This document shows, in pieces, positions 1-64,000 of a stretch of DNA of 64,000 bases; positions within the stretch are counted from its first letter, which is position 1; the number at the start of each line of letters is the position of its first letter. Source of the stretch: Oscillospiraceae bacterium (GTDB lineage: Bacteria > Bacillota > Clostridia > Oscillospirales > Acutalibacteraceae); assembly GCA_031270605.1 (NCBI GenBank), contig JAISXG010000070.1, forward strand, positions 10,482-74,481, read 5' to 3'. Both the position numbers and the translations under genes were made by a program. The notes beneath the pieces are model-generated. The model was not told the origin of the DNA. It was given only the letters and a program-made list of their open reading frames with translations, and did not search any database.

Positions 1-959
1 AAATCGGTAATGATATTGTCGATTGCCTTTTCAACCATCACGTCCGGGATCTCACCCTCAACCTTCTCAGCCAAAGCGTCAAGCACGGCGGTTTCAATCT
101 TTTTGTCGGCGCTCTCCTGCTTTCCTTTAAGAATAGAGGCCTCAACGTCTTTTTTATATTCCTCAAACGTGTCAAACTCGCTGACATCCTTTGCGAACTC
201 ATCGTCAAGCTCGGGCAGCTCTTCCACACGGATGGAATTGAGCTTGATTTTGAACACGGCGTCCTTGCCCGCAAGCTCTTCCGCGCCGTATTCTTCGGGG
301 AACGTCACATTAATGTCAAAGGGTTCGCCGATGGAGTGGCCGATAAGCTGCTCCTCAAACCCGGGGATGAACTGCCCCGACCCGATGGTGAGCTCGTGCC
401 CCTCGGCCTTGCCGCCGTCAAAGGCGACACCGTCGACATATCCTTCAAAGTCGATGTTCGCGATATCTTTGTCCTGCGCCGGCCTGTCGTCAACGTCCAC
501 CTGGCGGGCATTGTGCTTTTGGGCATGCTCGATTTCATGCTCCACTTCCTCCACCGTAACGCTTACGTCTTCACGCGCAGCGGAAAGGCCCTTGTATTCA
601 CCAAGAGCGATTTCGGGCTTCACGGTCACTTTGCAGGTCAGCTCAACGCCGTCGGCGCCGATTTGTTCGATATCAAAGTCACGGGGCGAGTCAACGGGCG
701 AAATGCCGGACTCTTGCACCGCGGCCTCATAAACAGCGGGAAACACTTCTTCAAGCGCGTCGTCATAAAAGACGTTCTCGCCATACATTTTTTCAATAAA
801 TCTTCTTGGGGCCTTGCCCTTTCTGAAGCCGGGCACATTGATTTTGCCCTTTTGCTTGTGATACACCTTGTTCACGGCGCCTTCAAATGCCGCGCCGTCA
901 ATTGAGAGTGCGAGCGTGTACTCGTTCACTCCGGTTTTTTCTGCTGATTTTAAACTCAT
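1..959 (-). CDS. tig: Trigger factor, N-terminal and PPIase domains; the 3' end runs off the window
   Basis: Absent from the ORF track because there is no stop in the window. Reverse translation from the ATG at 959 reads MSLKSAEKTGVNEYTLALSIDGAAFEGAVNKVYHKQKGKINVPGFRKGKAPRRFIEKMYG..., which carries the trigger-factor GFRxGxxP signature. The + ORF 10..732 is an S-rich shadow. Confidence 0.85.
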   Translation of the reverse strand, partial: MSLKSAEKTGVNEYTLALSIDGAAFEGAVNKVYHKQKGKINVPGFRKGKAPRRFIEKMYGENVFYDDALEEVFPAVYEAAVQESGISPVDSPRDFDIEQIGADGVELTCKVTVKPEIALGEYKGLSAAREDVSVTVEEVEHEIEHAQKHNARQVDVDDRPAQDKDIANIDFEGYVDGVAFDGGKAEGHELTIGSGQFIPGFEEQLIGHSIGEPFDINVTFPEEYGAEELAGKDAVFKIKLNSIRVEELPELDDEFAKDVSEFDTFEEYKKDVEASILKGKQESADKKIETAVLDALAEKVEGEIPDVMVEKAIDNIITD

Positions 960-1258
960 ATGAATCCAATCCTTTCCCGTGCCCGCGCAAAACGAAAAAC
1001 ACGCATTGCCGCAAAGCGGGCATTTCTCAAAACAACGCAACAAAGTCAGTTCAACGTAGTATTTTAACACAGAAACGCAAGAAATACCACATCTTTTTTC
1101 ATTTCTCCGATAACGCATATAAAACACAAAAAAACACGCGGGTTTTTATGTGTTTTTACCAGTTTCGGCCTGTCTGAACCCGCAATAACGATCAAACAAA
1201 CCAAATCGGGGACGCAAAACAGACAGTTTGACCAAAAATTAAACTATCAAAATAGGAA

Positions 1259-1969
1259 TTAAAATTTACGGATCAGCTTGGGGCAAAATTTTAAAAAATC
1301 GCCTGAAACCAGCGAAAAACGAATGCCGCTGTGCACAAAATCGCGGTAACGGTCTGTTTTTTCGCCGTGCACATGCCCGAAAAAGCACTGCGCCACGGGA
1401 AAAGATGTGAGCACCTCCATCATCGGCTCGCAAACCTGCAGCTCGCTCACCGGCGGATAGTGCAAAAACACCAGCAGCTCCTTTTCAAAGGCGAGCGCCT
1501 GTTCAATAGAGCGCCGCAGCCTGCCCGCCTCACGCAGCAGCACTTTTTCGGCATTGTCGGCATCGTCGTCAAAAAACCAGCCGCGCGAGCCGCAAACCGC
1601 ATAATCGCCGATTTCATAGGCATTATTATAAAGAATCCGCAAAGAATCAAAACCGTTTTCACAAAAAAACTTTTGAATTTTGTTGGCGGTCGACCACCAA
1701 TAATCGTGATTGCCCTTGAGTAAAATTTTTTTGCCGGGCAGCGCGTGCAAAAAAGCAAAATCCTCGCGTGTTTCAGAAAGTTGCATGCCCCATGAAATAT
1801 CGCCGGGGAGAATGACCCAATCGTTTTCGCCGACAATTTTGCGCCAGTTCTGCTCAAGCCGTGAAGTATAATCCTCCCAGCCTGAAAAGATATGCATCGA
1901 TTTGTCTGTTTGAAAAGACAAATGCGTGTCCGCAATAGCAAAAATTGACATGCGATTCTCCAAATTCAA
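1259..1969 (-). CDS. Metallophosphoesterase (calcineurin-like phosphoesterase family)
   Basis: 236 aa with the motifs AIADTHL, PGDISWG and LKGNHDYWW. Confidence 0.8.
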   Translation of the reverse strand: MNLENRMSIFAIADTHLSFQTDKSMHIFSGWEDYTSRLEQNWRKIVGENDWVILPGDISWGMQLSETREDFAFLHALPGKKILLKGNHDYWWSTANKIQKFFCENGFDSLRILYNNAYEIGDYAVCGSRGWFFDDDADNAEKVLLREAGRLRRSIEQALAFEKELLVFLHYPPVSELQVCEPMMEVLTSFPVAQCFFGHVHGEKTDRYRDFVHSGIRFSLVSGDFLKFCPKLIRKF

Positions 1970-2058
1970 AATCTGACTCGTATATCCGCGACAAAATCAC
2001 CAACAATAGACTCAGGCTCCGAACAACAATATGAATCTACGAAAGGATGGTCATAATC

Positions 2059-2238
2059 ATGAATAAAAGCAACGATCCCAACGCATTGCCGGGAATTCAC
2101 TGCGATGCGAAAAACTGCGTTTATAACGCGGAAAACTGCCACTGCACGGCAAACGAGATTTCTGTCGGAACAAAAAATGCCTGCTCCGTCAATGAAACTC
2201 TTTGCGGCACTTTCAAACTGAGCAGCATGGCTGAATAA
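2059..2238 (+). CDS. DUF1540 small Cys-rich protein
   Basis: Repeated C..NC.YN...C.A motif (HCDAKNCVYNAENCHCTANEISV). An ATG at 2047 is an alternative start. Confidence 0.6.
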   Translation: MNKSNDPNALPGIHCDAKNCVYNAENCHCTANEISVGTKNACSVNETLCGTFKLSSMAE

Positions 2239-2252
2239 AACATTGAACAAGC

Positions 2253-2282
2253 TTCAAGGGAACACATTTGTGTTCCCTTGAA
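2253..2282. terminator. 14-bp perfect hairpin between convergent genes (candidate bidirectional terminator)
   Basis: ttcaagggaacaca/tgtgttcccttgaa inverted repeat seen in the sequence. The T tail is weak. Confidence 0.5.
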
Positions 2283-2311
2283 CACTTTATAATTTTATAA
2301 AATTTTATAAA

Positions 2312-3811
2312 TCAAATTAAACCCAACATACCAAGCACCACGCCCTGCATATCCTCTTTTTCGCAAACCTGCGAAAACCGGGGTTGTTGCCCTTTAAGGG
2401 CCTTGAGCTGCTGGGGAGCGGCGACACCTGTGAACGCCTCAAGTTCTTTGAGCATGGAAAAGTCGTCCTTCGCTTGCACGGCGCCGCCCTTCACCGCGTC
2501 CAGCACATCCGCGCAGAACTTGTAGGGGCTGGCGGTCGAGGCGATCACGCTCACGGTTTTGTCGCCCGTTTCTTTTACATAATCCTCATACACACGCACG
2601 GCGACGGCGGTATGGGTGTCAAGCAGGTAGCCGTTTTTCTCAAAAGTATTTTTTATGGTTTCTTTTGTGGCGGCGTCGTCGCAATAGCCCGCGGCAAATT
2701 CCGACTGCAGCAAAGAAAGCACCCCACCGTTCACGGCGTAGCTCCCTGTTTTCGCAAGCGAAGCGAACCACTCGCGAATCTCGGCGGCGTTTCCGCCGTT
2801 CATCAAAAACAAAAGGCGCTCAAGGTTGCTTGAAATCAAAATATCCATCGAGGGCGACGCGGTGGCAAAAAACTGCCGGTTTCTGTCATAGGTTCCCGTT
2901 TTCATAAAATCGGTCAGCACATTGTTCGCGTTTGAAGCGCAAATAAGTTTATTCACGGGCAGCCCCATATGCTTTGCGAAATAGGCGGCGAGAATGTTGC
3001 CGAAGTTGCCCGTGGGCACCACAAAATTCACCTTGTCGCCGTTTTGGATTTTGCCCTCGCCGAGCAAATCGCAATAGGCCGAAAAATAATATACGATCTG
3101 CGGCACAAGGCGGCCCCAGTTGATGGAGTTTGCGGAAGAAAAGCTGAAATTGTTTTCATTGAAAACGGCCTTGATTTTTTCATCTGTAAAAATCTGCTTC
3201 ACGCCGGTCTGCGCATCGTCAAAATTGCCCGCGATGCCGCAAACGCCCACGTTTTCGCCCTTTTGGGTCGTCATTTGCAGCTTTTGCATGGGGCTGACTC
3301 CCTCGCTGGGGTAAAACACAAGAATCCGCGTGCCCGCAACGTCGCAAAATCCCTCAAGAGCCGCCTTGCCCGTGTCACCTGATGTGGCAACCAAAATCAC
3401 AATCTCCTGCCCGATACCCGCCTTTTTCACGCTGCCGGTCAAAAGATAGGGCAGTATTTGCAGCGCCATATCTTTGAACGCGCAGGTCGGCCCGCGCCAT
3501 AATTCAAGCACATGCGTCCTTTCGCCAAGCTTTACAAGCGGCACGGTTTTTTCGTGAGAAAATTTGCCGCCGCCATAGGCGCCCTTCGCATATTCGGCAA
3601 GCTCCTCCTCTGAAAAGTCACTCAAAAACAGCGAGAGCACGCGCACCGCACGGCCGATGTAGTCAAGCGAGGCCAATTCCTCAATAAAATCAGACGAAAC
3701 CTGCGGAGTGAACTCGGGCACAAACAGCCCGCCGTCGGCAGAAATGCCCTTGGCAATCGCTTCGGCGGACAAAACTGCCAGGGATTGATCTCTTGTTGAA
3801 GTATAACGCAT
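2312..3811 (-). CDS. thrC: Threonine synthase
   Basis: 499 aa. MRYTSTRD...GGLFVPE N-terminus and the PLP-lysine context CAFKDMALQ. Confidence 0.9.
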   Translation of the reverse strand: MRYTSTRDQSLAVLSAEAIAKGISADGGLFVPEFTPQVSSDFIEELASLDYIGRAVRVLSLFLSDFSEEELAEYAKGAYGGGKFSHEKTVPLVKLGERTHVLELWRGPTCAFKDMALQILPYLLTGSVKKAGIGQEIVILVATSGDTGKAALEGFCDVAGTRILVFYPSEGVSPMQKLQMTTQKGENVGVCGIAGNFDDAQTGVKQIFTDEKIKAVFNENNFSFSSANSINWGRLVPQIVYYFSAYCDLLGEGKIQNGDKVNFVVPTGNFGNILAAYFAKHMGLPVNKLICASNANNVLTDFMKTGTYDRNRQFFATASPSMDILISSNLERLLFLMNGGNAAEIREWFASLAKTGSYAVNGGVLSLLQSEFAAGYCDDAATKETIKNTFEKNGYLLDTHTAVAVRVYEDYVKETGDKTVSVIASTASPYKFCADVLDAVKGGAVQAKDDFSMLKELEAFTGVAAPQQLKALKGQQPRFSQVCEKEDMQGVVLGMLGLI

Positions 3812-3862
3812 TGCGAACCCGTCTTTCTTATACTAAACCGGAAGGCTTAGTATGATAATGAT

Positions 3863-3899
3863 AAAAAATGCGTGCAGGCATGTTCTTTGCCGACACGCA
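3863..3899 (-). terminator. Intrinsic terminator after the dipeptidase gene
   Basis: On the - strand: TGCGTG..GGCA...TGCC..CACGCA stem followed by TTTTTT. Confidence 0.5.
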
Positions 3900-3950
3900 A
3901 GAAAACGCATTGTTTTTATTTTAACAAATGAAACCCGAAGTGTAAAGCCA

Positions 3951-4898
3951 TTAGGCAAGACTCCCAAAAAATTTATCGGCATTACCATAAAAAATACGTT
4001 CACAAAGGGCTTCGTTCATATTTTTAGACAAAAGATATTCATAAATATCCCGCAGCTTTTCAACGGCGGCAAGCTCCGGCAGGGGGTCGCAGCCGTCAAG
4101 GTCGCAGCCCATGGCGAGAATGTGCTCCGCGCCCGTGTCAAGCGCATGGGAAATATGCCTGTAAACCGCGTCGAACGAAGCGTCGCCTTTGTCGCCCAAA
4201 AAGTCGGGGCAAAGATTGATGCCCATCAGCCCGCCGCGCTCCACAAGGCAGCGGATCTGCGCGTCGTCAAGGTTTCGCCTGCGTCCATACTCATTTTCGG
4301 TCAGGTCACAGTTTGAGTGGCTTGCGACAAAGGGCTTTTTTGCGTGCTCGGCAACATCCCAAAACCCGCGTTTTGACAGATGTGAAACATCCGCGACCAT
4401 AGAAAGCCGCTCCATCTCGCGCAGGGCATTGATGCCAAAAGCGGTCAGGCCCGTGTCAGGCTCTGCCCAGCAGCCGCTGGCAATTTCATTTTGCGCGTTC
4501 CAAGTCAGCGTCATCAGCCGCACGTCGCAGTCAGACAGGTGCCGCAGGCCCTCAATGGTACCTGCCGCTGCCGCGCCCCCCTCAACGGAGAGAATGGCTT
4601 TCATTTTTGTGTCTTTCGAGTCAAAATACGAAAAAATCAAGTCACTGTTTTTCTGCATCTGTTTTTCATAAAAAGCATGTACGCGGTCAAAATACGCAAC
4701 CGCCGCCTGCCCCCGCAGCGTGTCGGGAATAAACACCGCAAAAATTTGCGCAAAGGCGTCATAGTCCGCCGCGCGCTCAAGCGACACCTGCAGGTCGTTC
4801 GCAAACAGCTGCTTGCCCTGCTCCTCCAGCACGGTGATGGTATCGCAATGCAAATCAAACAATTTCATAAGCGCGATCCTCTCGTCAAAGGTCATCAA
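3951..4898 (-). CDS. Membrane dipeptidase (peptidase family M19)
   Basis: 315 aa. DLHCDT metal-binding N-terminal motif and overall M19 layout. Confidence 0.8.
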   Translation of the reverse strand: MMTFDERIALMKLFDLHCDTITVLEEQGKQLFANDLQVSLERAADYDAFAQIFAVFIPDTLRGQAAVAYFDRVHAFYEKQMQKNSDLIFSYFDSKDTKMKAILSVEGGAAAAGTIEGLRHLSDCDVRLMTLTWNAQNEIASGCWAEPDTGLTAFGINALREMERLSMVADVSHLSKRGFWDVAEHAKKPFVASHSNCDLTENEYGRRRNLDDAQIRCLVERGGLMGINLCPDFLGDKGDASFDAVYRHISHALDTGAEHILAMGCDLDGCDPLPELAAVEKLRDIYEYLLSKNMNEALCERIFYGNADKFFGSLA

Positions 4899-5269
4899 AA
4901 CGCGTTCTTGACGTGATTGATGGTATAGTCTTTACCTGAGAACAACACCTCGATAATATCAAAGCGTATTGCGGTGCGAAGCTTTTCAGTCCCGTGCGTC
5001 TTTTCAGCCGCAAGAAACGCCGCCGCCGTGCCGCGCACACGCTCCTGCTTTTGCGCGTCCACCGCGTCCGCGGGGGCAAAGAGCGTTGTTCTGTCGCGCG
5101 ATTTCACTTCCACAAACACGCACACGCCGTTTTGCTCGGCAACAATGTCAATCTCGCCGCTTTTCGATGCATAATTTGCCGCAAGAATGCCATAGCCCGC
5201 GTCACGCAGAAACCGCGCGGCATACACCTCGCCCAAAAGCCCGATTCGCTGCGAATGCTCCATGTTCAC
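4895..5269 (-). CDS. yraN: YraN-family endonuclease (UPF0102)
   Basis: 124 aa. GEIDIVA...VFVEVKSR motif. 4-nt overlaps with both neighbours. Confidence 0.85.
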
Positions 5270-5874
5270 TCCCCCGCTTTCGCAAGGATTTTTTTCAGAA
5301 AGCTCTTTCTGTGCACAGGTGAAACACCGTACTTCTCAATCATTTCATAATGCAAAGCGGTACCGTAGCCCTTGTGCTTTTCAAACAGATACTGCGGGTA
5401 TTCCCCGGCAAGGCACAGCATGAAGCGGTCGCGGCTCACCTTGGCGAGAATGGAGGCCGCCGCAATCGAAACGGATTTGCCGTCACCCTTTACAATGCAC
5501 TGCTCGGGCAGACCTGTGCCCGGTGCGCGGTTGCCGTCCACCAAAACACAGTCCGCTGGAACAGAAAGCCCCGCGACGGCGCGGCGCATAGCGAGAAAGG
5601 TGGCGTTTAATATATTATATTCATCAATTTCGGTTTCATCCGCATAAGCCACAGAATAAGCGGTTGCGCGCTCACAAATCACATCAAACAGCGCGTCACG
5701 TTTTTTTTCGGTGAGTTTTTTTGAGTCATTCAAACCGATCGCCTCAAGCCCCGGGGGCAAAATCACCGCCGCCGCGAACACAGGCCCCGCAAGCGGCCCG
5801 CGCCCGGCCTCGTCCACGCCGCAAACGGCATGAAAGCCCCGCGCCGCTGCCGCCAGTTCATATTCATAGGTCAT
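5266..5874 (-). CDS. rnhB: Ribonuclease HII
   Basis: 202 aa. [14 protein letters not shown] catalytic motif. Confidence 0.9.
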
Positions 5875-5930
5875 TGCCCTGCCATCCTTTCACAAAATCA
5901 AAAGTTTTCTGAAAACAAGCGACTGTCATT

Positions 5931-6884
5931 TTATTTGCAATGAACACCTGCATCCCCCGTCACCGTTTGCAGCGTTCGCCGCACCGTTTCGGCATCCTGC
6001 GCGATCTGCGCACTCAATGCTTCAAAAGAATCAAATTTGATTTCAGGCCGCAAAAACTGATAGAGCCGCACCTCCACATTCTGCCCATAAAGGTCGCCGC
6101 TGTAGCCCAGCAGGCAGGTTTCGCTGCGCGGCTTGTCTGTGCCAACAGTCGGGCGCAGGCCGATGTTTGTCATTGCGTCATACCATTTGCCCTCGGCAAA
6201 GGCCCTTGCGGCATACACGCCGTAGCGCGGCACGGCAAAACCCTCGGGAAAGAACTGGTTAATCGTGGGAAACCCGAGCAACCGCCCGCGCCTGTCGCCG
6301 CTCACCACAAGAAAATCATAAGAAAACGCCCTGCCCAGCATAAGGTTCGCAAGGCGCACATCGCCTTCGGCCAGTTCTTTTCGGATGTTTGAAGACGAAA
6401 TCGGCAGGCCGTCAACACGCACTTCGGGAATTACGCGCAGCACTACGCCTTTTTCTTCACAAAGGCGCGAAAGTAAGGCGATATCGCCCTCTCCCCTTTT
6501 TCCGAAAGAATAGTTATAGCCGCATGAAATGAATTTTGCACGAAAGCGGCCAAGCAATATTTCATAAAAAAACGCTTCTGCCTGCATATCCTTCAGCTCA
6601 TAAAAATCCAGTTCACGCAGCGAAACGCCGCACGCACGAAACAATTCGTCGCGAATGCGCCCCTCACACAGCGCCGGAGGGGCTTTTTTGTGCAGCACCG
6701 CCTGCGGGTGAGGCGAAAAGGTCAGAGCAACGGGCAACAGCCCGGCGGCACTGTTTGCCGCCGCGGCCTCGAGCACCGCACGGTGCCCCAAATGCACGCC
6801 GTCAAAGTTGCCAAGCGCAACGGCGGTTTCCGCTTGCAGTTGTTGTTCGGTCAAGTGCATAGAAAAGGTCATTCCTTTCTGCAA
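5931..6884 (-). CDS. ribF: Bifunctional riboflavin kinase / FMN adenylyltransferase
   Basis: 317 aa. GNFDGVHLGH nucleotidyltransferase motif and a C-terminal riboflavin kinase domain. Confidence 0.9.
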   Translation of the reverse strand: MQKGMTFSMHLTEQQLQAETAVALGNFDGVHLGHRAVLEAAAANSAAGLLPVALTFSPHPQAVLHKKAPPALCEGRIRDELFRACGVSLRELDFYELKDMQAEAFFYEILLGRFRAKFISCGYNYSFGKRGEGDIALLSRLCEEKGVVLRVIPEVRVDGLPISSSNIRKELAEGDVRLANLMLGRAFSYDFLVVSGDRRGRLLGFPTINQFFPEGFAVPRYGVYAARAFAEGKWYDAMTNIGLRPTVGTDKPRSETCLLGYSGDLYGQNVEVRLYQFLRPEIKFDSFEALSAQIAQDAETVRRTLQTVTGDAGVHCK

Positions 6885-6969
6885 AACGAAGCATACGCTT
6901 CGCCTGCAAACCTAAAAAACAAAAGATGCGGCAGCACTGCGCATCTTTTTGCAACGATTCAGACACGCT

Positions 6970-7863
6970 CTAAACCGCAAATATTTTTTTCGGGGCCAAA
7001 AATTCACCCTTTCCGGTATCCCATTCACCAAGACCCAAAAACGCGCCGTCGGGGGAATAAACGCGGTAGAAGCCGTCTTTTTTGATGCCCTGCACCCGTG
7101 TGACGTCAAGCTCGCCGCCGTTTTGAAAACGCACGCTCTGCGGGGCCGTGACCCAAAGGGCAGGGTAAGCGGAGAGGGCTTTATCCACAGGGATGATGAG
7201 CTTTTGCAGGGCGTTTTTTTCCGCCTTTTCACGGACTTCTTCCACAGTAAAGGCCTTCTTTATTAAAAATCCGTTGGACTGCGTTCTGCGCAGCGCGGTC
7301 AACACCGCGCCGCAGCCAAGCGCCGCGCCGATATCCGCCACAAGAGTGCGGATGTATGTGCCCGCCGAGCAATCCACTGCGATTTCATATTCGTCGTTTT
7401 CAAAAGCACCGGTCAATTCCAGCTTCTTGATGGTAACTTCGCGTTCCTTACGCTCCACCTCAATACCCTGGCGCGCAAGGTCATAAAGCCGCTTACCATT
7501 GTGCATCAGCGCCGAATACATGGGCGGAACCTGCACAATCTTCCCCCGAAACCCGGGCAGCAGCGCCTGCACATCCCCTTCGCCTGCATCCACACTCTGC
7601 GTTTCAAGCACGGTGCCGGTGATATCGAGCGTGTCTGTAACTGTTCCGAGCCGAAAGCGCGCAATATAAGCCTTTTGGTCACTGGGCAGCAGTGAAATAA
7701 ACCTTGCGGCACAGCCGAGCGCCACGGGCAAAACCCCCGTCGCCATCGGGTCAAGCGTGCCGGTGTGCCCGGCCTTTTTTTCGCCGGTGATTTTGCGCAC
7801 CTCCGCCACCGCGCGAAACGATGTGACGCCCTCACGTTTGTCAAGGCATAAAAATCCAACCAT
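6970..7863 (-). CDS. truB: tRNA pseudouridine(55) synthase
   Basis: 297 aa. GHTGTLDPMATGVLP catalytic Asp motif. Confidence 0.9.
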   Translation of the reverse strand: MVGFLCLDKREGVTSFRAVAEVRKITGEKKAGHTGTLDPMATGVLPVALGCAARFISLLPSDQKAYIARFRLGTVTDTLDITGTVLETQSVDAGEGDVQALLPGFRGKIVQVPPMYSALMHNGKRLYDLARQGIEVERKEREVTIKKLELTGAFENDEYEIAVDCSAGTYIRTLVADIGAALGCGAVLTALRRTQSNGFLIKKAFTVEEVREKAEKNALQKLIIPVDKALSAYPALWVTAPQSVRFQNGGELDVTRVQGIKKDGFYRVYSPDGAFLGLGEWDTGKGEFLAPKKIFAV

Positions 7864-7868
7864 AATCT

Positions 7869-8858
7869 TTATTCTCCCGTTTCTTTCAGCGCCTGCTCAA
7901 GCTCTTCGCCGATCGCATTGATCAGCGTTTCATACACTTCTTCAAGCGTGCGCCCCTTCAGCGCGCACCCGGCGGCACGGCGATGCCCGCCCCCGCCCAT
8001 TTTTGCGCAGATATTGGCGGCGTTTGCAGGGGCATTGGTCCGAACGGAGATTTTGTATGTAGCCCCGTCCTTCGTTTCTTTGATCGCGGCGCCCACCAGC
8101 ACCCCTTCTATCTGCCGCGGTATCGCGGTGATGGGATGGGTCTCGCTCTCGTCAGAGCCGCTTTTTTCATACATATCCTGCGTGATTTTGATGACGGCGC
8201 ATTTGCCGTCAAAAAACATTTTCATGGAAGACAGCGCCAGCGTTTCAAGCGCCGTATAGGTTTTGGTTCTTGTCTCAAAGGTGAGCTTATTGATTTTACC
8301 CGTGTTCAGGCCGACATCCACCATGTCCGCCGCCATACGCAGGCTGCGTGAGGTGGTGTTTGAATAGCGGAAACAGCCTGTGTCCGTCGTAATGCCGACA
8401 TAAATGCAGCGGGCGATAATTTCATCAATCGGCGCGCCAAGCTCGCGGATGATCAGCAGCACGGTTTCGGCGCAGGCCGCGGCCTCGGGCTCCTCTTCCA
8501 TGCAGATATATTTCGCCGTCATGCTGTTCGAGCCGTGGTGGTCGACGCACAGATCGATCCGTTCACGGTATTGCGCGGCGTATTCCTCGTCGCCGAGAAG
8601 GGACATGTCCGCAATATCCACGCTCACGATAAACTGTTCTTCAAAGTCCTGCACCTCGACGCCCCGGGGAATAAAATCAAAGATATGAGGAGTTTTGTCC
8701 GCGCACGCAACCCTTGCCTTTTTGTTCAGGTTGTGCAGCGCGCGGCAGAGCGCATAAGCGCACCCGAGCGTATCGCCGTCGGGGTTCTCATGCGCAAGAA
8801 TCAGAATATTATCCTGTTGCCTCAACAATTCTGACGCTTGTTTCACATCAATCCTCAT
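7869..8858 (-). CDS. DHH/DHHA1 phosphoesterase (NrnA-like oligoribonuclease / pAp phosphatase)
   Basis: 329 aa. HENPDGD, DHH (VDHHG) and GGGH motifs. Conserved position between rbfA and truB. Confidence 0.8.
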   Translation of the reverse strand: MRIDVKQASELLRQQDNILILAHENPDGDTLGCAYALCRALHNLNKKARVACADKTPHIFDFIPRGVEVQDFEEQFIVSVDIADMSLLGDEEYAAQYRERIDLCVDHHGSNSMTAKYICMEEEPEAAACAETVLLIIRELGAPIDEIIARCIYVGITTDTGCFRYSNTTSRSLRMAADMVDVGLNTGKINKLTFETRTKTYTALETLALSSMKMFFDGKCAVIKITQDMYEKSGSDESETHPITAIPRQIEGVLVGAAIKETKDGATYKISVRTNAPANAANICAKMGGGGHRRAAGCALKGRTLEEVYETLINAIGEELEQALKETGE

Positions 8859-9210
8859 GTTTGCTTTCCTTTCTTGCGGCGTCGAGCCGCTTAAACATTT
8901 CTATGCCCTGCTCAACGGAATCATCCGCCACAAATTTGATTTCAGGCGCCTTGCGCAAATGCAGCCGGCCGCCCACTTCACGCCGGACGATCCCCACCGC
9001 GCCGTTCAAAACCTTTACGGCTGCCTGCGCGTCCGCAATGCCCGAAAGAGAGCTGACAAACACCTTGGCAAAAGAATTGTCGCTTGTGAGCTCAACACGC
9101 ACCACTGTGAGCATACTGCCCGAAATGCGCGGGTCTTTCAGCTCACGGATAATGGCGATGATCTCTCTTTTGATGTCCTCCGATGTTCTGCTGCTTTTAT
9201 ATGCAGGCAT
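8848..9210 (-). CDS. rbfA: Ribosome-binding factor A
   Basis: 120 aa. Typical RbfA sequence in the conserved infB-rbfA order. Confidence 0.9.
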   Translation of the reverse strand: MPAYKSSRTSEDIKREIIAIIRELKDPRISGSMLTVVRVELTSDNSFAKVFVSSLSGIADAQAAVKVLNGAVGIVRREVGGRLHLRKAPEIKFVADDSVEQGIEMFKRLDAARKESKHED

Positions 9211-9270
9211 AACGCTCCCTTCCTTTCTGACGGCCCGCTTAGATGCAAAGCCGAATCAATCCTTTATAAA

Positions 9271-9422
9271 ACGGAGTTTCATTCCCGTCAGCAATGGTTT
9301 AACCATATCTTTCTCAAAACTGAACCCCGGGCGAAGAATGCGGTGGCACGGCTTGCCCGCGACAGACGGGGTTTCAGCCCCGTCAGCATTCTTCCCAATG
9401 GCTTAAAGCTTCGCTTTAAGCC
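9271..9422 (-). other. Structured spacer RNA between infB and rbfA: two related hairpins, an enclosing 9-bp stem and a 10-bp hairpin
   Basis: Copies acggagtttcattcccgtcagca (9271-9294) and acggggtttcagccccgtcagca (9366-9389). Stem gaagaatgc/gcattcttc (9333-9341/9386-9394). Hairpin ggcttaaagc-ttc-gctttaagcc (9400-9422). Confidence 0.4.
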
Positions 9423-9427
9423 TGTTT

Positions 9428-11908
9428 TTATTCATCGTGATATTCCTCAACAATAAACCCTTCCAGAATATCGCCCTCTTTGATATCGTTGAACTTATGC
9501 AGTCCGATGCCGCATTCATAGCCGGATGAAACCTCGCGCATGTCGTCCTTAAAGCGTTTGAGCGACGAAATTTCGTCCTCCGCGACCACAATGCCGTTGC
9601 GCACCACGCGGATTTTGCAGCTTCTGGTGATTTTGCCGTCCTGCACATAGGAACCGGCAATCACGCCCGCGGTTGAAAGCTTGAACACATTGCGCACCTC
9701 GGCGCGGCCCATCTCAACATCGCGGAACTTCGGGGCAAGCATGCCCTTGATGGCGGACTTAACATCGTCGATACAGTCATAGATCACGCGGTACATGCGC
9801 ATCTGCACATTGTCACGCTCGGCGTTCACAATCGCGACGGTGTCGGGGCGCACGTTGAAGCCGACGATAATCGCGTTTGACACCTGCGCCAGGCGGATGT
9901 CCGATTCGTTGATCGCGCCCACGGTTCCGTGAATGACACGCACGCGCACCTCTTCATTGGAAAGGCGCTCAAGGCTTTGGCGCACGGCTTCCACAGAGCC
10001 CTGCACATCCGCCTTCACAATAATGTTAAGGTCTTTCAGCTCGCCCGCCGCAATGGATTCAAACAGGTTCTCAAGCGTGACGCTCTTCTGAGAACCGAAC
10101 ACTTTTTCTTTCTCCTCATGCTTGCGCTGCTCCACAAGCTCGCGCGCAAGACGCTCGTCAGAAACGGCGTCAAACGCGTCGCCCGCGCGGGGCGTTTCGT
10201 CAAGACCGGTGATTTCAACAGGCACCGAGGGGCCTGCTTCGTCCACCTTTTCGCCGCGGTCGTTCGTCATCACGCGCACGCGGCCGACTGTGGTGCCCGC
10301 AACGATAATATCGCCGGTTTTCAGCGTGCCGTTCTGCACAAGCAGCGTGGCGACCGGGCCGCGGCCCTTGTCAAGCCGCGCCTCAATCACAATACCCTTG
10401 CCCGGGCGGTTGGGATTTGCGCGCAGCTCTTTCATTTCGGCCACCAGCAGCACCGATTCGAGCAGCTTGTCAAGATTCATTTTTGTTTTTGCCGAAACGG
10501 GCACGCAAATCGTTTCGCCGCCCCACTCCTCGGGAACAAGCCCGTGCTCGGTGAGCTGCTGCATGATTTTATCGGGTGCGGCGCCCTCTTTGTCCATTTT
10601 ATTGATCGCCACGACAATGCCGACCTCCGCGGCCTTTGCGTGGTTGATCGCTTCGATTGTCTGGGGCATAATGCCGTCGTCCGCGGCCACCACCAAAATG
10701 GCGATGTCCGTCGACTTCGCGCCGCGCGCGCGCATCTCTGTGAACGCGGCGTGGCCGGGCGTGTCAAGGAAGGTGATATCCTGCCCCTGCAGGTTCACCC
10801 GGTAAGCGCCGATATGCTGGGTGATGCCGCCTGCCTCTGTTTCTGTGACGGCGGTGTTGCGCAGCGCGTCAAGCAGCGAGGTTTTGCCGTGGTCGACGTG
10901 ACCCATGACCACAACCACCGGGTCGCGGCTCTGCAAATCGTCTTCACTGTCCGAGCTGTCGTCGATAATGCGGTCTTCAATCGTCACAATGACCTCGCGC
11001 TCAACCTTTGCGCCAAGCTCTGTCGCGACCAGCTCCGCAGTGTCAAAGTCTATTGTTTCATTGATCGACGCCATTACTCCCAAAGAGGTGAATAATTTTT
11101 TGATGACCTCCGCCGCCGTCATTTTGAGCTTCAAGGCCAGGTCGCCGACCGTGATTTCGTCGCCCACAACAATTTTGATGCTCTTTTTGGCGCGCTCGGC
11201 CGCAATACGCTTAAGGCGCTCAAACTCGGTTTCCCTTCTGTGGCTGCGCGTGCCCTGCTTGCGGTACTGCTGCGATTTCTGCTTGATTTTCTGCTTGGTC
11301 GTCTCCTGGTCCTTCAATACATTCTGGCCGGGAGTGATTTTTTCATATTTTTCGTCATATTTTTCGAGCTTGACGTCGCTTGTGCGCGTGTCAACGGTTT
11401 TGCGCTCACCCTTGGTTCTTGCCTGAATGGATTGATCCCCGCCTTCTTTTTTGCCCTCTTTTTTCACAAAGGGTTTTGCGGGCGCGGCCGGCTTATGCTC
11501 GGGCCGCTGGGCGGGGGGCGCGCTCTTTTTGCCTGATTGCTGCTCTGTTTTTGTTTTCACCGCTTGCATGTTTTCACCTTTTGGAGCCGGCGTTTTACCG
11601 CCCTGCGTATGTTTTTCCTGTTTTTGGGACGCACCTTGGGGGGCCGCCGCCTTTTCGGGCGCGGCTGCCTGCGACTGTTTTTTCGCGGCTCTCTCCTCAG
11701 CAGACAAAGCCGTCGCGAAATACGCGTCCAGGCTGGGCAATGCGGATTCCTGCGTCAGGCGGTCAAAAATATAGTCAAGCTCATCCGGCAGCAGCGCCGT
11801 CTGGTGCTTTTTCTCATCCGCAAATTGCTCCTTGAGCAAATCCACAATCCCGTTGCTTTTCATATTAAAGTCCTTGGCGACTTCATGCACTCTGTACTTA
11901 ATTACCAT
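9428..11908 (-). CDS. infB: Translation initiation factor IF-2
   Basis: 826 aa. GTPase motifs [13 protein letters not shown] and NKMD, with a charged low-complexity N-terminal region. Confidence 0.95.
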
Positions 11909-12218
11909 ACGCCGACCCCTCCTTGTTTCTCAGTTCCCTTAATGTATTTGCAAATCCTTCATCGTTTACGCTCATAACGCCTGCTTTTTTGCCGATTGCC
12001 GTTTTGATGTCTTCCATCCCGTAGTCTGTCACGATTAAGGGGGAAGATGCGCAAAGCGTTTTCATTTCTTCAACCAGCCGCGCCGACGCATCCGCCGTCA
12101 TGATGCAAAGAAACGCCTTTTTGTCCCGAATCGACTGCTTTGCGGCGTCGTGCCCCACGCTGAGCCTGCCTGCCCTCATGCAAAGCCCGAGCATAGATAA
12201 AAACCGGTCACTGTTCAT
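11898..12218 (-). CDS. L7Ae/L30e-family RNA-binding protein (YlxQ-like)
   Basis: 106 aa, in the conserved nusA-ylxR-ylxQ-infB position. Overlaps both neighbours. Confidence 0.8.
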
Positions 12219-12480
12219 GTTCGGTCAGCTCCCTTTCTATGCCGTCATAGACCTCTTCGGGCACCTGCACCTCAAACGCGCGCTCAAAACGCTTTGCCTT
12301 GCGTGCCTTGGCAAAGCACTCCCTGCTCTTACAGATGTATGCGCCGCGCCCGTTCTTGCGCCCCGTGAGGTCAAGGCTCACATCACCTTCGGGGGATTTC
12401 ACAACGCGCACAAGCTCCCGCTTGGGTTTCATCTCGCCGCATCCCGTGCATTTGCGCATCGGAACCTTTTTTTTCTGCAA
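12208..12480 (-). CDS. ylxR: YlxR-family (DUF448) RNA-binding protein
   Basis: 90 aa. RKCTGCGE...GRGAY motif. Confidence 0.85.
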   Translation of the reverse strand: MQKKKVPMRKCTGCGEMKPKRELVRVVKSPEGDVSLDLTGRKNGRGAYICKSRECFAKARKAKRFERAFEVQVPEEVYDGIERELTEHEQ

Positions 12481-12542
12481 AAAACCATCTCCGTTATTGA
12501 TTCAATGAAGGCAAGCCGCAAAGAAAACGGCAAGCCAAAAAT

Positions 12543-13622
12543 TCACAGCTGATACACCGCGCCACCCGCTTCGCTCTCGGGGCGGATGTCGATTTTCCAG
12601 CCGGTCAGCCTCGCCGCAAGGCGGGCGTTCTGCCCTTTGTTGCCGATGGCCAGAGAAAGCTGGCCGTCGGGCACGCTCACACGGCAGGACTTCGCTTCAA
12701 AGTCCTCAACGACCACGCTGAGAATTTCAGCGGGTGCGAGCGCCGCCGCGATAAAGGTGGGGATGTCGTCGCTGTAGCGCACGATATCGATCTTCTCGCC
12801 GCCCAGCAGGTCAACGACCTTGCCCACACGCGCGCCGCGCGGGCCGATGCACGCGCCCACGGGGTCGACGTTTTCGTCTTTTGAATACACGGCCATTTTT
12901 GTTCTTGACCCTGCCTCGCGCGACACGGACTTGATCTCGACCGTGCCGTCATAAATTTCGGGCACCTCGGCCTCGAACAGGCGTTTGACAAGGTTCGGGT
13001 GCGTTCTTGAAATCATGGCCTTGGGGCCTTTTCCCTTGTTGTCGTCCTCAACGTCCACAATATAAATCTTGATCAGGTCGCCGGGGTTGAACGTTTCGCC
13101 CGGCACCTGCTCGCCTTTGGGCAAAATCGCCTCGGCCTTGCCGATTTCAAGCGTCACATGGCCGGTTTTCTGGTCGACGCTCTGCACCTTGGCGGTGACG
13201 ATCTCCTGATTCTTGCTCTGGAACTCCTGCAGCACCTGGCCCTGCTCGGCCTCGCGGATGCCCTGGCGGAACACATGCTTGACCTTCTGCGCGGCGATTC
13301 TGCCGAACTTTTTGGTGTCGAGCGGAATTTCCACAATGTCGCCGGGCAGCGTGCCGGGCTTATATTGGTCAGCGTCCTCGGGCAAAATGTCAAGGTATGG
13401 GTCTGAAATTTCAGAAACGACGTTCTTGCGCACATAGACGCGCAAGGTATAATTTTCGGGATCTATTTCACAGACCACAGCGTCTTTTCCGCCGTAATCA
13501 TTCTTCGCCGCAACAATGATCGCGTTGCTGATGGTCTCATAAAGCAGCTTGGCAGGAATACCCCTTTCCTTTTCCAGCAGCTTTACCGCTTCAAAAAATT
13601 CTTTCTCCATTTTTCCAAACAC
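12543..13622 (-). CDS. nusA: Transcription termination/antitermination factor NusA
   Basis: 359 aa. N-terminal, S1 and KH domains, with the motif [11 protein letters not shown]. Confidence 0.95.
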
Positions 13623-13674
13623 GTTCCTTCCGCATTAAAATAAGATATCTTCTGTTCTTTCCTGAGATAAAGCT

Positions 13675-14160
13675 TTAATCAAACCCTTCAAAGTCGTCGA
13701 GCCGAACCCACGAGCAGGCCTTTTTGTCAACGAGAAAATCCTCTTCGCCCGCGCGGCGCAGGGTCACAACGCCGTTTTCATAGCCTTCGAGCGTGCCCGA
13801 AAGCTCTTTCACGCCGTCGACGGCCTTTTGCAGCTTGAGCTTGACGTCCGCCCCGATAAACTGCAAAAAGTGCTCGTCGCGCACAAGCTCGCGCTCGATT
13901 CCCGCGGAGCTGACCTGCAAATTATAGCTCTGCTCGATCGGGTCAAGCTCGTCGAGCGGACCGTCGATCGCATGATGCAGGGCAACGCAGTCGTCAATGG
14001 AAACGCCGCCCTCTTTATCGATAATAATACGCAAATACCATGTTGCGCCCTCCTTGAGAAAGCGCACGTCCCAGAGCCGCAGGCCGAGATCTTCGGCAAG
14101 GGGCCGGGCAAGCTCCCACACAACATTCACGGTATTGGAGCCTTTCTTTTTTTCGGCCAA
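13675..14160 (-). CDS. rimP: Ribosome maturation factor RimP
   Basis: 161 aa, in the conserved first position of the nusA-infB operon. Confidence 0.9.
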   Translation of the reverse strand: MAEKKKGSNTVNVVWELARPLAEDLGLRLWDVRFLKEGATWYLRIIIDKEGGVSIDDCVALHHAIDGPLDELDPIEQSYNLQVSSAGIERELVRDEHFLQFIGADVKLKLQKAVDGVKELSGTLEGYENGVVTLRRAGEEDFLVDKKACSWVRLDDFEGFD

Positions 14161-14343
14161 AACAAGCCCTCCTGAAATTTATTCGGTATCGTACCGCCTC
14201 CCGATGCAAACGGGGAACAGCATAAAACGGCATACCAAAAATAGTATTCCAAAAAAAATCGTTACATTTTCAAAATGAGCAAAGAAAAGAGCGGGTCGCC
14301 CCACTCTGTCTACTTTCCACTCTAATTGTCAACAGTATAACAC

Positions 14344-14371
14344 AGCTTGCCAAAAATAGCAAGCTTTTTTT
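14344..14371 (+). terminator. Hairpin plus T7 run separating the XRE islet from the rimP promoter region
   Basis: agcttgc-caaaaata-gcaagct followed by ttttttt. The orientation fits a + strand terminator although no + gene lies upstream. Confidence 0.35.
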
Positions 14372-14421
14372 AATAATTTCTTATAAAAATGGGAATTTCT
14401 GGATACTTATCATCAATTCGT

Positions 14422-14664
14422 CTATTTTATTTCCTGTTCAAGGCTGTCAAATTCGGGCGTGCTGAAAAATTCGCTTAATGTGATTTCCAGCCCATCGCAA
14501 ATTTTCTTGATGGTTGCGACTTCGGGGCTTTTGCTCTTCTGCCCTAAAATGCTGTAAATTGTGGAACGGTCCATGCCGCATAAATCGGCAAGACTGCCGG
14601 GGTTGTGCCCATAAAGCGCACATAATTGCAGAATTCTGTCCGCAATCGCATCTTTCAACGTCAT
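14422..14664 (-). CDS. XRE-family HTH regulator, paralogue 1
   Basis: 80 aa from the ATG at 14664, with a GGGGGG RBS 7 nt upstream. C-terminus LSEFFSTPEFDSLEQEIK is shared with paralogues 3 and 4. Confidence 0.75.
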   Translation of the reverse strand: MTLKDAIADRILQLCALYGHNPGSLADLCGMDRSTIYSILGQKSKSPEVATIKKICDGLEITLSEFFSTPEFDSLEQEIK

Positions 14665-14694
14665 AACCCAGCCCCCCAACACACCGCAGCTTGT

Positions 14695-14928
14695 CTATTT
14701 CAACAATTCATCATATGTGGTGCCTAAAATATCTCTTATCGCGCGTAATTGCACAGCCTGTATATGCTGTATGCCGCGTTCAATCTTCACAAGGGCTTCC
14801 CTTGTCATTGAAATGCCCCGCAAATCCATTTGCCGCACAAGCTCTGTTTGCCGAACACTTTTTTCTTTGCGGATGCGGCATATATTTTTACCAATTCGGA
14901 TTTCATCCTGTTTTATTTTTTGTTCCAT
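14695..14928 (-). CDS. XRE-family HTH regulator, distinct type
   Basis: The internal start MEQKIKQDEIRIGKNICRIRKEK... avoids overlap with the upstream gene. Classic HTH_3 layout. Confidence 0.65.
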   Translation of the reverse strand: MEQKIKQDEIRIGKNICRIRKEKSVRQTELVRQMDLRGISMTREALVKIERGIQHIQAVQLRAIRDILGTTYDELLK

Positions 14929-14944
14929 AGCATCATCCTGATAT

Positions 14945-15184
14945 TTATTGAAGCTCCTGCTCCAAACTGTTGAATTCGGGCGTATTAAAAAATTCACCAA
15001 GAGATAATTCAAGAGCATCACAAATCTTTTTTATGGTGATAACACTGATATTTCTGCGTTCCGGTTGAAGTAAACTATAAATTGTAGATGGAGATACACC
15101 CGCCATGCGGGCAAGTTCAGTATAAGAAATCTTTCTTTCAACACATAATTCTTTCAATCTCTTTATAAATGCATCTTTTAGCAT
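14945..15184 (-). CDS. XRE-family HTH regulator, paralogue 3
   Basis: 79 aa. C-terminus LGEFFNTPEFNSLEQELQ. Confidence 0.75.
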   Translation of the reverse strand: MLKDAFIKRLKELCVERKISYTELARMAGVSPSTIYSLLQPERRNISVITIKKICDALELSLGEFFNTPEFNSLEQELQ

Positions 15185-15235
15185 AACCTATCATCACCTC
15201 ATGGTAACAGATTAACAATTATTTTTCATAAATGT

Positions 15236-15251
15236 ATACGCACATGCGTAT
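15236..15251. promoter_or_regulatory. 7-2-7 palindrome upstream of XRE paralogue 3 (operator candidate)
   Basis: atacgca-ca-tgcgtat, seen in the 137-bp AT-rich spacer. Confidence 0.35.
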
Positions 15252-15321
15252 TCCTAATAAAATTTTTAGAGTTTATTTCTGTTATATAAGGGATGAAAAT
15301 AAAAAAATTGCATTCTATCAA

Positions 15322-15564
15322 CTACTGAATTTCTTGTTCAAGGTTATCAAACTCAGGTGTACTAAAAAACTCACTTAACGTAATATCAAGGCCATCACAC
15401 AGCATTTTAATAGTCAAAATTTTAGGATTCTGGCTTTTTCCATATAAAATATTCTTCACTGATGAAGGGGACAGGGCGGCACTCGTTGCTAATTTGTTAA
15501 TTGTGATATCCCGCTCATTACACAGCTGTAAAATTCGATTTCGTATAGCAGTTACTGTATCCAT
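15322..15564 (-). CDS. XRE-family HTH regulator, paralogue 4
   Basis: 80 aa. C-terminus LSEFFSTPEFDNLEQEIQ. Confidence 0.75.
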   Translation of the reverse strand: MDTVTAIRNRILQLCNERDITINKLATSAALSPSSVKNILYGKSQNPKILTIKMLCDGLDITLSEFFSTPEFDNLEQEIQ

Positions 15565-15601
15565 TCTATCACCTCCTTTTTAAAACAATATAACATTTTA
15601 C

Positions 15602-15648
15602 TTGCAAAAATAGGCTATACATGATACTATTAGGCTATATATAGCCTA
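15602..15648 (+). promoter_or_regulatory. Sigma-A-like promoter for the DUF1273 gene with an embedded operator
   Basis: TTGCAA (15602-15607), 17-nt spacer, TG-extended TACTAT (15625-15630). Half-site taggctata (15611-15619). Perfect 18-bp palindrome taggctatatatagccta (15631-15648). Confidence 0.5.
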
Positions 15649-15661
15649 TGAGGTGATATTA

Positions 15662-16129
15662 TTGAATCAGACATGCTGTTTTACAGGGCACAAAATCCTG
15701 CCCAAAGACCAAATTGAAACCATTACCAGCAACCTCAACCACACCATTGACAACCTCATTGCGCAGGGCGTAACCGACTTTCTTTCCGGCGGCCTGCTCG
15801 GCTTTGACCTGCTGGCCGCCTCGCTCGTCCTCGCAAAAAAAGAAGCAGGCGCGAACGTGCGCCTGCTGTTTGCCCTGCCCTATCCGCACCATGAACAATA
15901 CTGGACAGAGCGGCAGGAAACCCTCTTGCACAACCTCCTTTTGCACGCGGACGAAACCGTCTATGTCTCCGAAGCCTACCACCCAACCTATATGAAACGG
16001 CACAGCGCCTTTCTGGCCACCCACGCCTCGGTGTGCGTCTGCGCGCTCAAAAAGCCCCTTTGCGACACCCATCAAACCGTCCGCCTCGCCCGCGGCCTGC
16101 GGCTTCCGGTCATTAATATTTTGAAATAA
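15662..16129 (+). CDS. ypsA: DUF1273 / YpsA-like SLOG-family protein
   Basis: CCFTGHK motif near the N-terminus and overall DUF1273 layout. The likely TTG start at 15662 sits 5 nt after a GAGGTGA RBS; the track start 15653 is a GTG. Confidence 0.7.
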   Translation: MNQTCCFTGHKILPKDQIETITSNLNHTIDNLIAQGVTDFLSGGLLGFDLLAASLVLAKKEAGANVRLLFALPYPHHEQYWTERQETLLHNLLLHADETVYVSEAYHPTYMKRHSAFLATHASVCVCALKKPLCDTHQTVRLARGLRLPVINILK

Positions 16130-16191
16130 TCAGGCAGACACAAAATGCCCCCGAAGCGAAAACGCCTCGGGGGTGTGCTATTCAGTTCAGC

Positions 16192-16725
16192 TTACAGCTC
16201 CATGCCCAGCTTGACCGCCTCAATATTTTTGGGGATCAGGTGCGCTTTTTTTGCGGGAACCACCTTTTCAAACGTCTTCTCCACCGTTTCAAGGGAGGTA
16301 AAGCCCGTCACCGCGAGAAATTTGCCCAGCAAAATAATGTTGGCAAGCCCCTGCAAATTATGCTTCTCCGCAAGCTCCGCCGCCGGGACATAATAGGCCG
16401 TGATGTCCTCACGCTCCACTTTCTTGTCAATCAGCGTACTGTCAAGAATAATATTGCCGCCCGGGGCCACCGTGCCCACAAACTTGTCATAAGAAGGCAG
16501 GTTCATGACCACCAGCGTGTCCGGATTGAGCACAAGGGGCGAAGAAATTTCTTCATCTGAAATAATCACGCTGCAGTTCGCCGTGCCGCCGCGCATTTCG
16601 GGGCCGTAGGACGGCAGGTTTGTGACATTTTTATCGTCGTGCAGGCCGCAGTAGGAAATCACCTTGCCGAAAAACAGGCTTCCCTGCCCGCCGAAGCCGG
16701 CAATCAATGTTCTTAATGTGCTCAT
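16192..16725 (-). CDS. 2-oxoacid:ferredoxin oxidoreductase, gamma subunit
   Basis: 177 aa. GFGGQG motif. Last gene of a four-gene delta-alpha-beta-gamma operon. Confidence 0.85.
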
Positions 16726-17483
16726 TCTGCTGCGTCCCCCTTTTTCTCCGCCGTTTTGTCCTTATAAACGCCCAGCGGGTAATAGGGCAGCATGTTGTCG
16801 CGCATCCAACCGAACGCTTTTACGGGAGTCAGCCCCCAGTTTGTGGGGCAGGTGGACACGACCTCAACAATGGAGAAGCCCTTTTTGTCAATCTGCGTCT
16901 GGAACGCCTTTTTGATGGCCTTTTTCGCCTTGTTCACATTGCGCACATTGTCGACCGTCACGCGCTCGGCATAAGTCGTGCCGTCCAGCGTGGAAAGCAG
17001 CTCGCATACGCGCACGGGGTAGCCCGCCGCCGCGACGTCCCTGCCGTAGGGCGTTGTCTGCGTGATCTGCCCGGGCAATGAGGTGGGGGCCATCTGGCCG
17101 CCCGTCATGCCATAAATGGCGTTATTGACGAAAATCACCGTGATGTTCTCGCCCCTTGTGGCGGCGTGGACGGTTTCGGCCGTACCGATGGCGGCAAGAT
17201 CGCCGTCACCCTGATAAGTAAACACCACGTTGTCGGGAGCCGCGCGCTTCACGCCCGTGGCGACTGCGGGGGCCCTGCCGTGGGGGGCTTGGATCATGTC
17301 GCAGCCAAACGCGTCATAGGCCTTGACCGCACAGCCCACCGGCGCGATGCCGACGGTTTTGCCCGCGATGCCAAGCTCGTCCATCACTTCGGCCACGAGG
17401 CGGGTAATGATGCCGTGGGCGCAGCCGGGGCAATAAATATTCACAGGGAGCAGGGATTCTGTTCTTTGAAATACGGTTGCCAT
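16722..17483 (-). CDS. 2-oxoacid:ferredoxin oxidoreductase, beta (TPP-binding) subunit
   Basis: 253 aa. CPGCAHG and GDGD TPP motifs. Confidence 0.85.
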   Translation of the reverse strand: MATVFQRTESLLPVNIYCPGCAHGIITRLVAEVMDELGIAGKTVGIAPVGCAVKAYDAFGCDMIQAPHGRAPAVATGVKRAAPDNVVFTYQGDGDLAAIGTAETVHAATRGENITVIFVNNAIYGMTGGQMAPTSLPGQITQTTPYGRDVAAAGYPVRVCELLSTLDGTTYAERVTVDNVRNVNKAKKAIKKAFQTQIDKKGFSIVEVVSTCPTNWGLTPVKAFGWMRDNMLPYYPLGVYKDKTAEKKGDAAE

Positions 17484-18547
17484 TATGCGTTCCCTCCTGC
17501 CATTTTTTCAATTTCCGCCAGAATTTCGGCGGGCGTCGGGATGATGCCGCCGGTGTGTCCGAAGAAGGAGACGGGGCGGCTGCATGAAATCGCAAGACGC
17601 ACGTCGTCCACCATCTGGCCCATGCTCATTTCCACACACAAAAATTCTTTCGCATGCTCCGCAGCCTTTATCAAATCCTGTTTCGGGAAGGGCCACAGGG
17701 TGAGCGGGCGCACAAGACCGACCTTGACGCCTTTCTCACGCGCGGCCAGCACGGCGGATTTCGCGATACGCGCGCACGCGCCGTAAGAAACGATGACGTA
17801 GTCCGCGTCGTCCGTCATATAATTTTCAGCCAAAGCTTCCGTTTTTTCGATTTTTCTATATCGCTCAAACCGCTCTTTTACCGTACGCTCAAGCTCGTCC
17901 GGCGTTAAGAACAGGGAGTTGACAATATTGTGGGGGCGACGGCCGCCGTGGCCCGTTACCGCCCAGGGCTTTTCAACCATCTGCACCTCGCCCGGCTCGC
18001 AGAGCACGACCGGCTCCATCATCTGGCCGAGCATGCCGTCCGCAAGAATCATTGCGGGCATACGGTATTGGTCTGCAAGCGCGAACGCTTTGCCCACCAG
18101 GTCCACCATCTCCTGCACGGAGCAGGGGGCGAACACGAGAATATGTAAGTCGCCGTGGCCGGGGGCTTTGGTGGCCTGCCAATAATCCGCCTGCGAAGCC
18201 TGAATGCCGCCGAGGCCGGGGCCGCCGCGCTGCACATTCACGATCAGGCAGGGCAGGTCGGAGCCGCACATGTAGGAAATGGCTTCTGTTTTCAGGCTGA
18301 TCCCGGGGGAGGAGGAGGACGTCATCGCCCGCACGCCCGCGGAAGCCGCGCCCAGCACCATGTTCGCCGCCGCGATTTCAGACTCGGCCTGCAAATAGGT
18401 GCCGCCGATTTTCGGCATGCGCTTTGACATATAGGCCGCAAGCTCCGTCTGCGGCGTGATCGGGTAACCGAAGAAGTGGCGGCAGCCGTTGCGTATGGCG
18501 GCTTCTGCCAGCGCCTCGTTCCCTTTCATCAATACTCGTTCACTCAT
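17483..18547 (-). CDS. 2-oxoacid:ferredoxin oxidoreductase, alpha subunit
   Basis: 354 aa with a typical KorA/VorA sequence. Substrate (2-oxoglutarate versus branched-chain) cannot be decided from sequence. Confidence 0.85.
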   Translation of the reverse strand: MSERVLMKGNEALAEAAIRNGCRHFFGYPITPQTELAAYMSKRMPKIGGTYLQAESEIAAANMVLGAASAGVRAMTSSSSPGISLKTEAISYMCGSDLPCLIVNVQRGGPGLGGIQASQADYWQATKAPGHGDLHILVFAPCSVQEMVDLVGKAFALADQYRMPAMILADGMLGQMMEPVVLCEPGEVQMVEKPWAVTGHGGRRPHNIVNSLFLTPDELERTVKERFERYRKIEKTEALAENYMTDDADYVIVSYGACARIAKSAVLAAREKGVKVGLVRPLTLWPFPKQDLIKAAEHAKEFLCVEMSMGQMVDDVRLAISCSRPVSFFGHTGGIIPTPAEILAEIEKMAGGNA

Positions 18548-18580
18548 CTGTTTTCATTCCTTTCTGTTAGAACCTTTGCG

Positions 18581-18787
18581 CTACCGCTCCACCGTGATGG
18601 CGCACGCGGGGCACATCATGGCGCACGCGGCGCAGCCGGTGCATTTTTCATCGTCAATGCAGGCGGCGGGGTGGTAGCCCTTCTGGGTGAGCTTTTCACT
18701 GTCTAACGCGACAATGTGCCTCGGGCAGGCCTCCACGCAAAGCTCGCAGCCCTGACAGAAATTTTCATCCACAAAAATCTTCGGCAT
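18581..18787 (-). CDS. 2-oxoacid:ferredoxin oxidoreductase, delta subunit (2x[4Fe-4S] ferredoxin)
   Basis: 68 aa with two CxxCxxCxxxCP motifs. Confidence 0.85.
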   Translation of the reverse strand: MPKIFVDENFCQGCELCVEACPRHIVALDSEKLTQKGYHPAACIDDEKCTGCAACAMMCPACAITVER

Positions 18788-18830
18788 ATCTAAACCTCTT
18801 TTCCGGTATAAAATACATATATATCGGGGA

Positions 18831-19508
18831 TCACTTTCCCGCGTTCCACGGGAGATTCACAAGAACCTCCACAGGCATGATATTTTCAATTTTATCTTGC
18901 AGGCTGTCGGCAAACCGGGCGGGAACCGCCGTCGCCGCAAGGGGCAAGCCGGCAAACGCGCCGACCTCTTTTGCATATGCATAGCCCGCAAGCACGTCCT
19001 CAGGCGTTGTGAACTCAGCCACATGGGAATTGTTCACAATGCCTGTCACGGGAACATGCGAAGCCGCCTCAATCTCGCGCATCAGGCTCACTGCGTCACC
19101 CGGCAGGGCAATCAGGCTGCGGAATTTATTGACCACAAACAGCGCCTGCCAACTCTCAGACTTTAATATCTGCTCTGAGTAACGCCCCAGCGCATAGGCG
19201 CCCGCATCGTCGCCCCCCACGTCAAAAAACACAGTGCCGCTCTCTTCGCTGAACGCGGAATACACATCCGCGGGCAACGCCGGGGACTCCAGGGTGGTGT
19301 TCGCGGAAATCGGGGCGATCAGGCGAATACCCAGACGTTTAAGCTCCTCATGATAATCAGAGCTTCTGAAATAAGGGTTCACAATGTCGAGGTCAACAAC
19401 CGTCACCCGCTCACCGCGCTTTGCAAGGGCAGACGCACAGTTGAGGGTGAAATTCGTCTTGCCCGTTCCGTAATGCCCATAAACAATATTCAGCCGTTTG
19501 AACTCCAC
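18831..19508 (-). CDS. P-loop NTPase (MinD/ParA/CooC-like ATP-binding protein)
   Basis: GHYGTGKTN Walker A motif. Probable GTG start at 19508 behind a GGGGG RBS; the track ORF extends to 19562. Confidence 0.6.
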   Translation of the reverse strand: MEFKRLNIVYGHYGTGKTNFTLNCASALAKRGERVTVVDLDIVNPYFRSSDYHEELKRLGIRLIAPISANTTLESPALPADVYSAFSEESGTVFFDVGGDDAGAYALGRYSEQILKSESWQALFVVNKFRSLIALPGDAVSLMREIEAASHVPVTGIVNNSHVAEFTTPEDVLAGYAYAKEVGAFAGLPLAATAVPARFADSLQDKIENIMPVEVLVNLPWNAGK

Positions 19509-19598
19509 TGCGGCACCCCCTGCGCGCAAATGCGGCACGCGCCAAACAGCGCATGCCAGCATTTTGTTATCTTATGTTAAATCATAGCACAATCCCGC

Positions 19599-20441
19599 TC
19601 AATTCACAAGCTTTTCATAGCACTCTTTATAAAGCGCCGAGGTTTTCATGACAATATCTTCGGGAATCTCGGGCGGCGGGGTCACGCCGTCCATTTTATT
19701 GGCAATAAGCCAGTCGCGCACAAACTGCTTGTCATAGCTCGCGGGCGAGGCGCCCTCCACATATTTGGAAGCATCCCAGAAACGGCTGGAGTCGGGGGTG
19801 AAAATCTCATCCGCCAGCACGATGCCGCCATTCTCGTCATAGCCGAACTCAAATTTTGTGTCGGCGAGAATGATGCCCTTTGTCAGCGCATATTCATAGC
19901 ACTTTTTATAAAGCTCCAGCGCGATTGCCTCGATTTTTGCGGTTTCTTCCGCGCCGATAGCGCCGCGCAGCTTGTCCATCGTGATATAAATATCATGCCC
20001 CTCCGTGCTCTTTGTGGATGGGGTCAAAATCGGCGTTTCAAGCATTGAAGCAAGATTGTAGTCCTTGTCAAAGGTGTATCCGCAGAAAGAACGGTTCTTT
20101 TTGTATTCGTTCCACATGTTGCCGAACATATAGCCGCGCACGATGAATTCAAACTCCATCATTTTGATTTTTTTGACTTTGACGGTTCGGTCCGTATATT
20201 CTTCCTTTTGAAAGAACTCGGGCATGTCAGCAAGTTCTTCTGAAATGATGTGGTTTGTGACGATGTCCTTCGTGAAATCAAACCAGAAGTTCGCGATTTT
20301 GTTGAGCATAATGCCCTTTGCGGGAATCAGCGTGGGCAGAATCACGTCAAACGCCGAAATTCTGTCTGTTGTGACAATTACAAGCTCCCGCTCGTTGATT
20401 TCAAAGACCTCACGCACTTTTCCCGAAATGATTTTTTTCAT
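19599..20441 (-). CDS. purC: Phosphoribosylaminoimidazole-succinocarboxamide (SAICAR) synthase
   Basis: GKVREVF...DRISAFD motifs. The ATG at 20441 follows an AGGTGA RBS; alternative starts reach 20450. Confidence 0.9.
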   Translation of the reverse strand: MKKIISGKVREVFEINERELVIVTTDRISAFDVILPTLIPAKGIMLNKIANFWFDFTKDIVTNHIISEELADMPEFFQKEEYTDRTVKVKKIKMMEFEFIVRGYMFGNMWNEYKKNRSFCGYTFDKDYNLASMLETPILTPSTKSTEGHDIYITMDKLRGAIGAEETAKIEAIALELYKKCYEYALTKGIILADTKFEFGYDENGGIVLADEIFTPDSSRFWDASKYVEGASPASYDKQFVRDWLIANKMDGVTPPPEIPEDIVMKTSALYKECYEKLVN

Positions 20442-20738
20442 TCCCATCACCTTTTTTCACAAATTTCTATTGCGCACGCAATTGGCGAACGGGCGTCAAT
20501 TCCCGCAATCACAACACAAAAAAATTTTAACCGGTCTTTATGAAACAGAGAAAAATTTTTCATGTCTATATAAAAGTCTAAAAATTTTTAAAGAATACCA
20601 TAAAATAAGACAAAAATGAAACGCAGACCACCCGCATCAGCAAAACGCACAAAGCAAAAAATAAATCACAGCGCCGATTTATATAAACTCACGGCTTTCA
20701 TGCGCTCAAAAGGGCTTTTTGCCGCTCCTATAACAAAT

Positions 20739-20768
20739 GTAAGGGCAGGTTTTACACCCAGCCCTTAC
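20739..20768 (-). terminator. Hairpin after ispH-rpsA
   Basis: gtaagggc...gcccttac 8-bp stem, followed on the - strand by ATTTGTTAT. Confidence 0.4.
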
Positions 20769-20790
20769 AAAATATTACTGCATTTAAAAG

Positions 20791-22869
20791 TTATGCGTCC
20801 TCTTCGGCGGCCTGCTCGGCCTCTGCCTTTGCAAGCAGCTCGTCAATCGAAACAGCCACAGGCTCGTCGCCCTTTTCCGCGGCTTCCGCGGGCTCTTCAG
20901 CCTTTTCGGGCTCAAGCAGCGCTTTGATCGAAAGGCTGACGCGCTTTTTCTCAAAGTCGATGTCGATGATTTTTGCCTTCACGGTCTCACCCAGCGAAAT
21001 CGCGTCCTGCGGCTGGGCAATGCGCTTGTCAGAAATCTGTGAAATATGAATCAGGCCGTCAACGCCGGGGATGATGCTGCCGAACGCGCCGAACGCCGTC
21101 AAGCCGGCGATCTTCACCTCAACAACGCTGCCCACGGGGTAATCCCTGCGCAGGACCTCCCACGGATTGTCCTCGGTTTTTTTATAGCCAAGGGAAATCT
21201 TCTTTTTCTCCCTGTCAACGCTCTTCACAAAAACCTCAACCTCGTCGCCCACGCTCACAATGTCGGAAGGATGCTTGATCCTCTTCCATGAAAGCTCTGA
21301 ACGGTGCACAAGGCCATGCGCGCCGCCAAGGTCGACAAACGCACCGAAATCAGTCAGCGAAACCACCTTGCCGGTGTATTTCGCACCCTCTTCAATGCTT
21401 GACCAGAACTTGTCCTCGGCCTCTTTGCGCTCGGTTTTCAGCACTGCGCGGATAGAGCCGACCGCCCTGCGGCGTTTTCTGTCGACATCAATAATCACGA
21501 AACGCACGCTCTGGTTGAGCAGATCCTCAAGGCGCTCGTTTCTGGAAGCGGTGGCAAGCGACGCGGGAATAAATACGCGCACGCCCTTTGAGAAAACCAG
21601 AACACCCTTATTAATGACCTCAACGACCTTGCCCTCAAGAACGGTCTGTTCTTTTTCGGCGGTGATGATGTCGTCCCAATATTTCGAAGCGTCAAGGCGG
21701 CGCTTTGAAAGCATGACCGTGCCTTCCATGTCATTGGTTTTCATGATCATCAGCTCAAGCTCGTCGCCAACCTTCAACTCGGCCGCAGGGTCTGCGTCCG
21801 GGTCTGCACTATATTCGTCATAAGGAATATAACCGGTCTGCTTCCTGCCGATGTCAACCTGGATCTCCGTCGGCAGAATACGCACAACCGTACCCTTCAC
21901 TTTCTGGTCAGAGGTCATGCTCTTAAGGGATTCCTCAAGCGCCTCCTCAAAAGAAAGCTCGTCAAAATTAATTTCCTGTTCAGCCGCAGCTTCTTCGACT
22001 GCCGCGTTTTCATTTTCCTTAATAATGTCGGACATGGTGTTCCGTACCTCCTTAATGATACTGTCAGGCGTGGACGCGCCCGCAGTAATGCCAACCTTGC
22101 CGCACCCTGAAAAATCCAGGGATAACAGCTCCTCCGCCTTTTCGACCAGATATGTTCTGCAATTGCGCGCACACACACCCCTGAGCTTATCCGTGTTGGA
22201 GCTTGTTCTCCCTCCCACAACAACCATGCAGTCATGCGTGGCGGATAAAAGACGCGCTTCTTCTTGCCTTTCAGCGGTAGCGTTACATATTGTATCAAAA
22301 ATTTGCGGATTTGTATATAGCATTTTCACGATTTTTAAACATTTTTCAAATTCTTCCACTGAAAAAGTGGTCTGTGCGGCCAAAACGACCTCTTTATTTT
22401 TCGATTCAGGGTTTTTCTCAAAAAAGGCCCGCAGCTCCTCGGCATTGTTGAACACGAAGGATTCTCCCTTGCAATAGCTGCGGATGCCCACCACCTCGGG
22501 GTGGTTTTCGTCGCCCGCAAGCAGCACGAGATTCTCTTTTGCGGAATGTTTTTCGACAATTTTCTGTATTTTTCGCACAAACGGGCAGGTCATGTCACAA
22601 AAATCAAGACCCAGGCTCTTTGCCTTTTCAATGACCTCTTCCGGCACGCCGTGTGTGCGGATGAGCAGCACATATCCCTCGGGCACATCCCCGGGATCCT
22701 CCACCATCAGCACGCCCCTGCCTTCGAGATATGCAATGAACTGCGGGTTGTGGATAATCGGCCCGAGCGTGCAGACTTTTTTGCCCGCGTCGAGCAATTC
22801 ATATACCTTCATAACGGCTCTGTCCACACCGAAGCAGAAGCCCGCGGATTTCGCCAATGTAATTTTCAT
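20791..22869 (-). CDS. ispH: Fusion protein: 4-hydroxy-3-methylbut-2-enyl diphosphate reductase (IspH/LytB) plus ribosomal protein S1 repeats
   Basis: The N-terminal half has the IspH motif KSAGFCFGV. The C-terminal half has four S1 domains. The likely ATG at 22869 follows an AGGAGGTG RBS. Confidence 0.9.
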   Translation of the reverse strand: MKITLAKSAGFCFGVDRAVMKVYELLDAGKKVCTLGPIIHNPQFIAYLEGRGVLMVEDPGDVPEGYVLLIRTHGVPEEVIEKAKSLGLDFCDMTCPFVRKIQKIVEKHSAKENLVLLAGDENHPEVVGIRSYCKGESFVFNNAEELRAFFEKNPESKNKEVVLAAQTTFSVEEFEKCLKIVKMLYTNPQIFDTICNATAERQEEARLLSATHDCMVVVGGRTSSNTDKLRGVCARNCRTYLVEKAEELLSLDFSGCGKVGITAGASTPDSIIKEVRNTMSDIIKENENAAVEEAAAEQEINFDELSFEEALEESLKSMTSDQKVKGTVVRILPTEIQVDIGRKQTGYIPYDEYSADPDADPAAELKVGDELELMIMKTNDMEGTVMLSKRRLDASKYWDDIITAEKEQTVLEGKVVEVINKGVLVFSKGVRVFIPASLATASRNERLEDLLNQSVRFVIIDVDRKRRRAVGSIRAVLKTERKEAEDKFWSSIEEGAKYTGKVVSLTDFGAFVDLGGAHGLVHRSELSWKRIKHPSDIVSVGDEVEVFVKSVDREKKKISLGYKKTEDNPWEVLRRDYPVGSVVEVKIAGLTAFGAFGSIIPGVDGLIHISQISDKRIAQPQDAISLGETVKAKIIDIDFEKKRVSLSIKALLEPEKAEEPAEAAEKGDEPVAVSIDELLAKAEAEQAAEEDA

Positions 22870-22903
22870 TTGTTCAAACACACCTCCTGCGGCCATCCGC
22901 CGG

Positions 22904-23581
22904 TTATTCCCCGTTTGTGAGCTTGCTCAGAATCACGTCAAGAATCAGCCCCGTGGCCTCTTCAAGCGAAAGGCCCGTAGTGTCAACGCGAACGGAATCC
23001 TCGGCAGGCTTCAGAGGAGCGATCGCCCTGTTGGAGTCATTATAATCCCTTTGCCGGATTTCTGCAAGAATCGTTTCATAATCCACCTCGTTGCCCTTTT
23101 CCGTCAGCTCTTCAAAGCGGCGGCGGGCGCGCTCCTCGGCAGACGCGGTGAGAAAAATCTTCACATCCGCTTCAGGCAGCACCACGGTGCCGATGTCGCG
23201 CCCGTCCATCACGCAGTCGTTCTCTCGCGCAAGGTCTTTTTGCAGGTCAAACAAAAACGCCCTCACCTCCGGCACAGCCGAAACATTGGACGCGGCCATG
23301 GACGCCTCCGGCCTGCGGATCGCCTCGGACACATCCTCGCTTCCCAAAAACACCTTCTGTTCGCCGCCGGCATAACGCAGGCTGACCTGTGCCGTGGCAA
23401 GTGCGCGCACAACATCCGCGGCATTCGCCGTGTCAAGCCCCTGCCGCAAAACATGCACACCCACTGAGCGGTACAGCGCGCCCGTGTCCACATAAACATA
23501 ACCGAGCGCTTTGGCCGCCGCGCGCGCCATGGTGCTTTTGCCCGCCCCCGAGGGGCCGTCTATCGCTATATTAATCGCCAT
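22904..23581 (-). CDS. cmk: Cytidylate kinase
   Basis: IAIDGPSGAGKST P-loop. Start MAINIAIDG at 23581. Confidence 0.9.
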   Translation of the reverse strand: MAINIAIDGPSGAGKSTMARAAAKALGYVYVDTGALYRSVGVHVLRQGLDTANAADVVRALATAQVSLRYAGGEQKVFLGSEDVSEAIRRPEASMAASNVSAVPEVRAFLFDLQKDLARENDCVMDGRDIGTVVLPEADVKIFLTASAEERARRRFEELTEKGNEVDYETILAEIRQRDYNDSNRAIAPLKPAEDSVRVDTTGLSLEEATGLILDVILSKLTNGE

Positions 23582-23623
23582 TTTGAAACTCCTTTTTTGT
23601 TGTCGCATCTATCATCATTCATA

Positions 23624-24868
23624 TCATTCCGCGCAGACCGAGCGCCCTGCCAGCACCCCCGTTGAAAAAGCGATTTGCAGGTTATAGCCGCCGGTGTACG
23701 CGTCCGCATCCAGCACCTCACCCGCGAAAAACAGGCCGCGGCACAGCTTTGATTCCATGGTTCTGGGCGAAATTTCACTCACAGTAACGCCGCCGGAGGT
23801 CACGATCGCCTCTTCAATCGGCCGAAAACCGGTCACCGTCAAGGGCAGCCGCTTCAGGCAAAGAGCAAGCTCCTGCCGCTGTTCGCGCGTGATCTGGTTC
23901 GCCTTTTTTTCAAAGGGAATATCGCACAGCCGCAAAACCACAGGGATCATTGCCCGCGGCAGCAACTCAACCAGCGCGTTCACAACCGCCTTGTTCGCGT
24001 GCTTCGCAATGTCGCGCTGGATACGCGCATCCAGCTGTTCAAAGCGCAGCGCGGGCTTGAGGTCGATTTCAAGCTCATATTTTTCCCGCTTTATATCGCG
24101 CATATGCGAGCTTGCGCTCAAAACAATCGGCCCCGAAACGCCGAAATGGGTGAACAGCATCTCGCCGAAATCCTGAAATATTTCTGTGTAGCGCTCTTTG
24201 TCGCGCACCGTGAGGGCAACATTTTTCAGCGCCAGCCCCTGCAGCTCGCGGCACCAGTCCTCTTTGATCTCAAGGGGTACAAGCGAAGGCTCCGGCTCGC
24301 GGATGCTGTGGCCCGCCTGCTTTGCCAGCGCATAGCCGTCGCCTGTGGAGCCGGTCAGCGGGTAAGACACACCGCCAGTGGCGACGATCACGGCCTTCGC
24401 GAAAAACTCCCGTCCGTCCTCTGTTCGCACCCCGCGCACCCCGCCGTTTTCCGCAATCAATTCCGTCACCCGCGCCTGCAGCCTCTGCGCACCGCTCTTT
24501 TTTGCAAAAGAGTCCAAAGCGTCCACAATATCCGCCGCTTTGTCAGACTCGGGGAACACGCGGTTTCCCCGCTCCACCTTGAGCGGCACACCCCGCGCCT
24601 CAAAAAACTCCATGGTGTCGACAGGCATGAAGCGCGAAAACGCGCTGTATAAAAACCGCCCGTTCACAGGCACGGCCTCGATCAGCTCATTGAGCATCGT
24701 GCAGGCGTTCGTCACATTGCAGCGCCCCTTGCCCGTGATCATCAGCTTTCTCGCCACACGGGCGTTGCGCTCAAGCAGCAGGGTGCCAAGCCCGCGTTCG
24801 GCCGCCGTTCCCGCGGCCATCAATCCCGCGGCCCCGCCGCCGACCACCAAAACATCAAACTCTTTCAA
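23624..24868 (-). CDS. HI0933/YhiN-family FAD-dependent oxidoreductase
   Basis: 414 aa. DVLVVGGGAAG dinucleotide motif and GKGRCNVTN. Confidence 0.8.
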   Translation of the reverse strand: MKEFDVLVVGGGAAGLMAAGTAAERGLGTLLLERNARVARKLMITGKGRCNVTNACTMLNELIEAVPVNGRFLYSAFSRFMPVDTMEFFEARGVPLKVERGNRVFPESDKAADIVDALDSFAKKSGAQRLQARVTELIAENGGVRGVRTEDGREFFAKAVIVATGGVSYPLTGSTGDGYALAKQAGHSIREPEPSLVPLEIKEDWCRELQGLALKNVALTVRDKERYTEIFQDFGEMLFTHFGVSGPIVLSASSHMRDIKREKYELEIDLKPALRFEQLDARIQRDIAKHANKAVVNALVELLPRAMIPVVLRLCDIPFEKKANQITREQRQELALCLKRLPLTVTGFRPIEEAIVTSGGVTVSEISPRTMESKLCRGLFFAGEVLDADAYTGGYNLQIAFSTGVLAGRSVCAE

Positions 24869-24886
24869 ACAAAAGCTCCTACCTTT

Positions 24887-26104
24887 TTAATCCAAAATCA
24901 CCGTTTGGTCGGTGTATTCCGTATTGCCCGGCCGCTTTGCGGGCAAGCTCAAATTATAAACCGCCGTCGCGCGCGCCTCAAGGGCAAACAGCTCCCGCGC
25001 GCGGGTGGGCAGCGCGGCGATTTCTTTATACCTCGTCACAACAGGCAGCGCCGCAGAACGCTTCATGGCGCCCAGCAGCTCCCTGCCCCTGCCGTTGAAG
25101 CCCAACACGCGAATATAGGGCGGCGGGGACGCGGCATATTCCTCCAGAACCTCCAAAAACGCCGCAAGCACCACGCGCCGTACGCGCGAGAGGGTGTAAC
25201 GCTTGGTTTTCACGCGGGCATACAAATCCGCAAGGGATGCCGCCGCGCAAGCCGCATCCGCAAGCCGATTCTCCAGTCCTTCCGAAACATCGGGCAGCCG
25301 CAGAAAATAATCTTTATCCCGCTTGCGCAAATCCGCGAGAACGGCGGTTTCCAGCGCATGAAAATCCGCCGGCGCATGCCCCTTTTCGCGCTCCCGTTCG
25401 ATGATTTCACGCGTGGCGGCGGGAAGAAAGACACCCGATCCGCCACTGTCAGACGAATGCATCAACCGCCCCCGCAATGCGCTTGCGGACAGATAGCCTT
25501 CGCTCTCGCCCGCGCTGTCGTGCCCCGCGCCCACACGCCTGACGGCATACGGCACAACCGGTGAAGCAAGCGACAGCAGCGCCTTGCAGTATTCCACGCC
25601 CAGAATGTCGTTCGGCGAGCGCAAAACACGCAGAACCGCTTCGTCATCCGTCAAACAAGCCAACGCCCTTTCCCTCGCGGCGGGGAATGAATCGCCCTCA
25701 CGCAAGGCCTCTTTCAGCCCCGTGTCCCCGTCAAGACCGGCAACCAGCTTCGCGGCCTTCATCAGCAGCTGTGCGTCGCCGCACTCGCTACCAAACGAAA
25801 GGCGCGTAACGATTCCCGTTGCATGCGCAAGGCTCACCGCGCCGAAGGCAAACCGCTCGGCGGAGGCTGTGGCCCAGGGCAGCGGCAGCTCAACCACCAA
25901 ATCCACGCCGCCGCGCAGCGCCATTTCGGCGCGCGCACGCTTATCAATCATCGCGCCCTCGCACCGCTGCACAAAATTGCCGCTCATCACCGCGATCACA
26001 CAGTCCGCGCCAGCCTCACGGGTGCGCGCAACCTGATAGGCGTGGCCCTTGTGAAACGGGTTATATTCGGCGACAATCGCGGCAACCTCCACCTTTATAA
26101 CCAC
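24887..26104 (-). CDS. tmcAL: tRNA(Met) cytidine acetate ligase (UPF0348 / YlbM nucleotidyltransferase)
   Basis: 405 aa. AEYNPFHKGH HxGH motif and typical length. Confidence 0.8.
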   Translation of the reverse strand: MVIKVEVAAIVAEYNPFHKGHAYQVARTREAGADCVIAVMSGNFVQRCEGAMIDKRARAEMALRGGVDLVVELPLPWATASAERFAFGAVSLAHATGIVTRLSFGSECGDAQLLMKAAKLVAGLDGDTGLKEALREGDSFPAARERALACLTDDEAVLRVLRSPNDILGVEYCKALLSLASPVVPYAVRRVGAGHDSAGESEGYLSASALRGRLMHSSDSGGSGVFLPAATREIIEREREKGHAPADFHALETAVLADLRKRDKDYFLRLPDVSEGLENRLADAACAAASLADLYARVKTKRYTLSRVRRVVLAAFLEVLEEYAASPPPYIRVLGFNGRGRELLGAMKRSAALPVVTRYKEIAALPTRARELFALEARATAVYNLSLPAKRPGNTEYTDQTVILD

Positions 26105-26237
26105 CCTTTCACAGCAATCTGAAAGATTTATTTTTCAAAAAATATCCCTCTGGCAGACAAATTCAGTATTATTATTTCCTTTTTGGTTAAAAATACATCC
26201 AAAATGTGTTTTTATGTGCAATTATCCGCTTTTTGTC

Positions 26238-26266
26238 TTGCTTTTTCGAATCCCTGCATATATAAT
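26238..26266 (+). promoter_or_regulatory. Candidate sigma-A promoter of ackA
   Basis: TTGCTT, 17-nt spacer, TATAAT. Confidence 0.45.
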
Positions 26267-26419
26267 ATATCACGGCTTCATGAGATTCAAGTAATTTTTG
26301 AACCATGATCATGATTCAAGTATGTTTTGGCATGCAGAACGGCTAAAAATTGCCCCAGCCGCAAATCGTTTGCGGGTGCGGGTCTTTTGCCGTGTCTGTG
26401 GAAAGGATGAAGGAAAACC

Positions 26420-27622
26420 ATGTTAATTCTCGTTATCAACGCCGGCAGCTCCTCGCTGAAATATCAACTGATTGATATGAACGGTGAAATTTGCATTGCA
26501 AAGGGGCTTTGCGAAAGAATCGGCGTCGACGGTAAAATTGAGGCAAAAAATATGCGCACCGGTGAGGTGTATGAGGAAGAAACCGCAATGCCGAACCACA
26601 CCGTCGCTTTCCAGTCAGTCAAAAAAGCGCTCATCAGCGGCAACGCAAAGGTCATCGACGACCTCGCAGAAATCAAGGCAGTCGGTCACCGCATTGTCCA
26701 AGGGGGCGCTTTATTTAATAAGAGCGTGGTAATTGACAACGAAGTAATCGACGGCATTGAAAGCCTGTGCGATCTCGCGCCCCTGCACAACCCGGCGCAT
26801 ATTCAAGGCATCCGCGCGTGCATCGAGGTGTTCGGCAAGGAGGTCCCTGAAGTCGTGGTGTTCGACAACGCCTTTCACAGCACCATGCCTCCTGAAGCAT
26901 ATATGTTCCCGATTCCTTATGAATATTATGAGAAATACAAAATCCGCCGCTACGGCTTCCACGGCACCTCGCACCGCTATGTGAGCGCGCGCTGCGCAGA
27001 ACTGATGGGCCAGGATATCAAGGGACTCAAAATTATCACCTGCCACCTCGGCAACGGCGCGTCCATTACCGCCATCAAAAACGGTGAGGTGGTCGACACC
27101 AGCATGGGTCTCACCCCCCTTGACGGCTTCATCATGGGCACAAGGACCGGCGGAATTGACCCCTCCGCGGTGACCTATTTGCAGGCGAAAGAGGGTTGGA
27201 CACCCGAGCAAACCGATACTGTGCTCAACAAGAAATCCGGCGTATTGGGCATTTCGGGCATTTCGAATGACGACCGCGATGTGAAAGCCGCAGCGCTTGA
27301 GGGCAACGCAAGGGCAAAGCTCGCGCGTGATATCCAGTGGTATCAGATCCGCAAATTCATCGGCAGCTATGTTGCCGCGATGCAGGGCGTGGATGCAATT
27401 GTGTTCACCGGCGGCATCGGCGAAAACACCTTTGATTTGCGCGCGGATGTGTGCGAAAAGCTCGCGTTCCTGGGCATTGCGCTTGACGCGGCGGCCAACG
27501 AAAAAACCATTCGCGGCGCCGAAGGCGCAATCACCGCGCCCGATTCCCCCATCAAGGTTTTCGTCATCCCGACCAACGAAGAGCTGATGATTGCGCGGGA
27601 CACGCAGGATTTAGTCAAATAA
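26420..27622 (+). CDS. ackA: Acetate kinase
   Basis: 400 aa. LVINAGSSSLKYQL N-terminus. Confidence 0.95.
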   Translation: MLILVINAGSSSLKYQLIDMNGEICIAKGLCERIGVDGKIEAKNMRTGEVYEEETAMPNHTVAFQSVKKALISGNAKVIDDLAEIKAVGHRIVQGGALFNKSVVIDNEVIDGIESLCDLAPLHNPAHIQGIRACIEVFGKEVPEVVVFDNAFHSTMPPEAYMFPIPYEYYEKYKIRRYGFHGTSHRYVSARCAELMGQDIKGLKIITCHLGNGASITAIKNGEVVDTSMGLTPLDGFIMGTRTGGIDPSAVTYLQAKEGWTPEQTDTVLNKKSGVLGISGISNDDRDVKAAALEGNARAKLARDIQWYQIRKFIGSYVAAMQGVDAIVFTGGIGENTFDLRADVCEKLAFLGIALDAAANEKTIRGAEGAITAPDSPIKVFVIPTNEELMIARDTQDLVK

Positions 27623-27647
27623 AAAACTTTAACTTTCGCAATAGCAC

Positions 27648-27695
27648 CCTGCCGGTCAAAGGCAATGTTGCCGCCTTTGACCGACAGGTTTTTTT
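27648..27695 (+). terminator. Intrinsic terminator of ackA
   Basis: 16-bp stem with one mismatch, followed by TTTTTTT. Confidence 0.75.
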
Positions 27696-27776
27696 ATTCG
27701 CCGAGCGGCAGTTTCACCCCCTTGATTTTCCTATATGCTTATAGTATAATTACTTTGATTGAAGGAGTGATAAAGC

Positions 27777-28214
27777 ATGAAAATATCTTCGAAAGGGCGC
27801 TACGCCCTTCGCATGATGATTGACATTGCGCAGCATAACACCGGCGAATGGATCACCATCAAGGACATTTCAGAGCGTCAGGGGATCTCGGTGAAATACC
27901 TTGAGCAAATCGTGACAAACCTCACCAAAACCGGCCTGCTGCTCAGCAGCCGCGGCTCGCAGGGCGGCTATATGCTGGCGCGGGCACCGGAAAAATACAC
28001 TGCCGGCCAGATTCTTCGGGTGATTGAAGGCAATCTCGCGCCGGTGGCCTGCCTGGAAAGCAACCCCAACGTGTGCGAGCGTGTGAACGCCTGCCCTACG
28101 GTTCATTTTTGGGGGGGGCTCCATAAGGTGATCAACGAATATGTGGACTCTGTCACACTGCAGGACCTTGTGAACGAATCCAGCCAGAATCTGGGATACG
28201 ATTTCAGCATCTGA
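27777..28214 (+). CDS. Rrf2-family transcriptional regulator with a three-Cys Fe-S-type motif (IscR/CymR-like)
   Basis: 145 aa. SKGRYALRMM N-terminus and C-x6-C-x5-C (CLESNPNVCERVNAC). Confidence 0.85.
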   Translation: MKISSKGRYALRMMIDIAQHNTGEWITIKDISERQGISVKYLEQIVTNLTKTGLLLSSRGSQGGYMLARAPEKYTAGQILRVIEGNLAPVACLESNPNVCERVNACPTVHFWGGLHKVINEYVDSVTLQDLVNESSQNLGYDFSI

Positions 28215-28236
28215 AAAAATTATATAAATGAAAAGG

Positions 28237-28261
28237 AACCGGGGCAGCCCGGTTTTTTTTA
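28237..28261 (+). terminator. Intrinsic terminator after the Rrf2 gene
   Basis: aaccggg-gcag-cccggtt followed by T8. Confidence 0.7.
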
Positions 28262-28327
28262 TAATCCTGCCCAACCGTTCAGGAAAAACCCGCACTATAT
28301 ATGCAGAACGCTTCCGGAGGCTTTCAA

Positions 28328-29962
28328 ATGATCAAAGAAACGGCAGACAAGTGCATTTTGAGCTATCAAAAAAAGATTTTCGGCTTTGCCCTTGCCAAAA
28401 TGAGAAACATCGCCCAGGCAGAAGAGCTTGCGGCGGACATTGCCTGCGAGGTTTATGTTTCCTTTCTGCAGCAGGATGAGATTTTGAACCTTGACGGCTA
28501 TGTCTACCGCATTGCACAGAATGTTTTCGCAAAGCACATCCGCAGGCAAAATACAACCGCCAACATGAGCCTTTTTGAATGTCCGCTGCCCTGTTTTGAC
28601 GACACCCAGCAAAAACTGGAACAGAACGAAGCGGTGAAAAGGCTGCGCGCAGAAATTGCGCTTCTCTCCCGGCGGCAGCGGTCGGTCGTGTTTTTGCATT
28701 ATTATGAAAACAAAACCACAGCCGAAATCGCAAAGCTGCTGCAAGTCTCACCCGGCACGGTCAAATGGCACCTGTCTGACGCAAGAGAACGGTTAAAGGA
28801 TGGTTTGACGATGAATAACACAACACAAAACCTTGCGGTGAACCCCATCAAATTTATTTCCATGGGTCACAACGGCTCACCCGGCATAAACGGAGACACA
28901 GCAAGCATTTTCGACACCCGCCTCAAGCAAAACATTGCCTACTGCTGTTATTATAACGCCATGACAGTAGAAGAAATCGCCCGCACCCTTTCGCTGCCCG
29001 CCGTCTTTGTCGCGGATGAGCTCAAGGTCTTGGAGGAATACGCCTACCTCGACCGAACCGACAACAGCCGCCGGCCAAAGTTCCGCACAAACATGCTTCT
29101 CACAGATTTGAGAGCAGAGCCCGAACCGGGGCTGACAGAAGCAGACAAACTGCACAAAGCGGCGGCCAAAACACTTTGCGACGTGTTTTATCCGAAAGTG
29201 TTCGACGATTTTGATGCGTCTGCAAACAACTGGGGCCTTTTTTGCGGCGATGGTCAAAACGACAAGAATTATATGAAATATTCCCTCGTCATGCTCTGCA
29301 CGCGGTTTTTATTTGACACGGACGGCTGCAATTGGTGGCGCCAATATGCTGTCAAGCGGCCGGACGGCGGGCAGTTCATCGCGCACGCCTGTGTGGTCGA
29401 TGACTGCACGCAAAACGGGGATATCCGTTCGCCTTATTGGGTTTGCGGTTATATGCACAGAACCGAGCAGAACCGGTTCGCAAGCCTGCAGCTTGACTGC
29501 CACTTCGCAAGCCGCGAGGGGCGATGGATTGACAATCTCAATGCGGACTGGGCAGCACTCTATCGCTTCTTGAAACAAGATGATAAAAAACAAGCGCTGC
29601 CGGCGGAGGATTACAAGCGTCTTTGCGACAAAGGCTATCTGCTGGATGAGCAGGTTCAGGTTGTGACCTGCAAAACCAAAAAGCGAAACAAGCTTGACTG
29701 GCTGCACGAGCTGATAAACAAAAACATTCATGTCCCCCAAAGCATTTTCGCGCTGGGCAAAGAGCTGGACGCAAACAGGTTCCGGCTTGAAAAAGATCGG
29801 CACCCTCCCCACATGCGGCCGCTTGTCAGGCACTATAACAGCGACTCTCTTTCGTCGAGTGCAATGGTGCCTCATGTGGTAGAGGCCATGCTGGAACGCG
29901 GCATGCTGCAGCCGCTGACAGAACGGCAAAAAAAATCAGTCTTCACGATTATGGTTTATTGA
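28328..29962 (+). CDS. ECF-type sigma-70 family factor fused to a ~380-aa soluble C-terminal extension
   Basis: Regions 2 and 4 are recognisable (ELAADIACEVYVSF; TTAEIAKLLQVSPGTVKWHLSDARERLK). A long Cys/Trp-rich tail follows, with no hydrophobic segment. The ATG at 28328 sits 7 nt after GGAGG. Confidence 0.75.
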   Translation: MIKETADKCILSYQKKIFGFALAKMRNIAQAEELAADIACEVYVSFLQQDEILNLDGYVYRIAQNVFAKHIRRQNTTANMSLFECPLPCFDDTQQKLEQNEAVKRLRAEIALLSRRQRSVVFLHYYENKTTAEIAKLLQVSPGTVKWHLSDARERLKDGLTMNNTTQNLAVNPIKFISMGHNGSPGINGDTASIFDTRLKQNIAYCCYYNAMTVEEIARTLSLPAVFVADELKVLEEYAYLDRTDNSRRPKFRTNMLLTDLRAEPEPGLTEADKLHKAAAKTLCDVFYPKVFDDFDASANNWGLFCGDGQNDKNYMKYSLVMLCTRFLFDTDGCNWWRQYAVKRPDGGQFIAHACVVDDCTQNGDIRSPYWVCGYMHRTEQNRFASLQLDCHFASREGRWIDNLNADWAALYRFLKQDDKKQALPAEDYKRLCDKGYLLDEQVQVVTCKTKKRNKLDWLHELINKNIHVPQSIFALGKELDANRFRLEKDRHPPHMRPLVRHYNSDSLSSSAMVPHVVEAMLERGMLQPLTERQKKSVFTIMVY

Positions 29963-29977
29963 ATGCTTTAAAGCAAC

Positions 29978-30013
29978 AAAAAAGGAGCGAGCCCTCATGC
30001 CCACTCCTTTTTT
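29978..30013. terminator. Bidirectional terminator between the sigma gene and the JAMM gene
   Basis: aaaaaaggag...ctcctttttt, with A/T runs on both sides. Confidence 0.65.
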
Positions 30014-30079
30014 GTCATATAATCACTTTTTTGAATAACGCCTGTCTAATGAATTCGGTAATCACCCAAATAAAGGCAA

Positions 30080-30493
30080 TTAAAACTCCAGTTCAATCGC
30101 AATACCGCGCACCTTGCCGCCCTCAATGCGAAAGGCCCGCAAACAAGGCTCCTCAAGCGCCAAAGACAAAATGAGATAAAGCGCTTTTGGGTCCTGTGCC
30201 AGGCGGATGTCCTCATCAGAGGGGCGGGCCGGGGTCTCAGGGTGGGAATGAAAATTGCCGAGGGGTGCAATGCCCTTCGCACGCATATCCTTCACCGCCG
30301 CAAGCTGCTCGCGCGGGTCAATCGAAAAATGCTCGCTGCTGTGGTCAATATTTGTCAGCGGATATACTTGCTCAATATAAAATTCATCCGCCTCCGCCCG
30401 GCCCGCAATCAATCCGCAGGCCTCTTCGGGCAGAGCCGATTTTGCATGGTCAACGATTTTATTAAAATCATCATAGTTCAGGTGAATTCTCAT
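30080..30493 (-). CDS. JAMM/MPN+ metalloprotease (HcyD / Mec+ / QbsD-like)
   Basis: 137 aa. E..CG early motif and HSHPETPARPSDED (HxHx7Sx2D JAMM motif). Confidence 0.85.
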   Translation of the reverse strand: MRIHLNYDDFNKIVDHAKSALPEEACGLIAGRAEADEFYIEQVYPLTNIDHSSEHFSIDPREQLAAVKDMRAKGIAPLGNFHSHPETPARPSDEDIRLAQDPKALYLILSLALEEPCLRAFRIEGGKVRGIAIELEF

Positions 30494-31313
30494 GGCTCTC
30501 CCCCTCCGCTTTCAAGTCGCACGCGGGCACTTCATAATCAAACGGCTCGGTGATGGAAGGGTGCTCGCCGCAGACCGCGCAGTCTTTTCTTCCGGGCAAC
30601 TTGATGCGGCGAAACTCCATTGTGAGCGCGTCATAGGTCAGCAGCTTGCCTGTGAGCAGGTCGCCTTTGCCGATGAGGAACTTAATCGCCTCCATCGCCT
30701 GCAAGGACCCGATTACACCGCCCATAGCGCCCACAACCCCGGCCTGACGGCAGGTGGGGATCGCGTCCGGTGGCGGCGGCTCACGAAACACGCAGCGATA
30801 GCAGGGGCCTTCCCCCGGCACATAGGTCATCAGCTGGCCACCGAAGCGCAGAATGCCCGCGTGTGAAAAAGGCTTTTTCTGCAACACACACGCATCGTTA
30901 ATCAAAAACTTTGCGGCAAAATTATCTGTGCCGTCAATGATGAAGTCATAGTCTTGGATTAAGTCCATGATGCTCGCGGCATTTACATAAATTTGATAAG
31001 TATTCACCTGCACGTCCGGGTTAATCGCCTGCATCGTTTCTTTCGCGGACTGCACCTTTGCTTTGCCGATGTCCGCCGTGGTGTGAATCACCTGGCGCTG
31101 CAAATTGGAAAGGTCAACCGTATCAAGGTCCGCAATGCCGATGGCGCCCACGCCCGCTGCGGCAAGATAGAGCGCGATCGGCGCCCCGAGGCCGCCCGCG
31201 CCGATAATCAACACCTTGCCGTTGAGGAGCTTTTTCTGCCCCTTTGCGCCAACCTCTTTTAACAGGATGTGGCGGGAATAACGCTCCAGCTGTTCATTTG
31301 TGAAGGCCATCAA
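30471..31313 (-). CDS. ThiF/MoeB/HesA-family E1-like adenylyltransferase (HcyF-like)
   Basis: 280 aa. GAGGLGAP nucleotide loop and paired CxxC zinc motifs (CYRC, CAVC). Confidence 0.85.
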   Translation of the reverse strand: MMAFTNEQLERYSRHILLKEVGAKGQKKLLNGKVLIIGAGGLGAPIALYLAAAGVGAIGIADLDTVDLSNLQRQVIHTTADIGKAKVQSAKETMQAINPDVQVNTYQIYVNAASIMDLIQDYDFIIDGTDNFAAKFLINDACVLQKKPFSHAGILRFGGQLMTYVPGEGPCYRCVFREPPPPDAIPTCRQAGVVGAMGGVIGSLQAMEAIKFLIGKGDLLTGKLLTYDALTMEFRRIKLPGRKDCAVCGEHPSITEPFDYEVPACDLKAEGESHENSPEL

Positions 31314-31516
31314 GCGCCGCCCCCCATAAAGTATAAAAATTCAATGTTGTCACCGTCCTTGAGAACGGTGTCGGCAAACGCGCCGCTTTCCACAAAGTCG
31401 TCATTGAGTGAAACCGTCACATACTGGGGGGAGTCGATGTTCTCTTTTTCAATGAGCGCCGCAAGCGTTGTACCCTCCGCGTATTCTTTTTTATCTCCTG
31501 CAACAATAATTGTCAT
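31310..31516 (-). CDS. ThiS/MoaD-family sulfur carrier protein ending ...MGGGA (HcyS-like, Gly-Gly plus one Ala)
   Basis: 68 aa with a beta-grasp-sized sequence. 4-nt overlap with the E1 gene. Confidence 0.8.
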   Translation of the reverse strand: MTIIVAGDKKEYAEGTTLAALIEKENIDSPQYVTVSLNDDFVESGAFADTVLKDGDNIEFLYFMGGGA

Positions 31517-31553
31517 GGTGATTCCTCCAATTGTTTGGGCGTTCGTATTATTC

Positions 31554-31811
31554 TTATTCGTCGTCCACTTTTTTCACGAGCAGGGTGTATGTGCCATCGT
31601 CATTGTGGAGCAGCTTTAAAATCTGGTGGCCCTCCTCTTTTACACTGCGGGGCACATTCTGCACCGGCTCACCGTCATTGAGGCGCACGGCAAGAATTTG
31701 CCCGTCGTCCAGTTCATCCAAAGCAACCTTGGTTTTCACAAAGGTCACAGGGCACACAACGTCTGTGATGTCAAGATTCTCGTCTATTTTAATGTCCATA
31801 ATAAAATTCAC
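31554..31811 (-). CDS. TusA/SirA-family sulfurtransferase
   Basis: 85 aa. LDITDVVCP conserved Cys context. Collinear with E. coli TusA. Confidence 0.7.
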   Translation of the reverse strand: MNFIMDIKIDENLDITDVVCPVTFVKTKVALDELDDGQILAVRLNDGEPVQNVPRSVKEEGHQILKLLHNDDGTYTLLVKKVDDE

Positions 31812-32658
31812 TCATCTCTTTCTGAAACACATCCCAGCCCACACGCTCAATCGCCACGCGGAAACGCTCGCTGGGGTTTGCGTGCCGGTCAAAGAAATCA
31901 AGCGCGGCATCGGCCGCTTTAAAAACCTGCTCTTTGTCTTGCATAATGGGGAACAGCTGCTCGCCAAAGGCAATTTTGTTGCCGAAGGTGCCGCCGAACG
32001 AAAGAATATAACCCGGCTCACCCTTCCACGCGTCAAACGGGCAGGACTTCACACAGCGGCCGCAGTTATTGCACTTGTCTTCTTCAATCACAATTTTTTT
32101 ATCCTCTTCTGTGAGCGCCCCCTCACGGCAGGCCTTGATGCAAATACCGCACAGGGTGCAGGCCTCGGGAATCCATTCAATAAGATAACCGCCCTTTACG
32201 CCAAGGTCGTTTTCCTCGGCTTTCAGGCAGTTGTTCATACATCCCGTCACACCAAACTTGAACTTATGAGGCAATTCACGGCCGAAATAGCGTTCTGACA
32301 GCTCAACCGCAAGCGGGTAGGTGTCAATGCAGCCGGAGGGACAGACCTCGCTGCCCTGGCAGGCCGTGACGGTACGCACACGCGGGCCACACACGCCGGT
32401 GAAAACCTCTCCCTCCAAAAGCTTTTCTTTGACCGAGTCAATATCTTTGAGCTTGATGAAAGGAATTTCAACCCCCTGACGGGAGGTCAGATGCACATGA
32501 CCGGCACCATATTCTTTCGCAACCTCTGCAATGGTGATGATCTGCTCCGCCGTGAGGTTGCCCCCCACAACTTTCAAGCGCAGGGAAAAATGATTTTTTT
32601 GCTTTTGGCGCATAAATCCGCCGTTTTTCAGCGCTTTATAATCAACAGCCATGCTCAT
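31789..32658 (-). CDS. Small sulfite reductase-like protein (nitrite/sulfite reductase siroheme-[4Fe-4S] domain with an inserted 2x[4Fe-4S] ferredoxin)
   Basis: 289 aa. Cys clusters TACQGSEVCPSGC, GCMNNC, CTLCGICIKAC and CNNCGRCVKSCP. Confidence 0.75.
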   Translation of the reverse strand: MSMAVDYKALKNGGFMRQKQKNHFSLRLKVVGGNLTAEQIITIAEVAKEYGAGHVHLTSRQGVEIPFIKLKDIDSVKEKLLEGEVFTGVCGPRVRTVTACQGSEVCPSGCIDTYPLAVELSERYFGRELPHKFKFGVTGCMNNCLKAEENDLGVKGGYLIEWIPEACTLCGICIKACREGALTEEDKKIVIEEDKCNNCGRCVKSCPFDAWKGEPGYILSFGGTFGNKIAFGEQLFPIMQDKEQVFKAADAALDFFDRHANPSERFRVAIERVGWDVFQKEMSEFYYGH

Positions 32659-33893
32659 TCTCCTTTCATGCTCTCAATCGCCTGACCGAAATCTTCAATT
32701 AAGTCTTCAATATCCTCAATGCCCACACTCACGCGGATCATATCGTCATAAACCCCTGCGTCACTCTTTTTCTCTTCACTGGAATGCAGATAAATCGTGG
32801 ACGCCGGGTGGATTACCAAGGTGCGCACATCGCCGATGTTCGTGGCGATTTTGGGAATTTTCAATGCGTTCACAAGCCGGAATGCCCGCTCCTTTGAGCC
32901 TGCGCGCAGCGTTAAAATCGCACCGCCCTGCCCCTTTTCCATTTGAGAATCCACAAAGCCTTTATAAGGGCTGCTAGCAAGGCCGGGGTAGCTCACACCC
33001 GCAAGCTCACTTTGCGTTTCCAAAAATTCCGCCAAAGCGAGGGCGTTTGCACACAGCCGCTCCATGCGCAGGCCGAGCGTTTCCAGCCCCAAACAGTTCA
33101 AATATGCGTTCTGCGGCGCAATGCAGGGGCCGAAGTTGCGCCAAAGGTCACCCCGCAAGCGTGCGGTATAAGCAAATTTGCCCATTTTCTGATAACCTGC
33201 CAAAGCGGAAAAGCGTTCAAAATCCCACGCAAATTTGCCGCCGTCAACAATGATGCCGCTGAGTGCGTCGCCACTGCCGTTGATGTATTTTGAAGAGGAA
33301 TGCACCACAATGTCCGCACCGTGGGCAAGGGGGAGAATCAGCGCCGCCGTGGCCGTGGTGCTGTCAATCACCAACGGGATTTTATGTTGCTTCGCCAGTG
33401 TGGAAACCTCCGCAAGGTCAACCACGTCAAGGCGGGGATTGCCGAAGAGTTCAGCAAAAATCACCTTGGTGCACCCGTTAATCTGGGGTGCGATTTCCGC
33501 CGCCGTCATGTTTTTCACAAACCGTGTTTTGATGCCGAACCTTTCAAAGTCGGCCAGCAGGTCAAGCGTGCCGCCGAACAGCGCGCTTGAAGAAATGATT
33601 TCGTCTCCGCTCTCAAGAATGTTCAGCAAGGCCATGGAAACGGCCGCCATGCCCGAAGCACAGGCAACGGCGTCAACGCCCCCCTCAAGCGTGGCAATGC
33701 GCTTTTCAAACGCCATCACCGTGGGGTTTGAAATGCGTGTGTAAGCAAAGCCGGGAGCCTTGCCGGCAAAGACCTTTTCCAGCTGTTCGGCACTCTCATG
33801 CGCGAACGCGGAGGTCTGATAAACGGCGGGGAGGGTTGCGCCGGTGGTGTCAAAGGGATTTGTGCCTTGCAAAAGACGTGTGTTAAACCGCAT
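32655..33893 (-). CDS. metY: O-acetylhomoserine sulfhydrylase / aminocarboxypropyltransferase (PLP)
   Basis: 412 aa. Cys/Met-metabolism PLP family, with SSSKYINGSG as the PLP lysine context. Confidence 0.85.
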   Translation of the reverse strand: MRFNTRLLQGTNPFDTTGATLPAVYQTSAFAHESAEQLEKVFAGKAPGFAYTRISNPTVMAFEKRIATLEGGVDAVACASGMAAVSMALLNILESGDEIISSSALFGGTLDLLADFERFGIKTRFVKNMTAAEIAPQINGCTKVIFAELFGNPRLDVVDLAEVSTLAKQHKIPLVIDSTTATAALILPLAHGADIVVHSSSKYINGSGDALSGIIVDGGKFAWDFERFSALAGYQKMGKFAYTARLRGDLWRNFGPCIAPQNAYLNCLGLETLGLRMERLCANALALAEFLETQSELAGVSYPGLASSPYKGFVDSQMEKGQGGAILTLRAGSKERAFRLVNALKIPKIATNIGDVRTLVIHPASTIYLHSSEEKKSDAGVYDDMIRVSVGIEDIEDLIEDFGQAIESMKGE

Positions 33894-33925
33894 CGCGCTT
33901 CATCCTTTTCTTTAATCAATTTTTC

Positions 33926-33969
33926 TACGGCTGCGGCGCTTAAATCAATGGGAGCGCCGTGTAGCCGTA
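33926..33969 (-). other. Interrupted 14-bp hairpin at the ABC-ATPase/metY junction
   Basis: tacggct-g-cggcgct ... agcgccg-tgt-agccgta spans the ATPase stop codon. There is no T run on the - strand. Confidence 0.3.
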
Positions 33970-34695
33970 TTTATTTTTCTTTAAAGCAATACCGAAGACT
34001 TTGTCAACGGCGCCACTCTGTGCAATCTCCCGCGGCGCACCGCAGCATTGCAGCTTTCCGTCAGCCAGCAGCAGCGCATAGTCACTCCGTTCCAACGCAA
34101 GCGGAAGGTCGTGCAGCACCATCACCACGGTTTTCCCCCCGTCCGCAAGGGTGCGCAAGAGCGCCATCAATTCATATTGCACGCGGATGTCAAGATAAGC
34201 CGTGGGCTCGTCAAGCAAAATCAACGGTGTGTCCTGCGCCACAGTCATAGCAAGGCAGGCTCTTTGCCGCTGCCCGCCCGAAAGCGAAGTCAGGCGGCGG
34301 TGGGAAAACTCCCACGCACCTGTCAGGCGCAGGGCATTTTCAATGATGTCCCTGTCTTTTTGTGAAAGCACATGCCGCCGCGACAAATGGGGGTAGCGGC
34401 CGTGTGCGGCAAGGTCAAACACCGTGATGTCCGGCACCGTGCGCCACTGGGGAAAAAAGGAGATACGCTTTGCCCGCTCTTTGGGCGGCAAAACTCCAAG
34501 GTCGTGCCCCGAAACCGCTATGCTGCCCGCAGTGGGGCGAAGCAGTCCCGCGGCCAGACGTAGCAGCGTGCTCTTTCCGCAGGCGTTCGGGCCGATGAGG
34601 CAAGTGATTTTTTCGCCGGGAATCGAAAAGCTCAGCTTCTCTAAGACCGGCGTTTTTTTATCATATGTAAACGACATATCAGAAAACTCAAGCAT
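33940..34695 (-). CDS. ABC transporter ATP-binding protein (FecE/BtuD/FhuC class)
   Basis: Walker A GPNACGKST, signature LSGGQRQR, Walker B LILLDEP. The ATG at 34695 sits 7 nt after GAGAGGA. Confidence 0.85.
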   Translation of the reverse strand: MLEFSDMSFTYDKKTPVLEKLSFSIPGEKITCLIGPNACGKSTLLRLAAGLLRPTAGSIAVSGHDLGVLPPKERAKRISFFPQWRTVPDITVFDLAAHGRYPHLSRRHVLSQKDRDIIENALRLTGAWEFSHRRLTSLSGGQRQRACLAMTVAQDTPLILLDEPTAYLDIRVQYELMALLRTLADGGKTVVMVLHDLPLALERSDYALLLADGKLQCCGAPREIAQSGAVDKVFGIALKKNKYGYTALPLI

Positions 34696-34727
34696 AATAA
34701 AATCCTCTCGCTCGGATGAAAAACTCT

Positions 34728-35729
34728 TCAAGCCTTCTTTTTCCGCAGCAGCAGGTAAAGGAAGAACGGTCCACCTAAAAAGGAAAGTAAAATCCCCGCG
34801 GGAAGTTCATACGGGGCGAAAATCATGCGGCTCAACAAATCGCAAAACGTCACCAAAACCGCGCCCAGCAAAGCACAGACGGGCAACAAGCGGCGGTGGC
34901 CCGCCGCCGGGCAAAGCCTTCGCGCAAGGTGCGGCGTCATCAGCCCGACAAACCCGAGAAGACCGCAAACACTGACCGAAGCGCCGGCCAAAACAGAGGA
35001 AACAGTCAAAATCACGCCCCGGGCAAGGGGCACGCGCATGCCCAGAGAGGCCGCGGTTTCATCGCCCAACACAAACACATCCAGTTCCCCCGCAAACAGT
35101 GTTGCCGCCGCAAGACCCGCCGCGACATAATACACAGCAGGCATTAAGGCACTCCAAGTGATACCCGAAAAGCCGCCAATCATAAAACTGCGGTAACCGG
35201 CAAGAGATTCCGGGTAAAAGGTGTGCACCGCGTCAATTCCGGCAGACAAGATGCTGCCGATTGCCACACCCGCAAGCAAAATCGTGCCCCGGCGCGAGCC
35301 GGTGCGCGCGCTCACGGCAAAAATCAAAAGCGAAGCCAAAACAGCGCCGCCGAAAGCAAACGCAGGCGTCCAGCCGCTTGCGAGCGAAAGAAACGCGCCG
35401 CACAATGCCACGGCAAGCCCGGCGCCCGAATTGATGCCGAGCAGCGTGGGGCTGGCAAGGGGGTTACTGAGCAAAGTTTGCACCATCAGACCGCTCACCG
35501 CAAGAGACGCGCCACAAACCACATTTGCGGCAATGCGAGGCATGCGGATAAGCCAGAGAATCTGACTCTGCGTGTTCTGCTCACGCGGATGCAGCAGGGC
35601 GTTTATGAACTCAGAAAAAGAGAGATTCGCAGCACCTGCCGCCAAAGAAACCAATATAATAACAAACAGTAAAACAAGCAGTAAAAAAGGGAACCAGTTA
35701 CGGATACAGGATCGCCGCAAGCTTTTCAT
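34728..35729 (-). CDS. FecCD-family ABC permease (iron-chelate / cobalamin type)
   Basis: Polytopic membrane protein with FecCD layout. The probable ATG at 35729 follows a GGGGTGA RBS; the track ORF starts at a TTG inside the upstream gene. Confidence 0.8.
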   Translation of the reverse strand: MKSLRRSCIRNWFPFLLLVLLFVIILVSLAAGAANLSFSEFINALLHPREQNTQSQILWLIRMPRIAANVVCGASLAVSGLMVQTLLSNPLASPTLLGINSGAGLAVALCGAFLSLASGWTPAFAFGGAVLASLLIFAVSARTGSRRGTILLAGVAIGSILSAGIDAVHTFYPESLAGYRSFMIGGFSGITWSALMPAVYYVAAGLAAATLFAGELDVFVLGDETAASLGMRVPLARGVILTVSSVLAGASVSVCGLLGFVGLMTPHLARRLCPAAGHRRLLPVCALLGAVLVTFCDLLSRMIFAPYELPAGILLSFLGGPFFLYLLLRKKKA

Positions 35730-36639
35730 AGCTTTCACCCCACCGATCGTTGGGTTTGTAGTGATAGAGCTCCCGCTCAAGCACAAACCATTTGCCGTTT
35801 TTCACAGCGCTCAAACTCTTCCATGCGGGCTGCGTTGCAATCATCTGCTCAAACGCTGTCTTGACCTCTTTATCTTGCATGCCCAATGCCGTCACAAAAA
35901 TATATTCGGGGTCCGCCTGCAGAATGATTTCAAGAGAAAGCTCTTCCAAAAGCGAAGGGTAGTCGTCCGCAATATTTTTTGCGCCCAAGTCACGCAGCAC
36001 TTCAACTGCCACCGTGCCCTTATTCTTCACACCCGCACCGTTGGAAGTGAACCGCAGCTGCAAAACTGTCGGCCCTGTTTTTCCTTCGGCACGCGCAAGC
36101 GCTCCGGCAATTTTCGCTTTGGGCGTTGTAATTAACTGTTCCTGCAAATCCTCCCGGCCGGTGAGGCGCAAAAAGAGTTCGGCAATCATTTTATAATCAT
36201 CAAATGTGTCGCAGGTGAAATAGGCGGCGGGGATTTTCATCGCCGAAAGCCCCTCTTTGAGCGCAAGCTGCCCCGCAATGTCCGCCGAAAGAATCACAAG
36301 GTCGGGGTTCAGCGAAGCGATTTTCTCAAGGCTCGGCTCTTTTGACGCTCCCACCAGCACCGCGTCGCCCACATCGAGCTGCCGCTCACCCGCCGCGTCG
36401 TCCGTCACACCCACAAGCGTTCCGCCCGCGGAAAGCCAGATGTCAGAATAAGAAGCATACACACAAACCACCCGCTGGGGGGCATCTGCAAGGGTAATGC
36501 GCGTTCCTTCGGTGTCCGTAAACGAATACTCTATATTCTTCTCAGTGGCAGAAGTCACGTCAACCTGCGTTGCGGGCCGGCAGGCCGACAACAGGAAAAG
36601 AATCAAAACAAATATACAAATAAATATCGTTTTTTTCAT
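35698..36639 (-). CDS. ABC substrate-binding lipoprotein (FecB/BtuF periplasmic-binding-protein class)
   Basis: 313 aa. Lipobox LLSAC after a hydrophobic signal peptide. Confidence 0.8.
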   Translation of the reverse strand: MKKTIFICIFVLILFLLSACRPATQVDVTSATEKNIEYSFTDTEGTRITLADAPQRVVCVYASYSDIWLSAGGTLVGVTDDAAGERQLDVGDAVLVGASKEPSLEKIASLNPDLVILSADIAGQLALKEGLSAMKIPAAYFTCDTFDDYKMIAELFLRLTGREDLQEQLITTPKAKIAGALARAEGKTGPTVLQLRFTSNGAGVKNKGTVAVEVLRDLGAKNIADDYPSLLEELSLEIILQADPEYIFVTALGMQDKEVKTAFEQMIATQPAWKSLSAVKNGKWFVLERELYHYKPNDRWGESYEKLAAILYP

Positions 36640-36685
36640 AAAAACACCATTAAACCGTCAATCCTATATATTTAATATGATTTAA

Positions 36686-36714
36686 AGTATAGTATTTTTC
36701 CTATTACCTGTCAA
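36686..36714 (-). promoter_or_regulatory. Candidate sigma-A promoter of the ABC-metY-sir-carrier operon
   Basis: On the - strand: TTGACA, 17-nt spacer, TATACT. The leader would be only about 40 nt, leaving no room for a riboswitch. Confidence 0.5.
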
Positions 36715-36785
36715 CGATTTTATAAAATTCAGCAATGTATCCATAAAAAAGTTGCATTTGGTTAATAGTTTATATGGTTTCTACA

Positions 36786-36814
36786 TTGACTTTTCCATGC
36801 CCTCCCTGTATCAT
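36786..36814 (+). promoter_or_regulatory. Candidate sigma-A promoter of the SPL-hydrolase-MFS unit
   Basis: TTGACT, 17-nt spacer, TATCAT. Confidence 0.5.
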
Positions 36815-36855
36815 ACTATTCATATATAACATATAATTTTAGTATGAATAGTATG
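36812..36855. promoter_or_regulatory. 13-bp perfect inverted repeat overlapping the -10 element and early leader (operator candidate)
   Basis: catactattcata-N18-tatgaatagtatg. Confidence 0.45.
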
Positions 36856-36871
36856 TTTAAGGGGTGACAAG

Positions 36872-38230
36872 ATGGATTTTCCACAAAAAGGCCTTTCCAA
36901 AGAAGAGATTTTCCAAGCGCTGGACGATTATCAACAGAATGACGGCAACTATAAAAAGGGTAAAACCTGGAGCCTTGTTTATTATGCAGGCGAAGAGATT
37001 ACCCGTTTAACAGAAGAGGTTTATTGCAAGTTCTTTCACACAAACGCATTAAACCCCTTCGTTTTTCAGAGCCTTAAACGTCTTGAAACAGAAACTCTCG
37101 CAATGGCGGCGGATTTGTTTCACGGTGACGAACAGGTGGTCGGCACCCTCACCTCCGGCGGTAGCGAGAGCATTCTGATGGCGGTCAAGACCTACCGCGA
37201 TGAAGCGCGTGAGAAAAAGCCCCACATCACGCAGCCTGAAATGATCGCTCCCATCAGCGTTCACGCCGCTTTTGAAAAGGCCGCGCACTACTTCGGCGTC
37301 AAAATCATTCACGCTCCTCTTATGGATGATTTTCGTGTGGATGTCGCCGCGGTGGAAAAACTCATTACCCCCAACACTATTTTATTAATTGGTTCCGCAC
37401 CCCAGTACCCGCAAGGGGTTGTCGACCCCATTGAGGCACTTTCAGCTCTCGCATTAAAACATGATTTGCGGCTGCATGTGGATGCCTGCCTCGGCGGATT
37501 TACAATACCTTTTATAAAAGAGCTTGGCGGCGATATCCCCGCCTTTGACTTTGCGCTGCCCGGTGTGACCTCCATTTCGGCGGATCTACATAAATACGGC
37601 TTTGCGGCCAAGGGTGTTTCAGCGCTGCTCTACCGCAACGCGGGCATCCGGCAATATCAATATTTCGCATACGGCGACTGGCCGGGCGGACTCTTTATCT
37701 CCCCCAGCGCAACGGGCACTCGCCCCGGCGGCGCAATCGCCTCCGCGTGGGCGGCACTGAAATATATCGGCCGTGAAGGCTATCTTGAAATCACCAAAAG
37801 TGTTCTTGAAACCACAAAAAAAATTACGGACGGCGTGAAATCGATTCCCGAGCTATCTATTCTGGGCAATCCTCCCGCTGGAATTTTTGCTTTTGATTCC
37901 AAAACCCTCAATGTGCACGCGCTGGCGGATGTGCTGGAACACAAGGGCTGGATTATTGACCAGCAGGTCAATCCCTCCTGCTTGCACTTCATGGTCACGC
38001 CTGCTCATGCGGGCATTGCGGATGATTTTGTGCAGGATTTGAAAGAGAGTGTTGAAGAGCTTAAAGCGAACCCCGGCAACTATGCCGGCGGCAGCGCTGC
38101 ACTCTACGGCATGAGCGTCACGATTCCCGACCGGGGGCTTGTGAACTCGCTGATCAAAGGCGCATACAGCCGGTTCATGACCGAGGGCGGCACTTTCTCA
38201 TTTGAAGATTTGGGCAACATATTAGATTAA
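36872..38230 (+). CDS. Sphingosine-1-phosphate-lyase-family PLP enzyme (group II decarboxylase fold), soluble form
   Basis: 452 aa. Collinear with eukaryotic SGPL1: SGGSESILMAVKTYRD, HVDACLGGF and the PLP-Lys motif SADLHKYGFAAKG. No N-terminal TM helix. Confidence 0.75.
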   Translation: MDFPQKGLSKEEIFQALDDYQQNDGNYKKGKTWSLVYYAGEEITRLTEEVYCKFFHTNALNPFVFQSLKRLETETLAMAADLFHGDEQVVGTLTSGGSESILMAVKTYRDEAREKKPHITQPEMIAPISVHAAFEKAAHYFGVKIIHAPLMDDFRVDVAAVEKLITPNTILLIGSAPQYPQGVVDPIEALSALALKHDLRLHVDACLGGFTIPFIKELGGDIPAFDFALPGVTSISADLHKYGFAAKGVSALLYRNAGIRQYQYFAYGDWPGGLFISPSATGTRPGGAIASAWAALKYIGREGYLEITKSVLETTKKITDGVKSIPELSILGNPPAGIFAFDSKTLNVHALADVLEHKGWIIDQQVNPSCLHFMVTPAHAGIADDFVQDLKESVEELKANPGNYAGGSAALYGMSVTIPDRGLVNSLIKGAYSRFMTEGGTFSFEDLGNILD

Positions 38231-38247
38231 CAAAAAAGAGGGGACTC

Positions 38248-39951
38248 ATGATGTCACAAACTGCAACAAAAAAAACCGCGCTGGCACAAACACCGATTGC
38301 AATTATTGAAGAAACAACGAACTCGCTGCCCCGCGCGGCGTCGCCTGAAGAGGTTGGTATTTCTTCTCAGGCTATTTTGAATCTGCTGGATGAATATGAC
38401 AAGCAGGGGTATGAATATCATGGTCTCATGATTCTTCGCCACGGCAAGGTCGCATTTGAAACCTACCGCGCACCCTACGCAAAAGAGATTCCACACTCCA
38501 TCTATTCTTTTTCAAAGAGTGTGGCGGCCACATCCATCGGCTTTGCGGTGGAAGAAGGCTTGCTCTCCCTCCATGACCCGGTGGGCAAATTTTTCCCCGA
38601 ATACCGCCCCAAAAAAAACGCCGAGCGGTGGGACAAAATCACCATCTGGCATGTGCTCACAATGACAACGGGCTTTGCTTTTAACGTGTTTCATCAAAAC
38701 TCCAACCCCGACTGGGTAAAAGATTATTTACACTCCCATTTGCGTGACGAACCCGGTTCTGTGTTTCATTACACAAACGAAAACGCTTATCTTATTAGCG
38801 TCCTGATTCGACGCATTAGCGGGCAGACGCTGTTTGAATATTTGAAACCCCGCCTGTTTGACCCTCTGGGTATTGATGTGCCCTATTCAGAGGTTGACGG
38901 CGCAGGCAACCAGGGCGGCGGCTGGGGAATCATCTGGAAGCTTGAGGACTCCGCGAAATTCATCCAGTGCTACCTCAACAACGGCAAATGGAACGGCAAA
39001 CAGATCATCCCCGAATGGTGGGCAGTCGAAGCCACCAAAACGCAGGTATCGAACGCCGACAATATTAAGGCCGATTCTAAAGTGGGCTACGGCTATCAGT
39101 TCTGGATGTGCTCGCTCCCCAACACCTTTGCCTGCCGCGGCATGTTCTGCCAGCAGGGCGTGGGTATGCGCGACCATGACGCGGTGTTTGTATATGTGGG
39201 CGCCGAGGCAGACGAACAAAAGCCCTATGACGTGATTTATCCCCACTTCCCGGCAGGATTCTTGGATGAATCCGAAAAACATGAGGCTGACGAAACGGTG
39301 CTCAAAGAGCTGAAAAGCCGTGCGGAAAATCTCACCTTCCCCGCCCCTCCGGTTTCAAAACGTATTTCTGTCCTTGAAGAAAAGTGTAATAACAATGTTC
39401 TCCGTTTGCGCAAACACCTGTTTTTGAACACGATCGGCTTCCCTTTAAGCCTTTTGCCCATGACTGTCAACCAAATGGCGCTGGACCGCGCGGGCCATAT
39501 TGACAATGTCTATCTTGATTTCAAAGAAAATGAAGTATTCTTCACCTGGCAGGAAGGCAAAAAAGCGCAGTGGATTAACACCATTCCCCTCGGGCTTGAC
39601 GGCAAGTATCGCGAGGGCCGCATTAACCTTTCCGGCTTTGAACTTGACACTTACTCCTATGCCAACTGGGAGGATGACAAAACATTACTTTTAAACATCC
39701 GTCCCATCCAAACCTGCTGCAGCCGCACATTGCGAGTTGAATTCAAATCACACGACCGTGTAAAAATAATTCCCCGCTCGACACCTAGTTTCAAAAGCGT
39801 GGCGGATAATTTATACCACCTCTCCCATGCCTTTCTCAACAACAGCAAGCCGCTGTGCGCTCTTTCAAAATTCCTCTTTTCAATCGCCCCGGCGGTGATG
39901 GAGGCGAATTTTCATGGCAAACTCAAAAGCAGAAAGCAGTTTAAAAGGTAG
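38248..39951 (+). CDS. Beta-lactamase-fold serine hydrolase (family S12-like amidase/esterase), cytoplasmic
   Basis: 567 aa. SxxK (YSFSKS) and YxN (HYTNEN) motifs, no signal peptide, and a ~200-aa C-terminal extra domain. Confidence 0.75.
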   Translation: MMSQTATKKTALAQTPIAIIEETTNSLPRAASPEEVGISSQAILNLLDEYDKQGYEYHGLMILRHGKVAFETYRAPYAKEIPHSIYSFSKSVAATSIGFAVEEGLLSLHDPVGKFFPEYRPKKNAERWDKITIWHVLTMTTGFAFNVFHQNSNPDWVKDYLHSHLRDEPGSVFHYTNENAYLISVLIRRISGQTLFEYLKPRLFDPLGIDVPYSEVDGAGNQGGGWGIIWKLEDSAKFIQCYLNNGKWNGKQIIPEWWAVEATKTQVSNADNIKADSKVGYGYQFWMCSLPNTFACRGMFCQQGVGMRDHDAVFVYVGAEADEQKPYDVIYPHFPAGFLDESEKHEADETVLKELKSRAENLTFPAPPVSKRISVLEEKCNNNVLRLRKHLFLNTIGFPLSLLPMTVNQMALDRAGHIDNVYLDFKENEVFFTWQEGKKAQWINTIPLGLDGKYREGRINLSGFELDTYSYANWEDDKTLLLNIRPIQTCCSRTLRVEFKSHDRVKIIPRSTPSFKSVADNLYHLSHAFLNNSKPLCALSKFLFSIAPAVMEANFHGKLKSRKQFKR

Positions 39952-39986
39952 AAACTTCCGCCTCGCAGAGAAAGGATGATTTCATA

Positions 39987-41261
39987 ATGAGCCCTGCACA
40001 AACCGCAGCACTCTCCCCTCCAAAAATAAAAGAACAGCAAGCTTTGGGCATCGCCCGCATTTTGCTTTTGTCTCTGCCCTATGCTTGGATTTCAGTATTC
40101 AACAGTGTGCTTGACAACGGCCTGCCCGTTTTTCTTGTTGCTCCAATTGCAGACGGCGGCCTTGCTTTAAGCTTTACGGCCAAGGGCATTGTGATGGCGA
40201 TTGACAACATCCTCGGGTTGTTTCTACTGCCGCTGTTCGGCAAACTGTCAGACAGAAGTCAAACCCGCTTCGGCAAACGCTCGCCCTTCATCATCATCGG
40301 CGGCGCAGGCGCAGTCATTACATGGGCGGTCACCGGCCTTTTTCTCGGCATGCACGCAAAGTGGATGTTTTTGATTCTGCTTTCTTCGGCGCTCGGATTC
40401 ATCGCCATATCCCGCCCGGCGTCTCTTTCTCTGCTGCCGGACATGACGCCCCTCTCCCAGCGCCGCAGCGCCAACGCCATCACCCAGATTGTCAGCATTG
40501 TCTGCACCGTTGTGGGCATTTTATTAGTTTCTATTTTTGCCCCAAAGGGCTACGAAACCGTTTTTTACGGCACATCGGCCGTCATGCTGGTGCTGATTGT
40601 TTTATATCTGTTCACCGTGCGTGAAAAACAATGGGCTGCGGAAAGCGCTATTTTGATGAACGAAGACTCCGATGCAGTGCAAAGCACGCAATCCGGCAAT
40701 GCTTCCCGTTTTAACAGGCGTATGCTGCTCTGCGTTGTATTTTTCTTTTATGTAGCATATAACGGCCTTGTTTCCTCTCTCTCCAACTACGCAATGGAAG
40801 TGCTCCATCTCTCAAAAGATAAATTTGTGCTTCCTCAGGCAATGACGCTCGTAATGGCCTGTATCGTTGCCGTTCCTGTGGCGAAACTCTCCGCAAAGCT
40901 GCGGCGCAAAACATCACTGCTCATCGGTGTTGCAACCATGGGCACGGCGTTCACGGTTGCCGGGCTACAGAGCGGACTGAATGCATTGATGTTCATCAGC
41001 TTTTTGCTTGTGGGCGTGGGATTCGCTGCAGTCATCGTGAACCTTTACCCTTACATGCTGGAGCTTTCAGACCCCGATAAAATCGGCAGCAGCACAGGTG
41101 TTTTTAATACTGTGATGACGCTCGCCATGGTACTTACCCCCATTATGAGCGGCTGGCTTTCTGATCAAATCGGCATCATTATTTTGTTTCCCTACTGTAT
41201 CGCCGCGCTGGCGCTTTCGCTCCTTGCGCTTGTATGTATGAAAGATAAAAAGACAGGTTAA
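39987..41261 (+). CDS. MFS transporter (GPH / MFS_2-like loop motif)
   Basis: 424 aa, about 12 TM segments. Loop 2-3 motif GKLSDRSQTRFGKRSPFII. Confidence 0.8.
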   Translation: MSPAQTAALSPPKIKEQQALGIARILLLSLPYAWISVFNSVLDNGLPVFLVAPIADGGLALSFTAKGIVMAIDNILGLFLLPLFGKLSDRSQTRFGKRSPFIIIGGAGAVITWAVTGLFLGMHAKWMFLILLSSALGFIAISRPASLSLLPDMTPLSQRRSANAITQIVSIVCTVVGILLVSIFAPKGYETVFYGTSAVMLVLIVLYLFTVREKQWAAESAILMNEDSDAVQSTQSGNASRFNRRMLLCVVFFFYVAYNGLVSSLSNYAMEVLHLSKDKFVLPQAMTLVMACIVAVPVAKLSAKLRRKTSLLIGVATMGTAFTVAGLQSGLNALMFISFLLVGVGFAAVIVNLYPYMLELSDPDKIGSSTGVFNTVMTLAMVLTPIMSGWLSDQIGIIILFPYCIAALALSLLALVCMKDKKTG

Positions 41262-41294
41262 AACAGTTCACTTTAAAATTTGATAGTTTGTTTC

Positions 41295-41458
41295 TAGGCC
41301 TTGTTTGTAAAATAGGAATTTGACGAAAAGCGAGAGATTTTTTCGCAAAACAAGGCCAAAAATTGCAGGAATACTTGCCGTATTGCAAGATTTTTTAACG
41401 CAGATTTGCGGAAAAATATCCGTCTTTTGGGCAAGTTGTCATTTTCAAACAAGGCCTA
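41295..41458. repeat. 13-bp perfect inverted repeat pair bracketing the MFS/aminotransferase spacer, plus an internal third partial copy
   Basis: taggccttgtttg (41295-41307) and caaacaaggccta (41446-41458). The partial copy aaaacaaggcc is at 41347-41357. Confidence 0.45.
41363..41396 (+). terminator. Terminator-like hairpin plus T6 after the MFS gene
   Basis: ttgc-agg-aatac-ttgcc-gtatt-gcaa followed by g-a-tttttt. Confidence 0.45.
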
Positions 41459-41479
41459 ATAAGAAAGGATGGTCATAAA

Positions 41480-42814
41480 ATGCCCTCTTTAACAAAAGAA
41501 GAAGTTCTCGCACTTGATAAACAATATAACCAGCACCCTTGGCTGACCGGCACGGTGGAACCCCTCGCCATTGCCCGCGCCGAAGGTATTTATTTCTGGG
41601 ATTATGACGGTAAACGCTATTTTGATATGTCCTGCCAGTTGACCTGCTCAAATATTGGCTTCGGCAACGAAGCGGTCAACAACGCGATCAAAGCACAGCT
41701 TGACCGGTTTGCCTATGTCGCCCCCGCGCACGCGTTTGAAGCAAAGTCCGTGCTTGCCAAAAAGCTTGTTGAACTGGCCGGCGGCGGCATGGCAAAGGTG
41801 TTTTTCACCTGCGGCGGTTCGGACGCGAATGAAGCGGCCCTCAACATGGCCCGCACGGTCACAGGCCGCGCGAAGGTGCTTTCACGCTACCGCAGCTATC
41901 ACGGCTCAACGCTGGGCAGCGGCAACATCTCGGGCGACCCCCGCCGATTCTCCCTTGAACAACCTGCCGCAAACGGCTTTTTAAAATTTTTTGACCCTTA
42001 TGTTTACCGTTCGGACAGAGCATTTGAAAGCGACGCGGCAGCTTCAGCTTATTATCTCGGCCTGCTCGAATCGCAGATTCAGTATGAAGGCACAGACCAG
42101 ATCGCGGCGGTTTTTGTGGAGTCCGTCACCGGCGCAAACGGCGTAATCGTCCCGCCGGACGGTTATTTGCAAGGCCTGCGCGAGCTGTGCACCAGATACG
42201 GCATCCTGCTTGTGTGCGACGAAGTCATGGCGGGCTTCGGCCGCACGGGCAAAGCCTTCGGCTTCCAGCACTGGGGCGTCGAGCCGGACATCATCAGCTT
42301 CGCAAAGGGCGTTACCTGCGGCTATGTGCAGCTCGGCGGCATCATCATCAGCCGACAAATCGCCGACTTTTATAAAGACCACCTTTTCCAGTTCGGCCTG
42401 ACCTACAGCGGCCACGCACTGGCCTGCGCGGCGGGCGTCGCCTGTTTGGAGCTCTATGAAAGAGAAAACCTTTTTGAACGTGTCGCATCCCTCGGCAAGG
42501 TGCTGGGTGAGCTGCTCGAAGAACAAAAAGTAAAACATGCCTGCGTCGGTGATGTGCGCTACATCGGCCTGTTCTCGGCTCTGGAGCTTGTAAAAAGCAA
42601 AGAGACAAAGGAGCCTCTGGTTCCCTACGCAAAAGACGCGGAAGGCGTGATGAAGCGCATATTCGGCCTGCTGCGCGAACGCGGATTCTCCACCTACGGG
42701 CGTGAGAATAATATTAATGTGACTCCGCCCTTAACAATTACAGAGCAGGAGCTGCGCGAAGCCTTCGTGATTCTTGACGAAGTGCTCACGATTGTGGATA
42801 AAACCTTCATTTGA
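41480..42814 (+). CDS. Class-III (omega) PLP aminotransferase, taurine/beta-alanine:oxoacid transaminase-like
   Basis: 444 aa. GGSDANE, CDEVMAGFGRTG and ISFAKG (PLP Lys) motifs. Confidence 0.8.
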   Translation: MPSLTKEEVLALDKQYNQHPWLTGTVEPLAIARAEGIYFWDYDGKRYFDMSCQLTCSNIGFGNEAVNNAIKAQLDRFAYVAPAHAFEAKSVLAKKLVELAGGGMAKVFFTCGGSDANEAALNMARTVTGRAKVLSRYRSYHGSTLGSGNISGDPRRFSLEQPAANGFLKFFDPYVYRSDRAFESDAAASAYYLGLLESQIQYEGTDQIAAVFVESVTGANGVIVPPDGYLQGLRELCTRYGILLVCDEVMAGFGRTGKAFGFQHWGVEPDIISFAKGVTCGYVQLGGIIISRQIADFYKDHLFQFGLTYSGHALACAAGVACLELYERENLFERVASLGKVLGELLEEQKVKHACVGDVRYIGLFSALELVKSKETKEPLVPYAKDAEGVMKRIFGLLRERGFSTYGRENNINVTPPLTITEQELREAFVILDEVLTIVDKTFI

Positions 42815-42850
42815 CTGGTATTGCATCCGAAAGAAAGGAACGAACAATTT

Positions 42851-45319
42851 ATGGCAACTGTTATATATTCATCTCAGGAGCAGCGCCTGCAAAAAGAATC
42901 CAACAGCGGCGCCACAGGCTCGCGCGTGTCCGCCCTGCTTGAGCAGGTCCGCGCCGCCCGACCCGCCATCGACATAGAACGAGGCAAATATTTCACCGAA
43001 TCCTTCAAACAGACCGAAGGAGAAAAATTAATTCTGCGCTGGGCAAAAGCCTTATATCATTACGCGGCAAACGCTTCGGTTTATATTGACGACGGGCAGT
43101 TAATTGCGGGACGCATCGGCAAGGGCATCCGCTACGGCGTGCTTTACCCGGAGCTTGACGGCGACATTTTGGGCGAGGCCATCGCCTCCATCGCCTCCCG
43201 CGACACCTCCCCTTTTGACATCAGCGAAAAGGACAAGGGCATCATCCAAAACGACATCGCCCCCTACTGGAAGGGCAAAACCTTTCATGAGGCGCTCGCA
43301 AAGGCGATTCCCGCCGATACAAAGCCGCTCACATACAATAACGACGAAGAGTTCACCTCCCGTTTTGTCGTAAACGAAACCGCCTCTTTCCGTTCCTCCA
43401 TTCAATGGGTGCATGACTATGAAAAACCCCTGAAAATCGGATTTTTGGGCATTCGCGCCGAAGCGAAACAGGCCCTCTTTGCGCTTGACGAATTCAATCC
43501 GGTACATAATAACGAGAACAAGCCCTTTCTGCAGGCAATCATCCTTATGGCGGACGCGATCATTCTTTGGGCCCGCCGCCACGCGGAACTTGCCCGAAAA
43601 AAAGCCGCGGCCGAAACAAACCAAACGCGCAAGGCAGAGCTTTTGGAGCTTGCTGAAATCTGCGAAAGAGTGCCCGCCCACCCGGCGCGCACCTTCCATG
43701 AAGCCGTGCAGAGCCAATGGTTCATCCAGCTCTTCTCCCGCGTGGAGCAAAAAACAGGCACCATCATTTCAAACGGCAGAATGGATCAATATCTTTATCC
43801 CTATTATAAAGCCGACCTTGAGAGCGGCGCAATTACCCCCAATAAAGCACAGGAGCTGCTGGAATGCGTGTGGGTTTCCATGGCGCAATATGTCGACCTC
43901 TATCTCTCAAAAGCGGGCGGCGCGTTCAACGAAGGCTATGCCCATTGGGAGGCGGTCACCGTCGGCGGCCAGACGCCGGACGGGCAGGACGCAACCAATG
44001 ATTTGACCTACCTCATTTTAAAATCCAAGCGCGACTTTCCCCTCAACTATCCCGACCTCGCGGCGCGCATCCACATGCGTTCCCCCAGGCGTTATCTCTA
44101 TGACGTGGCGCAAACCGTCAAAGACGGCTCGGGCTTCCCCAAACTGATCAACGACGAGGAAGTCGTGCCCCTGCTGCTCGCGAAGGGCGCGCGGTTTGAC
44201 GAGGCCTATGACTACGCCGTTTCAGGCTGCGCGGAAGTCAGAATGCCCAATAAAGACACCTTCACCTCCCCCTGCGCCTATGTCAACTTTGCCGCGGCGC
44301 TCGAACTGGCTCTTTATAACGGCAAAATGCTGAAATACGGGGATGAACAGCTCGGATTGCAGACAGGTGAGCTGGAAGATTTTCAAGACTTTAATTCTTT
44401 CCTGCAAGCGTATCTTGCGCAGCAGAAACATTTGCTCAAGCATGCGTTCATTCAGCAATATCACGTGAACAAGCTGCGTGAGCATCATTTCGCCGCCCCG
44501 CTCTCCTCCGCGCTCAATGCGGTGTCCGTTGCGGCGCAAAGGGATATTCACACCGAATTCATCCCCGGCGGCATTGACCTTGGATATTATGAGTGCATCG
44601 GCTACGCCACGGTCATCGACTCCCTCGCGGCAATCAAAAAACTGGTGTTTGAAGAGAAAACCGTCACCGCCACCCAGCTCAAACAGGCCCTTGAAACCAA
44701 TTTTGAGAACGATGAGCTGCTGCGTCAGCGTCTGCTGCGCACCCCGGCCTACGGCAACGATGACCCCTATGCGGACGACTTCGGCAAGCTCATTGACAAA
44801 GAAGCCATCGCATTCACCGAAGGATATTGCAAAACGCTCGGTGTGCGGCTTGATTTGCGTTATGTGCCCTTCACCTCAAACGTGCCCTTCGGAAAGGTGA
44901 TTTCCGCGACGCCCAACGGCCGCTTTGCGTGGGCGCCCCTCTCCGACGGCTCGTCAGCCTCACAGGGTTCCGACAAAAAGGGCCCTGCGGCGATTCTTCT
45001 TTCAAATTTTCACACAAAGAACTATGACCGCAGCCACCGCGCCGCGCGCCTGCTAAATATCAAGTTCACCCCCGGCAGCATCGCGGGCAAAGAAGGCACA
45101 CAGCAGCTTGTGAATTTTATTGAGGGCTGGCGCGACCTGAAACTTTGGCACATCCAGTTCAACGTCATCAATCAGGAAACATTGCTAGCAGCCAAAAAGA
45201 ACCCCGAGCAATACCGTAACCTGCTTGTGCGCATTGCGGGATACAGCGCCTATTTCTGCGAGCTCTCGTCCGATTTACAGGATGATTTGATTTCACGTAC
45301 GGCGCACGGTGCAATCTAA
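42851..45319 (+). CDS. Glycyl radical enzyme of the Cys-x-Glu (eliminase/lyase) type, possibly a sulfonate C-S lyase
   Basis: C-terminal glycyl radical motif VRIAGYSAYF and thiyl loop VSGCAEV. NGRMDQYLYPYY and TFHEAVQSQWF are conserved GRE motifs. An ATG at 42851 or a TTG at 42821 could be the start. Confidence 0.85.
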   Translation: MATVIYSSQEQRLQKESNSGATGSRVSALLEQVRAARPAIDIERGKYFTESFKQTEGEKLILRWAKALYHYAANASVYIDDGQLIAGRIGKGIRYGVLYPELDGDILGEAIASIASRDTSPFDISEKDKGIIQNDIAPYWKGKTFHEALAKAIPADTKPLTYNNDEEFTSRFVVNETASFRSSIQWVHDYEKPLKIGFLGIRAEAKQALFALDEFNPVHNNENKPFLQAIILMADAIILWARRHAELARKKAAAETNQTRKAELLELAEICERVPAHPARTFHEAVQSQWFIQLFSRVEQKTGTIISNGRMDQYLYPYYKADLESGAITPNKAQELLECVWVSMAQYVDLYLSKAGGAFNEGYAHWEAVTVGGQTPDGQDATNDLTYLILKSKRDFPLNYPDLAARIHMRSPRRYLYDVAQTVKDGSGFPKLINDEEVVPLLLAKGARFDEAYDYAVSGCAEVRMPNKDTFTSPCAYVNFAAALELALYNGKMLKYGDEQLGLQTGELEDFQDFNSFLQAYLAQQKHLLKHAFIQQYHVNKLREHHFAAPLSSALNAVSVAAQRDIHTEFIPGGIDLGYYECIGYATVIDSLAAIKKLVFEEKTVTATQLKQALETNFENDELLRQRLLRTPAYGNDDPYADDFGKLIDKEAIAFTEGYCKTLGVRLDLRYVPFTSNVPFGKVISATPNGRFAWAPLSDGSSASQGSDKKGPAAILLSNFHTKNYDRSHRAARLLNIKFTPGSIAGKEGTQQLVNFIEGWRDLKLWHIQFNVINQETLLAAKKNPEQYRNLLVRIAGYSAYFCELSSDLQDDLISRTAHGAI

Positions 45320-45451
45320 TACGAATCCCTCATAAAAAGCTTGCTAAAAAATCCGCACAAAACCACATAAATCAAAGCTTTTGGTTGATTTTTTAGAGCT
45401 TTTTTAATCGGGAGTTCGTATCAATCTATTGAACAGTTCAGGGAGCGCAGC

Positions 45452-46300
45452 ATGACAGACCATGAAAAAACAGGCTATATTTTTAATATCCAGCACTTTT
45501 CTCTGCACGACGGCCCGGGCATCCGCACCAATGTGTTTCTCAAGGGTTGCCCTCTGCGTTGCCGCTGGTGCTGCAACCCCGAATCCCACGCGCTGCTGCC
45601 CGAGGCGGCGTTTGACAAGTCAAAATGCATTCTCTGCGGCGCCTGCTCTTTGGGCGCGAAAGAACCTGCAGTGCGCTTTGAACACGGTGAAAAGGTGATT
45701 GACAGGACGGCCCTGCATGCCAATGGCGAACGCCTTGCGCTGGTGTGCCCCACGGGCGCGATCAGCCTTTACGGCGAGCAGAAAAGCGTGGGAGAAATTC
45801 TTGACGAGGCCGAGCGTGACGCCGCGTTTTATTCCCGCGGCGGGGGCGGCATCACACTCAGCGGCGGCGAGCCTCTGTTTCAGGCAGAGTTCGCAACGGC
45901 AATTCTCCGTGAAGCAAAGCGGCGGCACATCCGCACCGCAATCGAAACCTGCGGACATGTGCCGTGGGAAACCCTGCGTGAGGCGGCTGAGCATCTTGAT
46001 TATGTGCTTTATGACATCAAAAGCCTGAATTCGGTAAGCCATAAAGAGCAGACGGGCGTGGGCAATGAGCAAATTCTTGAAAATTTCCGCCTGCTGTGCG
46101 AGCACTTCCCCGCCCTGCCGAAGCTGGTGCGCACACCTGTGATTCCCGAATTCAACGAACATGAGGCCCTCGAAATCAAGGCATTTGCCGAGAGTTTCCC
46201 GAACGTGACTTTTCAGGCGCTGTCCTATCATACCTTTGGCGTGAAAAAATACGCGATGCTCGGCAAAACCTATACAGGGTATATTAAAAATACAAATTAA
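45452..46300 (+). CDS. Glycyl-radical-enzyme activating enzyme (radical SAM)
   Basis: 282 aa. CPLRCRWCCNPE CX3CX2C motif plus a ferredoxin-like Cys insert (CILCGAC...CPTGA). Confidence 0.9.
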   Translation: MTDHEKTGYIFNIQHFSLHDGPGIRTNVFLKGCPLRCRWCCNPESHALLPEAAFDKSKCILCGACSLGAKEPAVRFEHGEKVIDRTALHANGERLALVCPTGAISLYGEQKSVGEILDEAERDAAFYSRGGGGITLSGGEPLFQAEFATAILREAKRRHIRTAIETCGHVPWETLREAAEHLDYVLYDIKSLNSVSHKEQTGVGNEQILENFRLLCEHFPALPKLVRTPVIPEFNEHEALEIKAFAESFPNVTFQALSYHTFGVKKYAMLGKTYTGYIKNTN

Positions 46301-46339
46301 AAAAGCCTGACGCAGCTTTTGCAAACGTCAGGCTTTTTT
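46301..46339. terminator. Bidirectional terminator
   Basis: aaaaagcctgacg...cgtcaggctttttt. Confidence 0.7.
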
Positions 46340-46351
46340 ATTATATAAAAA

Positions 46352-47728
46352 TTATTTAATATTTGGCAGGCTCGCCGCGGCGACAGACTGCCCGACACGG
46401 CGGGACTTTTCATCCGGGATGTTCAGGCTGATTTTCTTTGCAAGCTCGGGGAATTCTTCATCGAGCACCTTTTGCGCATTCTCAAGCAAAATCACGCCGC
46501 CGCTGCCGCTTGTCACACGCCCCATAATCAAAACGTGCTTGATATCATAAAACTCTGCGTAATAGGCGACGGCATAGCCGAAATACACGCCGATGGTCTG
46601 ATAAATGTCAGCCGCGCGAGTGTCGCCCGCCACCATCAGCTCCTGCACCGCGCTCAGTTTTTCAGCCGGGCTCAGGGTATCGTCGAGTTCAATTCCCGCT
46701 GCGGGGGAAAGCTTGATGACCGCGTCCTGCGAGAAATATTTCACACCGCAGCCATAGTCGCCCGACCATTCGTCGGCCATCGCGCCTTCATAAAAATCCA
46801 CGGGCACAAAGGCAAGCTCATTCAGCCAGCCGGTAATATTGCCCTGGCCGTCCACATAGCCGCCCGCTTCGCTCGTGCCCATGGCAACGCCCAGCACATT
46901 GTTGTCGCCCAGGTCCATCGCGCCGGCAAGGGCGGTCACGTCGCCGTCGTTCGCCACCTCAACCGGAATGCCCTCGCCGATTTCTTTGGCAATGTCAAGA
47001 TACATATTCTTTACATGCTTCTCAAACTGTTCGTCCGGCACTTTGAGAAACAGGGACGCGATCATAATGCGGTTGTCAATATAAACGCCCGCGCTCGAAA
47101 CGCCGATTCCGTCCACCCGGGGCATGTGTGAGGCCGCCGTTTTCATGGACTCGAGAATGCCGTTATAATGATACATCGGGTCCGCATTGAGCTTGGGGTG
47201 CCAGATAACCTCTTCAGAATACACCGCCTCGCCGTCAATTACGGCGCTGACCTTGCGGTCGCTGCCGCCCGCGTCAAAGCCGATGCGGCAGCCGTCAAGG
47301 TGGCGGCCTGCAGGCGTTGCCTGCTCGTGGTTTTCGGGGGCATCGGCAAAGCCGCGCAGCTCCACCTCAAAATCCTGCTCATACACCCGCGCCATGAAGT
47401 GCACGTCAAAGTCGCGCAGGCCCTTGTCGCTAAACGCTTCTTTGATTTTGCCGCCCACAAGTTCGCTGCCGGCGATAATCAGCTTATAGCCGCCAACGAC
47501 CCACAGCAGGGATTTTGCCAGCCGCTCCACAAAGCGAAAATTTTCTTCGTCGTGGCCTGCGCCATCTTTGAAAATCCTTGTTTTATAAACGGTTGTATAA
47601 CCGTTGTGCCGCTCACAGCCAAGCACCAAATCCTGCCCGTTTTCCGCCGTCTGCTCACGCATCCGCCTGCAAACAACCGAAAGGGGTTGAAAACTCGGGT
47701 CAAGCGTCGCCTTTACTTTTAAATCCAT
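46352..47728 (-). CDS. ROK-family sugar kinase-like protein with a ~150-aa N-terminal extension
   Basis: 458 aa. IGFDAGGSDRK phosphate-1 motif at about residue 157. Confidence 0.65.
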   Translation of the reverse strand: MDLKVKATLDPSFQPLSVVCRRMREQTAENGQDLVLGCERHNGYTTVYKTRIFKDGAGHDEENFRFVERLAKSLLWVVGGYKLIIAGSELVGGKIKEAFSDKGLRDFDVHFMARVYEQDFEVELRGFADAPENHEQATPAGRHLDGCRIGFDAGGSDRKVSAVIDGEAVYSEEVIWHPKLNADPMYHYNGILESMKTAASHMPRVDGIGVSSAGVYIDNRIMIASLFLKVPDEQFEKHVKNMYLDIAKEIGEGIPVEVANDGDVTALAGAMDLGDNNVLGVAMGTSEAGGYVDGQGNITGWLNELAFVPVDFYEGAMADEWSGDYGCGVKYFSQDAVIKLSPAAGIELDDTLSPAEKLSAVQELMVAGDTRAADIYQTIGVYFGYAVAYYAEFYDIKHVLIMGRVTSGSGGVILLENAQKVLDEEFPELAKKISLNIPDEKSRRVGQSVAAASLPNIK

Positions 47729-47745
47729 TGTTTTCTCTCCTAAAT

Positions 47746-48891
47746 CTATTTCTGATTCTGAAACTTGATTTTGCCGCCAATCACAGTGGTTGAAATGTTG
47801 AATTCTTCATCCGCAATGATGATGTCGGCATCCTTGCCCACTTCAAGGGAACCCTTTTGCCCCTGCAAGCCGAGCACGGCGGCGGGGCTGAGGGACGCGG
47901 CATTGACTGCCTCCCAAACCGAAACATCGGCATTCTGCCAGAAATTCAGCACAGCCTTGTTGAGGGTGAGCACACTTCCGGCAATGGTTCCATCCTCGAG
48001 CCGGCACTCAATGCCCTTCAAAATCACCTTTTGCCCGCCGAGAGTGTACTCGCCGTCCGCAAGCCCACCAGAACGCAGACAGTCGGTAATCAGCACAAGC
48101 TTGTCCTTTTTCAATTTATAAACAATGTCAAACATGGCGGGGTGAATGTGGAACTTGTCACAAATCAGCTCCACGCTCACAGGGGTATTGAACGCCGCGC
48201 CCACAACGCCGGGGTCGCGGTGGGCAAGGGGCGTCATAGCGTTGAAGAGATGCGTCGCGTGGCGCACGCCCGCAAGCACAGAGTCGCAGGCCTGATGATA
48301 ATTCGCGTCCGTATGCCCCATGGAAACCACAACGTCACTGTTCGCGGCGATTTCACGCACTGCATGGAAACCCTCATCCATTTCAGGCGCCAAAGTCACA
48401 AGGCGAATGATGTCGCTGTTCTTAATAATCAAAGCCGCATCCGGCCTTTGAATAAACGCCTCATTCTGCGCGCCCTTTTTCTTTGGGTTCACATAAGGCC
48501 CTTCCGTATGGAGGCCAAGAATGGCGGTACCGTTCCATGCGAGACTTTTTTCTTTCAGCCCGCGCACGGTATCCGCCACCTGCAGCAGCTCTTCGCGGGG
48601 AATGGTGACGGTTGTGGGCAAAAATCCCGTTACGCCGTTTTTCACAAGCCCCTCGGCCATTTTTTGAATGCCCTCCGGGTTCGCGTCTGAAACGTCCTCT
48701 CCAAGATAACCATGAATATGAATATCAATCAGCCCCGGGGCAATAAACCGCCCCGCCGCGTCGATGATTTCCGTGCCCGTGGGAATGTCCGCCGCGTCAA
48801 GAATCCCCTGAGTTTTATGGTCAAACAAAAGCGCCTTGCCGGCAAGTACCCTGTCTTTTAAAATGATCTTTCCGTTTATAATCGCTTTCAT
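47746..48891 (-). CDS. nagA: N-acetylglucosamine-6-phosphate deacetylase
   Basis: MKAIINGKI...PGLIDIHIHG motif. The 464-aa track ORF is an upstream over-extension into the Gfo/Idh/MocA gene. An ATG at 48912 is an alternative start. Confidence 0.85.
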   Translation of the reverse strand: MKAIINGKIILKDRVLAGKALLFDHKTQGILDAADIPTGTEIIDAAGRFIAPGLIDIHIHGYLGEDVSDANPEGIQKMAEGLVKNGVTGFLPTTVTIPREELLQVADTVRGLKEKSLAWNGTAILGLHTEGPYVNPKKKGAQNEAFIQRPDAALIIKNSDIIRLVTLAPEMDEGFHAVREIAANSDVVVSMGHTDANYHQACDSVLAGVRHATHLFNAMTPLAHRDPGVVGAAFNTPVSVELICDKFHIHPAMFDIVYKLKKDKLVLITDCLRSGGLADGEYTLGGQKVILKGIECRLEDGTIAGSVLTLNKAVLNFWQNADVSVWEAVNAASLSPAAVLGLQGQKGSLEVGKDADIIIADEEFNISTTVIGGKIKFQNQK

Positions 48892-48922
48892 GTTCTGCGC
48901 AGTCCTTTCCATTTGCCGTCTT

Positions 48923-50101
48923 TTATCTTCCCTCAATTGTGTTGGGGTAGCTGCTCTTCCCTTCGCCGTCAAGGAAGGGAGAACGCGTGTCGTTTTCATA
49001 GGTTGCCCTGTCTGTTTCGCTGCGGAAATCCGGGATTTTCTGCTCCGCACCGCCATTGAGCGCGCTGTGCCAGCCGAGAATGCCCACCGCCGCCATTGTG
49101 GCCGCGCGGTAAACATCAAAATAGGGCTGTTTCTTCTCAATCAGGCATTCGAGGAACTCCCGCATCACCCAATAGTCGCCGCCGCCGTGACCGCAGTGCC
49201 ACGCCTCTTTCACCTTATCGCCGAAATCAGCGCGGTAAAAAGTCTCTTCCTTTTCCCCTTCCGGGATGCTCCAATGGTTATAGGTCACGCGGATCAACTC
49301 ATCATCGGGCCGGCCCATCTCCACACCGCCGTTTTTGCAGCAAAGGCGGTACCAATTACCGTGGGGGCCGTATTTTGCCCAGCCTGTAATCTTAAACAGA
49401 GCACCGTTATCCATTTCACAGAGCATCAGCGTTGCGGAATCCTTACGCACTTCATCCTCATATTCCCACTCGTTATGCTTTGCGAACACGGCTTTCGCGT
49501 TCACCGCAAGAGGCATGGAATCCGTCATATACATCAACGGCGCAAGAGAGTGCGTGAGATAATAGCTTGAGGGCATCAGTGCACGCCAATGCTTGCTGTG
49601 AGGCGTGTAATTCCGGTAATCCTGTGTTTCCATGGGATGCACATATTCCCCGTCGGCATACAGCACCTCGCCGAGGGTGCCGCGCTCAAACACCTGCTTC
49701 ATTTCCATTGCGCCTTTGTAATAGGGATAATTTTCGGCAAGCATGTAAGTACACGCAGTCGCTTCCGCGGCACGGCACAAGTCCACACACTCCTTGAGCG
49801 TGACGGCCGCCGTGGTTTCACTGAACACATGCACGCCCTGTTCCATCGCCTTTATGGCAAAGGGCGCGTGCTGGTCAAAAAAGTTTGAGAGCACCACCGC
49901 GTCCATACCCGAAGCAATAAATTCATCAAAATCCTTGAAAAATACAACATTCTCAGCGCAATGGCCGCGAATGCCGTCATAGGTCGCCTCATTCCGGTCA
50001 CAGACCGCAACCACCTCGGCAAGGCCCGAAAGCTTTGCCGCCTTTGCATAAGAGCTGCCGCGCCGCGCGCCAAACACACCCAATTTGATTTTTTCAGCCA
50101 T
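48923..50101 (-). CDS. Gfo/Idh/MocA-family NAD(P)-dependent oxidoreductase
   Basis: 392 aa. N-terminal Rossmann motif KLGVFGARRGS. Confidence 0.75.
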   Translation of the reverse strand: MAEKIKLGVFGARRGSSYAKAAKLSGLAEVVAVCDRNEATYDGIRGHCAENVVFFKDFDEFIASGMDAVVLSNFFDQHAPFAIKAMEQGVHVFSETTAAVTLKECVDLCRAAEATACTYMLAENYPYYKGAMEMKQVFERGTLGEVLYADGEYVHPMETQDYRNYTPHSKHWRALMPSSYYLTHSLAPLMYMTDSMPLAVNAKAVFAKHNEWEYEDEVRKDSATLMLCEMDNGALFKITGWAKYGPHGNWYRLCCKNGGVEMGRPDDELIRVTYNHWSIPEGEKEETFYRADFGDKVKEAWHCGHGGGDYWVMREFLECLIEKKQPYFDVYRAATMAAVGILGWHSALNGGAEQKIPDFRSETDRATYENDTRSPFLDGEGKSSYPNTIEGR

Positions 50102-50334
50102 TTTATATCACCCCGTTTTTTTCATGAAGGTCTTTCAAATCCATATTATAGTATACCGCATACGCCTTTTCAAGCAATTATAACAATCTGTTCGAAAAGT
50201 TTTGCAAAATTCTGTGAAAGGCGATATAATATTGAAAGAATGCGAACGGACTGAACACTCGTCCGTCGCGACATTCGTCCGCGCCGCCGTATTCTTGGAT
50301 TAATTTTGAAACTTGAAAGGCTTGGTGATCATTG

Positions 50335-51387
50335 ATGCGGGAGCTTTATGAGAAAACCCTGCGCGAACTGCACAAAAACCCGGAATACACACAAAAGCTG
50401 GATGCATACCTTTCCATTGACCGGCTCCGTACGCTGTTCATTTCCATGATGGATGTCCCCCTGAAAACGCTCAGGCGCCTGCCCGTCCGTTTTGTGGGTG
50501 AAACATTGGATTCCCTCATTGACTTCCTCATAAGCGATGATGTGCCCATCAAGGCGGACGACAGCCGCAGCATCCCGCTCTGGAAAAGACCGCCCTGCTT
50601 TGTGCAAAACAGCAAGCAACCTTACATCATTCCATTTCTGCTGCCCGTCCGCGCCCCTGTTGTGGTGATTGCGCCCGGCGGCGGATATTCCAATGTTTCG
50701 TTGGAACACGAGGGCATCAAAATGGCACGGGCCTTTAACGCAAAGGGGTTTCACGCGGTGGTGCTCAATTACCGCGTTTCGCCCGCGCGCTACCCCGCCC
50801 CGCAGCTCGACCTCATCCGGGCGATTCAAATCACCCGCAGCAAGGCAGACGAGTGGAACATCATCCCCGACCAGCTTGCCCTCGCGGGTTTTTCGGCAGG
50901 CGGCCACCTGTGCGCAAGCACCGCCGCACTGCACAAAGAGCTTGCGTGGCAGAGCGGGAACTTGCAGCATGTCGACACATCCCCCAACGTCCTGATTCTC
51001 GGCTACCCGCAGGTTGACCTCTGCTTTCGCTACATGGGCCTGCTTTCAGGTATTTTTCTTTTAAACGCCGCGCCCGTCGGCGACTACCGGCGGCTGTCCT
51101 CCCACAATCTTGTCAAAGAGGGCTATCCCCCCACCTTTTTGTGGAGCGAAAAGGACGACCCGTTTGTAAAGGTCAAAGAAAACAGCGACCTGCTCAAAAA
51201 AGCGCTTGAACGCGAGAAGATTCCCCATATTTACCGCCTGTATGAGGGCGACATGCACGGCTCCGGCCTTGCCGAGGGCCGCCCGGCAGAGGTGTGGTTT
51301 GACGAAGCCGTTTCTTTTTTAAGAGATTCTTTTGGATTTGCCGTCGATGAAGGCGCAGACGCGAAGCAGCCTGCCCTGCAATACTGA
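50335..51387 (+). CDS. Alpha/beta hydrolase (esterase/lipase, HSL-like)
   Basis: PGGGY oxyanion motif and the GFSAGG nucleophile elbow. Confidence 0.75.
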   Translation: MRELYEKTLRELHKNPEYTQKLDAYLSIDRLRTLFISMMDVPLKTLRRLPVRFVGETLDSLIDFLISDDVPIKADDSRSIPLWKRPPCFVQNSKQPYIIPFLLPVRAPVVVIAPGGGYSNVSLEHEGIKMARAFNAKGFHAVVLNYRVSPARYPAPQLDLIRAIQITRSKADEWNIIPDQLALAGFSAGGHLCASTAALHKELAWQSGNLQHVDTSPNVLILGYPQVDLCFRYMGLLSGIFLLNAAPVGDYRRLSSHNLVKEGYPPTFLWSEKDDPFVKVKENSDLLKKALEREKIPHIYRLYEGDMHGSGLAEGRPAEVWFDEAVSFLRDSFGFAVDEGADAKQPALQY

Positions 51388-51411
51388 CGCCGTTCAATTT
51401 TCTGTGAAACC

Positions 51412-51440
51412 TTGATTTCTGTTTCATTCTGGGTTATAAT
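51412..51440 (+). promoter_or_regulatory. Candidate sigma-A promoter of the cyclophilin gene
   Basis: TTGATT, 17-nt spacer, TATAAT. Confidence 0.5.
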
Positions 51441-51477
51441 ACGTTTCATTATGAATCCTTGAAGGGATGATTTTGAT

Positions 51478-52149
51478 ATGAAAAAATTCGGCAAGCTGAT
51501 TCCTTTTTTGTTTGCGGCGCTTGTGCTTGTTCTTGTGGCGTGCAATCAAGCCGCAAAGCCTGATGAAACAACGGGTGAATCCACCACAGGGTTTGTGAAG
51601 CCGGCAGATGCGGAAGACCCTCTGGCAACCATTGAGCTTGAGAGCGGAAAGAAAATTCTTGTGCAGCTCTTGCCGGAGGATGCGCCGAACACGGTCTATA
51701 ATTTTATCAGCCTCGCTAACAAGGGCTATTATAACGGCCTGACCTTCCACCGCGCCAGCGCGGACACCCTGATCCAGGGCGGCGACCCGAACGGCAACGG
51801 CTCGGGCGGCCCGGGCTACAAAATCAAGGGTGAATTCAGCGCAAACGGCGTTGAAAACAATCTCAAACACACCCGCGGCACGATCTCAATGGCAAGGCAG
51901 GGCAATGACAACGACTCCGCGGGCAGCCAGTTCTTTATTGTGGCGGCCTATGCCTTCCCCGACTGGGACGGCCAATATGCGGCTTTCGGCCGTGTGCTTG
52001 ACGGCATGGAGGTCGTTGACGAAATCTCCCAACAGCCCGTCAAAAGCACTCAATCAGGTGCGCTTGCGGAGAATGTCGTCATCAAATCCGTCACAATCGA
52101 AACCCACGGAGTCGCCTACCCCGAGCCGGAAACCATTCCCGCATCCTGA
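51478..52149 (+). CDS. Cyclophilin-type peptidyl-prolyl isomerase, lipoprotein
   Basis: 223 aa. Lipobox LVAC, then FHRA..., GGPGY and SMARQG cyclophilin motifs. Confidence 0.85.
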   Translation: MKKFGKLIPFLFAALVLVLVACNQAAKPDETTGESTTGFVKPADAEDPLATIELESGKKILVQLLPEDAPNTVYNFISLANKGYYNGLTFHRASADTLIQGGDPNGNGSGGPGYKIKGEFSANGVENNLKHTRGTISMARQGNDNDSAGSQFFIVAAYAFPDWDGQYAAFGRVLDGMEVVDEISQQPVKSTQSGALAENVVIKSVTIETHGVAYPEPETIPAS

Positions 52150-52166
52150 TTGCATTGAACCGCACA

Positions 52167-52206
52167 AAAAGGTTTTGGGCTGCGACACCCAAAACCTTTT
52201 CTTTTC
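52167..52206 (+). terminator. Intrinsic terminator
   Basis: 13-bp perfect stem aaaaggttttggg/cccaaaacctttt plus a T-rich tail. Confidence 0.75.
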
Positions 52207-52284
52207 ATGCTTCAACGAATAAAAACCCCCGGTTTCACCCGGGGGAAAAATAAGAATACAAAATCTGCAACCGGGGGAAATGAT

Positions 52285-54036
52285 ATGACCACACGTGAGC
52301 GCTATTTCAACCTGCTCAAGAGCTGGTGTGACAGCCTTTTACGCCGGCAACTGCACGACTCTGCCCTGCCGTCTTTGGACGGCAGCCTGTGGTGCGATGC
52401 CTGCGCGGGGGTACACGGCCGCTGCTATGACGCGGTCTATCCGCTGCTGTATCTGGCGGATGAAACCGGCGAGACGCGCTATCTTGACGCCGCAAAGCAG
52501 CTCATGCGTTGGAGTGATAACCTGCGCTGCGACGACGGCAGCTATTACAACGGCCACCACAACGCATGGAACGGTACTACCGTGTTTTTTGCGGCATCAC
52601 TCGGGCGCGCGCTGCTGCATCACGGGCATCTGCTGGACGATGAAACAAAACGGCAGTGGGACGAGCGCCTGCACAGCATGGGCGACTGGCTGCACGATCA
52701 GCTGAACCTGAGCCTGTCCACAAACATCAACTATTTTGTGAGCAATGCCGGCGCTTTAGCACTGCTTGGCGAATACTTCCACGAAAGCCGCTTTACGGAA
52801 AAAGCCCGCTATTGGGCGGATTTTGCGTTGCAATTCATAGGCAGGGACGGCCTGCTCTTTGGCGAGGGTACGCCGATGGACTGCGTGACGGCACGCGGCT
52901 GCCGCGCGGTGGATATCGGCTACAATGTGGAGGAGTCTCTGCCCATGCTGGCGCTGTGCGCAAAGCTTCTGCGGGACGGGCGGCTGCTGCAGGCCGCACA
53001 AAAATCCATCCATGCGCATTTGGCCTTTATGCTGCCGGACGGCGGTTGGGACAACAGCTTTGGCAGCCGCAACTTTAAGTGGAGCTATTGGGGCAGCCGC
53101 ACTTCGGACGGCTTTCAGGAGGCCGCAGCCATTCTGGGGAACATCGATCCGCTTATAAATTATGCGGCTGCCTTGAATCTGGGGCTGTATGAGCGCTGCA
53201 CGCATGACGGGCTGCTCTACGGCGGGCCGCACTATGCCGCGCACGGCGAGCCGCCCTGTATTCACCACAGTTTTTGCCATGCCAAGGCGCTGGCCAGCGT
53301 CCTGGATGCCCAATTGCCGGAGCCACCGCCGGAAATCAAGCTGCCGGAAGCGCCCGCCCTGCGCTATTTTTCTGAAATTGACACCTGGAAGCTGCACTGC
53401 GGCGATTTCTTTGCGACCGTTACGGGCTATGATGTGGACTATGTGCGCGGCGGCCACGCCAGCGGCGGCACCATGAGCCTGCTCTGGCATACCAAAACCG
53501 GTCCGTTGGTTGCGTCCTCCATGACGCAGTATAGCCTGCGGGAGCCTCACAACATGCAGCTAACCCGCAGAAAGGCGATGCACCGCAGCCTGACACCCGG
53601 CATCCGCACGCAGGACGGCTATGCCAGCCATGACGACATTAGCGCGGAAATCCACTGCTCAGAAACGCCGGACGGCCTGCTTTGCAAAGTGAAGGCGCGG
53701 CTGTGCAACATCCGTTTCGAGCCGCGTGAGGAAGACGCGCAGTGCACGCTGGAATACCGCATCACGCCGCGAGGCGTTGCCATCAGCGGGAAAACCGGCG
53801 CTGAAAATGCGCGTTTTGTGCTGCCGCTCATCGGCCTGGCCGCAAACGGCATGAGCTTCACACCCGGAAAACTGCGGTATCCGTCGAGTACGGACGCACA
53901 AATAATTTGCCGCTCCGGGAATCTCAAAACCGAACCGCAGGCGATATTTTTCCTGTCCGGCGGCTTTGAGGCCTGGGAGGTTGTGCTGGAGCCGGATGCA
54001 AATGGGGCGTTTTCCTGTGAAATCACGGTGATGTAA
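52285..54036 (+). CDS. Hypothetical protein, Cys/His/Trp-rich, possibly an alpha/alpha-toroid enzyme
   Basis: 584 aa from the ATG at 52285, which follows a GGGGGA RBS; the track start 52207 lies within the upstream terminator region. I recognise no family motif. GC is visibly higher than in the neighbouring genes. Confidence 0.55.
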   Translation: MTTRERYFNLLKSWCDSLLRRQLHDSALPSLDGSLWCDACAGVHGRCYDAVYPLLYLADETGETRYLDAAKQLMRWSDNLRCDDGSYYNGHHNAWNGTTVFFAASLGRALLHHGHLLDDETKRQWDERLHSMGDWLHDQLNLSLSTNINYFVSNAGALALLGEYFHESRFTEKARYWADFALQFIGRDGLLFGEGTPMDCVTARGCRAVDIGYNVEESLPMLALCAKLLRDGRLLQAAQKSIHAHLAFMLPDGGWDNSFGSRNFKWSYWGSRTSDGFQEAAAILGNIDPLINYAAALNLGLYERCTHDGLLYGGPHYAAHGEPPCIHHSFCHAKALASVLDAQLPEPPPEIKLPEAPALRYFSEIDTWKLHCGDFFATVTGYDVDYVRGGHASGGTMSLLWHTKTGPLVASSMTQYSLREPHNMQLTRRKAMHRSLTPGIRTQDGYASHDDISAEIHCSETPDGLLCKVKARLCNIRFEPREEDAQCTLEYRITPRGVAISGKTGAENARFVLPLIGLAANGMSFTPGKLRYPSSTDAQIICRSGNLKTEPQAIFFLSGGFEAWEVVLEPDANGAFSCEITVM

Positions 54037-54054
54037 GCCGGATTCGCCGCGTGT

Positions 54055-54214
54055 TATAGTCGATTAACTCAAAAAGCGGTACAAGATTTGCGAGGATTAT
54101 TTTTGTTGAACAAGGCGGAGGACACAGCCTTACCGGCGTAAGGCAAGGACGACAACGCAGGTCGGCGGAAATAAGACCGCAAAGATGTATCGATTTTTGG
54201 ATTAATCGACTATA
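54055..54214. repeat. 160-bp MITE-like element, copy 1, with terminal inverted repeats tatagtcgattaa / ttaatcgactata
   Basis: Same-orientation second copy at 60504-60663 with 8 mismatches in 160 bp by eye. Contains the internal hairpin gccttac-cggc-gtaaggc. Confidence 0.8.
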
Positions 54215-54293
54215 AAAAAGCCGGCAAGCCGGAAACAAAATACGGCTTGCTTTACGGTGTCTTGCGAGAGCTTTGCATGATTTTTCCGCAATT

Positions 54294-54333
54294 ACAAAAG
54301 ACACCTCCCGCCTTCGCCTGAGATGTCTTTTGT
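54294..54333. terminator. Hairpin between convergent genes (hypothetical gene / mscL)
   Basis: acaaaagaca...tgtcttttgt 10-bp stem. Confidence 0.4.
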
Positions 54334-54399
54334 CTGCGGCCTGAAACCGCCGGCTTACTGGTGGTTATGATTGATCTTCATACTAAATTTACGATTCCG

Positions 54400-54954
54400 T
54401 TAAACCGCGTCTTCCTCTGCCGCTTCTTCCGGGGAAAGCGTCAGTTCCGAGGTGCAGTGCGGGCAGCGGGTGGCCTTTTCGTCCACCTCCATGCAGCAAA
54501 ACTCGCACAGACGCGGCTCTTTCTTTTCTTCCGGTTCTTCTTTCGGTTTGATGGGGCTTGTGATCTTGTTGAAAAACTTCACAAGAATGAAAATGATAAT
54601 TGCCATAATTAAAAAGTTGATCAGCGCTGATATAAAATTTCCGTAACTGATAACGGCAGTGGCCTTCTTCGCTGCTTCCAACGATTCATATTCCTGCCCG
54701 TCCAGTGCGAAATATAAGCCGCTGAAATCAACGCCCTTTGTGAACAAGCCGACAACCGGCATAAAAATATCATCCACTACCGATTTCACAATGACCTGAA
54801 ACGCCCCGCCGATAATCACACCGACGGCCAGGTTCATTACGTTGCCCTTTGAAATAAATTCCTTAAACTCGGCGACAACACCTTTTTTTGAAATTTTGGT
54901 GATTTCTGTGCCCAATTTTTTATTAATTTTTTTTATTTTTTCCGGTGATTTCAT
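54400..54954 (-). CDS. mscL: Large-conductance mechanosensitive channel MscL with a basic N-terminal extension and a C-terminal zinc-ribbon tail
   Basis: Core motif FKEFISKGNVMNLAVGVIIGGAF. The tail has CEFC...CPHC. Confidence 0.85.
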   Translation of the reverse strand: MKSPEKIKKINKKLGTEITKISKKGVVAEFKEFISKGNVMNLAVGVIIGGAFQVIVKSVVDDIFMPVVGLFTKGVDFSGLYFALDGQEYESLEAAKKATAVISYGNFISALINFLIMAIIIFILVKFFNKITSPIKPKEEPEEKKEPRLCEFCCMEVDEKATRCPHCTSELTLSPEEAAEEDAV

Positions 54955-55148
54955 GCTAATCCTCCATTCTTTTATGGAAAATCCCCTTAAAAGCTCAAAA
55001 AATCAAACACAAAACCTTGCCGGGCTGATCTTTTGAGGGGTTTTTATCCTGTCCAAACCGCGAAAACCGCAGTCTTTTGTAGAAAATCATACGGCAATCT
55101 GGTTTTTATGTCAAGAGTGTAAACTATTTATTTTATCTGAAAAGAGAA

Positions 55149-55176
55149 TTGACATATTTTAAGAAATCAGTATAAT
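55149..55176 (+). promoter_or_regulatory. Near-consensus sigma-A promoter upstream of alaA
   Basis: TTGACA, 16-nt spacer, TATAAT. This implies a leader of about 220 nt. Confidence 0.5.
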
Positions 55177-55406
55177 AATAAACGATGGAACAAAATCCGT
55201 TGCATAATAATCAATTTTGAACATGTCGTATAAAACTCAACGCCTACCCGCTGAAAGCCGCCCAAAAAACGAAGGGTTGCTCACCGCAGGCCAATCTTTT
55301 TTTAAACTTCGCCTAAAGGCGAAAGTTTTAAACCAGTCGTTGAGACAATAAACGCACACTTACATTCACCATTGGCAACACGCACGAATAGAAAGGTTGA
55401 ACCCTG

Positions 55407-56627
55407 ATGAAACCCATTGCAAAATCAAACAAACTCAACAACGTTTGCTATGACATCCGCGGCCCTGTGCTCGATGAAGCCGCAAGAATGGAAGCACAGG
55501 GAATTGAAATACTGAAACTGAACATCGGCAATCCCGCCCCGTTTCGCATGGCCGCGCCGGATGATATTATTGAAAACATGTCCAGAAACCTGCGCTATGC
55601 GGAGGGCTATTCTGACTCAAAGGGCATTCTTTCCGCGCGCCGGGCCATTCAGAGCTATTGCGCGCGCAAAAACATCCCGAATGTGGGCCTGCAGGACATA
55701 TATACCGGCAACGGCGTGAGTGAACTGATCGTCTCCTCCATGCAGGCGCTGCTTGACAATGGCGACGAGATCCTTATTCCCTCCCCCGACTATCCGCTCT
55801 GGACGGCAGCCGTGACCCTTGCGGGCGGCAACGCGGTGCATTATGTCTGTGATGAGAGCGCAGGCTGGCACCCAGACTTTGACGATATCCGCAAAAAAAT
55901 AACGCCCAAGACCAAGGGTATCGTGGTCATCAACCCCAACAACCCCACCGGCGCGCTGTACCCCGACGACGTTTTGATCGGCATCACAGAAATTGCGCGC
56001 GAACACGGTCTGATCATTTTTGCTGACGAAATTTACGACCGCATTGTCATGGACGGCCTCGGGCACAAAGCCATTGCGTCTTTCGCGCCCGACCTGCTGG
56101 TTGTGAATTTCAACGGGCTTTCCAAGTCCCACAAAATTGCCGGTTTTCGCTGCGGATGGATGGCGCTTTCGGGTGAAAAGTCCCACGCAAAGGGCTACAT
56201 CGAGGGGCTGAACATGCTCGCCTCCATGCGGCTGTGCTCAAACGTACCGGCACAGTATGTGATCGAAACGGCACTCAACAGCACCACGACCGCGCCGGAC
56301 CCGGCGCTGCTGCCCGGCGGCCGCATTTATGAGCAGCGCGAGACAATCTGTAACGCGATCAACGCCATTCCCGGCCTGAGCGTGAGCAGGCCTCAGGCGG
56401 CATTTTACATATTCCCCCGCATTGACGCAAAACAATTCAACATCACGGACGATGAGCGCTTTGTTCTGGACTTTTTAAAAGAGAAACACGTTTTGCTGGT
56501 GCACGGAAAGGGCTTTCATTATAATGAGCCGGACCATTTTCGAATTGTTTATCTGCCCGAAAAAGCAGTGCTGCTTGACGCAATGGAACGCATGGGGGAC
56601 TTTTTGGCAAACTATCGGCAGGCATAG
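55407..56627 (+). CDS. alaA: Glutamate-pyruvate (alanine) aminotransferase, AlaA type
   Basis: 406 aa. Collinear with E. coli AlaA: KSNKLNNVCYDIRGPV, LNIGNPAPF, SKSHKIAGFRCGW. Confidence 0.9.
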   Translation: MKPIAKSNKLNNVCYDIRGPVLDEAARMEAQGIEILKLNIGNPAPFRMAAPDDIIENMSRNLRYAEGYSDSKGILSARRAIQSYCARKNIPNVGLQDIYTGNGVSELIVSSMQALLDNGDEILIPSPDYPLWTAAVTLAGGNAVHYVCDESAGWHPDFDDIRKKITPKTKGIVVINPNNPTGALYPDDVLIGITEIAREHGLIIFADEIYDRIVMDGLGHKAIASFAPDLLVVNFNGLSKSHKIAGFRCGWMALSGEKSHAKGYIEGLNMLASMRLCSNVPAQYVIETALNSTTTAPDPALLPGGRIYEQRETICNAINAIPGLSVSRPQAAFYIFPRIDAKQFNITDDERFVLDFLKEKHVLLVHGKGFHYNEPDHFRIVYLPEKAVLLDAMERMGDFLANYRQA

Positions 56628-56653
56628 CACGCAACAAAGAAAGGGTGAGGCAA

Positions 56654-57217
56654 ATGCAGGACAGAAGAATCAAAAGAACCCGAAAAAGCATTTTTGACGC
56701 GCTGGTGGAGCTCATGCTTGAAAAAGACATCGGCAATATTACCGTGCGCGAGCTGTGTGAACGGGCGGATGTCAACAAAAGCACCTTTTATCTGCATTTT
56801 ATGGATATTTATGATTGCAGGGACTCCTGGTCGAACGAGCTGCTTGAAGATATTTTCAGCCGCATCAGTTTGATCACCTACGACGACATTCTCAACAACC
56901 CCGAGCAGTGCCTCAATGCTTTTTTTGATTTTTTTGAACAGAATCTTGTTTTTTATGAAAAGATGCTCAATTCACCTCTGAAAGCCAGTTCCATGCTCAC
57001 CTTTAAAGATAAAATCACTGAAATCATTCTGCAGTCAAACAACCTGACACTGCAAGGCGATTTTGAAAAGGTCGTTTCCGTTGCCTTTTACCTTGGCGGC
57101 GTGATTGACGCCTGCGTGCTTGCCATTCAAAGCCACGCCTTTTACCGCGAACGCCTGCTGCAGCTGCTTGCAAAGCAGGTTTCGTTGGGCATTGAAACAC
57201 AGCTTTCCGACGCGTGA
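56654..57217 (+). CDS. TetR/AcrR-family transcriptional regulator
   Basis: N-terminal HTH RIKRTRKSIFDALVELMLEKDIGNITVRELCERADVNKSTFY. Confidence 0.85.
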   Translation: MQDRRIKRTRKSIFDALVELMLEKDIGNITVRELCERADVNKSTFYLHFMDIYDCRDSWSNELLEDIFSRISLITYDDILNNPEQCLNAFFDFFEQNLVFYEKMLNSPLKASSMLTFKDKITEIILQSNNLTLQGDFEKVVSVAFYLGGVIDACVLAIQSHAFYRERLLQLLAKQVSLGIETQLSDA

Positions 57218-57256
57218 AACGGCGGCACCCGAAACAAAAAATAATTAAAAATAATG

Positions 57257-57287
57257 GGGCGTGTTTGAGAAACATCAAAACACGCCC
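57257..57287 (+). terminator. Hairpin after the TetR gene
   Basis: gggcgtgttt/aaacacgccc 10-bp perfect stem. The T tail is weak. Confidence 0.5.
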
Positions 57288-57402
57288 TCATAATTTTAGC
57301 CTATGGCTATTTTCTAATGAATTGCAAATTATACCATTTTGCTAAAAAAATTATATTTTTTTTCTAAACTCTATCAAGAACGACCAAAGCCGAAAAAGGG
57401 CA

Positions 57403-57430
57403 TTGATTTTCTTTTTTTTTGTGTTACAAT
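57403..57430 (+). promoter_or_regulatory. Candidate promoter giving a ~315-nt leader for the KimA-type transporter
   Basis: TTGATT, 16-nt spacer, TG-extended TACAAT. Confidence 0.45.
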
Positions 57431-57753
57431 AAGCTCAAAATCAAAACAAAAATAATACTTGGACCAAGCATTGTTTCACCGCAGAGCAGTTTCCGGCTCG
57501 GTTTGCGCCTGCATGTCCGCGGCCAAATGCTCTAAAAAACCTGCTACAGTATAGGGTTCTTTTTTATAGCCGAACCTGTTTTTATATCAATTCATATATT
57601 AATAAGCGTTGGAAACAGTACTAATGTAGTATACAATTATATTAAAAGCTTATTTTGTCAATATGCATTATCTTTTTGTTATGATTTGAATGTGATTCAG
57701 GTCACAGTCTGTTTGAATTTTTCGGTAAAATACAAGAAGGATGTTATAAGATC

Positions 57754-59613
57754 ATGAGAATTAAAAATTTGCTGATCGGAAGGCCACTGCGCAGCAACGA
57801 GCTCTCCTCTGAAAGACTCAGCCGCTTTTGGGGCGTTCCGATCATGGCAAGCGACGCGGTTTCTTCGGTTGCTTATGCGATTGAAGAAATTTTGATGGTC
57901 CTTGTGCCAGTGCTCGGCTTCGCTTCGGTCAAATACCTCGGCATGGTGGCCCTGCCCATTATTTTTCTGTTGCTGGTGCTGGTGGTTTCCTATTCACAAA
58001 TCATCAGCCATTACCCCCAGGGCGGTGGCGCTTATAACGTGTCTGCCGAAAACATCGGCAAAAAGACCGCGCTGATCGCGGCCTCTGCCCTGATGGTCGA
58101 CTATGTGATGACGGTCGCGGTGAGCCTTTCCTCCGCAAGCGCGGCAATCATCGCGGCGTTTCCCGCACTGGAGGATTACCCGGTGTTCATCGCGCTGATC
58201 AGCCTTGGCATCATCACCCTGCTCAACCTGCGCGGTATCAATGAATCCTCAAAAATTTTCGGCGTGCCGACCTACGCGTTTATTGTTATCATGGGCATTT
58301 TAATCGTCACGGGCTTTATAGGGCTTCTGAACGGTTCGGTGAAGCCGATCGTCTATGAAAGCGCCCCGCCCTCGGCCGAACTGAAGCTGGACCCGTTTTT
58401 TGTGTTTGTGCTGCTCAAGGCTTTTTCATCGGGCTGTTCGGCCCTGACGGGCATTGAGGCTGTCAGCAACGCGGTGCCCTCCTTCCGCGACCCTTCCATC
58501 CGAAACGCAAAGCATGTGCTCTACATCCTTTCGGGCGTGATTATTTTCGTGTTTGGCGGCGCGGCGCTGCTCGCAATGGAGCTCAATGTCGCACCTGTGC
58601 ACGGCAAAACGGTCATCTCTCAAATGGGGCACGCGGTGTTCGGTAACGGGACGCTGTTTTACGTTTTGCAGTTTGCGACCTCTTTTATTTTGATTCTGGC
58701 GGCAAACACCGCATACAGCGGCCTGCCGAACCTGCTTTCGATTTTGGCACTCGACAAATATGTGCCGAACCAGTTTGCGCAGCGCGGCGCGCGGCTCGGT
58801 TTTTCAAACGGTATTCTGTTCATCTTTTTTGCGGCCGGCATTTTGATCGTGCTGTTTCAGGCGGACACCCACCACCTGATCCCGCTCTATTCCGTGGGCG
58901 TGTTCCTGTCGTTCACCCTTTCCCAGCTGGGCATGGTCGTAAAATGGCTCAAAACAAAAAAGCCGGGCTGGAAGCACCGCATGCTGATCAACGCCGTGGG
59001 CGCGGTCCTCACCGCGGTGGGCGCGATCGTGGTGTTCTCAACAAAATTCGCGGACGGCGCATGGATGCTTGCCATTGTCATTCCCGCCATCTCGCTGCTC
59101 ATGTTCAAAATCAGAAAGCACTATGATTTTATCGGCGAACAGCTGAAAATCAAAAACTTCCGTGAAAATTATCACAAAAGCGTCAGCACAGACACCAATG
59201 CCTGCGTTGTGCTCGTAAGCTCCCTCAGCCGTTCCACGCTCAAGGCCATGAACTACGCCAACGGCATGTCCTCAAATGTCACGGCGCTGCACATCGCGCA
59301 AAGCGAAGAACAGGCGGAGGTCCTTCGCCGCCAGTGGCAGGAGCATGAAATTGATATTCCTCTCGAAGTCCTTGAATCGCCCTTCCGTGAAATCGTGCCG
59401 CCGATTGAAGAATATATTTCGCAAAAAGAAGCCGAGCTCAAGCCGGGTGAAGATATTTCGGTCGTTTTGATCAAGTTTGTGGAAGAGCATTGGTATGACA
59501 ACATCCTGCATAACCAGACCACCTATTTTATTAAGCGCACCCTCAACAAGCACCGTAATGTGGTGCTTGTCACGGTCCCTTATCTTTATAACCCAAACAG
59601 AAGAAAACACTGA
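57754..59613 (+). CDS. kimA: KimA (YdaO)-family K+/H+ symporter, APC superfamily with a cytoplasmic C-terminal domain
   Basis: 619 aa. Collinear with B. subtilis KimA: LIGRPL, SDAVSSVAY, YPQGGGAY, LLKAFSSGCSALTGIEAVSNAVP, HLIPLYSVGVF. Confidence 0.8.
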   Translation: MRIKNLLIGRPLRSNELSSERLSRFWGVPIMASDAVSSVAYAIEEILMVLVPVLGFASVKYLGMVALPIIFLLLVLVVSYSQIISHYPQGGGAYNVSAENIGKKTALIAASALMVDYVMTVAVSLSSASAAIIAAFPALEDYPVFIALISLGIITLLNLRGINESSKIFGVPTYAFIVIMGILIVTGFIGLLNGSVKPIVYESAPPSAELKLDPFFVFVLLKAFSSGCSALTGIEAVSNAVPSFRDPSIRNAKHVLYILSGVIIFVFGGAALLAMELNVAPVHGKTVISQMGHAVFGNGTLFYVLQFATSFILILAANTAYSGLPNLLSILALDKYVPNQFAQRGARLGFSNGILFIFFAAGILIVLFQADTHHLIPLYSVGVFLSFTLSQLGMVVKWLKTKKPGWKHRMLINAVGAVLTAVGAIVVFSTKFADGAWMLAIVIPAISLLMFKIRKHYDFIGEQLKIKNFRENYHKSVSTDTNACVVLVSSLSRSTLKAMNYANGMSSNVTALHIAQSEEQAEVLRRQWQEHEIDIPLEVLESPFREIVPPIEEYISQKEAELKPGEDISVVLIKFVEEHWYDNILHNQTTYFIKRTLNKHRNVVLVTVPYLYNPNRRKH

Positions 59614-59637
59614 TATGCTTTCGCGCACAGCAACACC

Positions 59638-59666
59638 AAAAGGCCGCACGGTACGCGGCCTTTTTT
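59638..59666. terminator. Bidirectional terminator
   Basis: aaaaggccgc...gcggcctttttt. Confidence 0.7.
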
Positions 59667-59683
59667 CATGTGAAAATTTCCGC

Positions 59684-60376
59684 CTATCTGCAAGACGGCA
59701 TGCGCATCGCGGGAATGGCGTTTAGGGGAATCTGAAACTCCGGCAGGCCGCTCGAATAGGGCGCAATGTCATACTGCTGAAAATAGATCACAAGCGCGCC
59801 GTTCGAAAGGAAAAACTGCTCTTCGTTAAAGGTCTGCTCCACCAGCTCGTCATAATTTTCAAAATAGGCGCCCTCGCCCGTCTGCATCTGCGCCGCGATC
59901 TGCCGCTTGATCTCGCGCTTGATCTGCTCCGCATATCGCGGGTCGCCCGGAAACAGCTCCGGCAGCGAAATTATTTTTCCGCTCCGCAGATTCCATGTTT
60001 CACTGGTTCTGATCACATTGCCGTGCGCGCCGCCGGTGAATTCATACTGGTCGTTATACAGGCTCACGGCGCAGTTGTGGTTATATGTGATCACGGTGTT
60101 CAAATCCAGCTCATAGCTGTTGAACGGGTAGCCGTTTGCCTTGCGGTATTTATAGTCGGCGATCGCCGAGTGGCGCATGGAGGTCGCGGCATATTTCAGC
60201 GCCCTCGCAGCCATGGCAAGATAATAGGCGTTCATTTTTTGTACCGCCGGGGCAAAACGCCGCGAGGAAAACACAGGGTATTCCACGCTTGCCCGCACCA
60301 TCTGCACGCCGTCATAAAAAAACTCTCTTTGTATCTCTTTTGTTTCAACCGAAACACTTTGCAGGTCCATATACAT
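59684..60376 (-). CDS. DUF4163/DUF3298 (RsiV/PdaC-type) domain protein
   Basis: 230 aa. The motif YEFTGGAHG is typical of DUF3298. No signal peptide or TM segment is seen. Confidence 0.65.
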   Translation of the reverse strand: MYMDLQSVSVETKEIQREFFYDGVQMVRASVEYPVFSSRRFAPAVQKMNAYYLAMAARALKYAATSMRHSAIADYKYRKANGYPFNSYELDLNTVITYNHNCAVSLYNDQYEFTGGAHGNVIRTSETWNLRSGKIISLPELFPGDPRYAEQIKREIKRQIAAQMQTGEGAYFENYDELVEQTFNEEQFFLSNGALVIYFQQYDIAPYSSGLPEFQIPLNAIPAMRMPSCR

Positions 60377-60503
60377 GGGTAAAACCTTCCTTTTTCAGAC
60401 TTTTCAGGGCATACTGTCCGCCACGTTAAGAAAACGCCCTCGCGTTTTCGCATAGCGACAGCCCTACTTATTCTTATAATATTAAAATGTACGCAAAATG
60501 TGA

Positions 60504-60663
60504 TATAGTCGATTAACTTAAAAAGCGGTACAAGATTTGCGAGGATTATTTTTGCCGAACAAGGCGGAGGACGCAGCCTTACTGGCGTAAAGCAAAGACG
60601 ACAACGCAGGTCGGCGGAAATAAGACCGCAAAGATGTATCGATTTTTGGGTTAATCGACTATA
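60504..60663. repeat. 160-bp MITE-like element, copy 2
   Basis: About 95% identical to 54055-54214 with the same terminal inverted repeats. Lies in a divergent promoter region. Confidence 0.8.
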
Positions 60664-60744
60664 TGTCCTGCGCTTTTGTTGACAGCAATATGGCATTCTG
60701 ATACAATATGCTCATGACGCACAGAAATCCGGAGGTAATATAAG

Positions 60745-61239
60745 ATGGATGAACAGGCTGTTGTTTCCTTGATTTACCGGCCGCAGAGAAAATGCATCCT
60801 GAAAAGGGCGCGGGCTGCGACAGGTTACTTCGAGCATGGCAGTGAGGTCGGGTTTGAGCACTGGAACGTATTAAAAAGCATTGAACCCTCTTTGTTCGGT
60901 GAACCGGTAGGAATGTGGTTTGCTGAAAATTTAAGGCCCGCCCACACCTCTGAATACGTAATGGGCATCGAAGTACCCCTGCATTACAACGCGCCGCCGC
61001 CTGTAGGGATGGATACGGTCGTTCTTGACGCGTGCCTGTACTTGCTGTTTCACGGCAGGCCTTTCCCGCCTGAGGAGCTGAAACGGGCCACCGACGCATT
61101 AAAAACCGAGGCAAAAAGCTATAACCCTGCCGCACGGAATCTGAAATGGGCGCCCGATAAAGCGCCCGTCATCGAATATGACCCTCTTTGTGAAAGAGGC
61201 TGCATGATCGCTTACCCTGTGGAAAGTTTACATGATTAA
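60745..61239 (+). CDS. Small GyrI-like / AraC-effector-binding-fold protein (tentative)
   Basis: 164 aa. The call rests only on general sequence character, not on a strong motif. Confidence 0.35.
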   Translation: MDEQAVVSLIYRPQRKCILKRARAATGYFEHGSEVGFEHWNVLKSIEPSLFGEPVGMWFAENLRPAHTSEYVMGIEVPLHYNAPPPVGMDTVVLDACLYLLFHGRPFPPEELKRATDALKTEAKSYNPAARNLKWAPDKAPVIEYDPLCERGCMIAYPVESLHD

Positions 61240-61284
61240 AAAAGCACGAAGTATTGTGTCATAAAACGGAAGGGTGTCTTCATC

Positions 61285-63012
61285 ATGAGTAAGAATAAAA
61301 AACTAAAAAAGGTCTTGGCGCTCGGCACAGCCACGGCAGCGGCGGCGGCCTATATGAAGAAAAAGAAGGTTTGCCCGATTTGCGTGGCAAAGCGCGCAAT
61401 GTCGGCGACGCGCGTGAACGCGTTTGCCCGGGAGGCGTATGACAACGGCGTGGCGCTCACGCCGCCCATGGGCTGGTCGAGCTGGAACACCTTCCGTCAC
61501 AAAATTTCTGAGGATTTGATTCTGGAAATTGCCGGCGCAATGGAAAAAAGCGGCCTGCGCGACGCGGGCTATCAATATGTGAACATCGACGACTGCTGGC
61601 AGTCCTCCCTGCGTGACTCGCAGGGCAAACTGATGGCGGACCTCACAACCTTTCCCGGCGGCATCCCCTCGCTGGTGCGAAAGCTCAACGAAAAGGGTTT
61701 CCGCGCGGGCATCTACTCCTCAAACGGCACGCTGACCTGCGAAGAGATGCCCGCCTCTTTGGGCAACGAAGCGCTGGACGCGGACACCCTCGCCGAATGG
61801 GGCATCGAATACTTCAAATATGACTTCTGCCACAACAAAACGATCCCGACCGCCGCGCCCGAAATTGACAAGCTCATCATCGGCCGCCCCCACGGCAGGG
61901 ATGAGCTTACCTTGCAGGCGGAGGACGGCGAAGCGCGCGGCAGCGCGAGAGTGCTCCAAGACGCACACCTTGAAACGGGCAAATATGTCGGCGGCCTTTC
62001 AGGCTCGGGCGGGCAGCTGATTTTTCAGGACGTTATGCTCCCCGAAGCGGGCGAATATGTGCTCACCGTCGGCCTGCGCAAAGCCGGTATGTGGGAAAAA
62101 TATGCCGAAATCGTCATCAACGGCGAAGACACATACCCCGTCACGATCCCCTCCACAAAGGGCTTCACCCACGAGGGGCGGCTGCAGGTTCTGGTGCAGT
62201 TCAAAGAGGGCCGCAACTCCATCCTGATTCACAACCCCATCGGCTCGCGGTTTGACAGCGCCGCAAAGCAATACACAAACATGGGGCGGGAATTGCGCCG
62301 CGCCACACGGGAATTTGCCGAAAAGCACGGCACCGAAGAAAAGCCGATCGTCTATTCCATTTGCGAATGGGGCCTGAACCTGCCGTGGCGCTGGGGAGCG
62401 ACCGCGGGCAATCTTTGGCGCACAACGATGGACATCAAGCCCATCTGGCCGTGGATCGTGACAATTTATGAAATCACCGCGCGGCTTTACAAATATCAAT
62501 GCGTCGGCGGCTGGAACGACCCGGACATGCTCGAGGTGGGCAACGGCAATTTGACAGACGACGAAAACACGGCGCATTTTTCGCTCTGGTGCATGCTCGC
62601 CGCTCCCCTGATTCTCGGCAACGACGTGCGGCGGTTTGTGGACGCAGAGGGTACTGTGGACAAGGACAATAAGGTGCTCAAAATCCTCACAAACAAGGAC
62701 ATGATCGCGATCGATCAGGACAAAAGAGGAATGCAAGGCCGCAAGGTTGTTTCGGGCATGATGGACATTCTCGCGAAGCCCCTTGAGAACAAGGAGCTTG
62801 CCGTGTGCTTTTTCAACAAGGGCGGCAGCGAGGCAAACGCTGAAATCGAGTTTGCAAAGCTGACGAACGAGAGTTTTATCGACCTGCCCAAAACCGAATA
62901 TTATGACGTGTTTGACGTTTGGAACAAAGTGCTTGAAACCAAGAAAGCAAAGCTCACCGCAACAATTCCGCCCCACGGCGTGCGCGTGTTCCGCGTCCGC
63001 GCGAAAAATTGA
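61285..63012 (+). CDS. GH27 alpha-galactosidase / alpha-N-acetylgalactosaminidase with an inserted CBM6/35-like module
   Basis: PPMGWSSWN, NIDDCW, YFKYDFC and SICEWG motifs. About 160 aa lie between the last two, where GH27 enzymes normally have a few dozen. Confidence 0.8.
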   Translation: MSKNKKLKKVLALGTATAAAAAYMKKKKVCPICVAKRAMSATRVNAFAREAYDNGVALTPPMGWSSWNTFRHKISEDLILEIAGAMEKSGLRDAGYQYVNIDDCWQSSLRDSQGKLMADLTTFPGGIPSLVRKLNEKGFRAGIYSSNGTLTCEEMPASLGNEALDADTLAEWGIEYFKYDFCHNKTIPTAAPEIDKLIIGRPHGRDELTLQAEDGEARGSARVLQDAHLETGKYVGGLSGSGGQLIFQDVMLPEAGEYVLTVGLRKAGMWEKYAEIVINGEDTYPVTIPSTKGFTHEGRLQVLVQFKEGRNSILIHNPIGSRFDSAAKQYTNMGRELRRATREFAEKHGTEEKPIVYSICEWGLNLPWRWGATAGNLWRTTMDIKPIWPWIVTIYEITARLYKYQCVGGWNDPDMLEVGNGNLTDDENTAHFSLWCMLAAPLILGNDVRRFVDAEGTVDKDNKVLKILTNKDMIAIDQDKRGMQGRKVVSGMMDILAKPLENKELAVCFFNKGGSEANAEIEFAKLTNESFIDLPKTEYYDVFDVWNKVLETKKAKLTATIPPHGVRVFRVRAKN

Positions 63013-63170
63013 CCGATATATGGCCGATTCGCTTCAAAACCGTCCCGACCTTTGCGGTCTTTTTCCGCCCCCCGACACGTCCAAAATGCTCGGAATACGA
63101 AAGTATTCCTGTGTTTTTGTCCTTTCGGAAACAAAACATCCTCGCAAAATCCAGAACACTTTTAAGCGAA

Positions 63171-63232
63171 TCGATATAAGAAACGCCTGCCGTCTGTTTT
63201 TACAGAGGCAGGCGTTTCTTATATCGATTTTT
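63171..63232. terminator. 21-bp perfect hairpin plus T5, terminator between the GH27 gene and spoVT
   Basis: tcgatataagaaacgcctgcc ... ggcaggcgtttcttatatcga ttttt. Confidence 0.8.
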
Positions 63233-63246
63233 CAATTGATTAAAAA

Positions 63247-63786
63247 TTATTCCTCTGTTTGTTTTCCGAGGAAAGAGGCCGCGACCTGCGCGAGCTTGAT
63301 GTCTGTCTGCGACGGCGCGGCGCCGCCCTCGTTGAACAGCAGCACGACCGAGCCGGTGATGTCGCCCGAGCCGATAATCGGGTAGGCGACCGCAGCCATT
63401 CTGTCAAGCCCCTCGACCGGCAACAGCGGGTGGGTGTCGCTCCCGGCGACATAGCTCGAGCGGTTTTCCATGATGGTTTCCAGCGCAGATGTAATCCTGC
63501 GGTCCATCGCGTCTTTTTTCGGCAGGCCCACGCAAGAAATCACATGGTCGCGGTCGGTAATCACAATGGGCATATTGGTCGCTCTGAACAGAACGTCCGC
63601 ATACTGGGAGGTGAACTCCGAAAGCTCGCCCATGGGGGAATATTTTTTAAAGATCACTTCGCCGTCCGCATCGGTGTATATTTCAAGCGGGTCACCCTCG
63701 CGGATCCGCATAGTTCTGCGGATCTCCTTGGGAATCACAACACGGCCCAAATCATCGATTCTTCTCACAATGCCTGTGGCTTTCAT
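63247..63786 (-). CDS. spoVT: Stage V sporulation protein T (AbrB-family regulator)
   Basis: MKATGIVRRIDDLGRVVIPKEIRRTMRIREGDPLEI matches the SpoVT N-terminus almost residue for residue. An ATG two codons upstream (63792) is an alternative start. Confidence 0.9.
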   Translation of the reverse strand: MKATGIVRRIDDLGRVVIPKEIRRTMRIREGDPLEIYTDADGEVIFKKYSPMGELSEFTSQYADVLFRATNMPIVITDRDHVISCVGLPKKDAMDRRITSALETIMENRSSYVAGSDTHPLLPVEGLDRMAAVAYPIIGSGDITGSVVLLFNEGGAAPSQTDIKLAQVAASFLGKQTEE

Positions 63787-64000
63787 TCTCATAACATCCT
63801 TTCACTGTAAGGTGGTGCTTTGCCTCTTTTTTGCCTTGTGCAAATACTTCGCATAGGTGAAAAAGGGCAAAATTTCCAGATTGTATTCCTTCAATGCTTC
63901 TTTCTTTCTGCCTTTTTCAGGTCAGCTTTGGGCGCGGCGAAAAAGCTTGCCGCAGCCCGTTCATTGCAAAGCCGCACGGCGTTTACCCTGCAGTCACACA

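What the first reader, a model, noticed from the sequence alone, without database searches (positions are those of the whole stretch)
30080..46300. Divergent organosulfur supercluster: radical-enzyme catabolic genes face a sulfite-reductase / protein-thiocarboxylate homocysteine operon
Two units run outward from one AT-rich divergent promoter region (36640-36871). Leftward on the - strand are a FecBCD-class ABC importer, MetY, a small sulfite reductase, TusA, a ThiS-like carrier ending GG-Ala, a ThiF/MoeB E1 and a JAMM protease. Rightward on the + strand are a sphingosine-1-phosphate-lyase homologue, a cytoplasmic S12 serine hydrolase, an MFS importer, a class-III aminotransferase, a Cys-x-Glu glycyl radical enzyme (GRE) and its activase. 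No sulfate-activation genes (cysD/N/C/H type) are in the window, so the sulfite reductase has no local sulfite source other than a possible C-S-cleaving GRE. My working model runs: imported organosulfonate -> C2 sulfonate -> sulfite -> sulfide -> carrier thiocarboxylate -> homocysteine. To my knowledge, known GRE sulfo-lyases are described in dissimilatory, H2S-producing contexts. A GRE wired to an assimilatory thiocarboxylate route would therefore be a new arrangement.
Basis: inference. Interest (0 to 1): 0.8.

Follow-up and report, generated by a model that had tools for sequence, protein, structure and literature searches.

The report
Sulfonate-to-homocysteine sulfur scavenging gene cluster
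An uncultured anaerobic gut-type bacterium carries a conserved gene set that most likely cuts sulfite out of taurine-type sulfonates with an oxygen-sensitive radical enzyme and passes the sulfur through a small carrier protein into homocysteine; both halves are already known separately, but their union and three extra genes (a sphingosine-phosphate-lyase look-alike, a serine hydrolase and a transporter) are new and testable.

Summary
They diverge from a 232-bp, 27% GC spacer that holds the two best promoter-like sites of the region.

- The GRE is an isethionate sulfite-lyase (IslA/IseG type). All ten mutagenesis-tested IslA residues are identical.
- The aminotransferase is closest to taurine:2-oxoglutarate aminotransferase.
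- The left unit matches the Wolinella HcyS-type thiocarboxylate route: a carrier ending GGGA, a JAMM protease, an E1, a sulfite reductase and MetY.
- The two halves lie within about 10 kb of each other in five species-level genomes with four different gene orders. In one genome they form a single 20-kb co-directional gene string. In a sixth genome they are apart.

The novelty premise is wrong. GRE-based taurine sulfur assimilation was published for Clostridium butyricum in 2019.

What I did not find described:
- the union of the taurine/isethionate route with the thiocarboxylate route;
- a conserved SPL-like/S12 hydrolase/MFS trio, placed where plain taurine clusters carry TauABC. I propose that the trio makes taurine inside the cell, perhaps from capnine-type sulfonolipids (speculative).

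The window has no sulfoacetaldehyde reductase. Relatives carry an Fe-ADH in the cluster.

The parts
30080..30493 (-). JAMM/Prok-JAB metalloprotease (HcyD-like). Predicted to remove the C-terminal Ala of the carrier and later to release homocysteine from it.
   Evidence: PF14464, 92 bits. Motif HSHPETPARPSDED (HxHx7SxxD) and an upstream EEACG.
30471..31313 (-). ThiF/MoeB-type E1 adenylyltransferase for the carrier (HcyF-like).
   Evidence: PF00899, 286 bits. NCBIfam MoeB/UbaA-like. GxGxxG and two CxxC motifs.
31310..31516 (-). ThiS-like sulfur carrier of 68 aa, ending GGGA (diglycine masked by one Ala).
   Evidence: TIGR01683, 68 bits; PF02597. Sequence.
31554..31811 (-). TusA-family sulfur-transfer protein with the conserved Cys-Pro.
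   Evidence: PF01206, 70 bits. CP motif. Always next to the sulfite reductase in relatives.
31789..32658 (-). Small (289 aa) siroheme-type sulfite reductase with an inserted 2x[4Fe-4S] ferredoxin domain.
   Evidence: PF03460 + PF01077 + Fer4. Closest solved structure is the C-terminal sulfite-reductase half of F420-dependent Fsr, 7NP8, 135 bits. CX5C...CX3C and two CxxCxxCxxxC motifs.
32655..33893 (-). MetY-type O-acetylhomoserine sulfhydrylase. Predicted acceptor enzyme for the carrier thiocarboxylate.
   Evidence: PF01053, 364 bits. TIGR01326, 420 bits, below its cut-off of 495. Best PDB matches are OAH sulfhydrylases; W. succinogenes MetY 3RI6 scores 281 bits.
33940..36639 (-). FecBCD/BtuCDF-class ABC importer: ATPase 33940-34731, permease 34728-35786, lipoprotein binding protein 35698-36639. 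Role inferred: supply of iron or a tetrapyrrole for the sulfite reductase.
   Evidence: PF00005, PF01032, PF01497. The binding protein's best NCBIfam match is the heme-binding IsdE, 79 bits, sub-threshold. Present in the window, L001 and L005. Replaced by siroheme biosynthesis genes in L168 and L003/L171.
36640..36871 (.). Divergent control region: back-to-back promoter-like sites and a palindrome over the -10/leader of the plus-strand operon.
   Evidence: GC 27%. Minus strand: TTGACA-17-TATACT, 36714..36686, 11 of 12. Plus strand: TTGACT-17-TATCAT, 36786..36814, 10 of 12. 21-nt arms at 36804-36824 and 36843-36863, with a perfect 13-mer CATACTATTCATA. The ATCATA..ATTCATAT element is partly conserved in L001, L003, L005 and L008. 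No Rfam family.
36872..38230 (+). Soluble sphingosine-1-phosphate-lyase homologue, PLP-dependent, 452 aa, without the N-terminal membrane segment. Predicted to generate taurine.
   Evidence: 385 bits to StSPL 3MAD and 377 bits to human SPL. Conserved: K241 (=K311), K247 (=K317), Y37 (=Y105), N58 (=N126), Y412 (=Y482). Changed: phosphate-binding H129->N61, S353->T283, A103->L35 (residue roles from PMC10243590).
38248..39951 (+). Cytoplasmic S12 (class C beta-lactamase fold) serine hydrolase with a C-terminal beta-barrel domain. Predicted amidase or esterase that frees the substrate of the lyase.
   Evidence: PF00144. SFSK and YTN motifs, no signal peptide. AlphaFold model pLDDT 90. Fold matches: Lsa45 esterase, NylB amidases, family VIII esterases, and the two-domain Pab87, SurE and IS11.
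39987..41261 (+). MFS transporter, the predicted importer of the organosulfonate substrate.
   Evidence: PF07690, 156 bits. No informative close relative. Gene order SPL-S12-MFS is kept in six genomes.
41480..42814 (+). Taurine:2-oxoglutarate aminotransferase-like class III aminotransferase (Toa).
   Evidence: 498 bits to 6JIX (taurine:2-oxoglutarate aminotransferase). The next PDB hit scores 265 bits.
42851..45319 (+). [quoted passage not shown] The ORF is open from TTG 42821; the likely start is ATG 42851.
   Evidence: 1147 bits to IseG 5YMR, 1102 to IslA 7KQ3, 1076 to HpsG 6LON. R189, I192, Q193, W374, C468, E470, R678, V680, F682 and G805 are all identical to IslA (PMC8473560). Start codon.
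45452..46300 (+). GRE-activating radical SAM enzyme (IslB-like).
   Evidence: TIGR02494, 299 bits, above its cut-off. CPLRCRWC motif.

Best explanation
The region is one conserved sulfur-scavenging unit of an anaerobic Oscillospiraceae bacterium. It turns a taurine-yielding organosulfonate into homocysteine.

Right arm.
1. A substrate is imported by the MFS transporter.
2. The cytoplasmic S12 hydrolase and the SPL-like PLP enzyme process it to taurine. This step is inferred. The favoured version is N-acyl-capnine -> capnine -> taurine + fatty aldehyde, by the same retro-aldol chemistry that SPL applies to sphingosine-1-phosphate.
3. Toa transaminates taurine to sulfoacetaldehyde.
4. An Fe-alcohol dehydrogenase reduces it to isethionate. 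This gene is missing from the window but sits in the cluster in five relatives.
5. The IslB-activated glycyl radical enzyme IslA cleaves isethionate to acetaldehyde and sulfite.

Left arm.
6. The small siroheme sulfite reductase reduces sulfite to sulfide.
7. The JAMM protease trims the carrier's terminal Ala.
8. The E1 adenylates the exposed Gly-Gly, and sulfide converts it to a thiocarboxylate. TusA possibly assists.
9. MetY transfers the sulfur to O-acetylhomoserine.
10. The protease releases homocysteine.

The FecBCD-type importer probably supplies iron or a tetrapyrrole for the reductase.

Shown by sequence and synteny: the enzyme families, the active-site residues and the conserved linkage. 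Inferred: every substrate and the flux.
For: Enzyme identities.
- GRE: IslA/IseG are the top solved relatives. All ten IslA residues tested by mutagenesis are identical (PMC8473560).
- Aminotransferase: 498 bits to Toa 6JIX, against 265 bits for the next hit.
- Sulfite reductase: matches the Fsr sulfite-reductase half.
- Carrier ending GGGA, an intact JAMM motif, an E1 and MetY. This matches the published W. succinogenes route (Krishnamoorthy & Begley 2011, cited in PMC5764234; MetY with a thiocarboxylate donor, PMC8191291).

Linkage of the two halves.
- Window and L001: divergent arrangement.
- L168/L169: one co-directional gene string, hemA-sirC-hemC-cobA/hemD-hemB-hemL-MetY-SiR-TusA-ThiS-ThiF-JAB-SPL-S12-MFS-Toa-GRE-AE-FeADH.
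- L003+L171: a third gene order on one contig.
- L005/L088: a fourth order.

The trio.
- SPL-S12-MFS-Toa-GRE order is identical in six genomes.
- A plain taurine cluster (L172) has TauABC where these clusters have MFS+S12+SPL.
- SPL chemistry applied to a 1-sulfonate instead of a 1-phosphate gives exactly taurine, which is Toa's substrate. Capnine is described as the sulfur analogue of S1P (PMC9304779).
- SPL homologues of 60% identity or less (about 150 loci) have none of these neighbours.
Against: - No sulfoacetaldehyde reductase lies in the 64-kb window.
- L001, L008 and L010 also lack an adjacent activase.
- L177 carries the right-hand operon without the sulfite reductase/carrier module within 10 kb.
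- MetY is absent from the cluster in L003 and L005.
- The window's MetY is not especially close to the Wolinella enzyme.
- The changes in the SPL head-group pocket (H129->N and others) are shared by the whole soluble SPL-like family across phyla. They do not mark a sulfonate-specific clade.
- In L006/L007 a 63-67% identical SPL-like protein sits with a TauA/SsuA-type ABC importer for small polar solutes, which argues against a lipid substrate there.
- The MFS and S12 proteins have no informative characterised relatives.
- Whether the genome has a sulfate-reduction route elsewhere is unknown.
Confidence: 0.6

Rival explanations
1. The SPL-like enzyme is a decarboxylase, not a lyase. It converts L-cysteate (or cysteine sulfinate) to taurine (or hypotaurine). 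The S12 hydrolase frees that amino acid from a peptide or amide. The rest of the pathway is as in the best explanation.
For: - The protein belongs to the group II decarboxylase fold: PF00282, and the MfnA model at 256 bits against a cut-off of 299.
- Decarboxylation of cysteate also gives taurine.
- The L006/L007 relatives sit with a TauA/SsuA-type ABC importer suited to small polar sulfonates.
- JGI names the S12 relatives 'CubicO group peptidase'.
- Two-domain S12 peptidases (Pab87, Lip3 DL-peptidase) appear among the fold matches.
Against: - The match to true S1P lyases (385 and 377 bits) is far stronger than the match to MfnA decarboxylases (135 bits).
- The SPL active-site and substrate-contact residues K317, Y105 and Y482 are conserved.
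Confidence: 0.2
2. The two arms are neighbours without a shared flux. The right arm is a fermentative or nitrogen-acquiring taurine/isethionate pathway. The left arm is ordinary sulfite- or sulfide-based methionine synthesis, fed from any sulfite source.
For: - L177 has the right-hand operon next to Fe-ADH, SSF and LuxS instead of the carrier module.
- L172 has IslAB without a carrier module.
- Toa-type enzymes are described for nitrogen acquisition (PMC13081988).
Against: - The modules stay within about 10 kb of each other in five species-level genomes despite four different gene orders.
- In L168 all 19 named genes run co-directionally as one gene string with short gaps.
- The SPL gene directly abuts the sulfite reductase gene in L003, L005 and L011.
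Confidence: 0.12
3. The GRE is an HpsG-type dihydroxypropanesulfonate (DHPS) sulfolyase, as NCBI's model would name it. The substrate would be a C3 sulfonate derived from sulfoquinovose or cysteinolate.
For: - NF048011 (HpsG, Desulfovibrio type) scores 1421 bits against a cut-off of 1000.
- HpsG 6LON scores 1076 bits.
Against: - IseG and IslA score higher (1147 and 1102 bits).
- At the two pocket positions that differ between IslA and HpsG in the alignments (IslA I192 and F682; HpsG L and I), the window protein has the IslA residues.
- The partners are a taurine aminotransferase and, in relatives, an Fe-ADH. That is the taurine -> isethionate logic.
- No IslA model appeared among the 12 NCBIfam hits, so the HpsG model may simply absorb IslA sequences.
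Confidence: 0.08

Closest known systems
Taurine sulfur-assimilation cluster of Clostridium butyricum (IseG/IseH with a taurine aminotransferase and a sulfoacetaldehyde reductase; Xing et al. 2019, Biochem J 476:2271)
   Same: A fermenting Firmicute uses a taurine aminotransferase plus the isethionate sulfite-lyase GRE and its activase to obtain sulfite for assimilation rather than respiration. A cluster of that general type was seen here in L172.
   Different: - TauABC is replaced here by MFS + S12 hydrolase + SPL-like enzyme.
- The reductase is not in the window.
- The sulfite is wired to a carrier-protein thiocarboxylate/MetY module rather than to CysK-type chemistry.
- I could not read the 2019 paper, so its exact gene list is from memory and from citing papers.
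Protein-thiocarboxylate-dependent methionine biosynthesis of Wolinella succinogenes (HcyS-Ala, HcyD, HcyF, Sir, MetY; Krishnamoorthy & Begley 2011)
   Same: A ThiS-like carrier with one residue after the Gly-Gly, a JAMM protease, an E1 adenylyltransferase, a sulfite reductase and MetY in one cluster.
   Different: - Here the reductase is a 289-aa Fsr-C-like enzyme with a ferredoxin insert.
- A TusA protein is always adjacent to it.
- The sulfite source is encoded next door (IslA), rather than coming from sulfate reduction.
- MetY is missing from two related clusters.
Dissimilatory taurine/isethionate pathway of Bilophila wadsworthia and Desulfovibrio (Tpa, SarD, IslA/IslB or IseG/IseH)
   Same: The same C-S cleavage enzyme, with identical active-site residues.
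   Different: There are no microcompartment, Dsr or AdhE genes here. The sulfite goes to a small assimilatory-type reductase and a biosynthetic carrier.
Sphingosine-1-phosphate lyase (StSPL, human SGPL1)
   Same: Strong full-length sequence similarity (385 and 377 bits). The PLP lysine and the residues K317, Y105 and Y482 are conserved.
   Different: - No N-terminal membrane segment.
- The phosphate-contacting His129 is Asn.
- The host is not known to make sphingolipids.
- The gene sits in a sulfonate operon.

Membership tests
Isethionate sulfite-lyase (IslA/IseG) glycyl radical enzymes | Glycyl radical motif (RVxG) and a Cys-x-Glu loop | tested here: met
   RIAGY at 804 and GCAE at 469. PF02901 + PF01228.
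Isethionate sulfite-lyase (IslA/IseG) glycyl radical enzymes | Sulfonate-anchoring Arg189, Gln193 and Arg678, and pocket residues Ile192, Trp374, Val680 and Phe682 | tested here: met
   All are identical in the alignment to 7KQ3. Residue roles come from PMC8473560 and PMC13450708.
Isethionate sulfite-lyase (IslA/IseG) glycyl radical enzymes | Dedicated radical SAM activase encoded alongside | tested here: met
   45452-46300: TIGR02494 at 299 bits, CX3CX2C. Absent next to the GRE in L001, L008 and L010.
Isethionate sulfite-lyase (IslA/IseG) glycyl radical enzymes | Sulfite release from isethionate | not testable with these tools
   Needs anaerobic enzyme assays.
HpsG DHPS sulfolyase | Pocket enlarged for the C3 substrate (Leu and Ile at the positions of IslA I192 and F682, as read from the alignment) | tested here: not met
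   The window has Ile and Phe (FRSSIQW, RYVPFTS). HpsG 6LON has SALQW and RYVPITS. The NF048011 score of 1421 bits nevertheless passes its cut-off.
HcyS-type protein-thiocarboxylate homocysteine synthesis | ThiS-fold carrier whose Gly-Gly is masked by an extra C-terminal residue | tested here: met
   The carrier ends ...FMGGGA. TIGR01683 at 68 bits.
HcyS-type protein-thiocarboxylate homocysteine synthesis | JAMM metalloprotease and E1 adenylyltransferase in the same operon | tested here: met
   HxHx7SxxD motif and a ThiF domain. The genes overlap or abut on the minus strand.
HcyS-type protein-thiocarboxylate homocysteine synthesis | Sulfite reductase and MetY encoded with the carrier | tested here: met
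   MetY is absent from the L003 and L005 clusters.
HcyS-type protein-thiocarboxylate homocysteine synthesis | Thiocarboxylate formation and transfer to O-acetylhomoserine | not testable with these tools
   Needs protein mass spectrometry and reconstitution.
Sphingosine-1-phosphate lyase | PLP lysine plus the residues equivalent to StSPL K317, Y105 and Y482 | tested here: met
   K241, K247, Y37 and Y412.
Sphingosine-1-phosphate lyase | Phosphate head-group site (Y105, N126, H129, S353) | tested here: not met
   H129->N61 and S353->T283. The same holds in about 160 soluble homologues. Residue roles from PMC10243590.
Sphingosine-1-phosphate lyase | N-terminal membrane-associated segment | tested here: not met
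   The protein starts at the position of StSPL residue ~70.
Taurine -> isethionate -> sulfite pathway (Toa/Tpa, SarD, IslAB) | Taurine aminotransferase | tested here: met
   498 bits to 6JIX.
Taurine -> isethionate -> sulfite pathway (Toa/Tpa, SarD, IslAB) | Sulfoacetaldehyde reductase in the cluster | tested here: not met
   No Fe-ADH homologue in the 64-kb window. Present in L005, L168, L171, L172 and L177.

The most novel reading that the evidence does not exclude
The SPL-like enzyme is a capnine (sulfonosphingoid) lyase and the S12 protein is a sulfonolipid N-deacylase. Together with the MFS importer they would form the first described catabolic route for Bacteroidota sulfonolipids. The route would yield taurine, and its sulfur would then be passed by IslA, a small sulfite reductase and a ThiS-like thiocarboxylate into homocysteine. 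By extension, the large soluble SPL-like family with Asn or Ser in place of the phosphate-binding His may act on sulfonate rather than phosphate head groups.
Probability: 0.3. Interest if true: 0.8.

Novelty: new variant of a known kind. Interest (0 to 1): 0.6.

Why it matters
- It would show that strict anaerobes can live on organosulfonate sulfur through a self-contained operon that ends in methionine precursors. That bypasses free sulfide and sulfate activation.
- It joins two pathways so far described separately: GRE-based taurine assimilation and carrier-protein thiocarboxylate methionine synthesis.
- The conserved SPL-like/S12/MFS trio gives a concrete, cheaply testable candidate for the unknown fate of sulfonolipids or other taurine-yielding conjugates in anaerobic communities. 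It also suggests a function for a bacterial SPL homologue in an organism not known to make sphingolipids.
- It exposes a likely annotation problem. IslA-type enzymes are being named '(2S)-3-sulfopropanediol dehydratase'.

Tried and rejected
- Riboswitch or leader control: no Rfam family at gathering score in the window. Only chance-level miRNA models appear in the spacer.
- A sulfonate-specific signature in the SPL pocket: the H129N, S353T and A103L changes turned out to be family-wide, so they cannot mark the sulfur-linked clade.
- Wider synteny from the genome and metagenome scans: 80 + 80 loci, but almost all were 60% identical or less and lacked every cluster gene. Only L008-L011 and L088 were informative.
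- MFS typing against solved structures: only marginal hits.
- Contexts of the S12 relatives: those 50% identical or less are stand-alone genes in unrelated neighbourhoods.
- S12 fold search: it confirms an esterase/amidase-type S12 fold with a C-terminal beta-barrel but gives no substrate.
- The GFO/IDH/MocA oxidoreductase at 48923-50101 as the missing reductase: rejected. It lies in a convergent operon with an amidohydrolase and a weakly ROK-like protein.
- Reading Xing et al. 2019 and Krishnamoorthy & Begley 2011: neither paper is held. Their content is cited from memory and through citing papers.


Full report
**Observation**

Family searches confirm every assignment.

Minus strand:
- Prok-JAB, ThiF, ThiS and TusA;
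- a 289-aa NIR_SIR protein carrying two ferredoxin motifs;
- a Cys/Met-metabolism PLP enzyme of the O-acetylhomoserine sulfhydrylase type;
- an ABC ATPase, a FecCD permease and a Peripla_BP_2 lipoprotein.

Plus strand:
- a group II PLP enzyme and a beta-lactamase-fold hydrolase;
- an MFS transporter and a class III aminotransferase;
- a PFL-like glycyl radical enzyme and a radical SAM activase.

Motif checks all pass:
- JAMM protease: HxHx7SxxD.
- Carrier: ends GGGA.
- TusA: Cys-Pro.
- Sulfite reductase: CX5C...CX3C plus two CxxCxxCxxxC.
- S12 hydrolase: SFSK and YTN, with no signal peptide.
- GRE: GCAE and RIAGY.
- Activase: CX3CX2C.

The 232-bp spacer is 27% GC in a 52.6% GC window. It contains the two best sigma-70-like matches of the 16.6-kb region, back to back. 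It also holds an imperfect 21-nt palindrome over the plus-strand -10 and leader.

The rest of the window is housekeeping: IF-2, NusA, TruB, RibF, POR subunits, acetate kinase, SpoVT and others. It has no sulfate-activation, Fe-ADH or siroheme genes.

According to the source record, the window is a contig of an Oscillospiraceae MAG.

**The individual enzymes**

*GRE.* Its best solved relatives are IseG 5YMR (1147 bits), IslA 7KQ3 (1102) and the DHPS sulfolyase HpsG 6LON (1076). Choline lyases follow far behind.
- In the residue-level alignments, all ten IslA positions probed by mutagenesis are identical. These are R189, I192, Q193, W374, C468, E470, R678, V680, F682 and G805 (PMC8473560; PMC13450708).
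- HpsG has Leu and Ile at the positions of I192 and F682.
- The enzyme is therefore IslA-type, although NCBI's HpsG model passes its cut-off (1421 against 1000 bits). No IslA model appeared among the hits.
- The likely start is ATG 42851, which follows an AAAGGAA ribosome-binding site.

*Aminotransferase.* It matches taurine:2-oxoglutarate aminotransferase 6JIX at 498 bits. The next structure scores 265 bits.

*Sulfite reductase.* It matches the C-terminal, siroheme-containing half of F420-dependent sulfite reductase.

*MetY-like protein.* It is a generic O-acetylhomoserine sulfhydrylase. The Wolinella enzyme ranks fifth among solved structures.

*First plus-strand gene.* It is a genuine S1P-lyase homologue: 385 bits to StSPL, 377 to the human enzyme, and only 135 to MfnA decarboxylases.
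- It lacks the N-terminal ~70 residues.
- It keeps K311, K317, Y105, N126 and Y482.
- It replaces the phosphate-contacting H129 by Asn, S353 by Thr and A103 by Leu (residue roles from PMC10243590).

**Comparative genomics**

*How far the association reaches.* Homologues of the SPL-like protein are numerous: 7850 at E<=1e-30. Only those at 63% identity or more sit in sulfur contexts. About 150 loci at 43-60% identity, from the genome and metagenome scans, carry none of the cluster genes.

*Arrangements in the close clade:*
- L001/L009: repeats the window's divergent layout and adds a thioredoxin.
- L168/L169: everything lies in one co-directional gene string. The order is six siroheme-synthesis genes, MetY, SiR, TusA, ThiS, ThiF, JAB, SPL, S12, MFS, Toa, GRE, activase, Fe-ADH.
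- L003 plus L171 (one 108-kb contig): GRE-activase-FeADH-Toa converges on hem genes-JAB-ThiS-ThiF-TusA-SiR-SPL. S12 and MFS are divergent.
- L005/L088: GRE-activase-FeADH-Toa, then S12 on the opposite strand, then SPL-SiR-TusA-ThiF-ThiS-JAB-FecCD-ABC-SBP.
- L008 and L010: they keep SPL-S12-MFS-Toa-GRE up to a contig end.
- L011: shows SPL followed by SiR.
- L177: keeps SPL-S12-MFS-Toa-GRE-activase, but this operon faces Fe-ADH, an SSF transporter and LuxS instead of the carrier module.

*What this shows.*
- The right-hand gene order is conserved in six genomes.
- The two halves lie within about 10 kb of each other in five of the six genomes where this can be judged.
- An Fe-ADH, the expected sulfoacetaldehyde reductase, belongs to the cluster in L005, L168, L171, L172 and L177. 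It is missing from the window.
- Matching contig lengths among the three homologue lists suggest about a dozen contigs that carry SPL together with S12, at least nine of them with the GRE too. This is indirect.

**Mechanism**

*Core.* Toa, an Fe-ADH, IslA and IslB form the published taurine -> sulfoacetaldehyde -> isethionate -> sulfite sequence. The left unit has every defining part of the Wolinella succinogenes thiocarboxylate route to homocysteine (cited through PMC5764234 and PMC8191291). Conserved linkage in several gene orders argues that the sulfite made by IslA is the substrate of the small reductase.

*Front end.* A plain taurine cluster in a Ruminococcus MAG (L172) has a TauABC-type importer, CysK and siroheme genes next to GRE-activase-FeADH-Toa. 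In the clusters studied here the TauABC position is taken by MFS + S12 + SPL-like. I therefore propose that this trio delivers taurine from a precursor.
- SPL cleaves the C2-C3 bond of a 2-amino-3-hydroxy-1-phosphate lipid and releases phosphoethanolamine.
- The same chemistry on the 1-sulfonate analogue capnine would release taurine. Capnine is called the sulfur analogue of S1P in PMC9304779.
- The S12 enzyme would be the N-deacylase. It has an esterase/amidase-type fold with a C-terminal beta-barrel.

This front end is inference. A cysteate decarboxylase role would also yield taurine and is the main rival.

*ABC importer.* Across the five clusters, the FecBCD-class importer (window, L001, L005) and siroheme biosynthesis genes (L168, L003/L171) never occur together. 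This points to a cofactor or iron supply role rather than substrate uptake. The sample is small.

**Comparison with the literature**

- GRE-based sulfonate sulfur assimilation is not new. Xing et al. 2019 reported it for Clostridium butyricum (reference 24 of PMC13081988). The paper itself is not held.
- The thiocarboxylate route dates from 2011.
- In the held library, no paper combines isethionate with thiocarboxylate.
- No paper combines capnine with S1P lyase.
- The only paper containing capnine, taurine and isethionate together concerns cysteate.
- The union of the two pathways and the SPL-like/S12/MFS trio therefore appear undescribed, within the limits of that library.

**Verdict**

This is a new variant of known systems, with a speculative but sharply testable extension to sulfonolipid catabolism.

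| Claim | Confidence |
|---|---|
| GRE is an IslA-type enzyme | about 0.85 |
| The two arms are functionally coupled | about 0.8 |
| Thiocarboxylate route to homocysteine | about 0.7 |
| The trio generates taurine | about 0.5 |
| The substrate is a capnine-type lipid | about 0.3 |

Noticed in passing
window 36804-36863; also L001, L003, L005 and L008 upstream of the SPL-like gene: An imperfect 21-nt palindrome with a perfect 13-mer (CATACTATTCATA / TATGAATAGTATG) overlaps the -10 and leader of the plus-strand operon. An ATCATA..ATTCATAT element and an ATTCCTATA..ATTTAATATG element are partly conserved in related spacers. This is probably an operator for a shared, unidentified regulator.
   Followed up: partly
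window 33940-36639; L001, L005 versus L168, L003/L171: The FecBCD-class ABC importer and a six-gene siroheme biosynthesis block never occur together in the five clusters. The importer may salvage a tetrapyrrole or iron for the sulfite reductase.
   Followed up: partly
window 42851-45319: NCBIfam NF048011, named '(2S)-3-sulfopropanediol dehydratase' (HpsG), scores 1421 bits on a protein whose pocket residues are IslA-type. UniRef and NCBI give the same name to 66-67% identical proteins of Megasphaera, Moorella and Pectinatus. Mis-naming of isethionate sulfite-lyases may be systematic.
   Followed up: partly
L006 and L007 (Eubacterium-type MAGs): A 63-67% identical SPL-like gene sits in a different cluster: MetK, two paralogous ~410-aa proteins (one with a weak radical SAM hit), a TauA/SsuA-type ABC importer and a GNAT acetyltransferase. 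L007 also has ThiF, ThiS and JAB upstream. Function unknown.
   Followed up: no
L012-L167 (about 150 loci from many phyla): The soluble ~440-aa SPL-like family has Asn or Ser in place of the phosphate-binding His129 of true SPLs in almost all of about 160 homologues (Gly or Asp in three). The gene is often followed directly by a membrane transporter gene. Among 122 loci with enough downstream sequence, MFS_2 follows in 10, TauE/SafE in 7 and DUF819 in 5; DUF819 lies within 5 kb in 24 of about 150 loci.
   Followed up: partly
window 27777-29962: An Rrf2-family regulator and a 553-aa protein with a sigma-70 region 4 domain lie just beyond the JAMM gene. ECF-type sigma factor genes with an adjacent unknown protein also flank the clusters in L003 and L177.
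   Followed up: no
window 41262-41479: A 218-bp, 34% GC gap with a terminator-like hairpin (41374-41389) lies between the MFS and aminotransferase genes. The right arm may be read as two transcripts.
   Followed up: no
window 46352-50101 (minus strand): A convergent operon encodes a 458-aa protein with only a weak ROK-family hit, an amidohydrolase and a GFO/IDH/MocA oxidoreductase. The two longest ORFs overlap by about 220 nt, so one start is probably miscalled.
   Followed up: no
L001, L008, L010: These close relatives have the GRE but no activase gene next to it. The window, L168, L171, L005 and L177 do have one. The activase must be encoded elsewhere or shared.
   Followed up: no

Follow-up and report, generated by a model that had tools for sequence, protein, structure and literature searches.

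A six-gene operon of an Oscillospiraceae bacterium that probably encodes HcyS-type homocysteine synthesis with sulfur relayed by TusA

Wolinella succinogenes reportedly makes methionine through a protein-thiocarboxylate pathway composed of HcyS, HcyF, HcyD, MetY and Sir, said to have been described by Krishnamoorthy and Begley in 2011 with a structure of MetY (PDB 3RI6). Upon reconstitution, free bisulfide is said to have sufficed in vitro for the formation of HcyS-COSH. The gene set found here was already catalogued by Iyer, Burroughs and Aravind (2006, PMC1779556) as class 4e, a 'sulfur metabolism' neighbourhood comprising a ThiS-like protein, a JAB protein, a rhodanese-less E1, SirA/TusA, a sulfite reductase and an O-acetylhomoserine sulfhydrylase. 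These authors reported the ThiS/MoaD-JAB-E1 set of this class in low-GC Gram-positives, among them C. thermocellum, Desulfitobacterium and Alkaliphilus, and observed that neighbourhoods of this kind, in low-GC Gram-positives too, 'always contain a SirA' and that their E1 always lacks a rhodanese domain, SirA being predicted to fill the rhodanese role. Their study is a catalogue and a prediction without characterisation, and does not describe thioredoxin and thioredoxin reductase members or a short-loop MetY. The operon analysed here, which lies in a window of 64 kb (the whole stretch of DNA under analysis), is an intact case of this known pathway, which places sulfur on a small ubiquitin-like protein and is widespread among gut Clostridia.

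Gene content and conserved synteny

Six intact, co-directional minus-strand ORFs exactly fill positions 30080-33893 of the window (Table 1). The ORF list and the Pfam domains of all six products agree with the homocysteine gene set that a sequence-only reading had placed there; the profile HMM search of each protein for which that reading had called returned a family-level Pfam domain in every case. All six proteins are full length compared to their homologues (coverage 0.9-1.0). Most genes had also been said to overlap, and the overlaps are real at four of the five junctions when read from the sequence: MetY/Sir (4 nt, ATGA), Sir/TusA (11 nt from the ATG start or 23 nt from the GTG start), carrier/E1 (1 nt from an ATG start or 4 nt from a TTG start) and E1/JAMM (23 nt). 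The TusA and carrier genes are separated by a 37-nt gap containing GGAGG. The ATG start of TusA is likelier than the alternative GTG. Automated annotation would give the carrier, E1 and JAMM genes thiamin or molybdopterin names.

Table 1. Features of the operon and its flanks, in window positions
Feature	Position	Strand	Support
MetY-like O-acetylhomoserine sulfhydrylase-family PLP enzyme, short-loop, 412 aa	32655..33893	-	PF01053 Cys_Met_Meta_PP 6.7e-109
Small sirohaem sulfite reductase (Sir) with inserted 2x[4Fe-4S] ferredoxin domain, Fsr-C/AsrC-like, 289 aa	31789..32658	-	NIR_SIR_ferr + NIR_SIR + 2x Fer4 (Pfam)
TusA/SirA-family sulfur carrier, 81 aa from ATG	31554..31799 (alternative GTG start 31811)	-	PF01206 TusA 1.7e-19
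HcyS-type ThiS-fold sulfur carrier, 68 aa, ending GGG-Ala	31310..31516	-	PF02597 ThiS 4.9e-13
HcyF-type ThiF/MoeB adenylyltransferase (E1) without rhodanese, 279-280 aa	30471..31313	-	PF00899 ThiF 2.5e-85
HcyD-type JAMM/MPN+ metalloprotease, 137 aa	30080..30493	-	PF14464 Prok-JAB 2.5e-26
Intrinsic terminator hairpin + U-run, closing the operon, between convergent genes	29978..30016	-	MFE -27.2 kcal/mol, z-score -7.3
FecCD/Peripla_BP_2-type ABC transporter (binding protein, permease, ATPase)	33940..36639	-	PF01497, PF01032, PF00005
Best sigma-70-like promoter match, TTGACA-17-TATACT, upstream of the transporter genes	36686..36714	-	11/12 positions
Rrf2-family (CymR/IscR-like) regulator, candidate for the operon	27777..28214	+	TIGR00738 132 bits

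Gene order is conserved (MetY-Sir-TusA-(Trx)-HcyS-E1-JAMM) in about 45 of 80 related loci, most of them from Oscillospiraceae, and since these loci were assembled independently, the arrangement is no chance juxtaposition. The closest relatives of the E1, at 77-84% identity, come from Oscillospiraceae MAGs, in line with the Firmicute host named by the sequence-only reading. Most of the clusters with this order carry a thioredoxin gene between those of TusA and the carrier (CxxC intact, 37 loci), which is missing from the window; in some, genes for thioredoxin reductase, AprAB, CysDN, a sulfate transporter and an Rrf2 regulator are present as well. The same reading had called the pathway complete. 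This stands for the sulfur-transfer module but has to be qualified: no genes for sulfate activation, thioredoxin, homoserine acetyltransferase or methionine synthase were found in the 64-kb window, nor any gene for a sulfite source near the operon. The cluster is a reduced version without sulfate activation.

None of 200 shuffles folded as well as the terminator hairpin. Neither a promoter-like nor a terminator-like site was detected in the 46-nt gap between the ABC transporter and MetY, and the transporter and the six genes probably form one transcription unit. NCBIfam matches of the transporter are generic (FecE/FhuB/IsdE-like) and under cut-off; comparable transporters adjoin the cluster in six other loci. 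The promoter candidate is the top site across 29800-37000, as a consensus match only. The Rrf2 regulator scores 111 bits, under cut-off, with the CymR model. In 24 related clusters the flanking genes include an Rrf2 gene, and in L096-L098 this gene is the last of the operon. No shared operator was found for Rrf2, and its regulatory link to the operon is putative.

Wolinella orthology and intact catalytic motifs

We reached the Wolinella locus from PDB 3ri6 through P0001 to L094. The E1, the JAMM protease and the carrier of the window share 57%, 49% and 43% identity with HcyF, HcyD and HcyS, respectively, both carriers ending in FLYFMGGGA, and the window MetY is 39% identical to the HcyS-dependent MetY. 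The earlier assignment of these genes to the HcyS/HcyF/HcyD/MetY/Sir route is thereby borne out. Both systems combine this carrier tail with a rhodanese-less ThiF-type E1, a JAMM protease, a short-loop MetY and a TusA-associated sirohaem sulfite reductase. They differ in that the Wolinella Sir is a NirA-like protein of 764 aa to which the Fsr-C/AsrC-like Sir of the window, with its ferredoxin insert, is not orthologous; TusA is a C-terminal Sir domain in Wolinella and a separate protein in the window; and metY diverges from the Wolinella operon while lying inside the operon here. Unlike Wolinella, the window has no CysH, CysD, CysN or CysG in cis and carries a FecCD-type ABC transporter upstream.

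The catalytic motifs are intact. In Sir, the CX5C and CX3C sirohaem-cluster cysteines and eight ferredoxin cysteines are invariant among 48 orthologues. The E1, in which ThiF is the sole family-level Pfam domain, retains the GxGxxG motif, two CxxC zinc pairs, Cys187 and the tail Cys264, all invariant in 53 sequences, and the protease retains its EEACG and HSHPETPARPSDED motifs. All orthologous carriers extend past GGG by 1-8 additional residues, which makes a protease necessary.

The window MetY scores 420 bits with TIGR01326, under the cut-off of 495. Its PLP lysine aligns. The PDPSYHG loop found in canonical MetYs is missing from the window enzyme and from its Wolinella counterpart. The same holds for the cluster-linked MetYs of bacteria and one archaeon, which lack this loop of the aligned sulfide-using MetYs and group outside the canonical clade. 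By overall score the window MetY is about equally close to canonical MetYs and to the Wolinella enzyme (318 bits for T. maritima MetY versus 281 bits). The short loop is no strict marker, since a loop-bearing MetY also adjoins a carrier gene in Saganbacteria L061.

Could the carrier, E1 and JAMM genes belong instead to thiamin (ThiS/ThiF) or molybdopterin (MoaD/MoeB) synthesis and neighbour sulfur assimilation by chance? The carrier does exceed the cut-off of TIGR01683 thiS (68.1 versus 37.45 bits), and the E1 that of the MoeB subfamily NF004281 (297 versus 266 bits). However, thiG, thiH, thiC and moaE are absent from the neighbourhood, the carrier extends one residue beyond GG and comes with a protease, its tail is that of HcyS, conserved synteny ties the genes to MetY and Sir, and a natural HcyS-MetY fusion is known (P0037), all of which makes this origin very improbable. 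We give even less credence to a ubiquitin-like conjugation system of the SAMP/UbaA/desampylase type standing beside a MetY that works alone with free sulfide. NCBIfam matches to UbaA (330 bits, cut-off 450) and desampylase (79.6 bits, cut-off 130) point that way, but both are under cut-off, the E1 and protease are far nearer to HcyF and HcyD, the neighbours are exclusively sulfur assimilation genes in about 50 loci, and E2, E3 and target-like genes are absent.

TusA and the route of sulfur to the carrier

The window TusA falls into a distinct and highly conserved subfamily (CPxxFVKxK ... NVPRSxKxEGH), and its scores with the TusA, YedF and TsuB models are all under cut-off. Its single cysteine, in CPVTFVKTK, is invariant in 53 sequences. 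The sequence-only reading took TusA for an addition to the described system, which proved mistaken on two counts: the Wolinella Sir, besides two NIR_SIR domains, has a C-terminal TusA domain (PF01206, 67.8 bits, residues 697-763) that is 50% identical to the window TusA, and SirA was present in every such neighbourhood of Iyer et al. (2006, PMC1779556). Sir and TusA remain neighbours even in the rearranged clusters of Methanoculleus (L062) and Saganbacteria. In Butyrivibrio (L044), where Sir is absent, the E1-carrier-JAMM trio adjoins a Rhodanese-TusA-DsrE fusion.

We therefore favour, with good though incomplete confidence, an HcyS-type protein-thiocarboxylate homocysteine route in which sulfur is relayed via TusA. 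By analogy with Wolinella biochemistry, the JAMM protease would trim the C-terminal alanine off the carrier to expose Gly-Gly, and the E1 would adenylate this C-terminus with ATP. Comparative genomics suggests that the sirohaem Sir would then reduce sulfite and that the TusA cysteine would pass the sulfur as a persulfide to the activated carrier, TusA thus replacing the rhodanese domain of MoeZ/MOCS3-type E1s; a thioredoxin, which most relatives encode within the cluster and which would here have to be supplied by another part of the genome, may reduce the acyl-persulfide or acyl-disulfide to carrier-COSH. The last steps again follow the Wolinella model: MetY would join the carrier thiocarboxylate with O-acetylhomoserine and, following an S-to-N acyl shift, the protease would free homocysteine and recycle the carrier. 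The persulfide relay via TusA is plausible and backed by these comparisons between loci; coming from the SirA prediction of Iyer et al. (2006, PMC1779556), it is an old prediction and no new inference.

The same pathway may also run on free sulfide released by Sir and loaded directly onto the carrier, a possible but rather unlikely alternative. TusA would then be accessory, perhaps scavenging or buffering sulfide close to Sir, guarding the cell against it or feeding another sulfur sink, and the cluster thioredoxin would serve other redox needs. Bisulfide alone reportedly loads the Wolinella carrier in vitro, so TusA is not chemically required; moreover, the window has no cluster thioredoxin, and the Fsr-type sulfite reductases, the nearest solved relatives of Sir, convert sulfite to sulfide. 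Against this stand the retention of TusA throughout, even fused to Sir, the invariance of its cysteine, the consistent lack of rhodanese in the E1s and the Rhodanese-TusA-DsrE fusion beside the Sir-less E1 trio. Thioredoxin and thioredoxin reductase, in addition, follow the core genes and not those of APS reduction: L098 retains both, with AprAB and CysDN gone.

Comparison with other known systems

Over its full length the window Sir can be aligned with the C-terminal, sirohaem-bearing half of Fsr (PDB 7NP8/7NPA), sirohaem-cluster cysteines and ferredoxin insert included; it lacks the F420H2-oxidising FrhB-like half of Fsr and, unlike AsrC, has no AsrA/AsrB partners. With the Rhodanese-TusA-DsrE and IscS-TusA relays the window TusA shares the TusA fold and a single catalytic cysteine in a CP motif; the acceptor is DsrE, TusBCD or tRNA in those relays, whereas the carrier acyl-adenylate is proposed here.

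In mycobacteria, MoeZR hands sulfur to CysO. The CysO/MoeZ(R)/Mec+/CysM pathway of M. tuberculosis resembles the present one in that an E1 forms the thiocarboxylate on a ThiS-fold carrier, with sulfur delivery by a sulfurtransferase module, PLP-dependent condensation with an activated amino acid and JAMM release. It differs in that CysM (fold type II) yields cysteine, the E1 bears a rhodanese domain, and TusA, Sir and MetY are absent. As far as the GapMind 2026 preprint relays Hasebe et al. 2024, the Streptomyces MetO/MetM/Mec/MoeZ route also makes homocysteine from a carrier thiocarboxylate with an E1 and a JAMM-type hydrolase, its condensing enzyme being the threonine-synthase-like MetM, which uses O-phosphohomoserine, in contrast to the Cys_Met_Meta_PP MetY of the window.

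The six-gene operon and its HcyS-type assignment

The interval 30080-33893 is exactly occupied by six ORFs, all on the minus strand, and their Pfam domains bear out the cluster as described by the sequence-only reading (see table). The MetY and Sir genes overlap by 4 nt at a shared ATGA (minus-strand reading). The Sir/TusA overlap amounts to 11 nt if TusA begins at its ATG and to 23 nt from a GTG start, the product of the ATG start matching both the gene-caller length and the length in relatives. TusA and the carrier gene are separated by 37 nt that include a GGAGG, the carrier and E1 genes overlap by 1 or 4 nt, and the E1 and JAMM protease genes overlap by 23 nt.

BLASTP comparison with the Wolinella proteins supported assignment of the operon to the HcyS-type pathway, as had been claimed from the sequence. 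The carrier is 43% identical to HcyS and ends in FLYFMGGGA, a tail identical to that of HcyS in which an extra Ala masks the Gly-Gly. Over 276 residues the E1 matches HcyF at 57% identity, and it lacks a rhodanese domain. Its nucleotide-binding and zinc motifs are present, and GAGGLG, two CxxC pairs, Cys141, Cys187 and Cys264 are invariant across 53 sequences. Cys264 lies on a short tail past the ThiF domain, a position conserved in the 53 orthologues including Wolinella HcyF (…EQPICEV), and is a possible mobile persulfide acceptor. The JAMM protease is 49% identical to HcyD; it keeps EEACG and HSHPETPARPSDED, and the E...HxH...S..D motif is intact in the alignment. The small Sir aligns to the sirohaem half of Fsr over a region that takes in the two pairs of sirohaem-cluster cysteines as well as the ferredoxin insert, and none of these cysteines varies among 48 orthologues.

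The thiS model accepts the carrier, which will therefore mislead automated naming; the E1 passes a MoeB model. We rejected a ThiS/ThiF thiamin thiazole system, as the carrier has an Ala after GG and there are no thi genes nearby. The CysO/CysM/Mec+/MoeZ cysteine pathway, which combines a CysM-type fold type II PLP enzyme with an E1 fused to rhodanese, was set aside because the PLP enzyme of the window is a fold type I protein (PF01053) and its E1 is rhodanese-free. SAMP/UbaA/desampylase conjugation was likewise discarded on scores below cut-off (330 bits versus 450 for UbaA, 79.6 versus 130 for desampylase).

The window MetY, for which an exact-sequence look-up returned no record, is 39% identical to the Wolinella HcyS-dependent MetY, is by overall score no closer to that enzyme than to canonical MetYs, and shares its short-loop form. 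Its PLP lysine aligns with that of solved MetYs. We aligned the window MetY with seven other bacterial cluster-linked MetYs, that of Methanoculleus and the Wolinella HcyS-dependent enzyme. A 10-13-residue loop (PDPSYHG...) was absent from all cluster-linked MetYs examined, except for the second MetY of a Saganbacteria MAG (L061), which bears the loop and also lies 3' of a carrier gene. The loop was present in every sulfide-using MetY aligned (8SF5, 7KB0 of T. maritima, 4KAM of M. tuberculosis and the second Wolinella MetY), and in a neighbour-joining tree the loop-bearing MetYs formed one clade with the cluster-linked MetYs outside it. Among close relatives of the Wolinella enzyme, 118 also lack PDPSYHG, a count that describes the motif as written and not the loop generally, as the pattern misses PDESYHG of the second Wolinella MetY. 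A natural fusion from a Logan assembly (P0037, 478 aa) carries an HcyS-like carrier (…FLYFMGGG-QSG) at the N-terminus of a short-loop MetY; this carrier would need to be freed by JAMM cleavage.

The chemistry of the pathway was reportedly worked out in Wolinella in 2011. There the protease is said to trim the carrier, which E1 adenylates and to which sulfur is added to give a thiocarboxylate; MetY is then said to condense the thiocarboxylate with O-acetylhomoserine, the protease finally freeing homocysteine. For the window this chemistry is the best reading, given that the genes are orthologous and their motifs intact: the protease would trim the carrier, E1 would adenylate it, and sulfur would convert it into a thiocarboxylate that MetY would join to O-acetylhomoserine before the protease sets homocysteine free. 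We consider it very probable that the operon encodes such a pathway.

Transcription, control and neighbouring genes

Upstream of MetY and on the same strand, a gap of 46 nt leads to the ATPase gene of an ABC transporter of the FecCD type. Since this gap contains no promoter-like or terminator-like match, and since the top promoter match of the region lies upstream of the transporter binding-protein gene, the transporter and the six operon genes likely form a nine-gene transcription unit, as judged from these signals. Past the JAMM stop codon comes a hairpin with a U-run (-27.2 kcal/mol, z = -7.3). Similar transporters (36-46% identical) occur at variable positions beside the cluster in six other loci (L009, L024, L038, L039, L041 and L051). 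The binding protein gave only weak matches of the IsdE, FecB or BtuF-like kind; a tetrapyrrole (a precursor of sirohaem or corrinoids, for example) or iron would be a physiologically sensible guess for the ligand.

An Rrf2 gene is found 1.9 kb past the end of the operon. Because Rrf2 genes flank 24 cluster loci, its product is a plausible candidate regulator; a search for an operator shared by the promoters of the operon and of the Rrf2 gene found none. S-box or T-box control was rejected on empty Rfam results: the whole window gave no match at gathering thresholds, the 33800-37000 region at E<=1 gave only two chance miRNA matches, both on an inverted repeat, and 10 related loci gave nothing relevant. 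This inverted repeat, flanked by the divergent operon promoter on one side and the decarboxylase gene on the other, directly precedes the 36872 start and could act as an operator or as a 5'-leader hairpin.

The decarboxylase and beta-lactamase-fold genes also occur as a pair beside the sulfur cluster of the closest relative (L003). A gene for a sigma-70-domain protein, whose C-terminal extension of about 380 aa has no family match, separates the Rrf2 gene from the operon terminator. Elsewhere in the window, a stretch of low G+C may be inserted or foreign DNA, and an ORF pair looks, by eye from the translations, like a glycyl-radical enzyme with its activase.

Features of the window and of related loci
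Feature	Position (strand)	Match or sequence	Size
MetY		Cys_Met_Meta_PP (PF01053), fold type I, Pfam 6.7e-109	412 aa
Sir		NIR_SIR_ferr, NIR_SIR and two 4Fe-4S motifs, Pfam	289 aa
TusA	ATG at 31799 (-)	Pfam TusA family, 1.7e-19	81 aa
Carrier		ThiS (PF02597), Pfam 4.9e-13	68 aa
E1		ThiF alone (PF00899), Pfam 2.5e-85	280 aa
E1 Cys264	about 30520-30530	…EVPACDLK	
JAMM protease		Prok-JAB (PF14464), Pfam 2.5e-26	137 aa
ABC transporter	33940-36639 (-)	FecCD/Peripla_BP_2 type	
Top promoter match	36714-36686	TTGACA-17-TATACT	
Inverted repeat	36804-36824 / 36843-36863	core CATACTATTCATA / TATGAATAGTATG, 86% complementary, 18-nt spacer	21 nt
Decarboxylase	36872-38230 (+)	MfnA-like PLP decarboxylase (TIGR03812, 256 bits, below cut-off)	
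Beta-lactamase-fold protein	38248-39951 (+)	3-succinylated cholic acid synthase, sub-threshold (200 bits, cut-off 800)	567 aa
Sigma-70-domain protein	28301-29962 (+)	N-terminal ECF-type sigma-70 domain (regions 2 and 4)	553 aa
Low-G+C stretch	14001-16000	local G+C down to 0.415, about 0.53 elsewhere; only short ORFs	
ORF pair	42821-46300 (+)	putative glycyl-radical enzyme, then putative activase with CxxxCxxC-like N-terminus	832 and 282 aa
Decarboxylase/beta-lactamase-fold pair, closest relative	L003 4179-5549, 2537-4195		
Thioredoxin in the TusA/carrier gap, in some relatives with thioredoxin reductase after JAMM	L001 7467-7775; L096-L098 10254-10568, 12090-13022		
Fusion protein, Butyrivibrio sp. 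CB08	L044 9264-10382	Rhodanese-TusA-DsrE	372 aa

Distribution of the cluster and the sulfur-loading step

An E1-seeded scan of one genome per species returned 80 loci, onto which the window proteins were mapped. The majority belonged to Oscillospiraceae, Ruminococcus, Huintestinicola and Lachnospiraceae MAGs, in keeping with the proposed Firmicute host, and the highest E1 identity among them was 84%. The arrangement MetY-Sir-TusA-Trx-HcyS-E1-JAMM was found at 29 of the 80 loci, with about 7 further Trx-carrying variants; four loci (L008, L016, L042 and L050) had the six-gene form without thioredoxin seen in the window, and several, including the closest relative, had Sir-TusA-HcyS-E1-JAMM without MetY. 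Complete but rearranged sets that keep the Sir-TusA adjacency occur in Methanoculleus palmolei (L062) and in the Saganbacteria MAG. The gene that most relatives have between TusA and the carrier encodes a thioredoxin (TIGR01068, 96.0 bits versus a cut-off of 96.8), and all 37 cluster copies keep an intact CxxC. Fuller operons, seen in annotated contexts of a TusA homologue, hold MetNIQ, a sulfate ABC transporter, MetY-Sir-TusA-Trx-ThiS-ThiF-JAB and thioredoxin reductase (344 bits), together with AprA (950 bits), an AprB-like gene, CysD, CysN and Rrf2; one relative (L098) lacks AprAB and CysDN and retains thioredoxin, thioredoxin reductase and Rrf2. No sulfate-activation, thioredoxin or thioredoxin-reductase gene was found in the 64 kb of the window, whose operon is a reduced version of these fuller clusters.

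The window TusA has a single, invariant cysteine in CPVTFVKTK. From its sequence it can be placed in the Pfam TusA family only, as models for TusA proper, YedF and TsuB/YeeD were rejected (21 bits versus 78, 35 versus 79 and 30 versus 147.5, respectively) and it has no tusBCDE, yedE or yeeE neighbours. The alignment also carried a row for E. coli TusA, on which no conclusion rests. At E<=1e-5 the subfamily comprised 5,107 database clusters, typically 80-87% identical, one of which occurs on at least 1,000 contigs from gut Lachnospiraceae and Oscillospiraceae.

Several observations support a relay of sulfur through TusA to the activated carrier. TusA constantly accompanies rhodanese-less E1s, is fused to Sir in Wolinella, and stays adjacent to Sir when the cluster is rearranged. 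In Butyrivibrio sp. CB08 a Rhodanese-TusA-DsrE fusion lies directly 3' of the HcyS-E1-JAMM trio, which has neither Sir nor MetY nearby (the next ORF, of 764 aa, has no Pfam match). No variation is seen in the TusA cysteine or in two non-zinc cysteines of E1, and thioredoxin and thioredoxin reductase track the core genes. This last association is in line with an acyl-persulfide or acyl-disulfide intermediate that is reduced, by analogy with the rhodanese-dependent loading of MoaD, CysO and Urm1-type carriers, for which such reduction is known. MoeZR is the literature case for loading of this kind. Alternatively, free sulfide could load the carrier without a TusA relay, as suggested by the reported sufficiency of free bisulfide for carrier loading in vitro in Wolinella and by the missing cluster thioredoxin in the window. 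We give TusA about an even chance of being the physiological sulfur donor, and regard the HcyS-type pathway and the TusA donor step, taken jointly and weighted toward the pathway assignment, as probable.

The relay through TusA could extend to a closed channel that takes sulfite to homocysteine without ever freeing the sulfur as sulfide and that would be common in gut Clostridia, a proposal that we consider rather unlikely. In such a channel the small Sir would pass sirohaem-bound, partly reduced sulfur straight to the TusA cysteine, on the model of DsrAB handing sulfur to DsrC. TusA-SSH, possibly via E1 Cys264, would attack the carrier acyl-adenylate, and thioredoxin with thioredoxin reductase would give the last two electrons by reducing a carrier-CO-S-S-protein intermediate.

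Comparison with the Wolinella system

This type of cluster, common among gut Clostridia, was already catalogued in 2006. The neighbourhood class was listed by Iyer, Burroughs and Aravind (2006, PMC1779556) for Wolinella and several low-GC Gram-positives, with an E1 always without rhodanese and a SirA always present and predicted in the rhodanese role. Wolinella MetY has been confirmed as a user of carrier thiocarboxylate (PMC8191291), and the pathway was noted as missing from MetaCyc and KEGG (Price et al. 2018). Later work on the TusA module did not turn up in literature searches on HcyF/HcyD or on TusA together with thiocarboxylate. The pathway is systematically misannotated or missing in standard annotation, ThiS and MoeB models here matching the carrier and the E1, respectively, and recognising it corrects predicted methionine auxotrophy and sulfite/sulfate use in abundant uncultured gut Clostridia. 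Of remaining interest, besides this misannotation, are the proposed TusA and thioredoxin steps; the TusA module is fused to Sir in the sole characterised system.

We reached the Wolinella locus through the sequence of the solved MetY (3RI6, taken from the PDB alignment), which is 100% identical to a database protein (P0001) on a Logan contig (L094). A scan of genome contigs with 3RI6 had found only a 67% identical relative from the Campylobacteraceae, whose 4-kb contig carries no cluster. The Wolinella contig reads DUF2061, two PAPS_reduct genes, GTP_EFTU (CysN-like), ThiS (69 aa), ThiF (272 aa), JAB (130 aa), a 764-aa Sir and sirohaem synthase, with MetY divergent from the remaining set. Sulfate-activation genes (CysD/CysN, APS/PAPS reductase) are present there and in two relatives (L096 and L097) but not in the window; they are an accessory, not a core, feature of the HcyS-type cluster. 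The reductases are non-orthologous, that of the window being of a small Fsr/AsrC-like type and that of Wolinella of a two-repeat NirA-like type. The sequence-only reading had taken TusA as an addition to the described system. This does not hold, because residues 697-763 of Wolinella Sir are a TusA domain (Pfam, 67.8 bits) and the window TusA is 50% identical by BLASTP to the last 70 residues of that protein; the element which that reading had singled out as most interesting rests on an incomplete picture of the known system. TusA is a separate protein in the window, encoded by a gene overlapping that of Sir, whereas in Wolinella it is a domain of Sir itself.

Follow-up and report, generated by a model that had tools for sequence, protein, structure and literature searches.

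The window, a 64,000-nucleotide stretch of DNA analysed as a whole, derives from an anaerobic wood-gut bacterium. Its positions 36872-41261 carry three real genes, all on the forward strand and with the coordinates given by the earlier note, which had also correctly placed a glycyl radical enzyme module directly downstream. Upstream, a sulfur operon runs divergently.

30080..31811, minus strand: sulfur-carrier set (TusA 31554-31811; ThiS-like carrier 31310-31516; ThiF-like adenylase 30471-31313; JAB protease 30080-30493)
31789..32658, minus strand: small ferredoxin-containing sulfite reductase (NIR_SIR)
32655..33893, minus strand: Cys/Met-metabolism PLP enzyme of the O-acetylhomoserine sulfhydrylase type
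33940..36639, minus strand: FecCD-type ABC importer at the head of the divergent sulfur operon (binding protein 35698-36639, permease 34728-35786, ATPase 33940-34731)
36714-36686, minus strand: facing divergent promoter-like site (consensus match only)
36786..36814, plus strand: promoter-like site TTGACT-17-TATCAT ahead of the SPL-like gene (consensus match only)
36804..36863, plus strand: inverted repeat, 21-nt arms, 13 nt perfect (CATACTATTCATA / TATGAATAGTATG)
36872..38230, plus strand: soluble SPL-family PLP lyase, 452 aa (Pfam match, PDB relatives, residues, structural model)
38248..39951, plus strand: cytoplasmic S12 (class-C beta-lactamase-fold) serine hydrolase with a C-terminal beta-barrel domain, 567 aa
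39987..41261, plus strand: MFS transporter with a GPH-like loop, 424 aa
41480..42814, plus strand: class-III aminotransferase, Toa homologue (by homology, taurine to sulfoacetaldehyde)
42821..45319, plus strand: glycyl radical enzyme of the isethionate sulfite-lyase type, IslA/IseG (by homology, isethionate to sulfite and acetaldehyde)
45452..46300, plus strand: radical-SAM activase of the glycyl radical enzyme

The two promoter-like sites match the consensus at 10/12 and 11/12 positions. The inverted repeat overlaps the -10 box and the ribosome-binding site of the SPL-like gene and is a candidate operator or RBS-sequestering hairpin; no Rfam family was found there.

The 452-aa protein matches PF00282, and its closest solved relatives in a PDB search are sphingosine-1-phosphate (S1P) lyases (E 1e-97 to 5e-114), with StSPL 3MAD at 5e-114, human SGPL1 at 1e-111 and yeast Dpl1p at 1e-102, as against 3e-38 for the decarboxylase MfnA. 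Identity amounts to 44% with the Symbiobacterium enzyme and 41-44% with proven S1P lyases, compared to 20-28% with any decarboxylase, and the structural model yields TM scores of 0.91-0.93 to human SPL and StSPL over ~440 columns, versus 0.78 for MfnA. The SADLHKYGFAAKG motif, previously singled out as the PLP-lysine motif, is indeed found at residues 236-248, with the PLP lysine K241 corresponding to StSPL K311 and the SPL-type second lysine K247 to K317. Using the published S1PL residue table as reference (PMC6148460), Y105, N126, K311, K317, D274, H201, C276, H310, G168 and Y482 are kept, the window equivalents including Y37, N58, K241, K247, D204, C206 and Y412; Y482 is the 'substrate entry' residue (PMC6148460). 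Where glutamate decarboxylase has its catalytic-loop tyrosine (GadB Y305), the gap-free alignment shows an invariant tryptophan, W270, a feature shared with StSPL. The MfnA profile (1-374/375) covers residues 9-392, and past its end a C-terminal extension of ~60 aa is kept, the element from which SPLs build their hydrophobic tail cleft (PMC10733307). The protein begins at about StSPL residue 69 with a hydrophilic N-terminus; like StSPL it is soluble, lacking the membrane anchor as claimed earlier, and it is without even the 57-residue flexible N-terminus of StSPL. With S1P lyase (EC 4.1.2.27; StSPL, SGPL1, Dpl1p, Burkholderia S1PL) it shares fold, both lysines, Y105, N126, the C276/H201 sandwich, Y482 and the C-terminal cleft helices. 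Judged by sequence and structural model, it truly belongs to the SPL family instead of being a generic decarboxylase, which upholds the homology proposed in the earlier note.

The 567-aa protein matches PF00144 and displays the SxxK (S87-F-S-K90) and YxN (Y175-T-N177) motifs without a hydrophobic N-terminal signal, congruent with the previous S12 assignment; S87, K90 and Y175 are invariant across 34 homologues. Motifs and beta-lactamase fold are common to S12/family VIII hydrolases (NylB amidase, EstG, Lsa45, Pab87, SurE), and the two-domain layout with a lipocalin-like barrel to those with a C-terminal barrel, but unlike the systems compared the window hydrolase is cytoplasmic and has no characterised orthologue. 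Generic esterases and amidases are its structural neighbours, the fold points to no specific substrate, and the top NCBIfam match, 3-succinylated cholic acid synthase of the bile-acid acyltransferase family, scores 200-223 bits against a family cut-off of 800. Distant relatives (~40% identity) are monocistronic in gut Clostridia. We propose that the enzyme is an amidase/esterase unmasking the lyase substrate, and that the 424-aa MFS protein imports the sulfonate substrate. The latter matches MFS_1 (155 bits) and MFS_2 (44 bits, above the cut-off of 27), and the GPH/MFS_2-like loop noticed earlier, SDRSQTRFGKRSPF, is present, whereas the likeness to lysolipid carriers that had been drawn from it is weak (26 bits). 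Among characterised proteins, no close relative of any enzyme in the trio acts on a sulfonate.

In the downstream module, the aminotransferase matches the taurine:2-oxoglutarate aminotransferase 6JIX with E 3e-148 (498 bits), and the radical enzyme retains all IslA residues (R189, I192, Q193, T312, W374, C468, E470, R678, V680 and F682), siding with IslA where HpsG departs from it; the taurine-type pair expected earlier is thus in place. All three downstream proteins, the activase included, are closely homologous to, and share active-site residues with, their counterparts in the pathway by which Bilophila, Desulfovibrio and Bifidobacterium degrade taurine anaerobically via isethionate (Tpa/Toa, TauF/SarD, IslA/IseG and IslB/IseH), and they imply the same order of reactions. 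In contrast to those degraders, the window module has neither a microcompartment nor a TRAP or TauABC importer; it is tied to a small sulfite reductase and a ThiS-type carrier, not to Dsr respiration, and the lyase, hydrolase and MFS genes ahead of it imply that free taurine is not the precursor. A sulfoacetaldehyde reductase gene is absent from the 64-kb window, a missing step that the earlier note overlooked; in relatives, an Fe-ADH gene adjoins the locus.

The sulfite-reductase, sulfur-carrier and homocysteine context had likewise escaped attention. Protein-thiocarboxylate-dependent homocysteine synthesis (HcyS/HcyF/HcyD, MetY, sulfite reductase) reportedly operates in Wolinella succinogenes, and the window shares with it the ThiS-like carrier, ThiF-like adenylase, JAB protease, sulfhydrylase-type PLP enzyme and NIR_SIR sulfite reductase. 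It differs in the addition of TusA and of the FecCD-type importer, whose three genes are also present in the sulfur locus of the relatives L001 and L086, and in having no sulfate-activation genes nearby, an organosulfonate apparently supplying the sulfite. With the divergent sulfite reductase/TusA/ThiS/ThiF/JAB/O-acetylhomoserine sulfhydrylase operon upstream, the locus therefore reads as sulfur scavenging, in the order bound sulfonate, taurine, isethionate, sulfite and homocysteine; being embedded in and divergent from this operon, its purpose would be assimilation, not dissimilation.

Gene order was then compared among relatives. Six of these offered sufficient flanking sequence: all six have the lyase/hydrolase pair, five the transporter, and five the aminotransferase and radical enzyme together; the earlier note had staked its reading on the trio accompanying this module elsewhere, and it does so in five of the six. 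In L005 the whole six-gene set is a single operon whose stop and start codons overlap by 4 nt at four junctions, L001 and L006 share the gene order, and L086 reads IslA-IslB-FeADH-Toa, hydrolase, then SPL-sulfite reductase-TusA-ThiF-ThiS-JAB-ABC. The sulfite reductase directly follows the SPL gene in L003, L008 and L086 (with a 7-nt gap in the last), and in L003 the trio adjoins it, and neither an aminotransferase nor a radical enzyme gene lies within 10 kb. Every examined relative of at least 62% identity shows linkage to sulfur genes, in three different arrangements. Further out, the SPL gene lies within an SsuABC-type aliphatic-sulfonate importer operon in L088-L090, without a hydrolase gene at the locus, and beside a bona fide Xsc (sulfoacetaldehyde acetyltransferase) and acetate kinase in L014.

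Compared to canonical SPLs, the head-group pocket carries three changes, H129 to N, A103 to L and S353 to T. Among 119 readable rows of the 120 closest homologues, L is found in 117 and T in 118, while the H129 position is N in 106, otherwise S or D, and never H. An active Burkholderia S1P lyase has Gln at H129 (PMC6148460), so that these changes are no proof of a switch away from phosphate. Capnine or N-acyl-capnine would be a chemically apt candidate substrate, consistent with the retained lipid-cleft extension, the missing decarboxylase tyrosine and the absent kinase: no sphingosine-kinase-type gene was seen in the relatives' loci examined (including L001, L003, L005 and L086), in keeping with a substrate that is anionic at C1 from the start. 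The operon contains no fatty-aldehyde dehydrogenase or reductase. The same pocket signature persists in family members as low as 52% in identity, which have small-solute transporters next to them: DUF819 genes lie beside the SPL gene in 31 of 170 loci and TauE-family genes in 20 of 170, along with MFS genes. Such neighbours suit a small polar substrate more than they do a C17 lipid. The neighbours of distant members (small-anion transporters, Xsc, SsuABC) link the family to sulfonates, not specifically to lipids.

Aggregated, a seven-step route can be proposed. The MFS protein would import a bound sulfonate compound, and the cytoplasmic S12 hydrolase would take off an acyl group, leaving a free 2-amino group. 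The lyase would then make the C2-C3 retro-aldol cut beside an anionic C1 group, chemistry identical to that of S1P lyase, on a 2-amino-3-hydroxyalkane-1-sulfonate such as capnine, giving an aldehyde and taurine; we infer the reaction type from family membership and conserved residues, and the substrate from context. The predicted product is thus taurine instead of phosphoethanolamine, in a setting of sulfonate and sulfur assimilation without a kinase partner, as opposed to sphingolipid metabolism. The Toa-type aminotransferase would convert taurine to sulfoacetaldehyde, a reductase encoded elsewhere would form isethionate, and the IslA-type enzyme with its activase would free sulfite, steps well supported by homology to characterised enzymes. 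Finally, given the Wolinella-type pathway, the divergent operon would reduce sulfite and pass the sulfur via a ThiS-type thiocarboxylate and O-acetylhomoserine sulfhydrylase to homocysteine.

A different, though unlikely, origin of the taurine is decarboxylation of L-cysteate by the SPL-like protein (or of cysteine sulfinate to hypotaurine), with the S12 enzyme freeing cysteate from an N-acyl or peptide conjugate imported by the MFS protein and the remaining pathway unchanged. PF00282 is the group II decarboxylase fold, and the conserved Y105, N126 and K317 bind the anionic head group and not the leaving group (PMC6148460), thus suiting the CH2-SO3- of cysteate equally; yet the far higher identity to S1P lyases than to decarboxylases, the SPL-like tryptophan in place of the loop tyrosine and the tail-cleft extension with its invariant Tyr speak against it, and even a 28-30%-identical Legionella homologue is an S1P lyase (PMC6148460). 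The broad-family transporters of amino-acid or small-anion type (DUF819 of the CPA/AT superfamily, TauE, MFS), usual partners of amino-acid decarboxylases, would agree with this alternative, as would the soluble sulfonate suggested by the SsuABC-linked relatives and the M20 peptidase genes close to the hydrolase in L003 and L095.

Rather improbable is a direct desulfonation, in which C-C cleavage (retro-aldol or decarboxylation) would leave a C2 carbanion that expels sulfite, yielding acetaldehyde and ammonia and feeding the adjacent sulfite reductase, with Toa/IslA as a parallel route for free taurine, e.g. from N-acyl-taurines via the hydrolase. Such a scheme would account for L003, L008 and L086, where the SPL gene heads an operon running into sulfite reductase-TusA-ThiF-ThiS-JAB, and for the lack of Toa/IslA nearby in L003 and L088-L090. 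TauE-family 'sulfite exporter' genes follow the SPL gene in many broad-family loci, at times with overlapping codons, echoing the known CuyA-CuyZ pairing. The mechanism is purely speculative, and to our knowledge no SPL-family enzyme eliminates its head group. S1P lyase frees phosphoethanolamine intact (PMC6148460), and the translational coupling of the lyase with Toa and IslA in L005 would be redundant if sulfite were already freed.

That the enzyme is an ordinary (dihydro)sphingosine-1-phosphate lyase releasing phosphoethanolamine from environmental sphingolipids, amid sulfonate genes of no pathway meaning, is very improbable despite the complete SPL fold and catalytic residues, the tolerated Gln at H129 (PMC6148460) and the frequency of the family in sphingolipid-producing Myxococcota and Bacteroidota, considering the recurrent sulfur linkage, the codon overlaps with Toa/IslA in L005, the absence of sphingosine kinase and ceramidase, and an operon that has no use for phosphoethanolamine.

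We thus favor, tentatively and with a probability of roughly 0.4, that the trio is the front end of a six-gene operon making bound or lipid-type sulfonate a sulfur source for this anaerobic Oscillospiraceae bacterium. The earlier note had considered such a salvage pathway undescribed, and no published description was found in the searchable literature. Together, the trio, the taurine-to-sulfite pathway and the sulfur-assimilation operon point to an undescribed harvest of sulfur from bound sulfonate, with bacterial sulfonolipids possibly as its source.

[quoted passage not shown]

36872-38230, lyase, 452 aa, first of the co-directional trio
38248-39951, S12 hydrolase, 567 aa, second of the co-directional trio
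39987-41261, MFS transporter, 424 aa, third of the co-directional trio
41480-42814, aminotransferase, 218 nt after the MFS gene
42821-45319, glycyl radical enzyme
45452-46300, activase
30080-36639, minus strand, divergent sulfur operon: FecCD-type ABC importer, O-acetylhomoserine-sulfhydrylase-type (MetY-like) PLP enzyme, small NIR_SIR sulfite reductase, TusA, ThiS-like carrier, ThiF-like adenylase, JAB protease

The spacers inside the trio are short (17 and 35 nt), and the genes of the trio and the downstream module are considered real, because strong family matches were recovered for all six. In the homologue search, lyase and hydrolase each had a match of 100% identity in an Oscillospiraceae metagenome-assembled genome, and the nearest relatives are metagenome-assembled genomes that, going by our interpretation of their isolate names, presumably derive from termite guts and a poplar-biomass decay community. 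A metagenome scan returned mainly distant family members and no further termite-clade loci. The remaining window is occupied by housekeeping genes (NusA, IF2, TruB, RibF, threonine synthase, PFOR). Separately, the segment 14001-16000 has a G+C content of 41.5%, compared with about 53% elsewhere, and no ORF of at least 200 aa is listed within it.

The 452-aa protein genuinely belongs to the S1P lyase family. It matches PF00282 (fold-type I PLP enzymes, group II decarboxylase lineage), and its top five matches among solved structures are S1P lyases of proven activity, namely those of Symbiobacterium thermophilum (StSPL, 5e-114, 44% identity), human (1e-111), yeast (1e-102), Aspergillus (2e-101) and Burkholderia (6e-97), whereas the nearest decarboxylase, MfnA, reaches only 3e-38. 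Congruent with this ranking, the AlphaFold model (pLDDT 88.9) superimposes on human SPL and StSPL with TM values of 0.91-0.93 over about 440 columns, as compared with 0.78 for MfnA and about 0.75 for glutamate decarboxylases. The segment SADLHKYGFAAKG represents the HKYGxxAKG motif, in which K241 equals the PLP lysine K311 of StSPL and K247 equals K317, both invariant across the family, and the chain starts at about residue 69 of StSPL, without a membrane anchor. Collinearity with S1P lyase, the PLP-lysine motif and the lack of an anchor, as claimed from the sequence alone, are hence all supported, and the earlier observation on this protein is right in every detail. Judged against a published S1PL residue table (PMC6148460), the PLP lysine, K317, Y105, N126, D274, the C276/H201 sandwich, H310 and Y482 are kept, the last being the 'substrate entry' tyrosine of StSPL and corresponding to the invariant Y412. 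The C-terminal extension of 60 residues (393-452) lies past the end of the MfnA profile, forms helices 408-417 and 421-435 in the model and carries an AA(L/M)YGM motif that is kept family-wide; it corresponds to the C-terminal helices that in SPLs flank the hydrophobic tail cleft (PMC10733307).

The hydrolase likewise agrees with what had been read from the sequence: PF00144 matches at 102 bits, S87 and K90 of the SxxK motif and Y175 of the YxN motif are invariant, and there is no signal peptide. Its model (pLDDT 89.4) combines a catalytic domain with an eight-stranded C-terminal barrel, and the Foldseek neighbours (Lsa45, PIB-1, NylB, EstG, family VIII esterases, macrolactin acyltransferase, Pab87, SurE) are esterases, amidases and acyltransferases. 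The modelled fold would be compatible with cleavage of an amide or ester bond in an amphiphilic compound; the top NCBIfam match, a bile-acid 3-succinyl transferase family, falls far under its cut-off, and relatives of about 40% identity are monocistronic, their context giving no clue. For the MFS protein, the proposed GPH/MFS_2-like loop is present and the Pfam MFS_2 threshold is passed (44 bits, cut-off 27), while the suggested likeness to lysolipid carriers is marginal, at 26 bits for the LplT-containing PRK08633. TIGR00792 gave 35 bits (threshold 231), and a PDB search with this protein yielded no informative matches.

The genes of the downstream module make up a route from taurine to sulfite, in line with the expectation that the pair of aminotransferase and radical enzyme suits taurine. 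The aminotransferase matches taurine:2-oxoglutarate aminotransferase (Toa, 6JIX) at E 3e-148 over residues 1-442, with the next match about 70 orders of magnitude weaker (1e-77), and exceeds the cut-off of NF004718 (518 bits, cut-off 472). Aligned to 5YMR, 7KQ3 and 6LON, the radical enzyme displays the Gly radical motif, Cys-x-Glu and the sulfonate triad R189/Q193/R678, and its PDB ranking is led by the isethionate sulfite-lyases IseG (5YMR, 1147) and IslA (7KQ3, 1102), ahead of HpsG (6LON, 1076). The IslA residues R189, I192, Q193, T312, W374, C468, E470, R678, V680 and F682, with roles as reported (PMC8473560, PMC13450708), are present, and the four positions that differ in HpsG (Y/F, A/S, L/I, I/F) are without exception as in IslA: FRSSIQW, FNEGY and RYVPFTS, as opposed to YRSALQW, FQEGY and RYVPITS of HpsG. 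The NCBIfam model NF048011 (HpsG, (2S)-3-sulfopropanediol/DHPS sulfolyase) nevertheless scores 1421 bits on this enzyme (cut-off 1000) and therefore appears not to separate the two activities, so that automatic annotation probably misnames both the window enzyme and the one at L086, a locus of a related genome whose IslA-type enzyme also lies well above this cut-off. Pocket residues and the Toa partner speak against the NCBIfam name HpsG, and the D-cysteinolate pathway was rejected with its racemase, dehydrogenase and CuyA all absent. No sulfoacetaldehyde reductase is encoded in the 64-kb window; an Fe-ADH gene adjoins the locus in relatives. The radical enzyme ORF has a TTG start, and its N-terminus is about 30 aa longer than those of its relatives.

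The arrangement recurs in other genomes. Among homologues with 64% identity or more and sufficient flanking DNA (the window and the related loci L001, L003, L005, L006 and L086), the hydrolase adjoins the lyase gene in all six, an MFS gene accompanies them in five, and the aminotransferase and radical enzyme are found less than 10 kb away in five. In L005 the six consecutive genes form a tight single operon: four of the junctions are 4-nt overlaps and the fifth is a 1-nt gap. The exceptions are L086, which is devoid of the MFS gene and has a FecCD-type ABC importer in its sulfur operon, and L003, where the trio is found beside a sulfite reductase operon with neither aminotransferase nor radical enzyme in view. 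That the trio travels with the aminotransferase and radical enzyme elsewhere, a check put forward in the earlier note, is thus borne out in five of the six loci.

The divergent operon adds a second link to sulfur. Its gene set is that of the thiocarboxylate-dependent homocysteine synthesis described in Wolinella, and 232 bp, in which promoter-like sites face each other, lie between it and the lyase operon. At L003, L008 and L086, a sulfite reductase-TusA-ThiF-ThiS-JAB operon begins with the SPL gene. Relatives of 62-64% identity from other gut Bacillota, without the hydrolase and without the radical enzyme, hold the SPL gene within an operon for an SsuABC-type aliphatic-sulfonate importer that adjoins MetK and ThiF/ThiS/JAB:

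L088 5800-11900; L089, L090 3987-11844: variant radical-SAM protein, 158-aa protein, SsuA-type binding protein, permease, ATPase, second variant radical-SAM protein, SPL-like gene, GNAT

By its gene content, this last operon may represent a different, radical-SAM-based system of anaerobic sulfonate assimilation. With linkage seen in three independent arrangements, the lyase is tied to sulfur acquisition.

Several features of the intergenic and flanking DNA were recorded as well. An inverted repeat at 36804-36863 (21 nt, of which 13 nt are perfect; CATACTATTCATA) overlaps both the -10 box and the ribosome-binding site in front of the lyase gene, and may be an operator or a hairpin sequestering the ribosome-binding site; its half-site occurs four times in the window at up to two mismatches, compared with 0.5 by chance, including 38410-38422 and 26918-26930. 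No riboswitch was detected by Rfam in either the complete window or the leader. Directly upstream of the sulfur operon, 28301-29962 encodes a 553-aa protein whose ECF-type sigma-70 domain is confined to the first 170 residues and is followed by a long, uncharacterised C-terminal portion; ECF sigma genes are also present near the loci L003 and L005. The FecCD-type importer recurs in the sulfur loci of L001 and L086, and a sulfur compound would be an unusual cargo for this transporter class.

In the head-group pocket, the phosphate-binding set of S1P lyase is partly replaced: Y105 and N126 are kept as Y37 and N58, H129 is N61, A103 is L35, and S353 is T283. T169 of the residue table is likewise changed, to Ser. 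The active Burkholderia S1P lyase has Gln at the H129 position (PMC6148460). The resulting LVY / N[AG]LN / T signature is common to the best 120 homologues, down to 52% identity and with few exceptions, some having I or N at the third and S or D at the fourth position of N[AG]LN. This subfamily comprises thousands of proteins of Bacillota, Myxococcota, Desulfobacterota, Chloroflexota and Asgard archaea, and the SPL-like family at large also extends to Bacteroidota. At about 52% identity the linkage to hydrolase, MFS, Toa and IslA is lost, and the direct neighbours become transporters, often with overlapping codons: DUF819 (CPA/AT superfamily) in 31 of 170 loci (for example L013, L033, L035, L038 and L049), a TauE-family transporter in 20 of the 170, and further several MFS types and MatE. 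DUF819 and TauE are strongly enriched as operonic neighbours among these 170 loci. The neighbourhoods suggest that small polar molecules are what many SPL-like proteins act on, and the case for lipids alone is weaker for it. The idea that the family deals with sulfonates is strengthened by a Desulfobacteraceae locus, where sulfoacetaldehyde acetyltransferase (Xsc) and acetate kinase stand beside the SPL-like gene and no aminotransferase is in view:

L014 (= L109), 3705-11305: SDR, TetR, bona fide Xsc, acetate kinase, nitroreductase-like protein, SPL-like gene

Another recurrent module (L019, L042, L055) groups the SPL-like gene with an MFS protein, a 3-hydroxyacyl-CoA-dehydrogenase-like protein, an IclR regulator, a Zn-ADH and an acetolactate-synthase/2-hydroxyacyl-CoA-lyase-like ThDP enzyme.

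Aggregated, the gene content makes it likely that the window carries a sulfur-scavenging operon with a front end that releases taurine or sulfite from a sulfonate conjugate. For one operon with importer, hydrolase, SPL-type lyase and taurine pathway, a masked taurine precursor would be the most parsimonious substrate. Capnine, the sulfonolipid base 2-amino-3-hydroxy-15-methylhexadecane-1-sulfonate, would fit exactly, with its C1 sulfonate, C2 amine and C3 hydroxyl, so that an S1P-lyase cut would give 13-methyltetradecanal and taurine. Natural capnines are N-acylated and would require deacylation before this cut, and a kinase, none of which is present in the operon, would be unnecessary. By analogy to S1P lyase, we therefore tentatively favor a capnine-type lyase that feeds taurine to Toa and IslA, at a probability of roughly 0.4.

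A cysteate decarboxylase, with the same head-group pocket and another leaving group, is an unlikely substitute for such a lyase. GadB Y305 is the catalytic-loop tyrosine that protonates C-alpha, and the PDB contains Y303F and Y333 mutants of relatives. In a gapless alignment, D304-Y305-L-G-G...S318-R-P of GadB pairs with D269-W270-P-G-G...T283-R-P of the 452-aa protein, and the position of the missing tyrosine is taken by a Trp that is invariant in alignment A1 and shared by StSPL. Further points against decarboxylation are that the tail-cleft extension is kept and that identity to lyases is much higher. Direct elimination of sulfite following the carbon-carbon cut would agree with how tightly the gene is coupled to those for sulfite reductase and TauE, and is without precedent; we regard it as improbable. 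That the protein is an ordinary S1P lyase with coincidental neighbours is very improbable, considering that the linkage to sulfur genes is recurrent, rearranged and translationally coupled.

The capnine-type lyase can be placed in a wider and distinctly speculative proposal, which we consider rather unlikely as a whole: the prokaryotic SPL subfamily with the LVY / N[AG]LN / T signature would target sulfonates rather than phosphates, the operon would be the first pathway for the catabolism of bacterial sulfonolipids (capnine and the sulfobacins), and some members may expel sulfite after the carbon-carbon cut. If true, such expulsion would constitute a new PLP-dependent desulfonation.

Every part belongs to a known family, and neither the taurine/isethionate pathway nor the thiocarboxylate pathway is new. 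The novelty lies in the use of an SPL-family lyase together with an S12 hydrolase for the entry steps, and a salvage of sulfonolipids, or of other bound sulfonates, in anaerobic Firmicutes is implied. Full-text literature gave no precedent for capnine or sulfonolipid catabolism, for cysteate decarboxylase, for an SPL with isethionate or for an SPL homologue acting on sulfonates, and the earlier view that salvage of sulfonolipids or sphingoid bases in an anaerobic Firmicute is undescribed holds in that no such pathway was found there. Bacteroidota of guts, soils and seawater have sulfonolipids among their major membrane lipids, and these compounds are bioactive in hosts; we know of no route for their breakdown. 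If an SPL-type lyase indeed converts a sulfonolipid base to taurine, lipid turnover would be joined to the well-studied taurine/isethionate/sulfite axis, the sulfur supply of sulfur-starved anaerobes in wood-feeding guts would be accounted for, and the very numerous 'S1P lyase' homologues of prokaryotes that have no sphingolipids would gain a function. Even with cysteate or another small sulfonate as substrate, the operon would provide anaerobic sulfonate assimilation with an entry step not described before.
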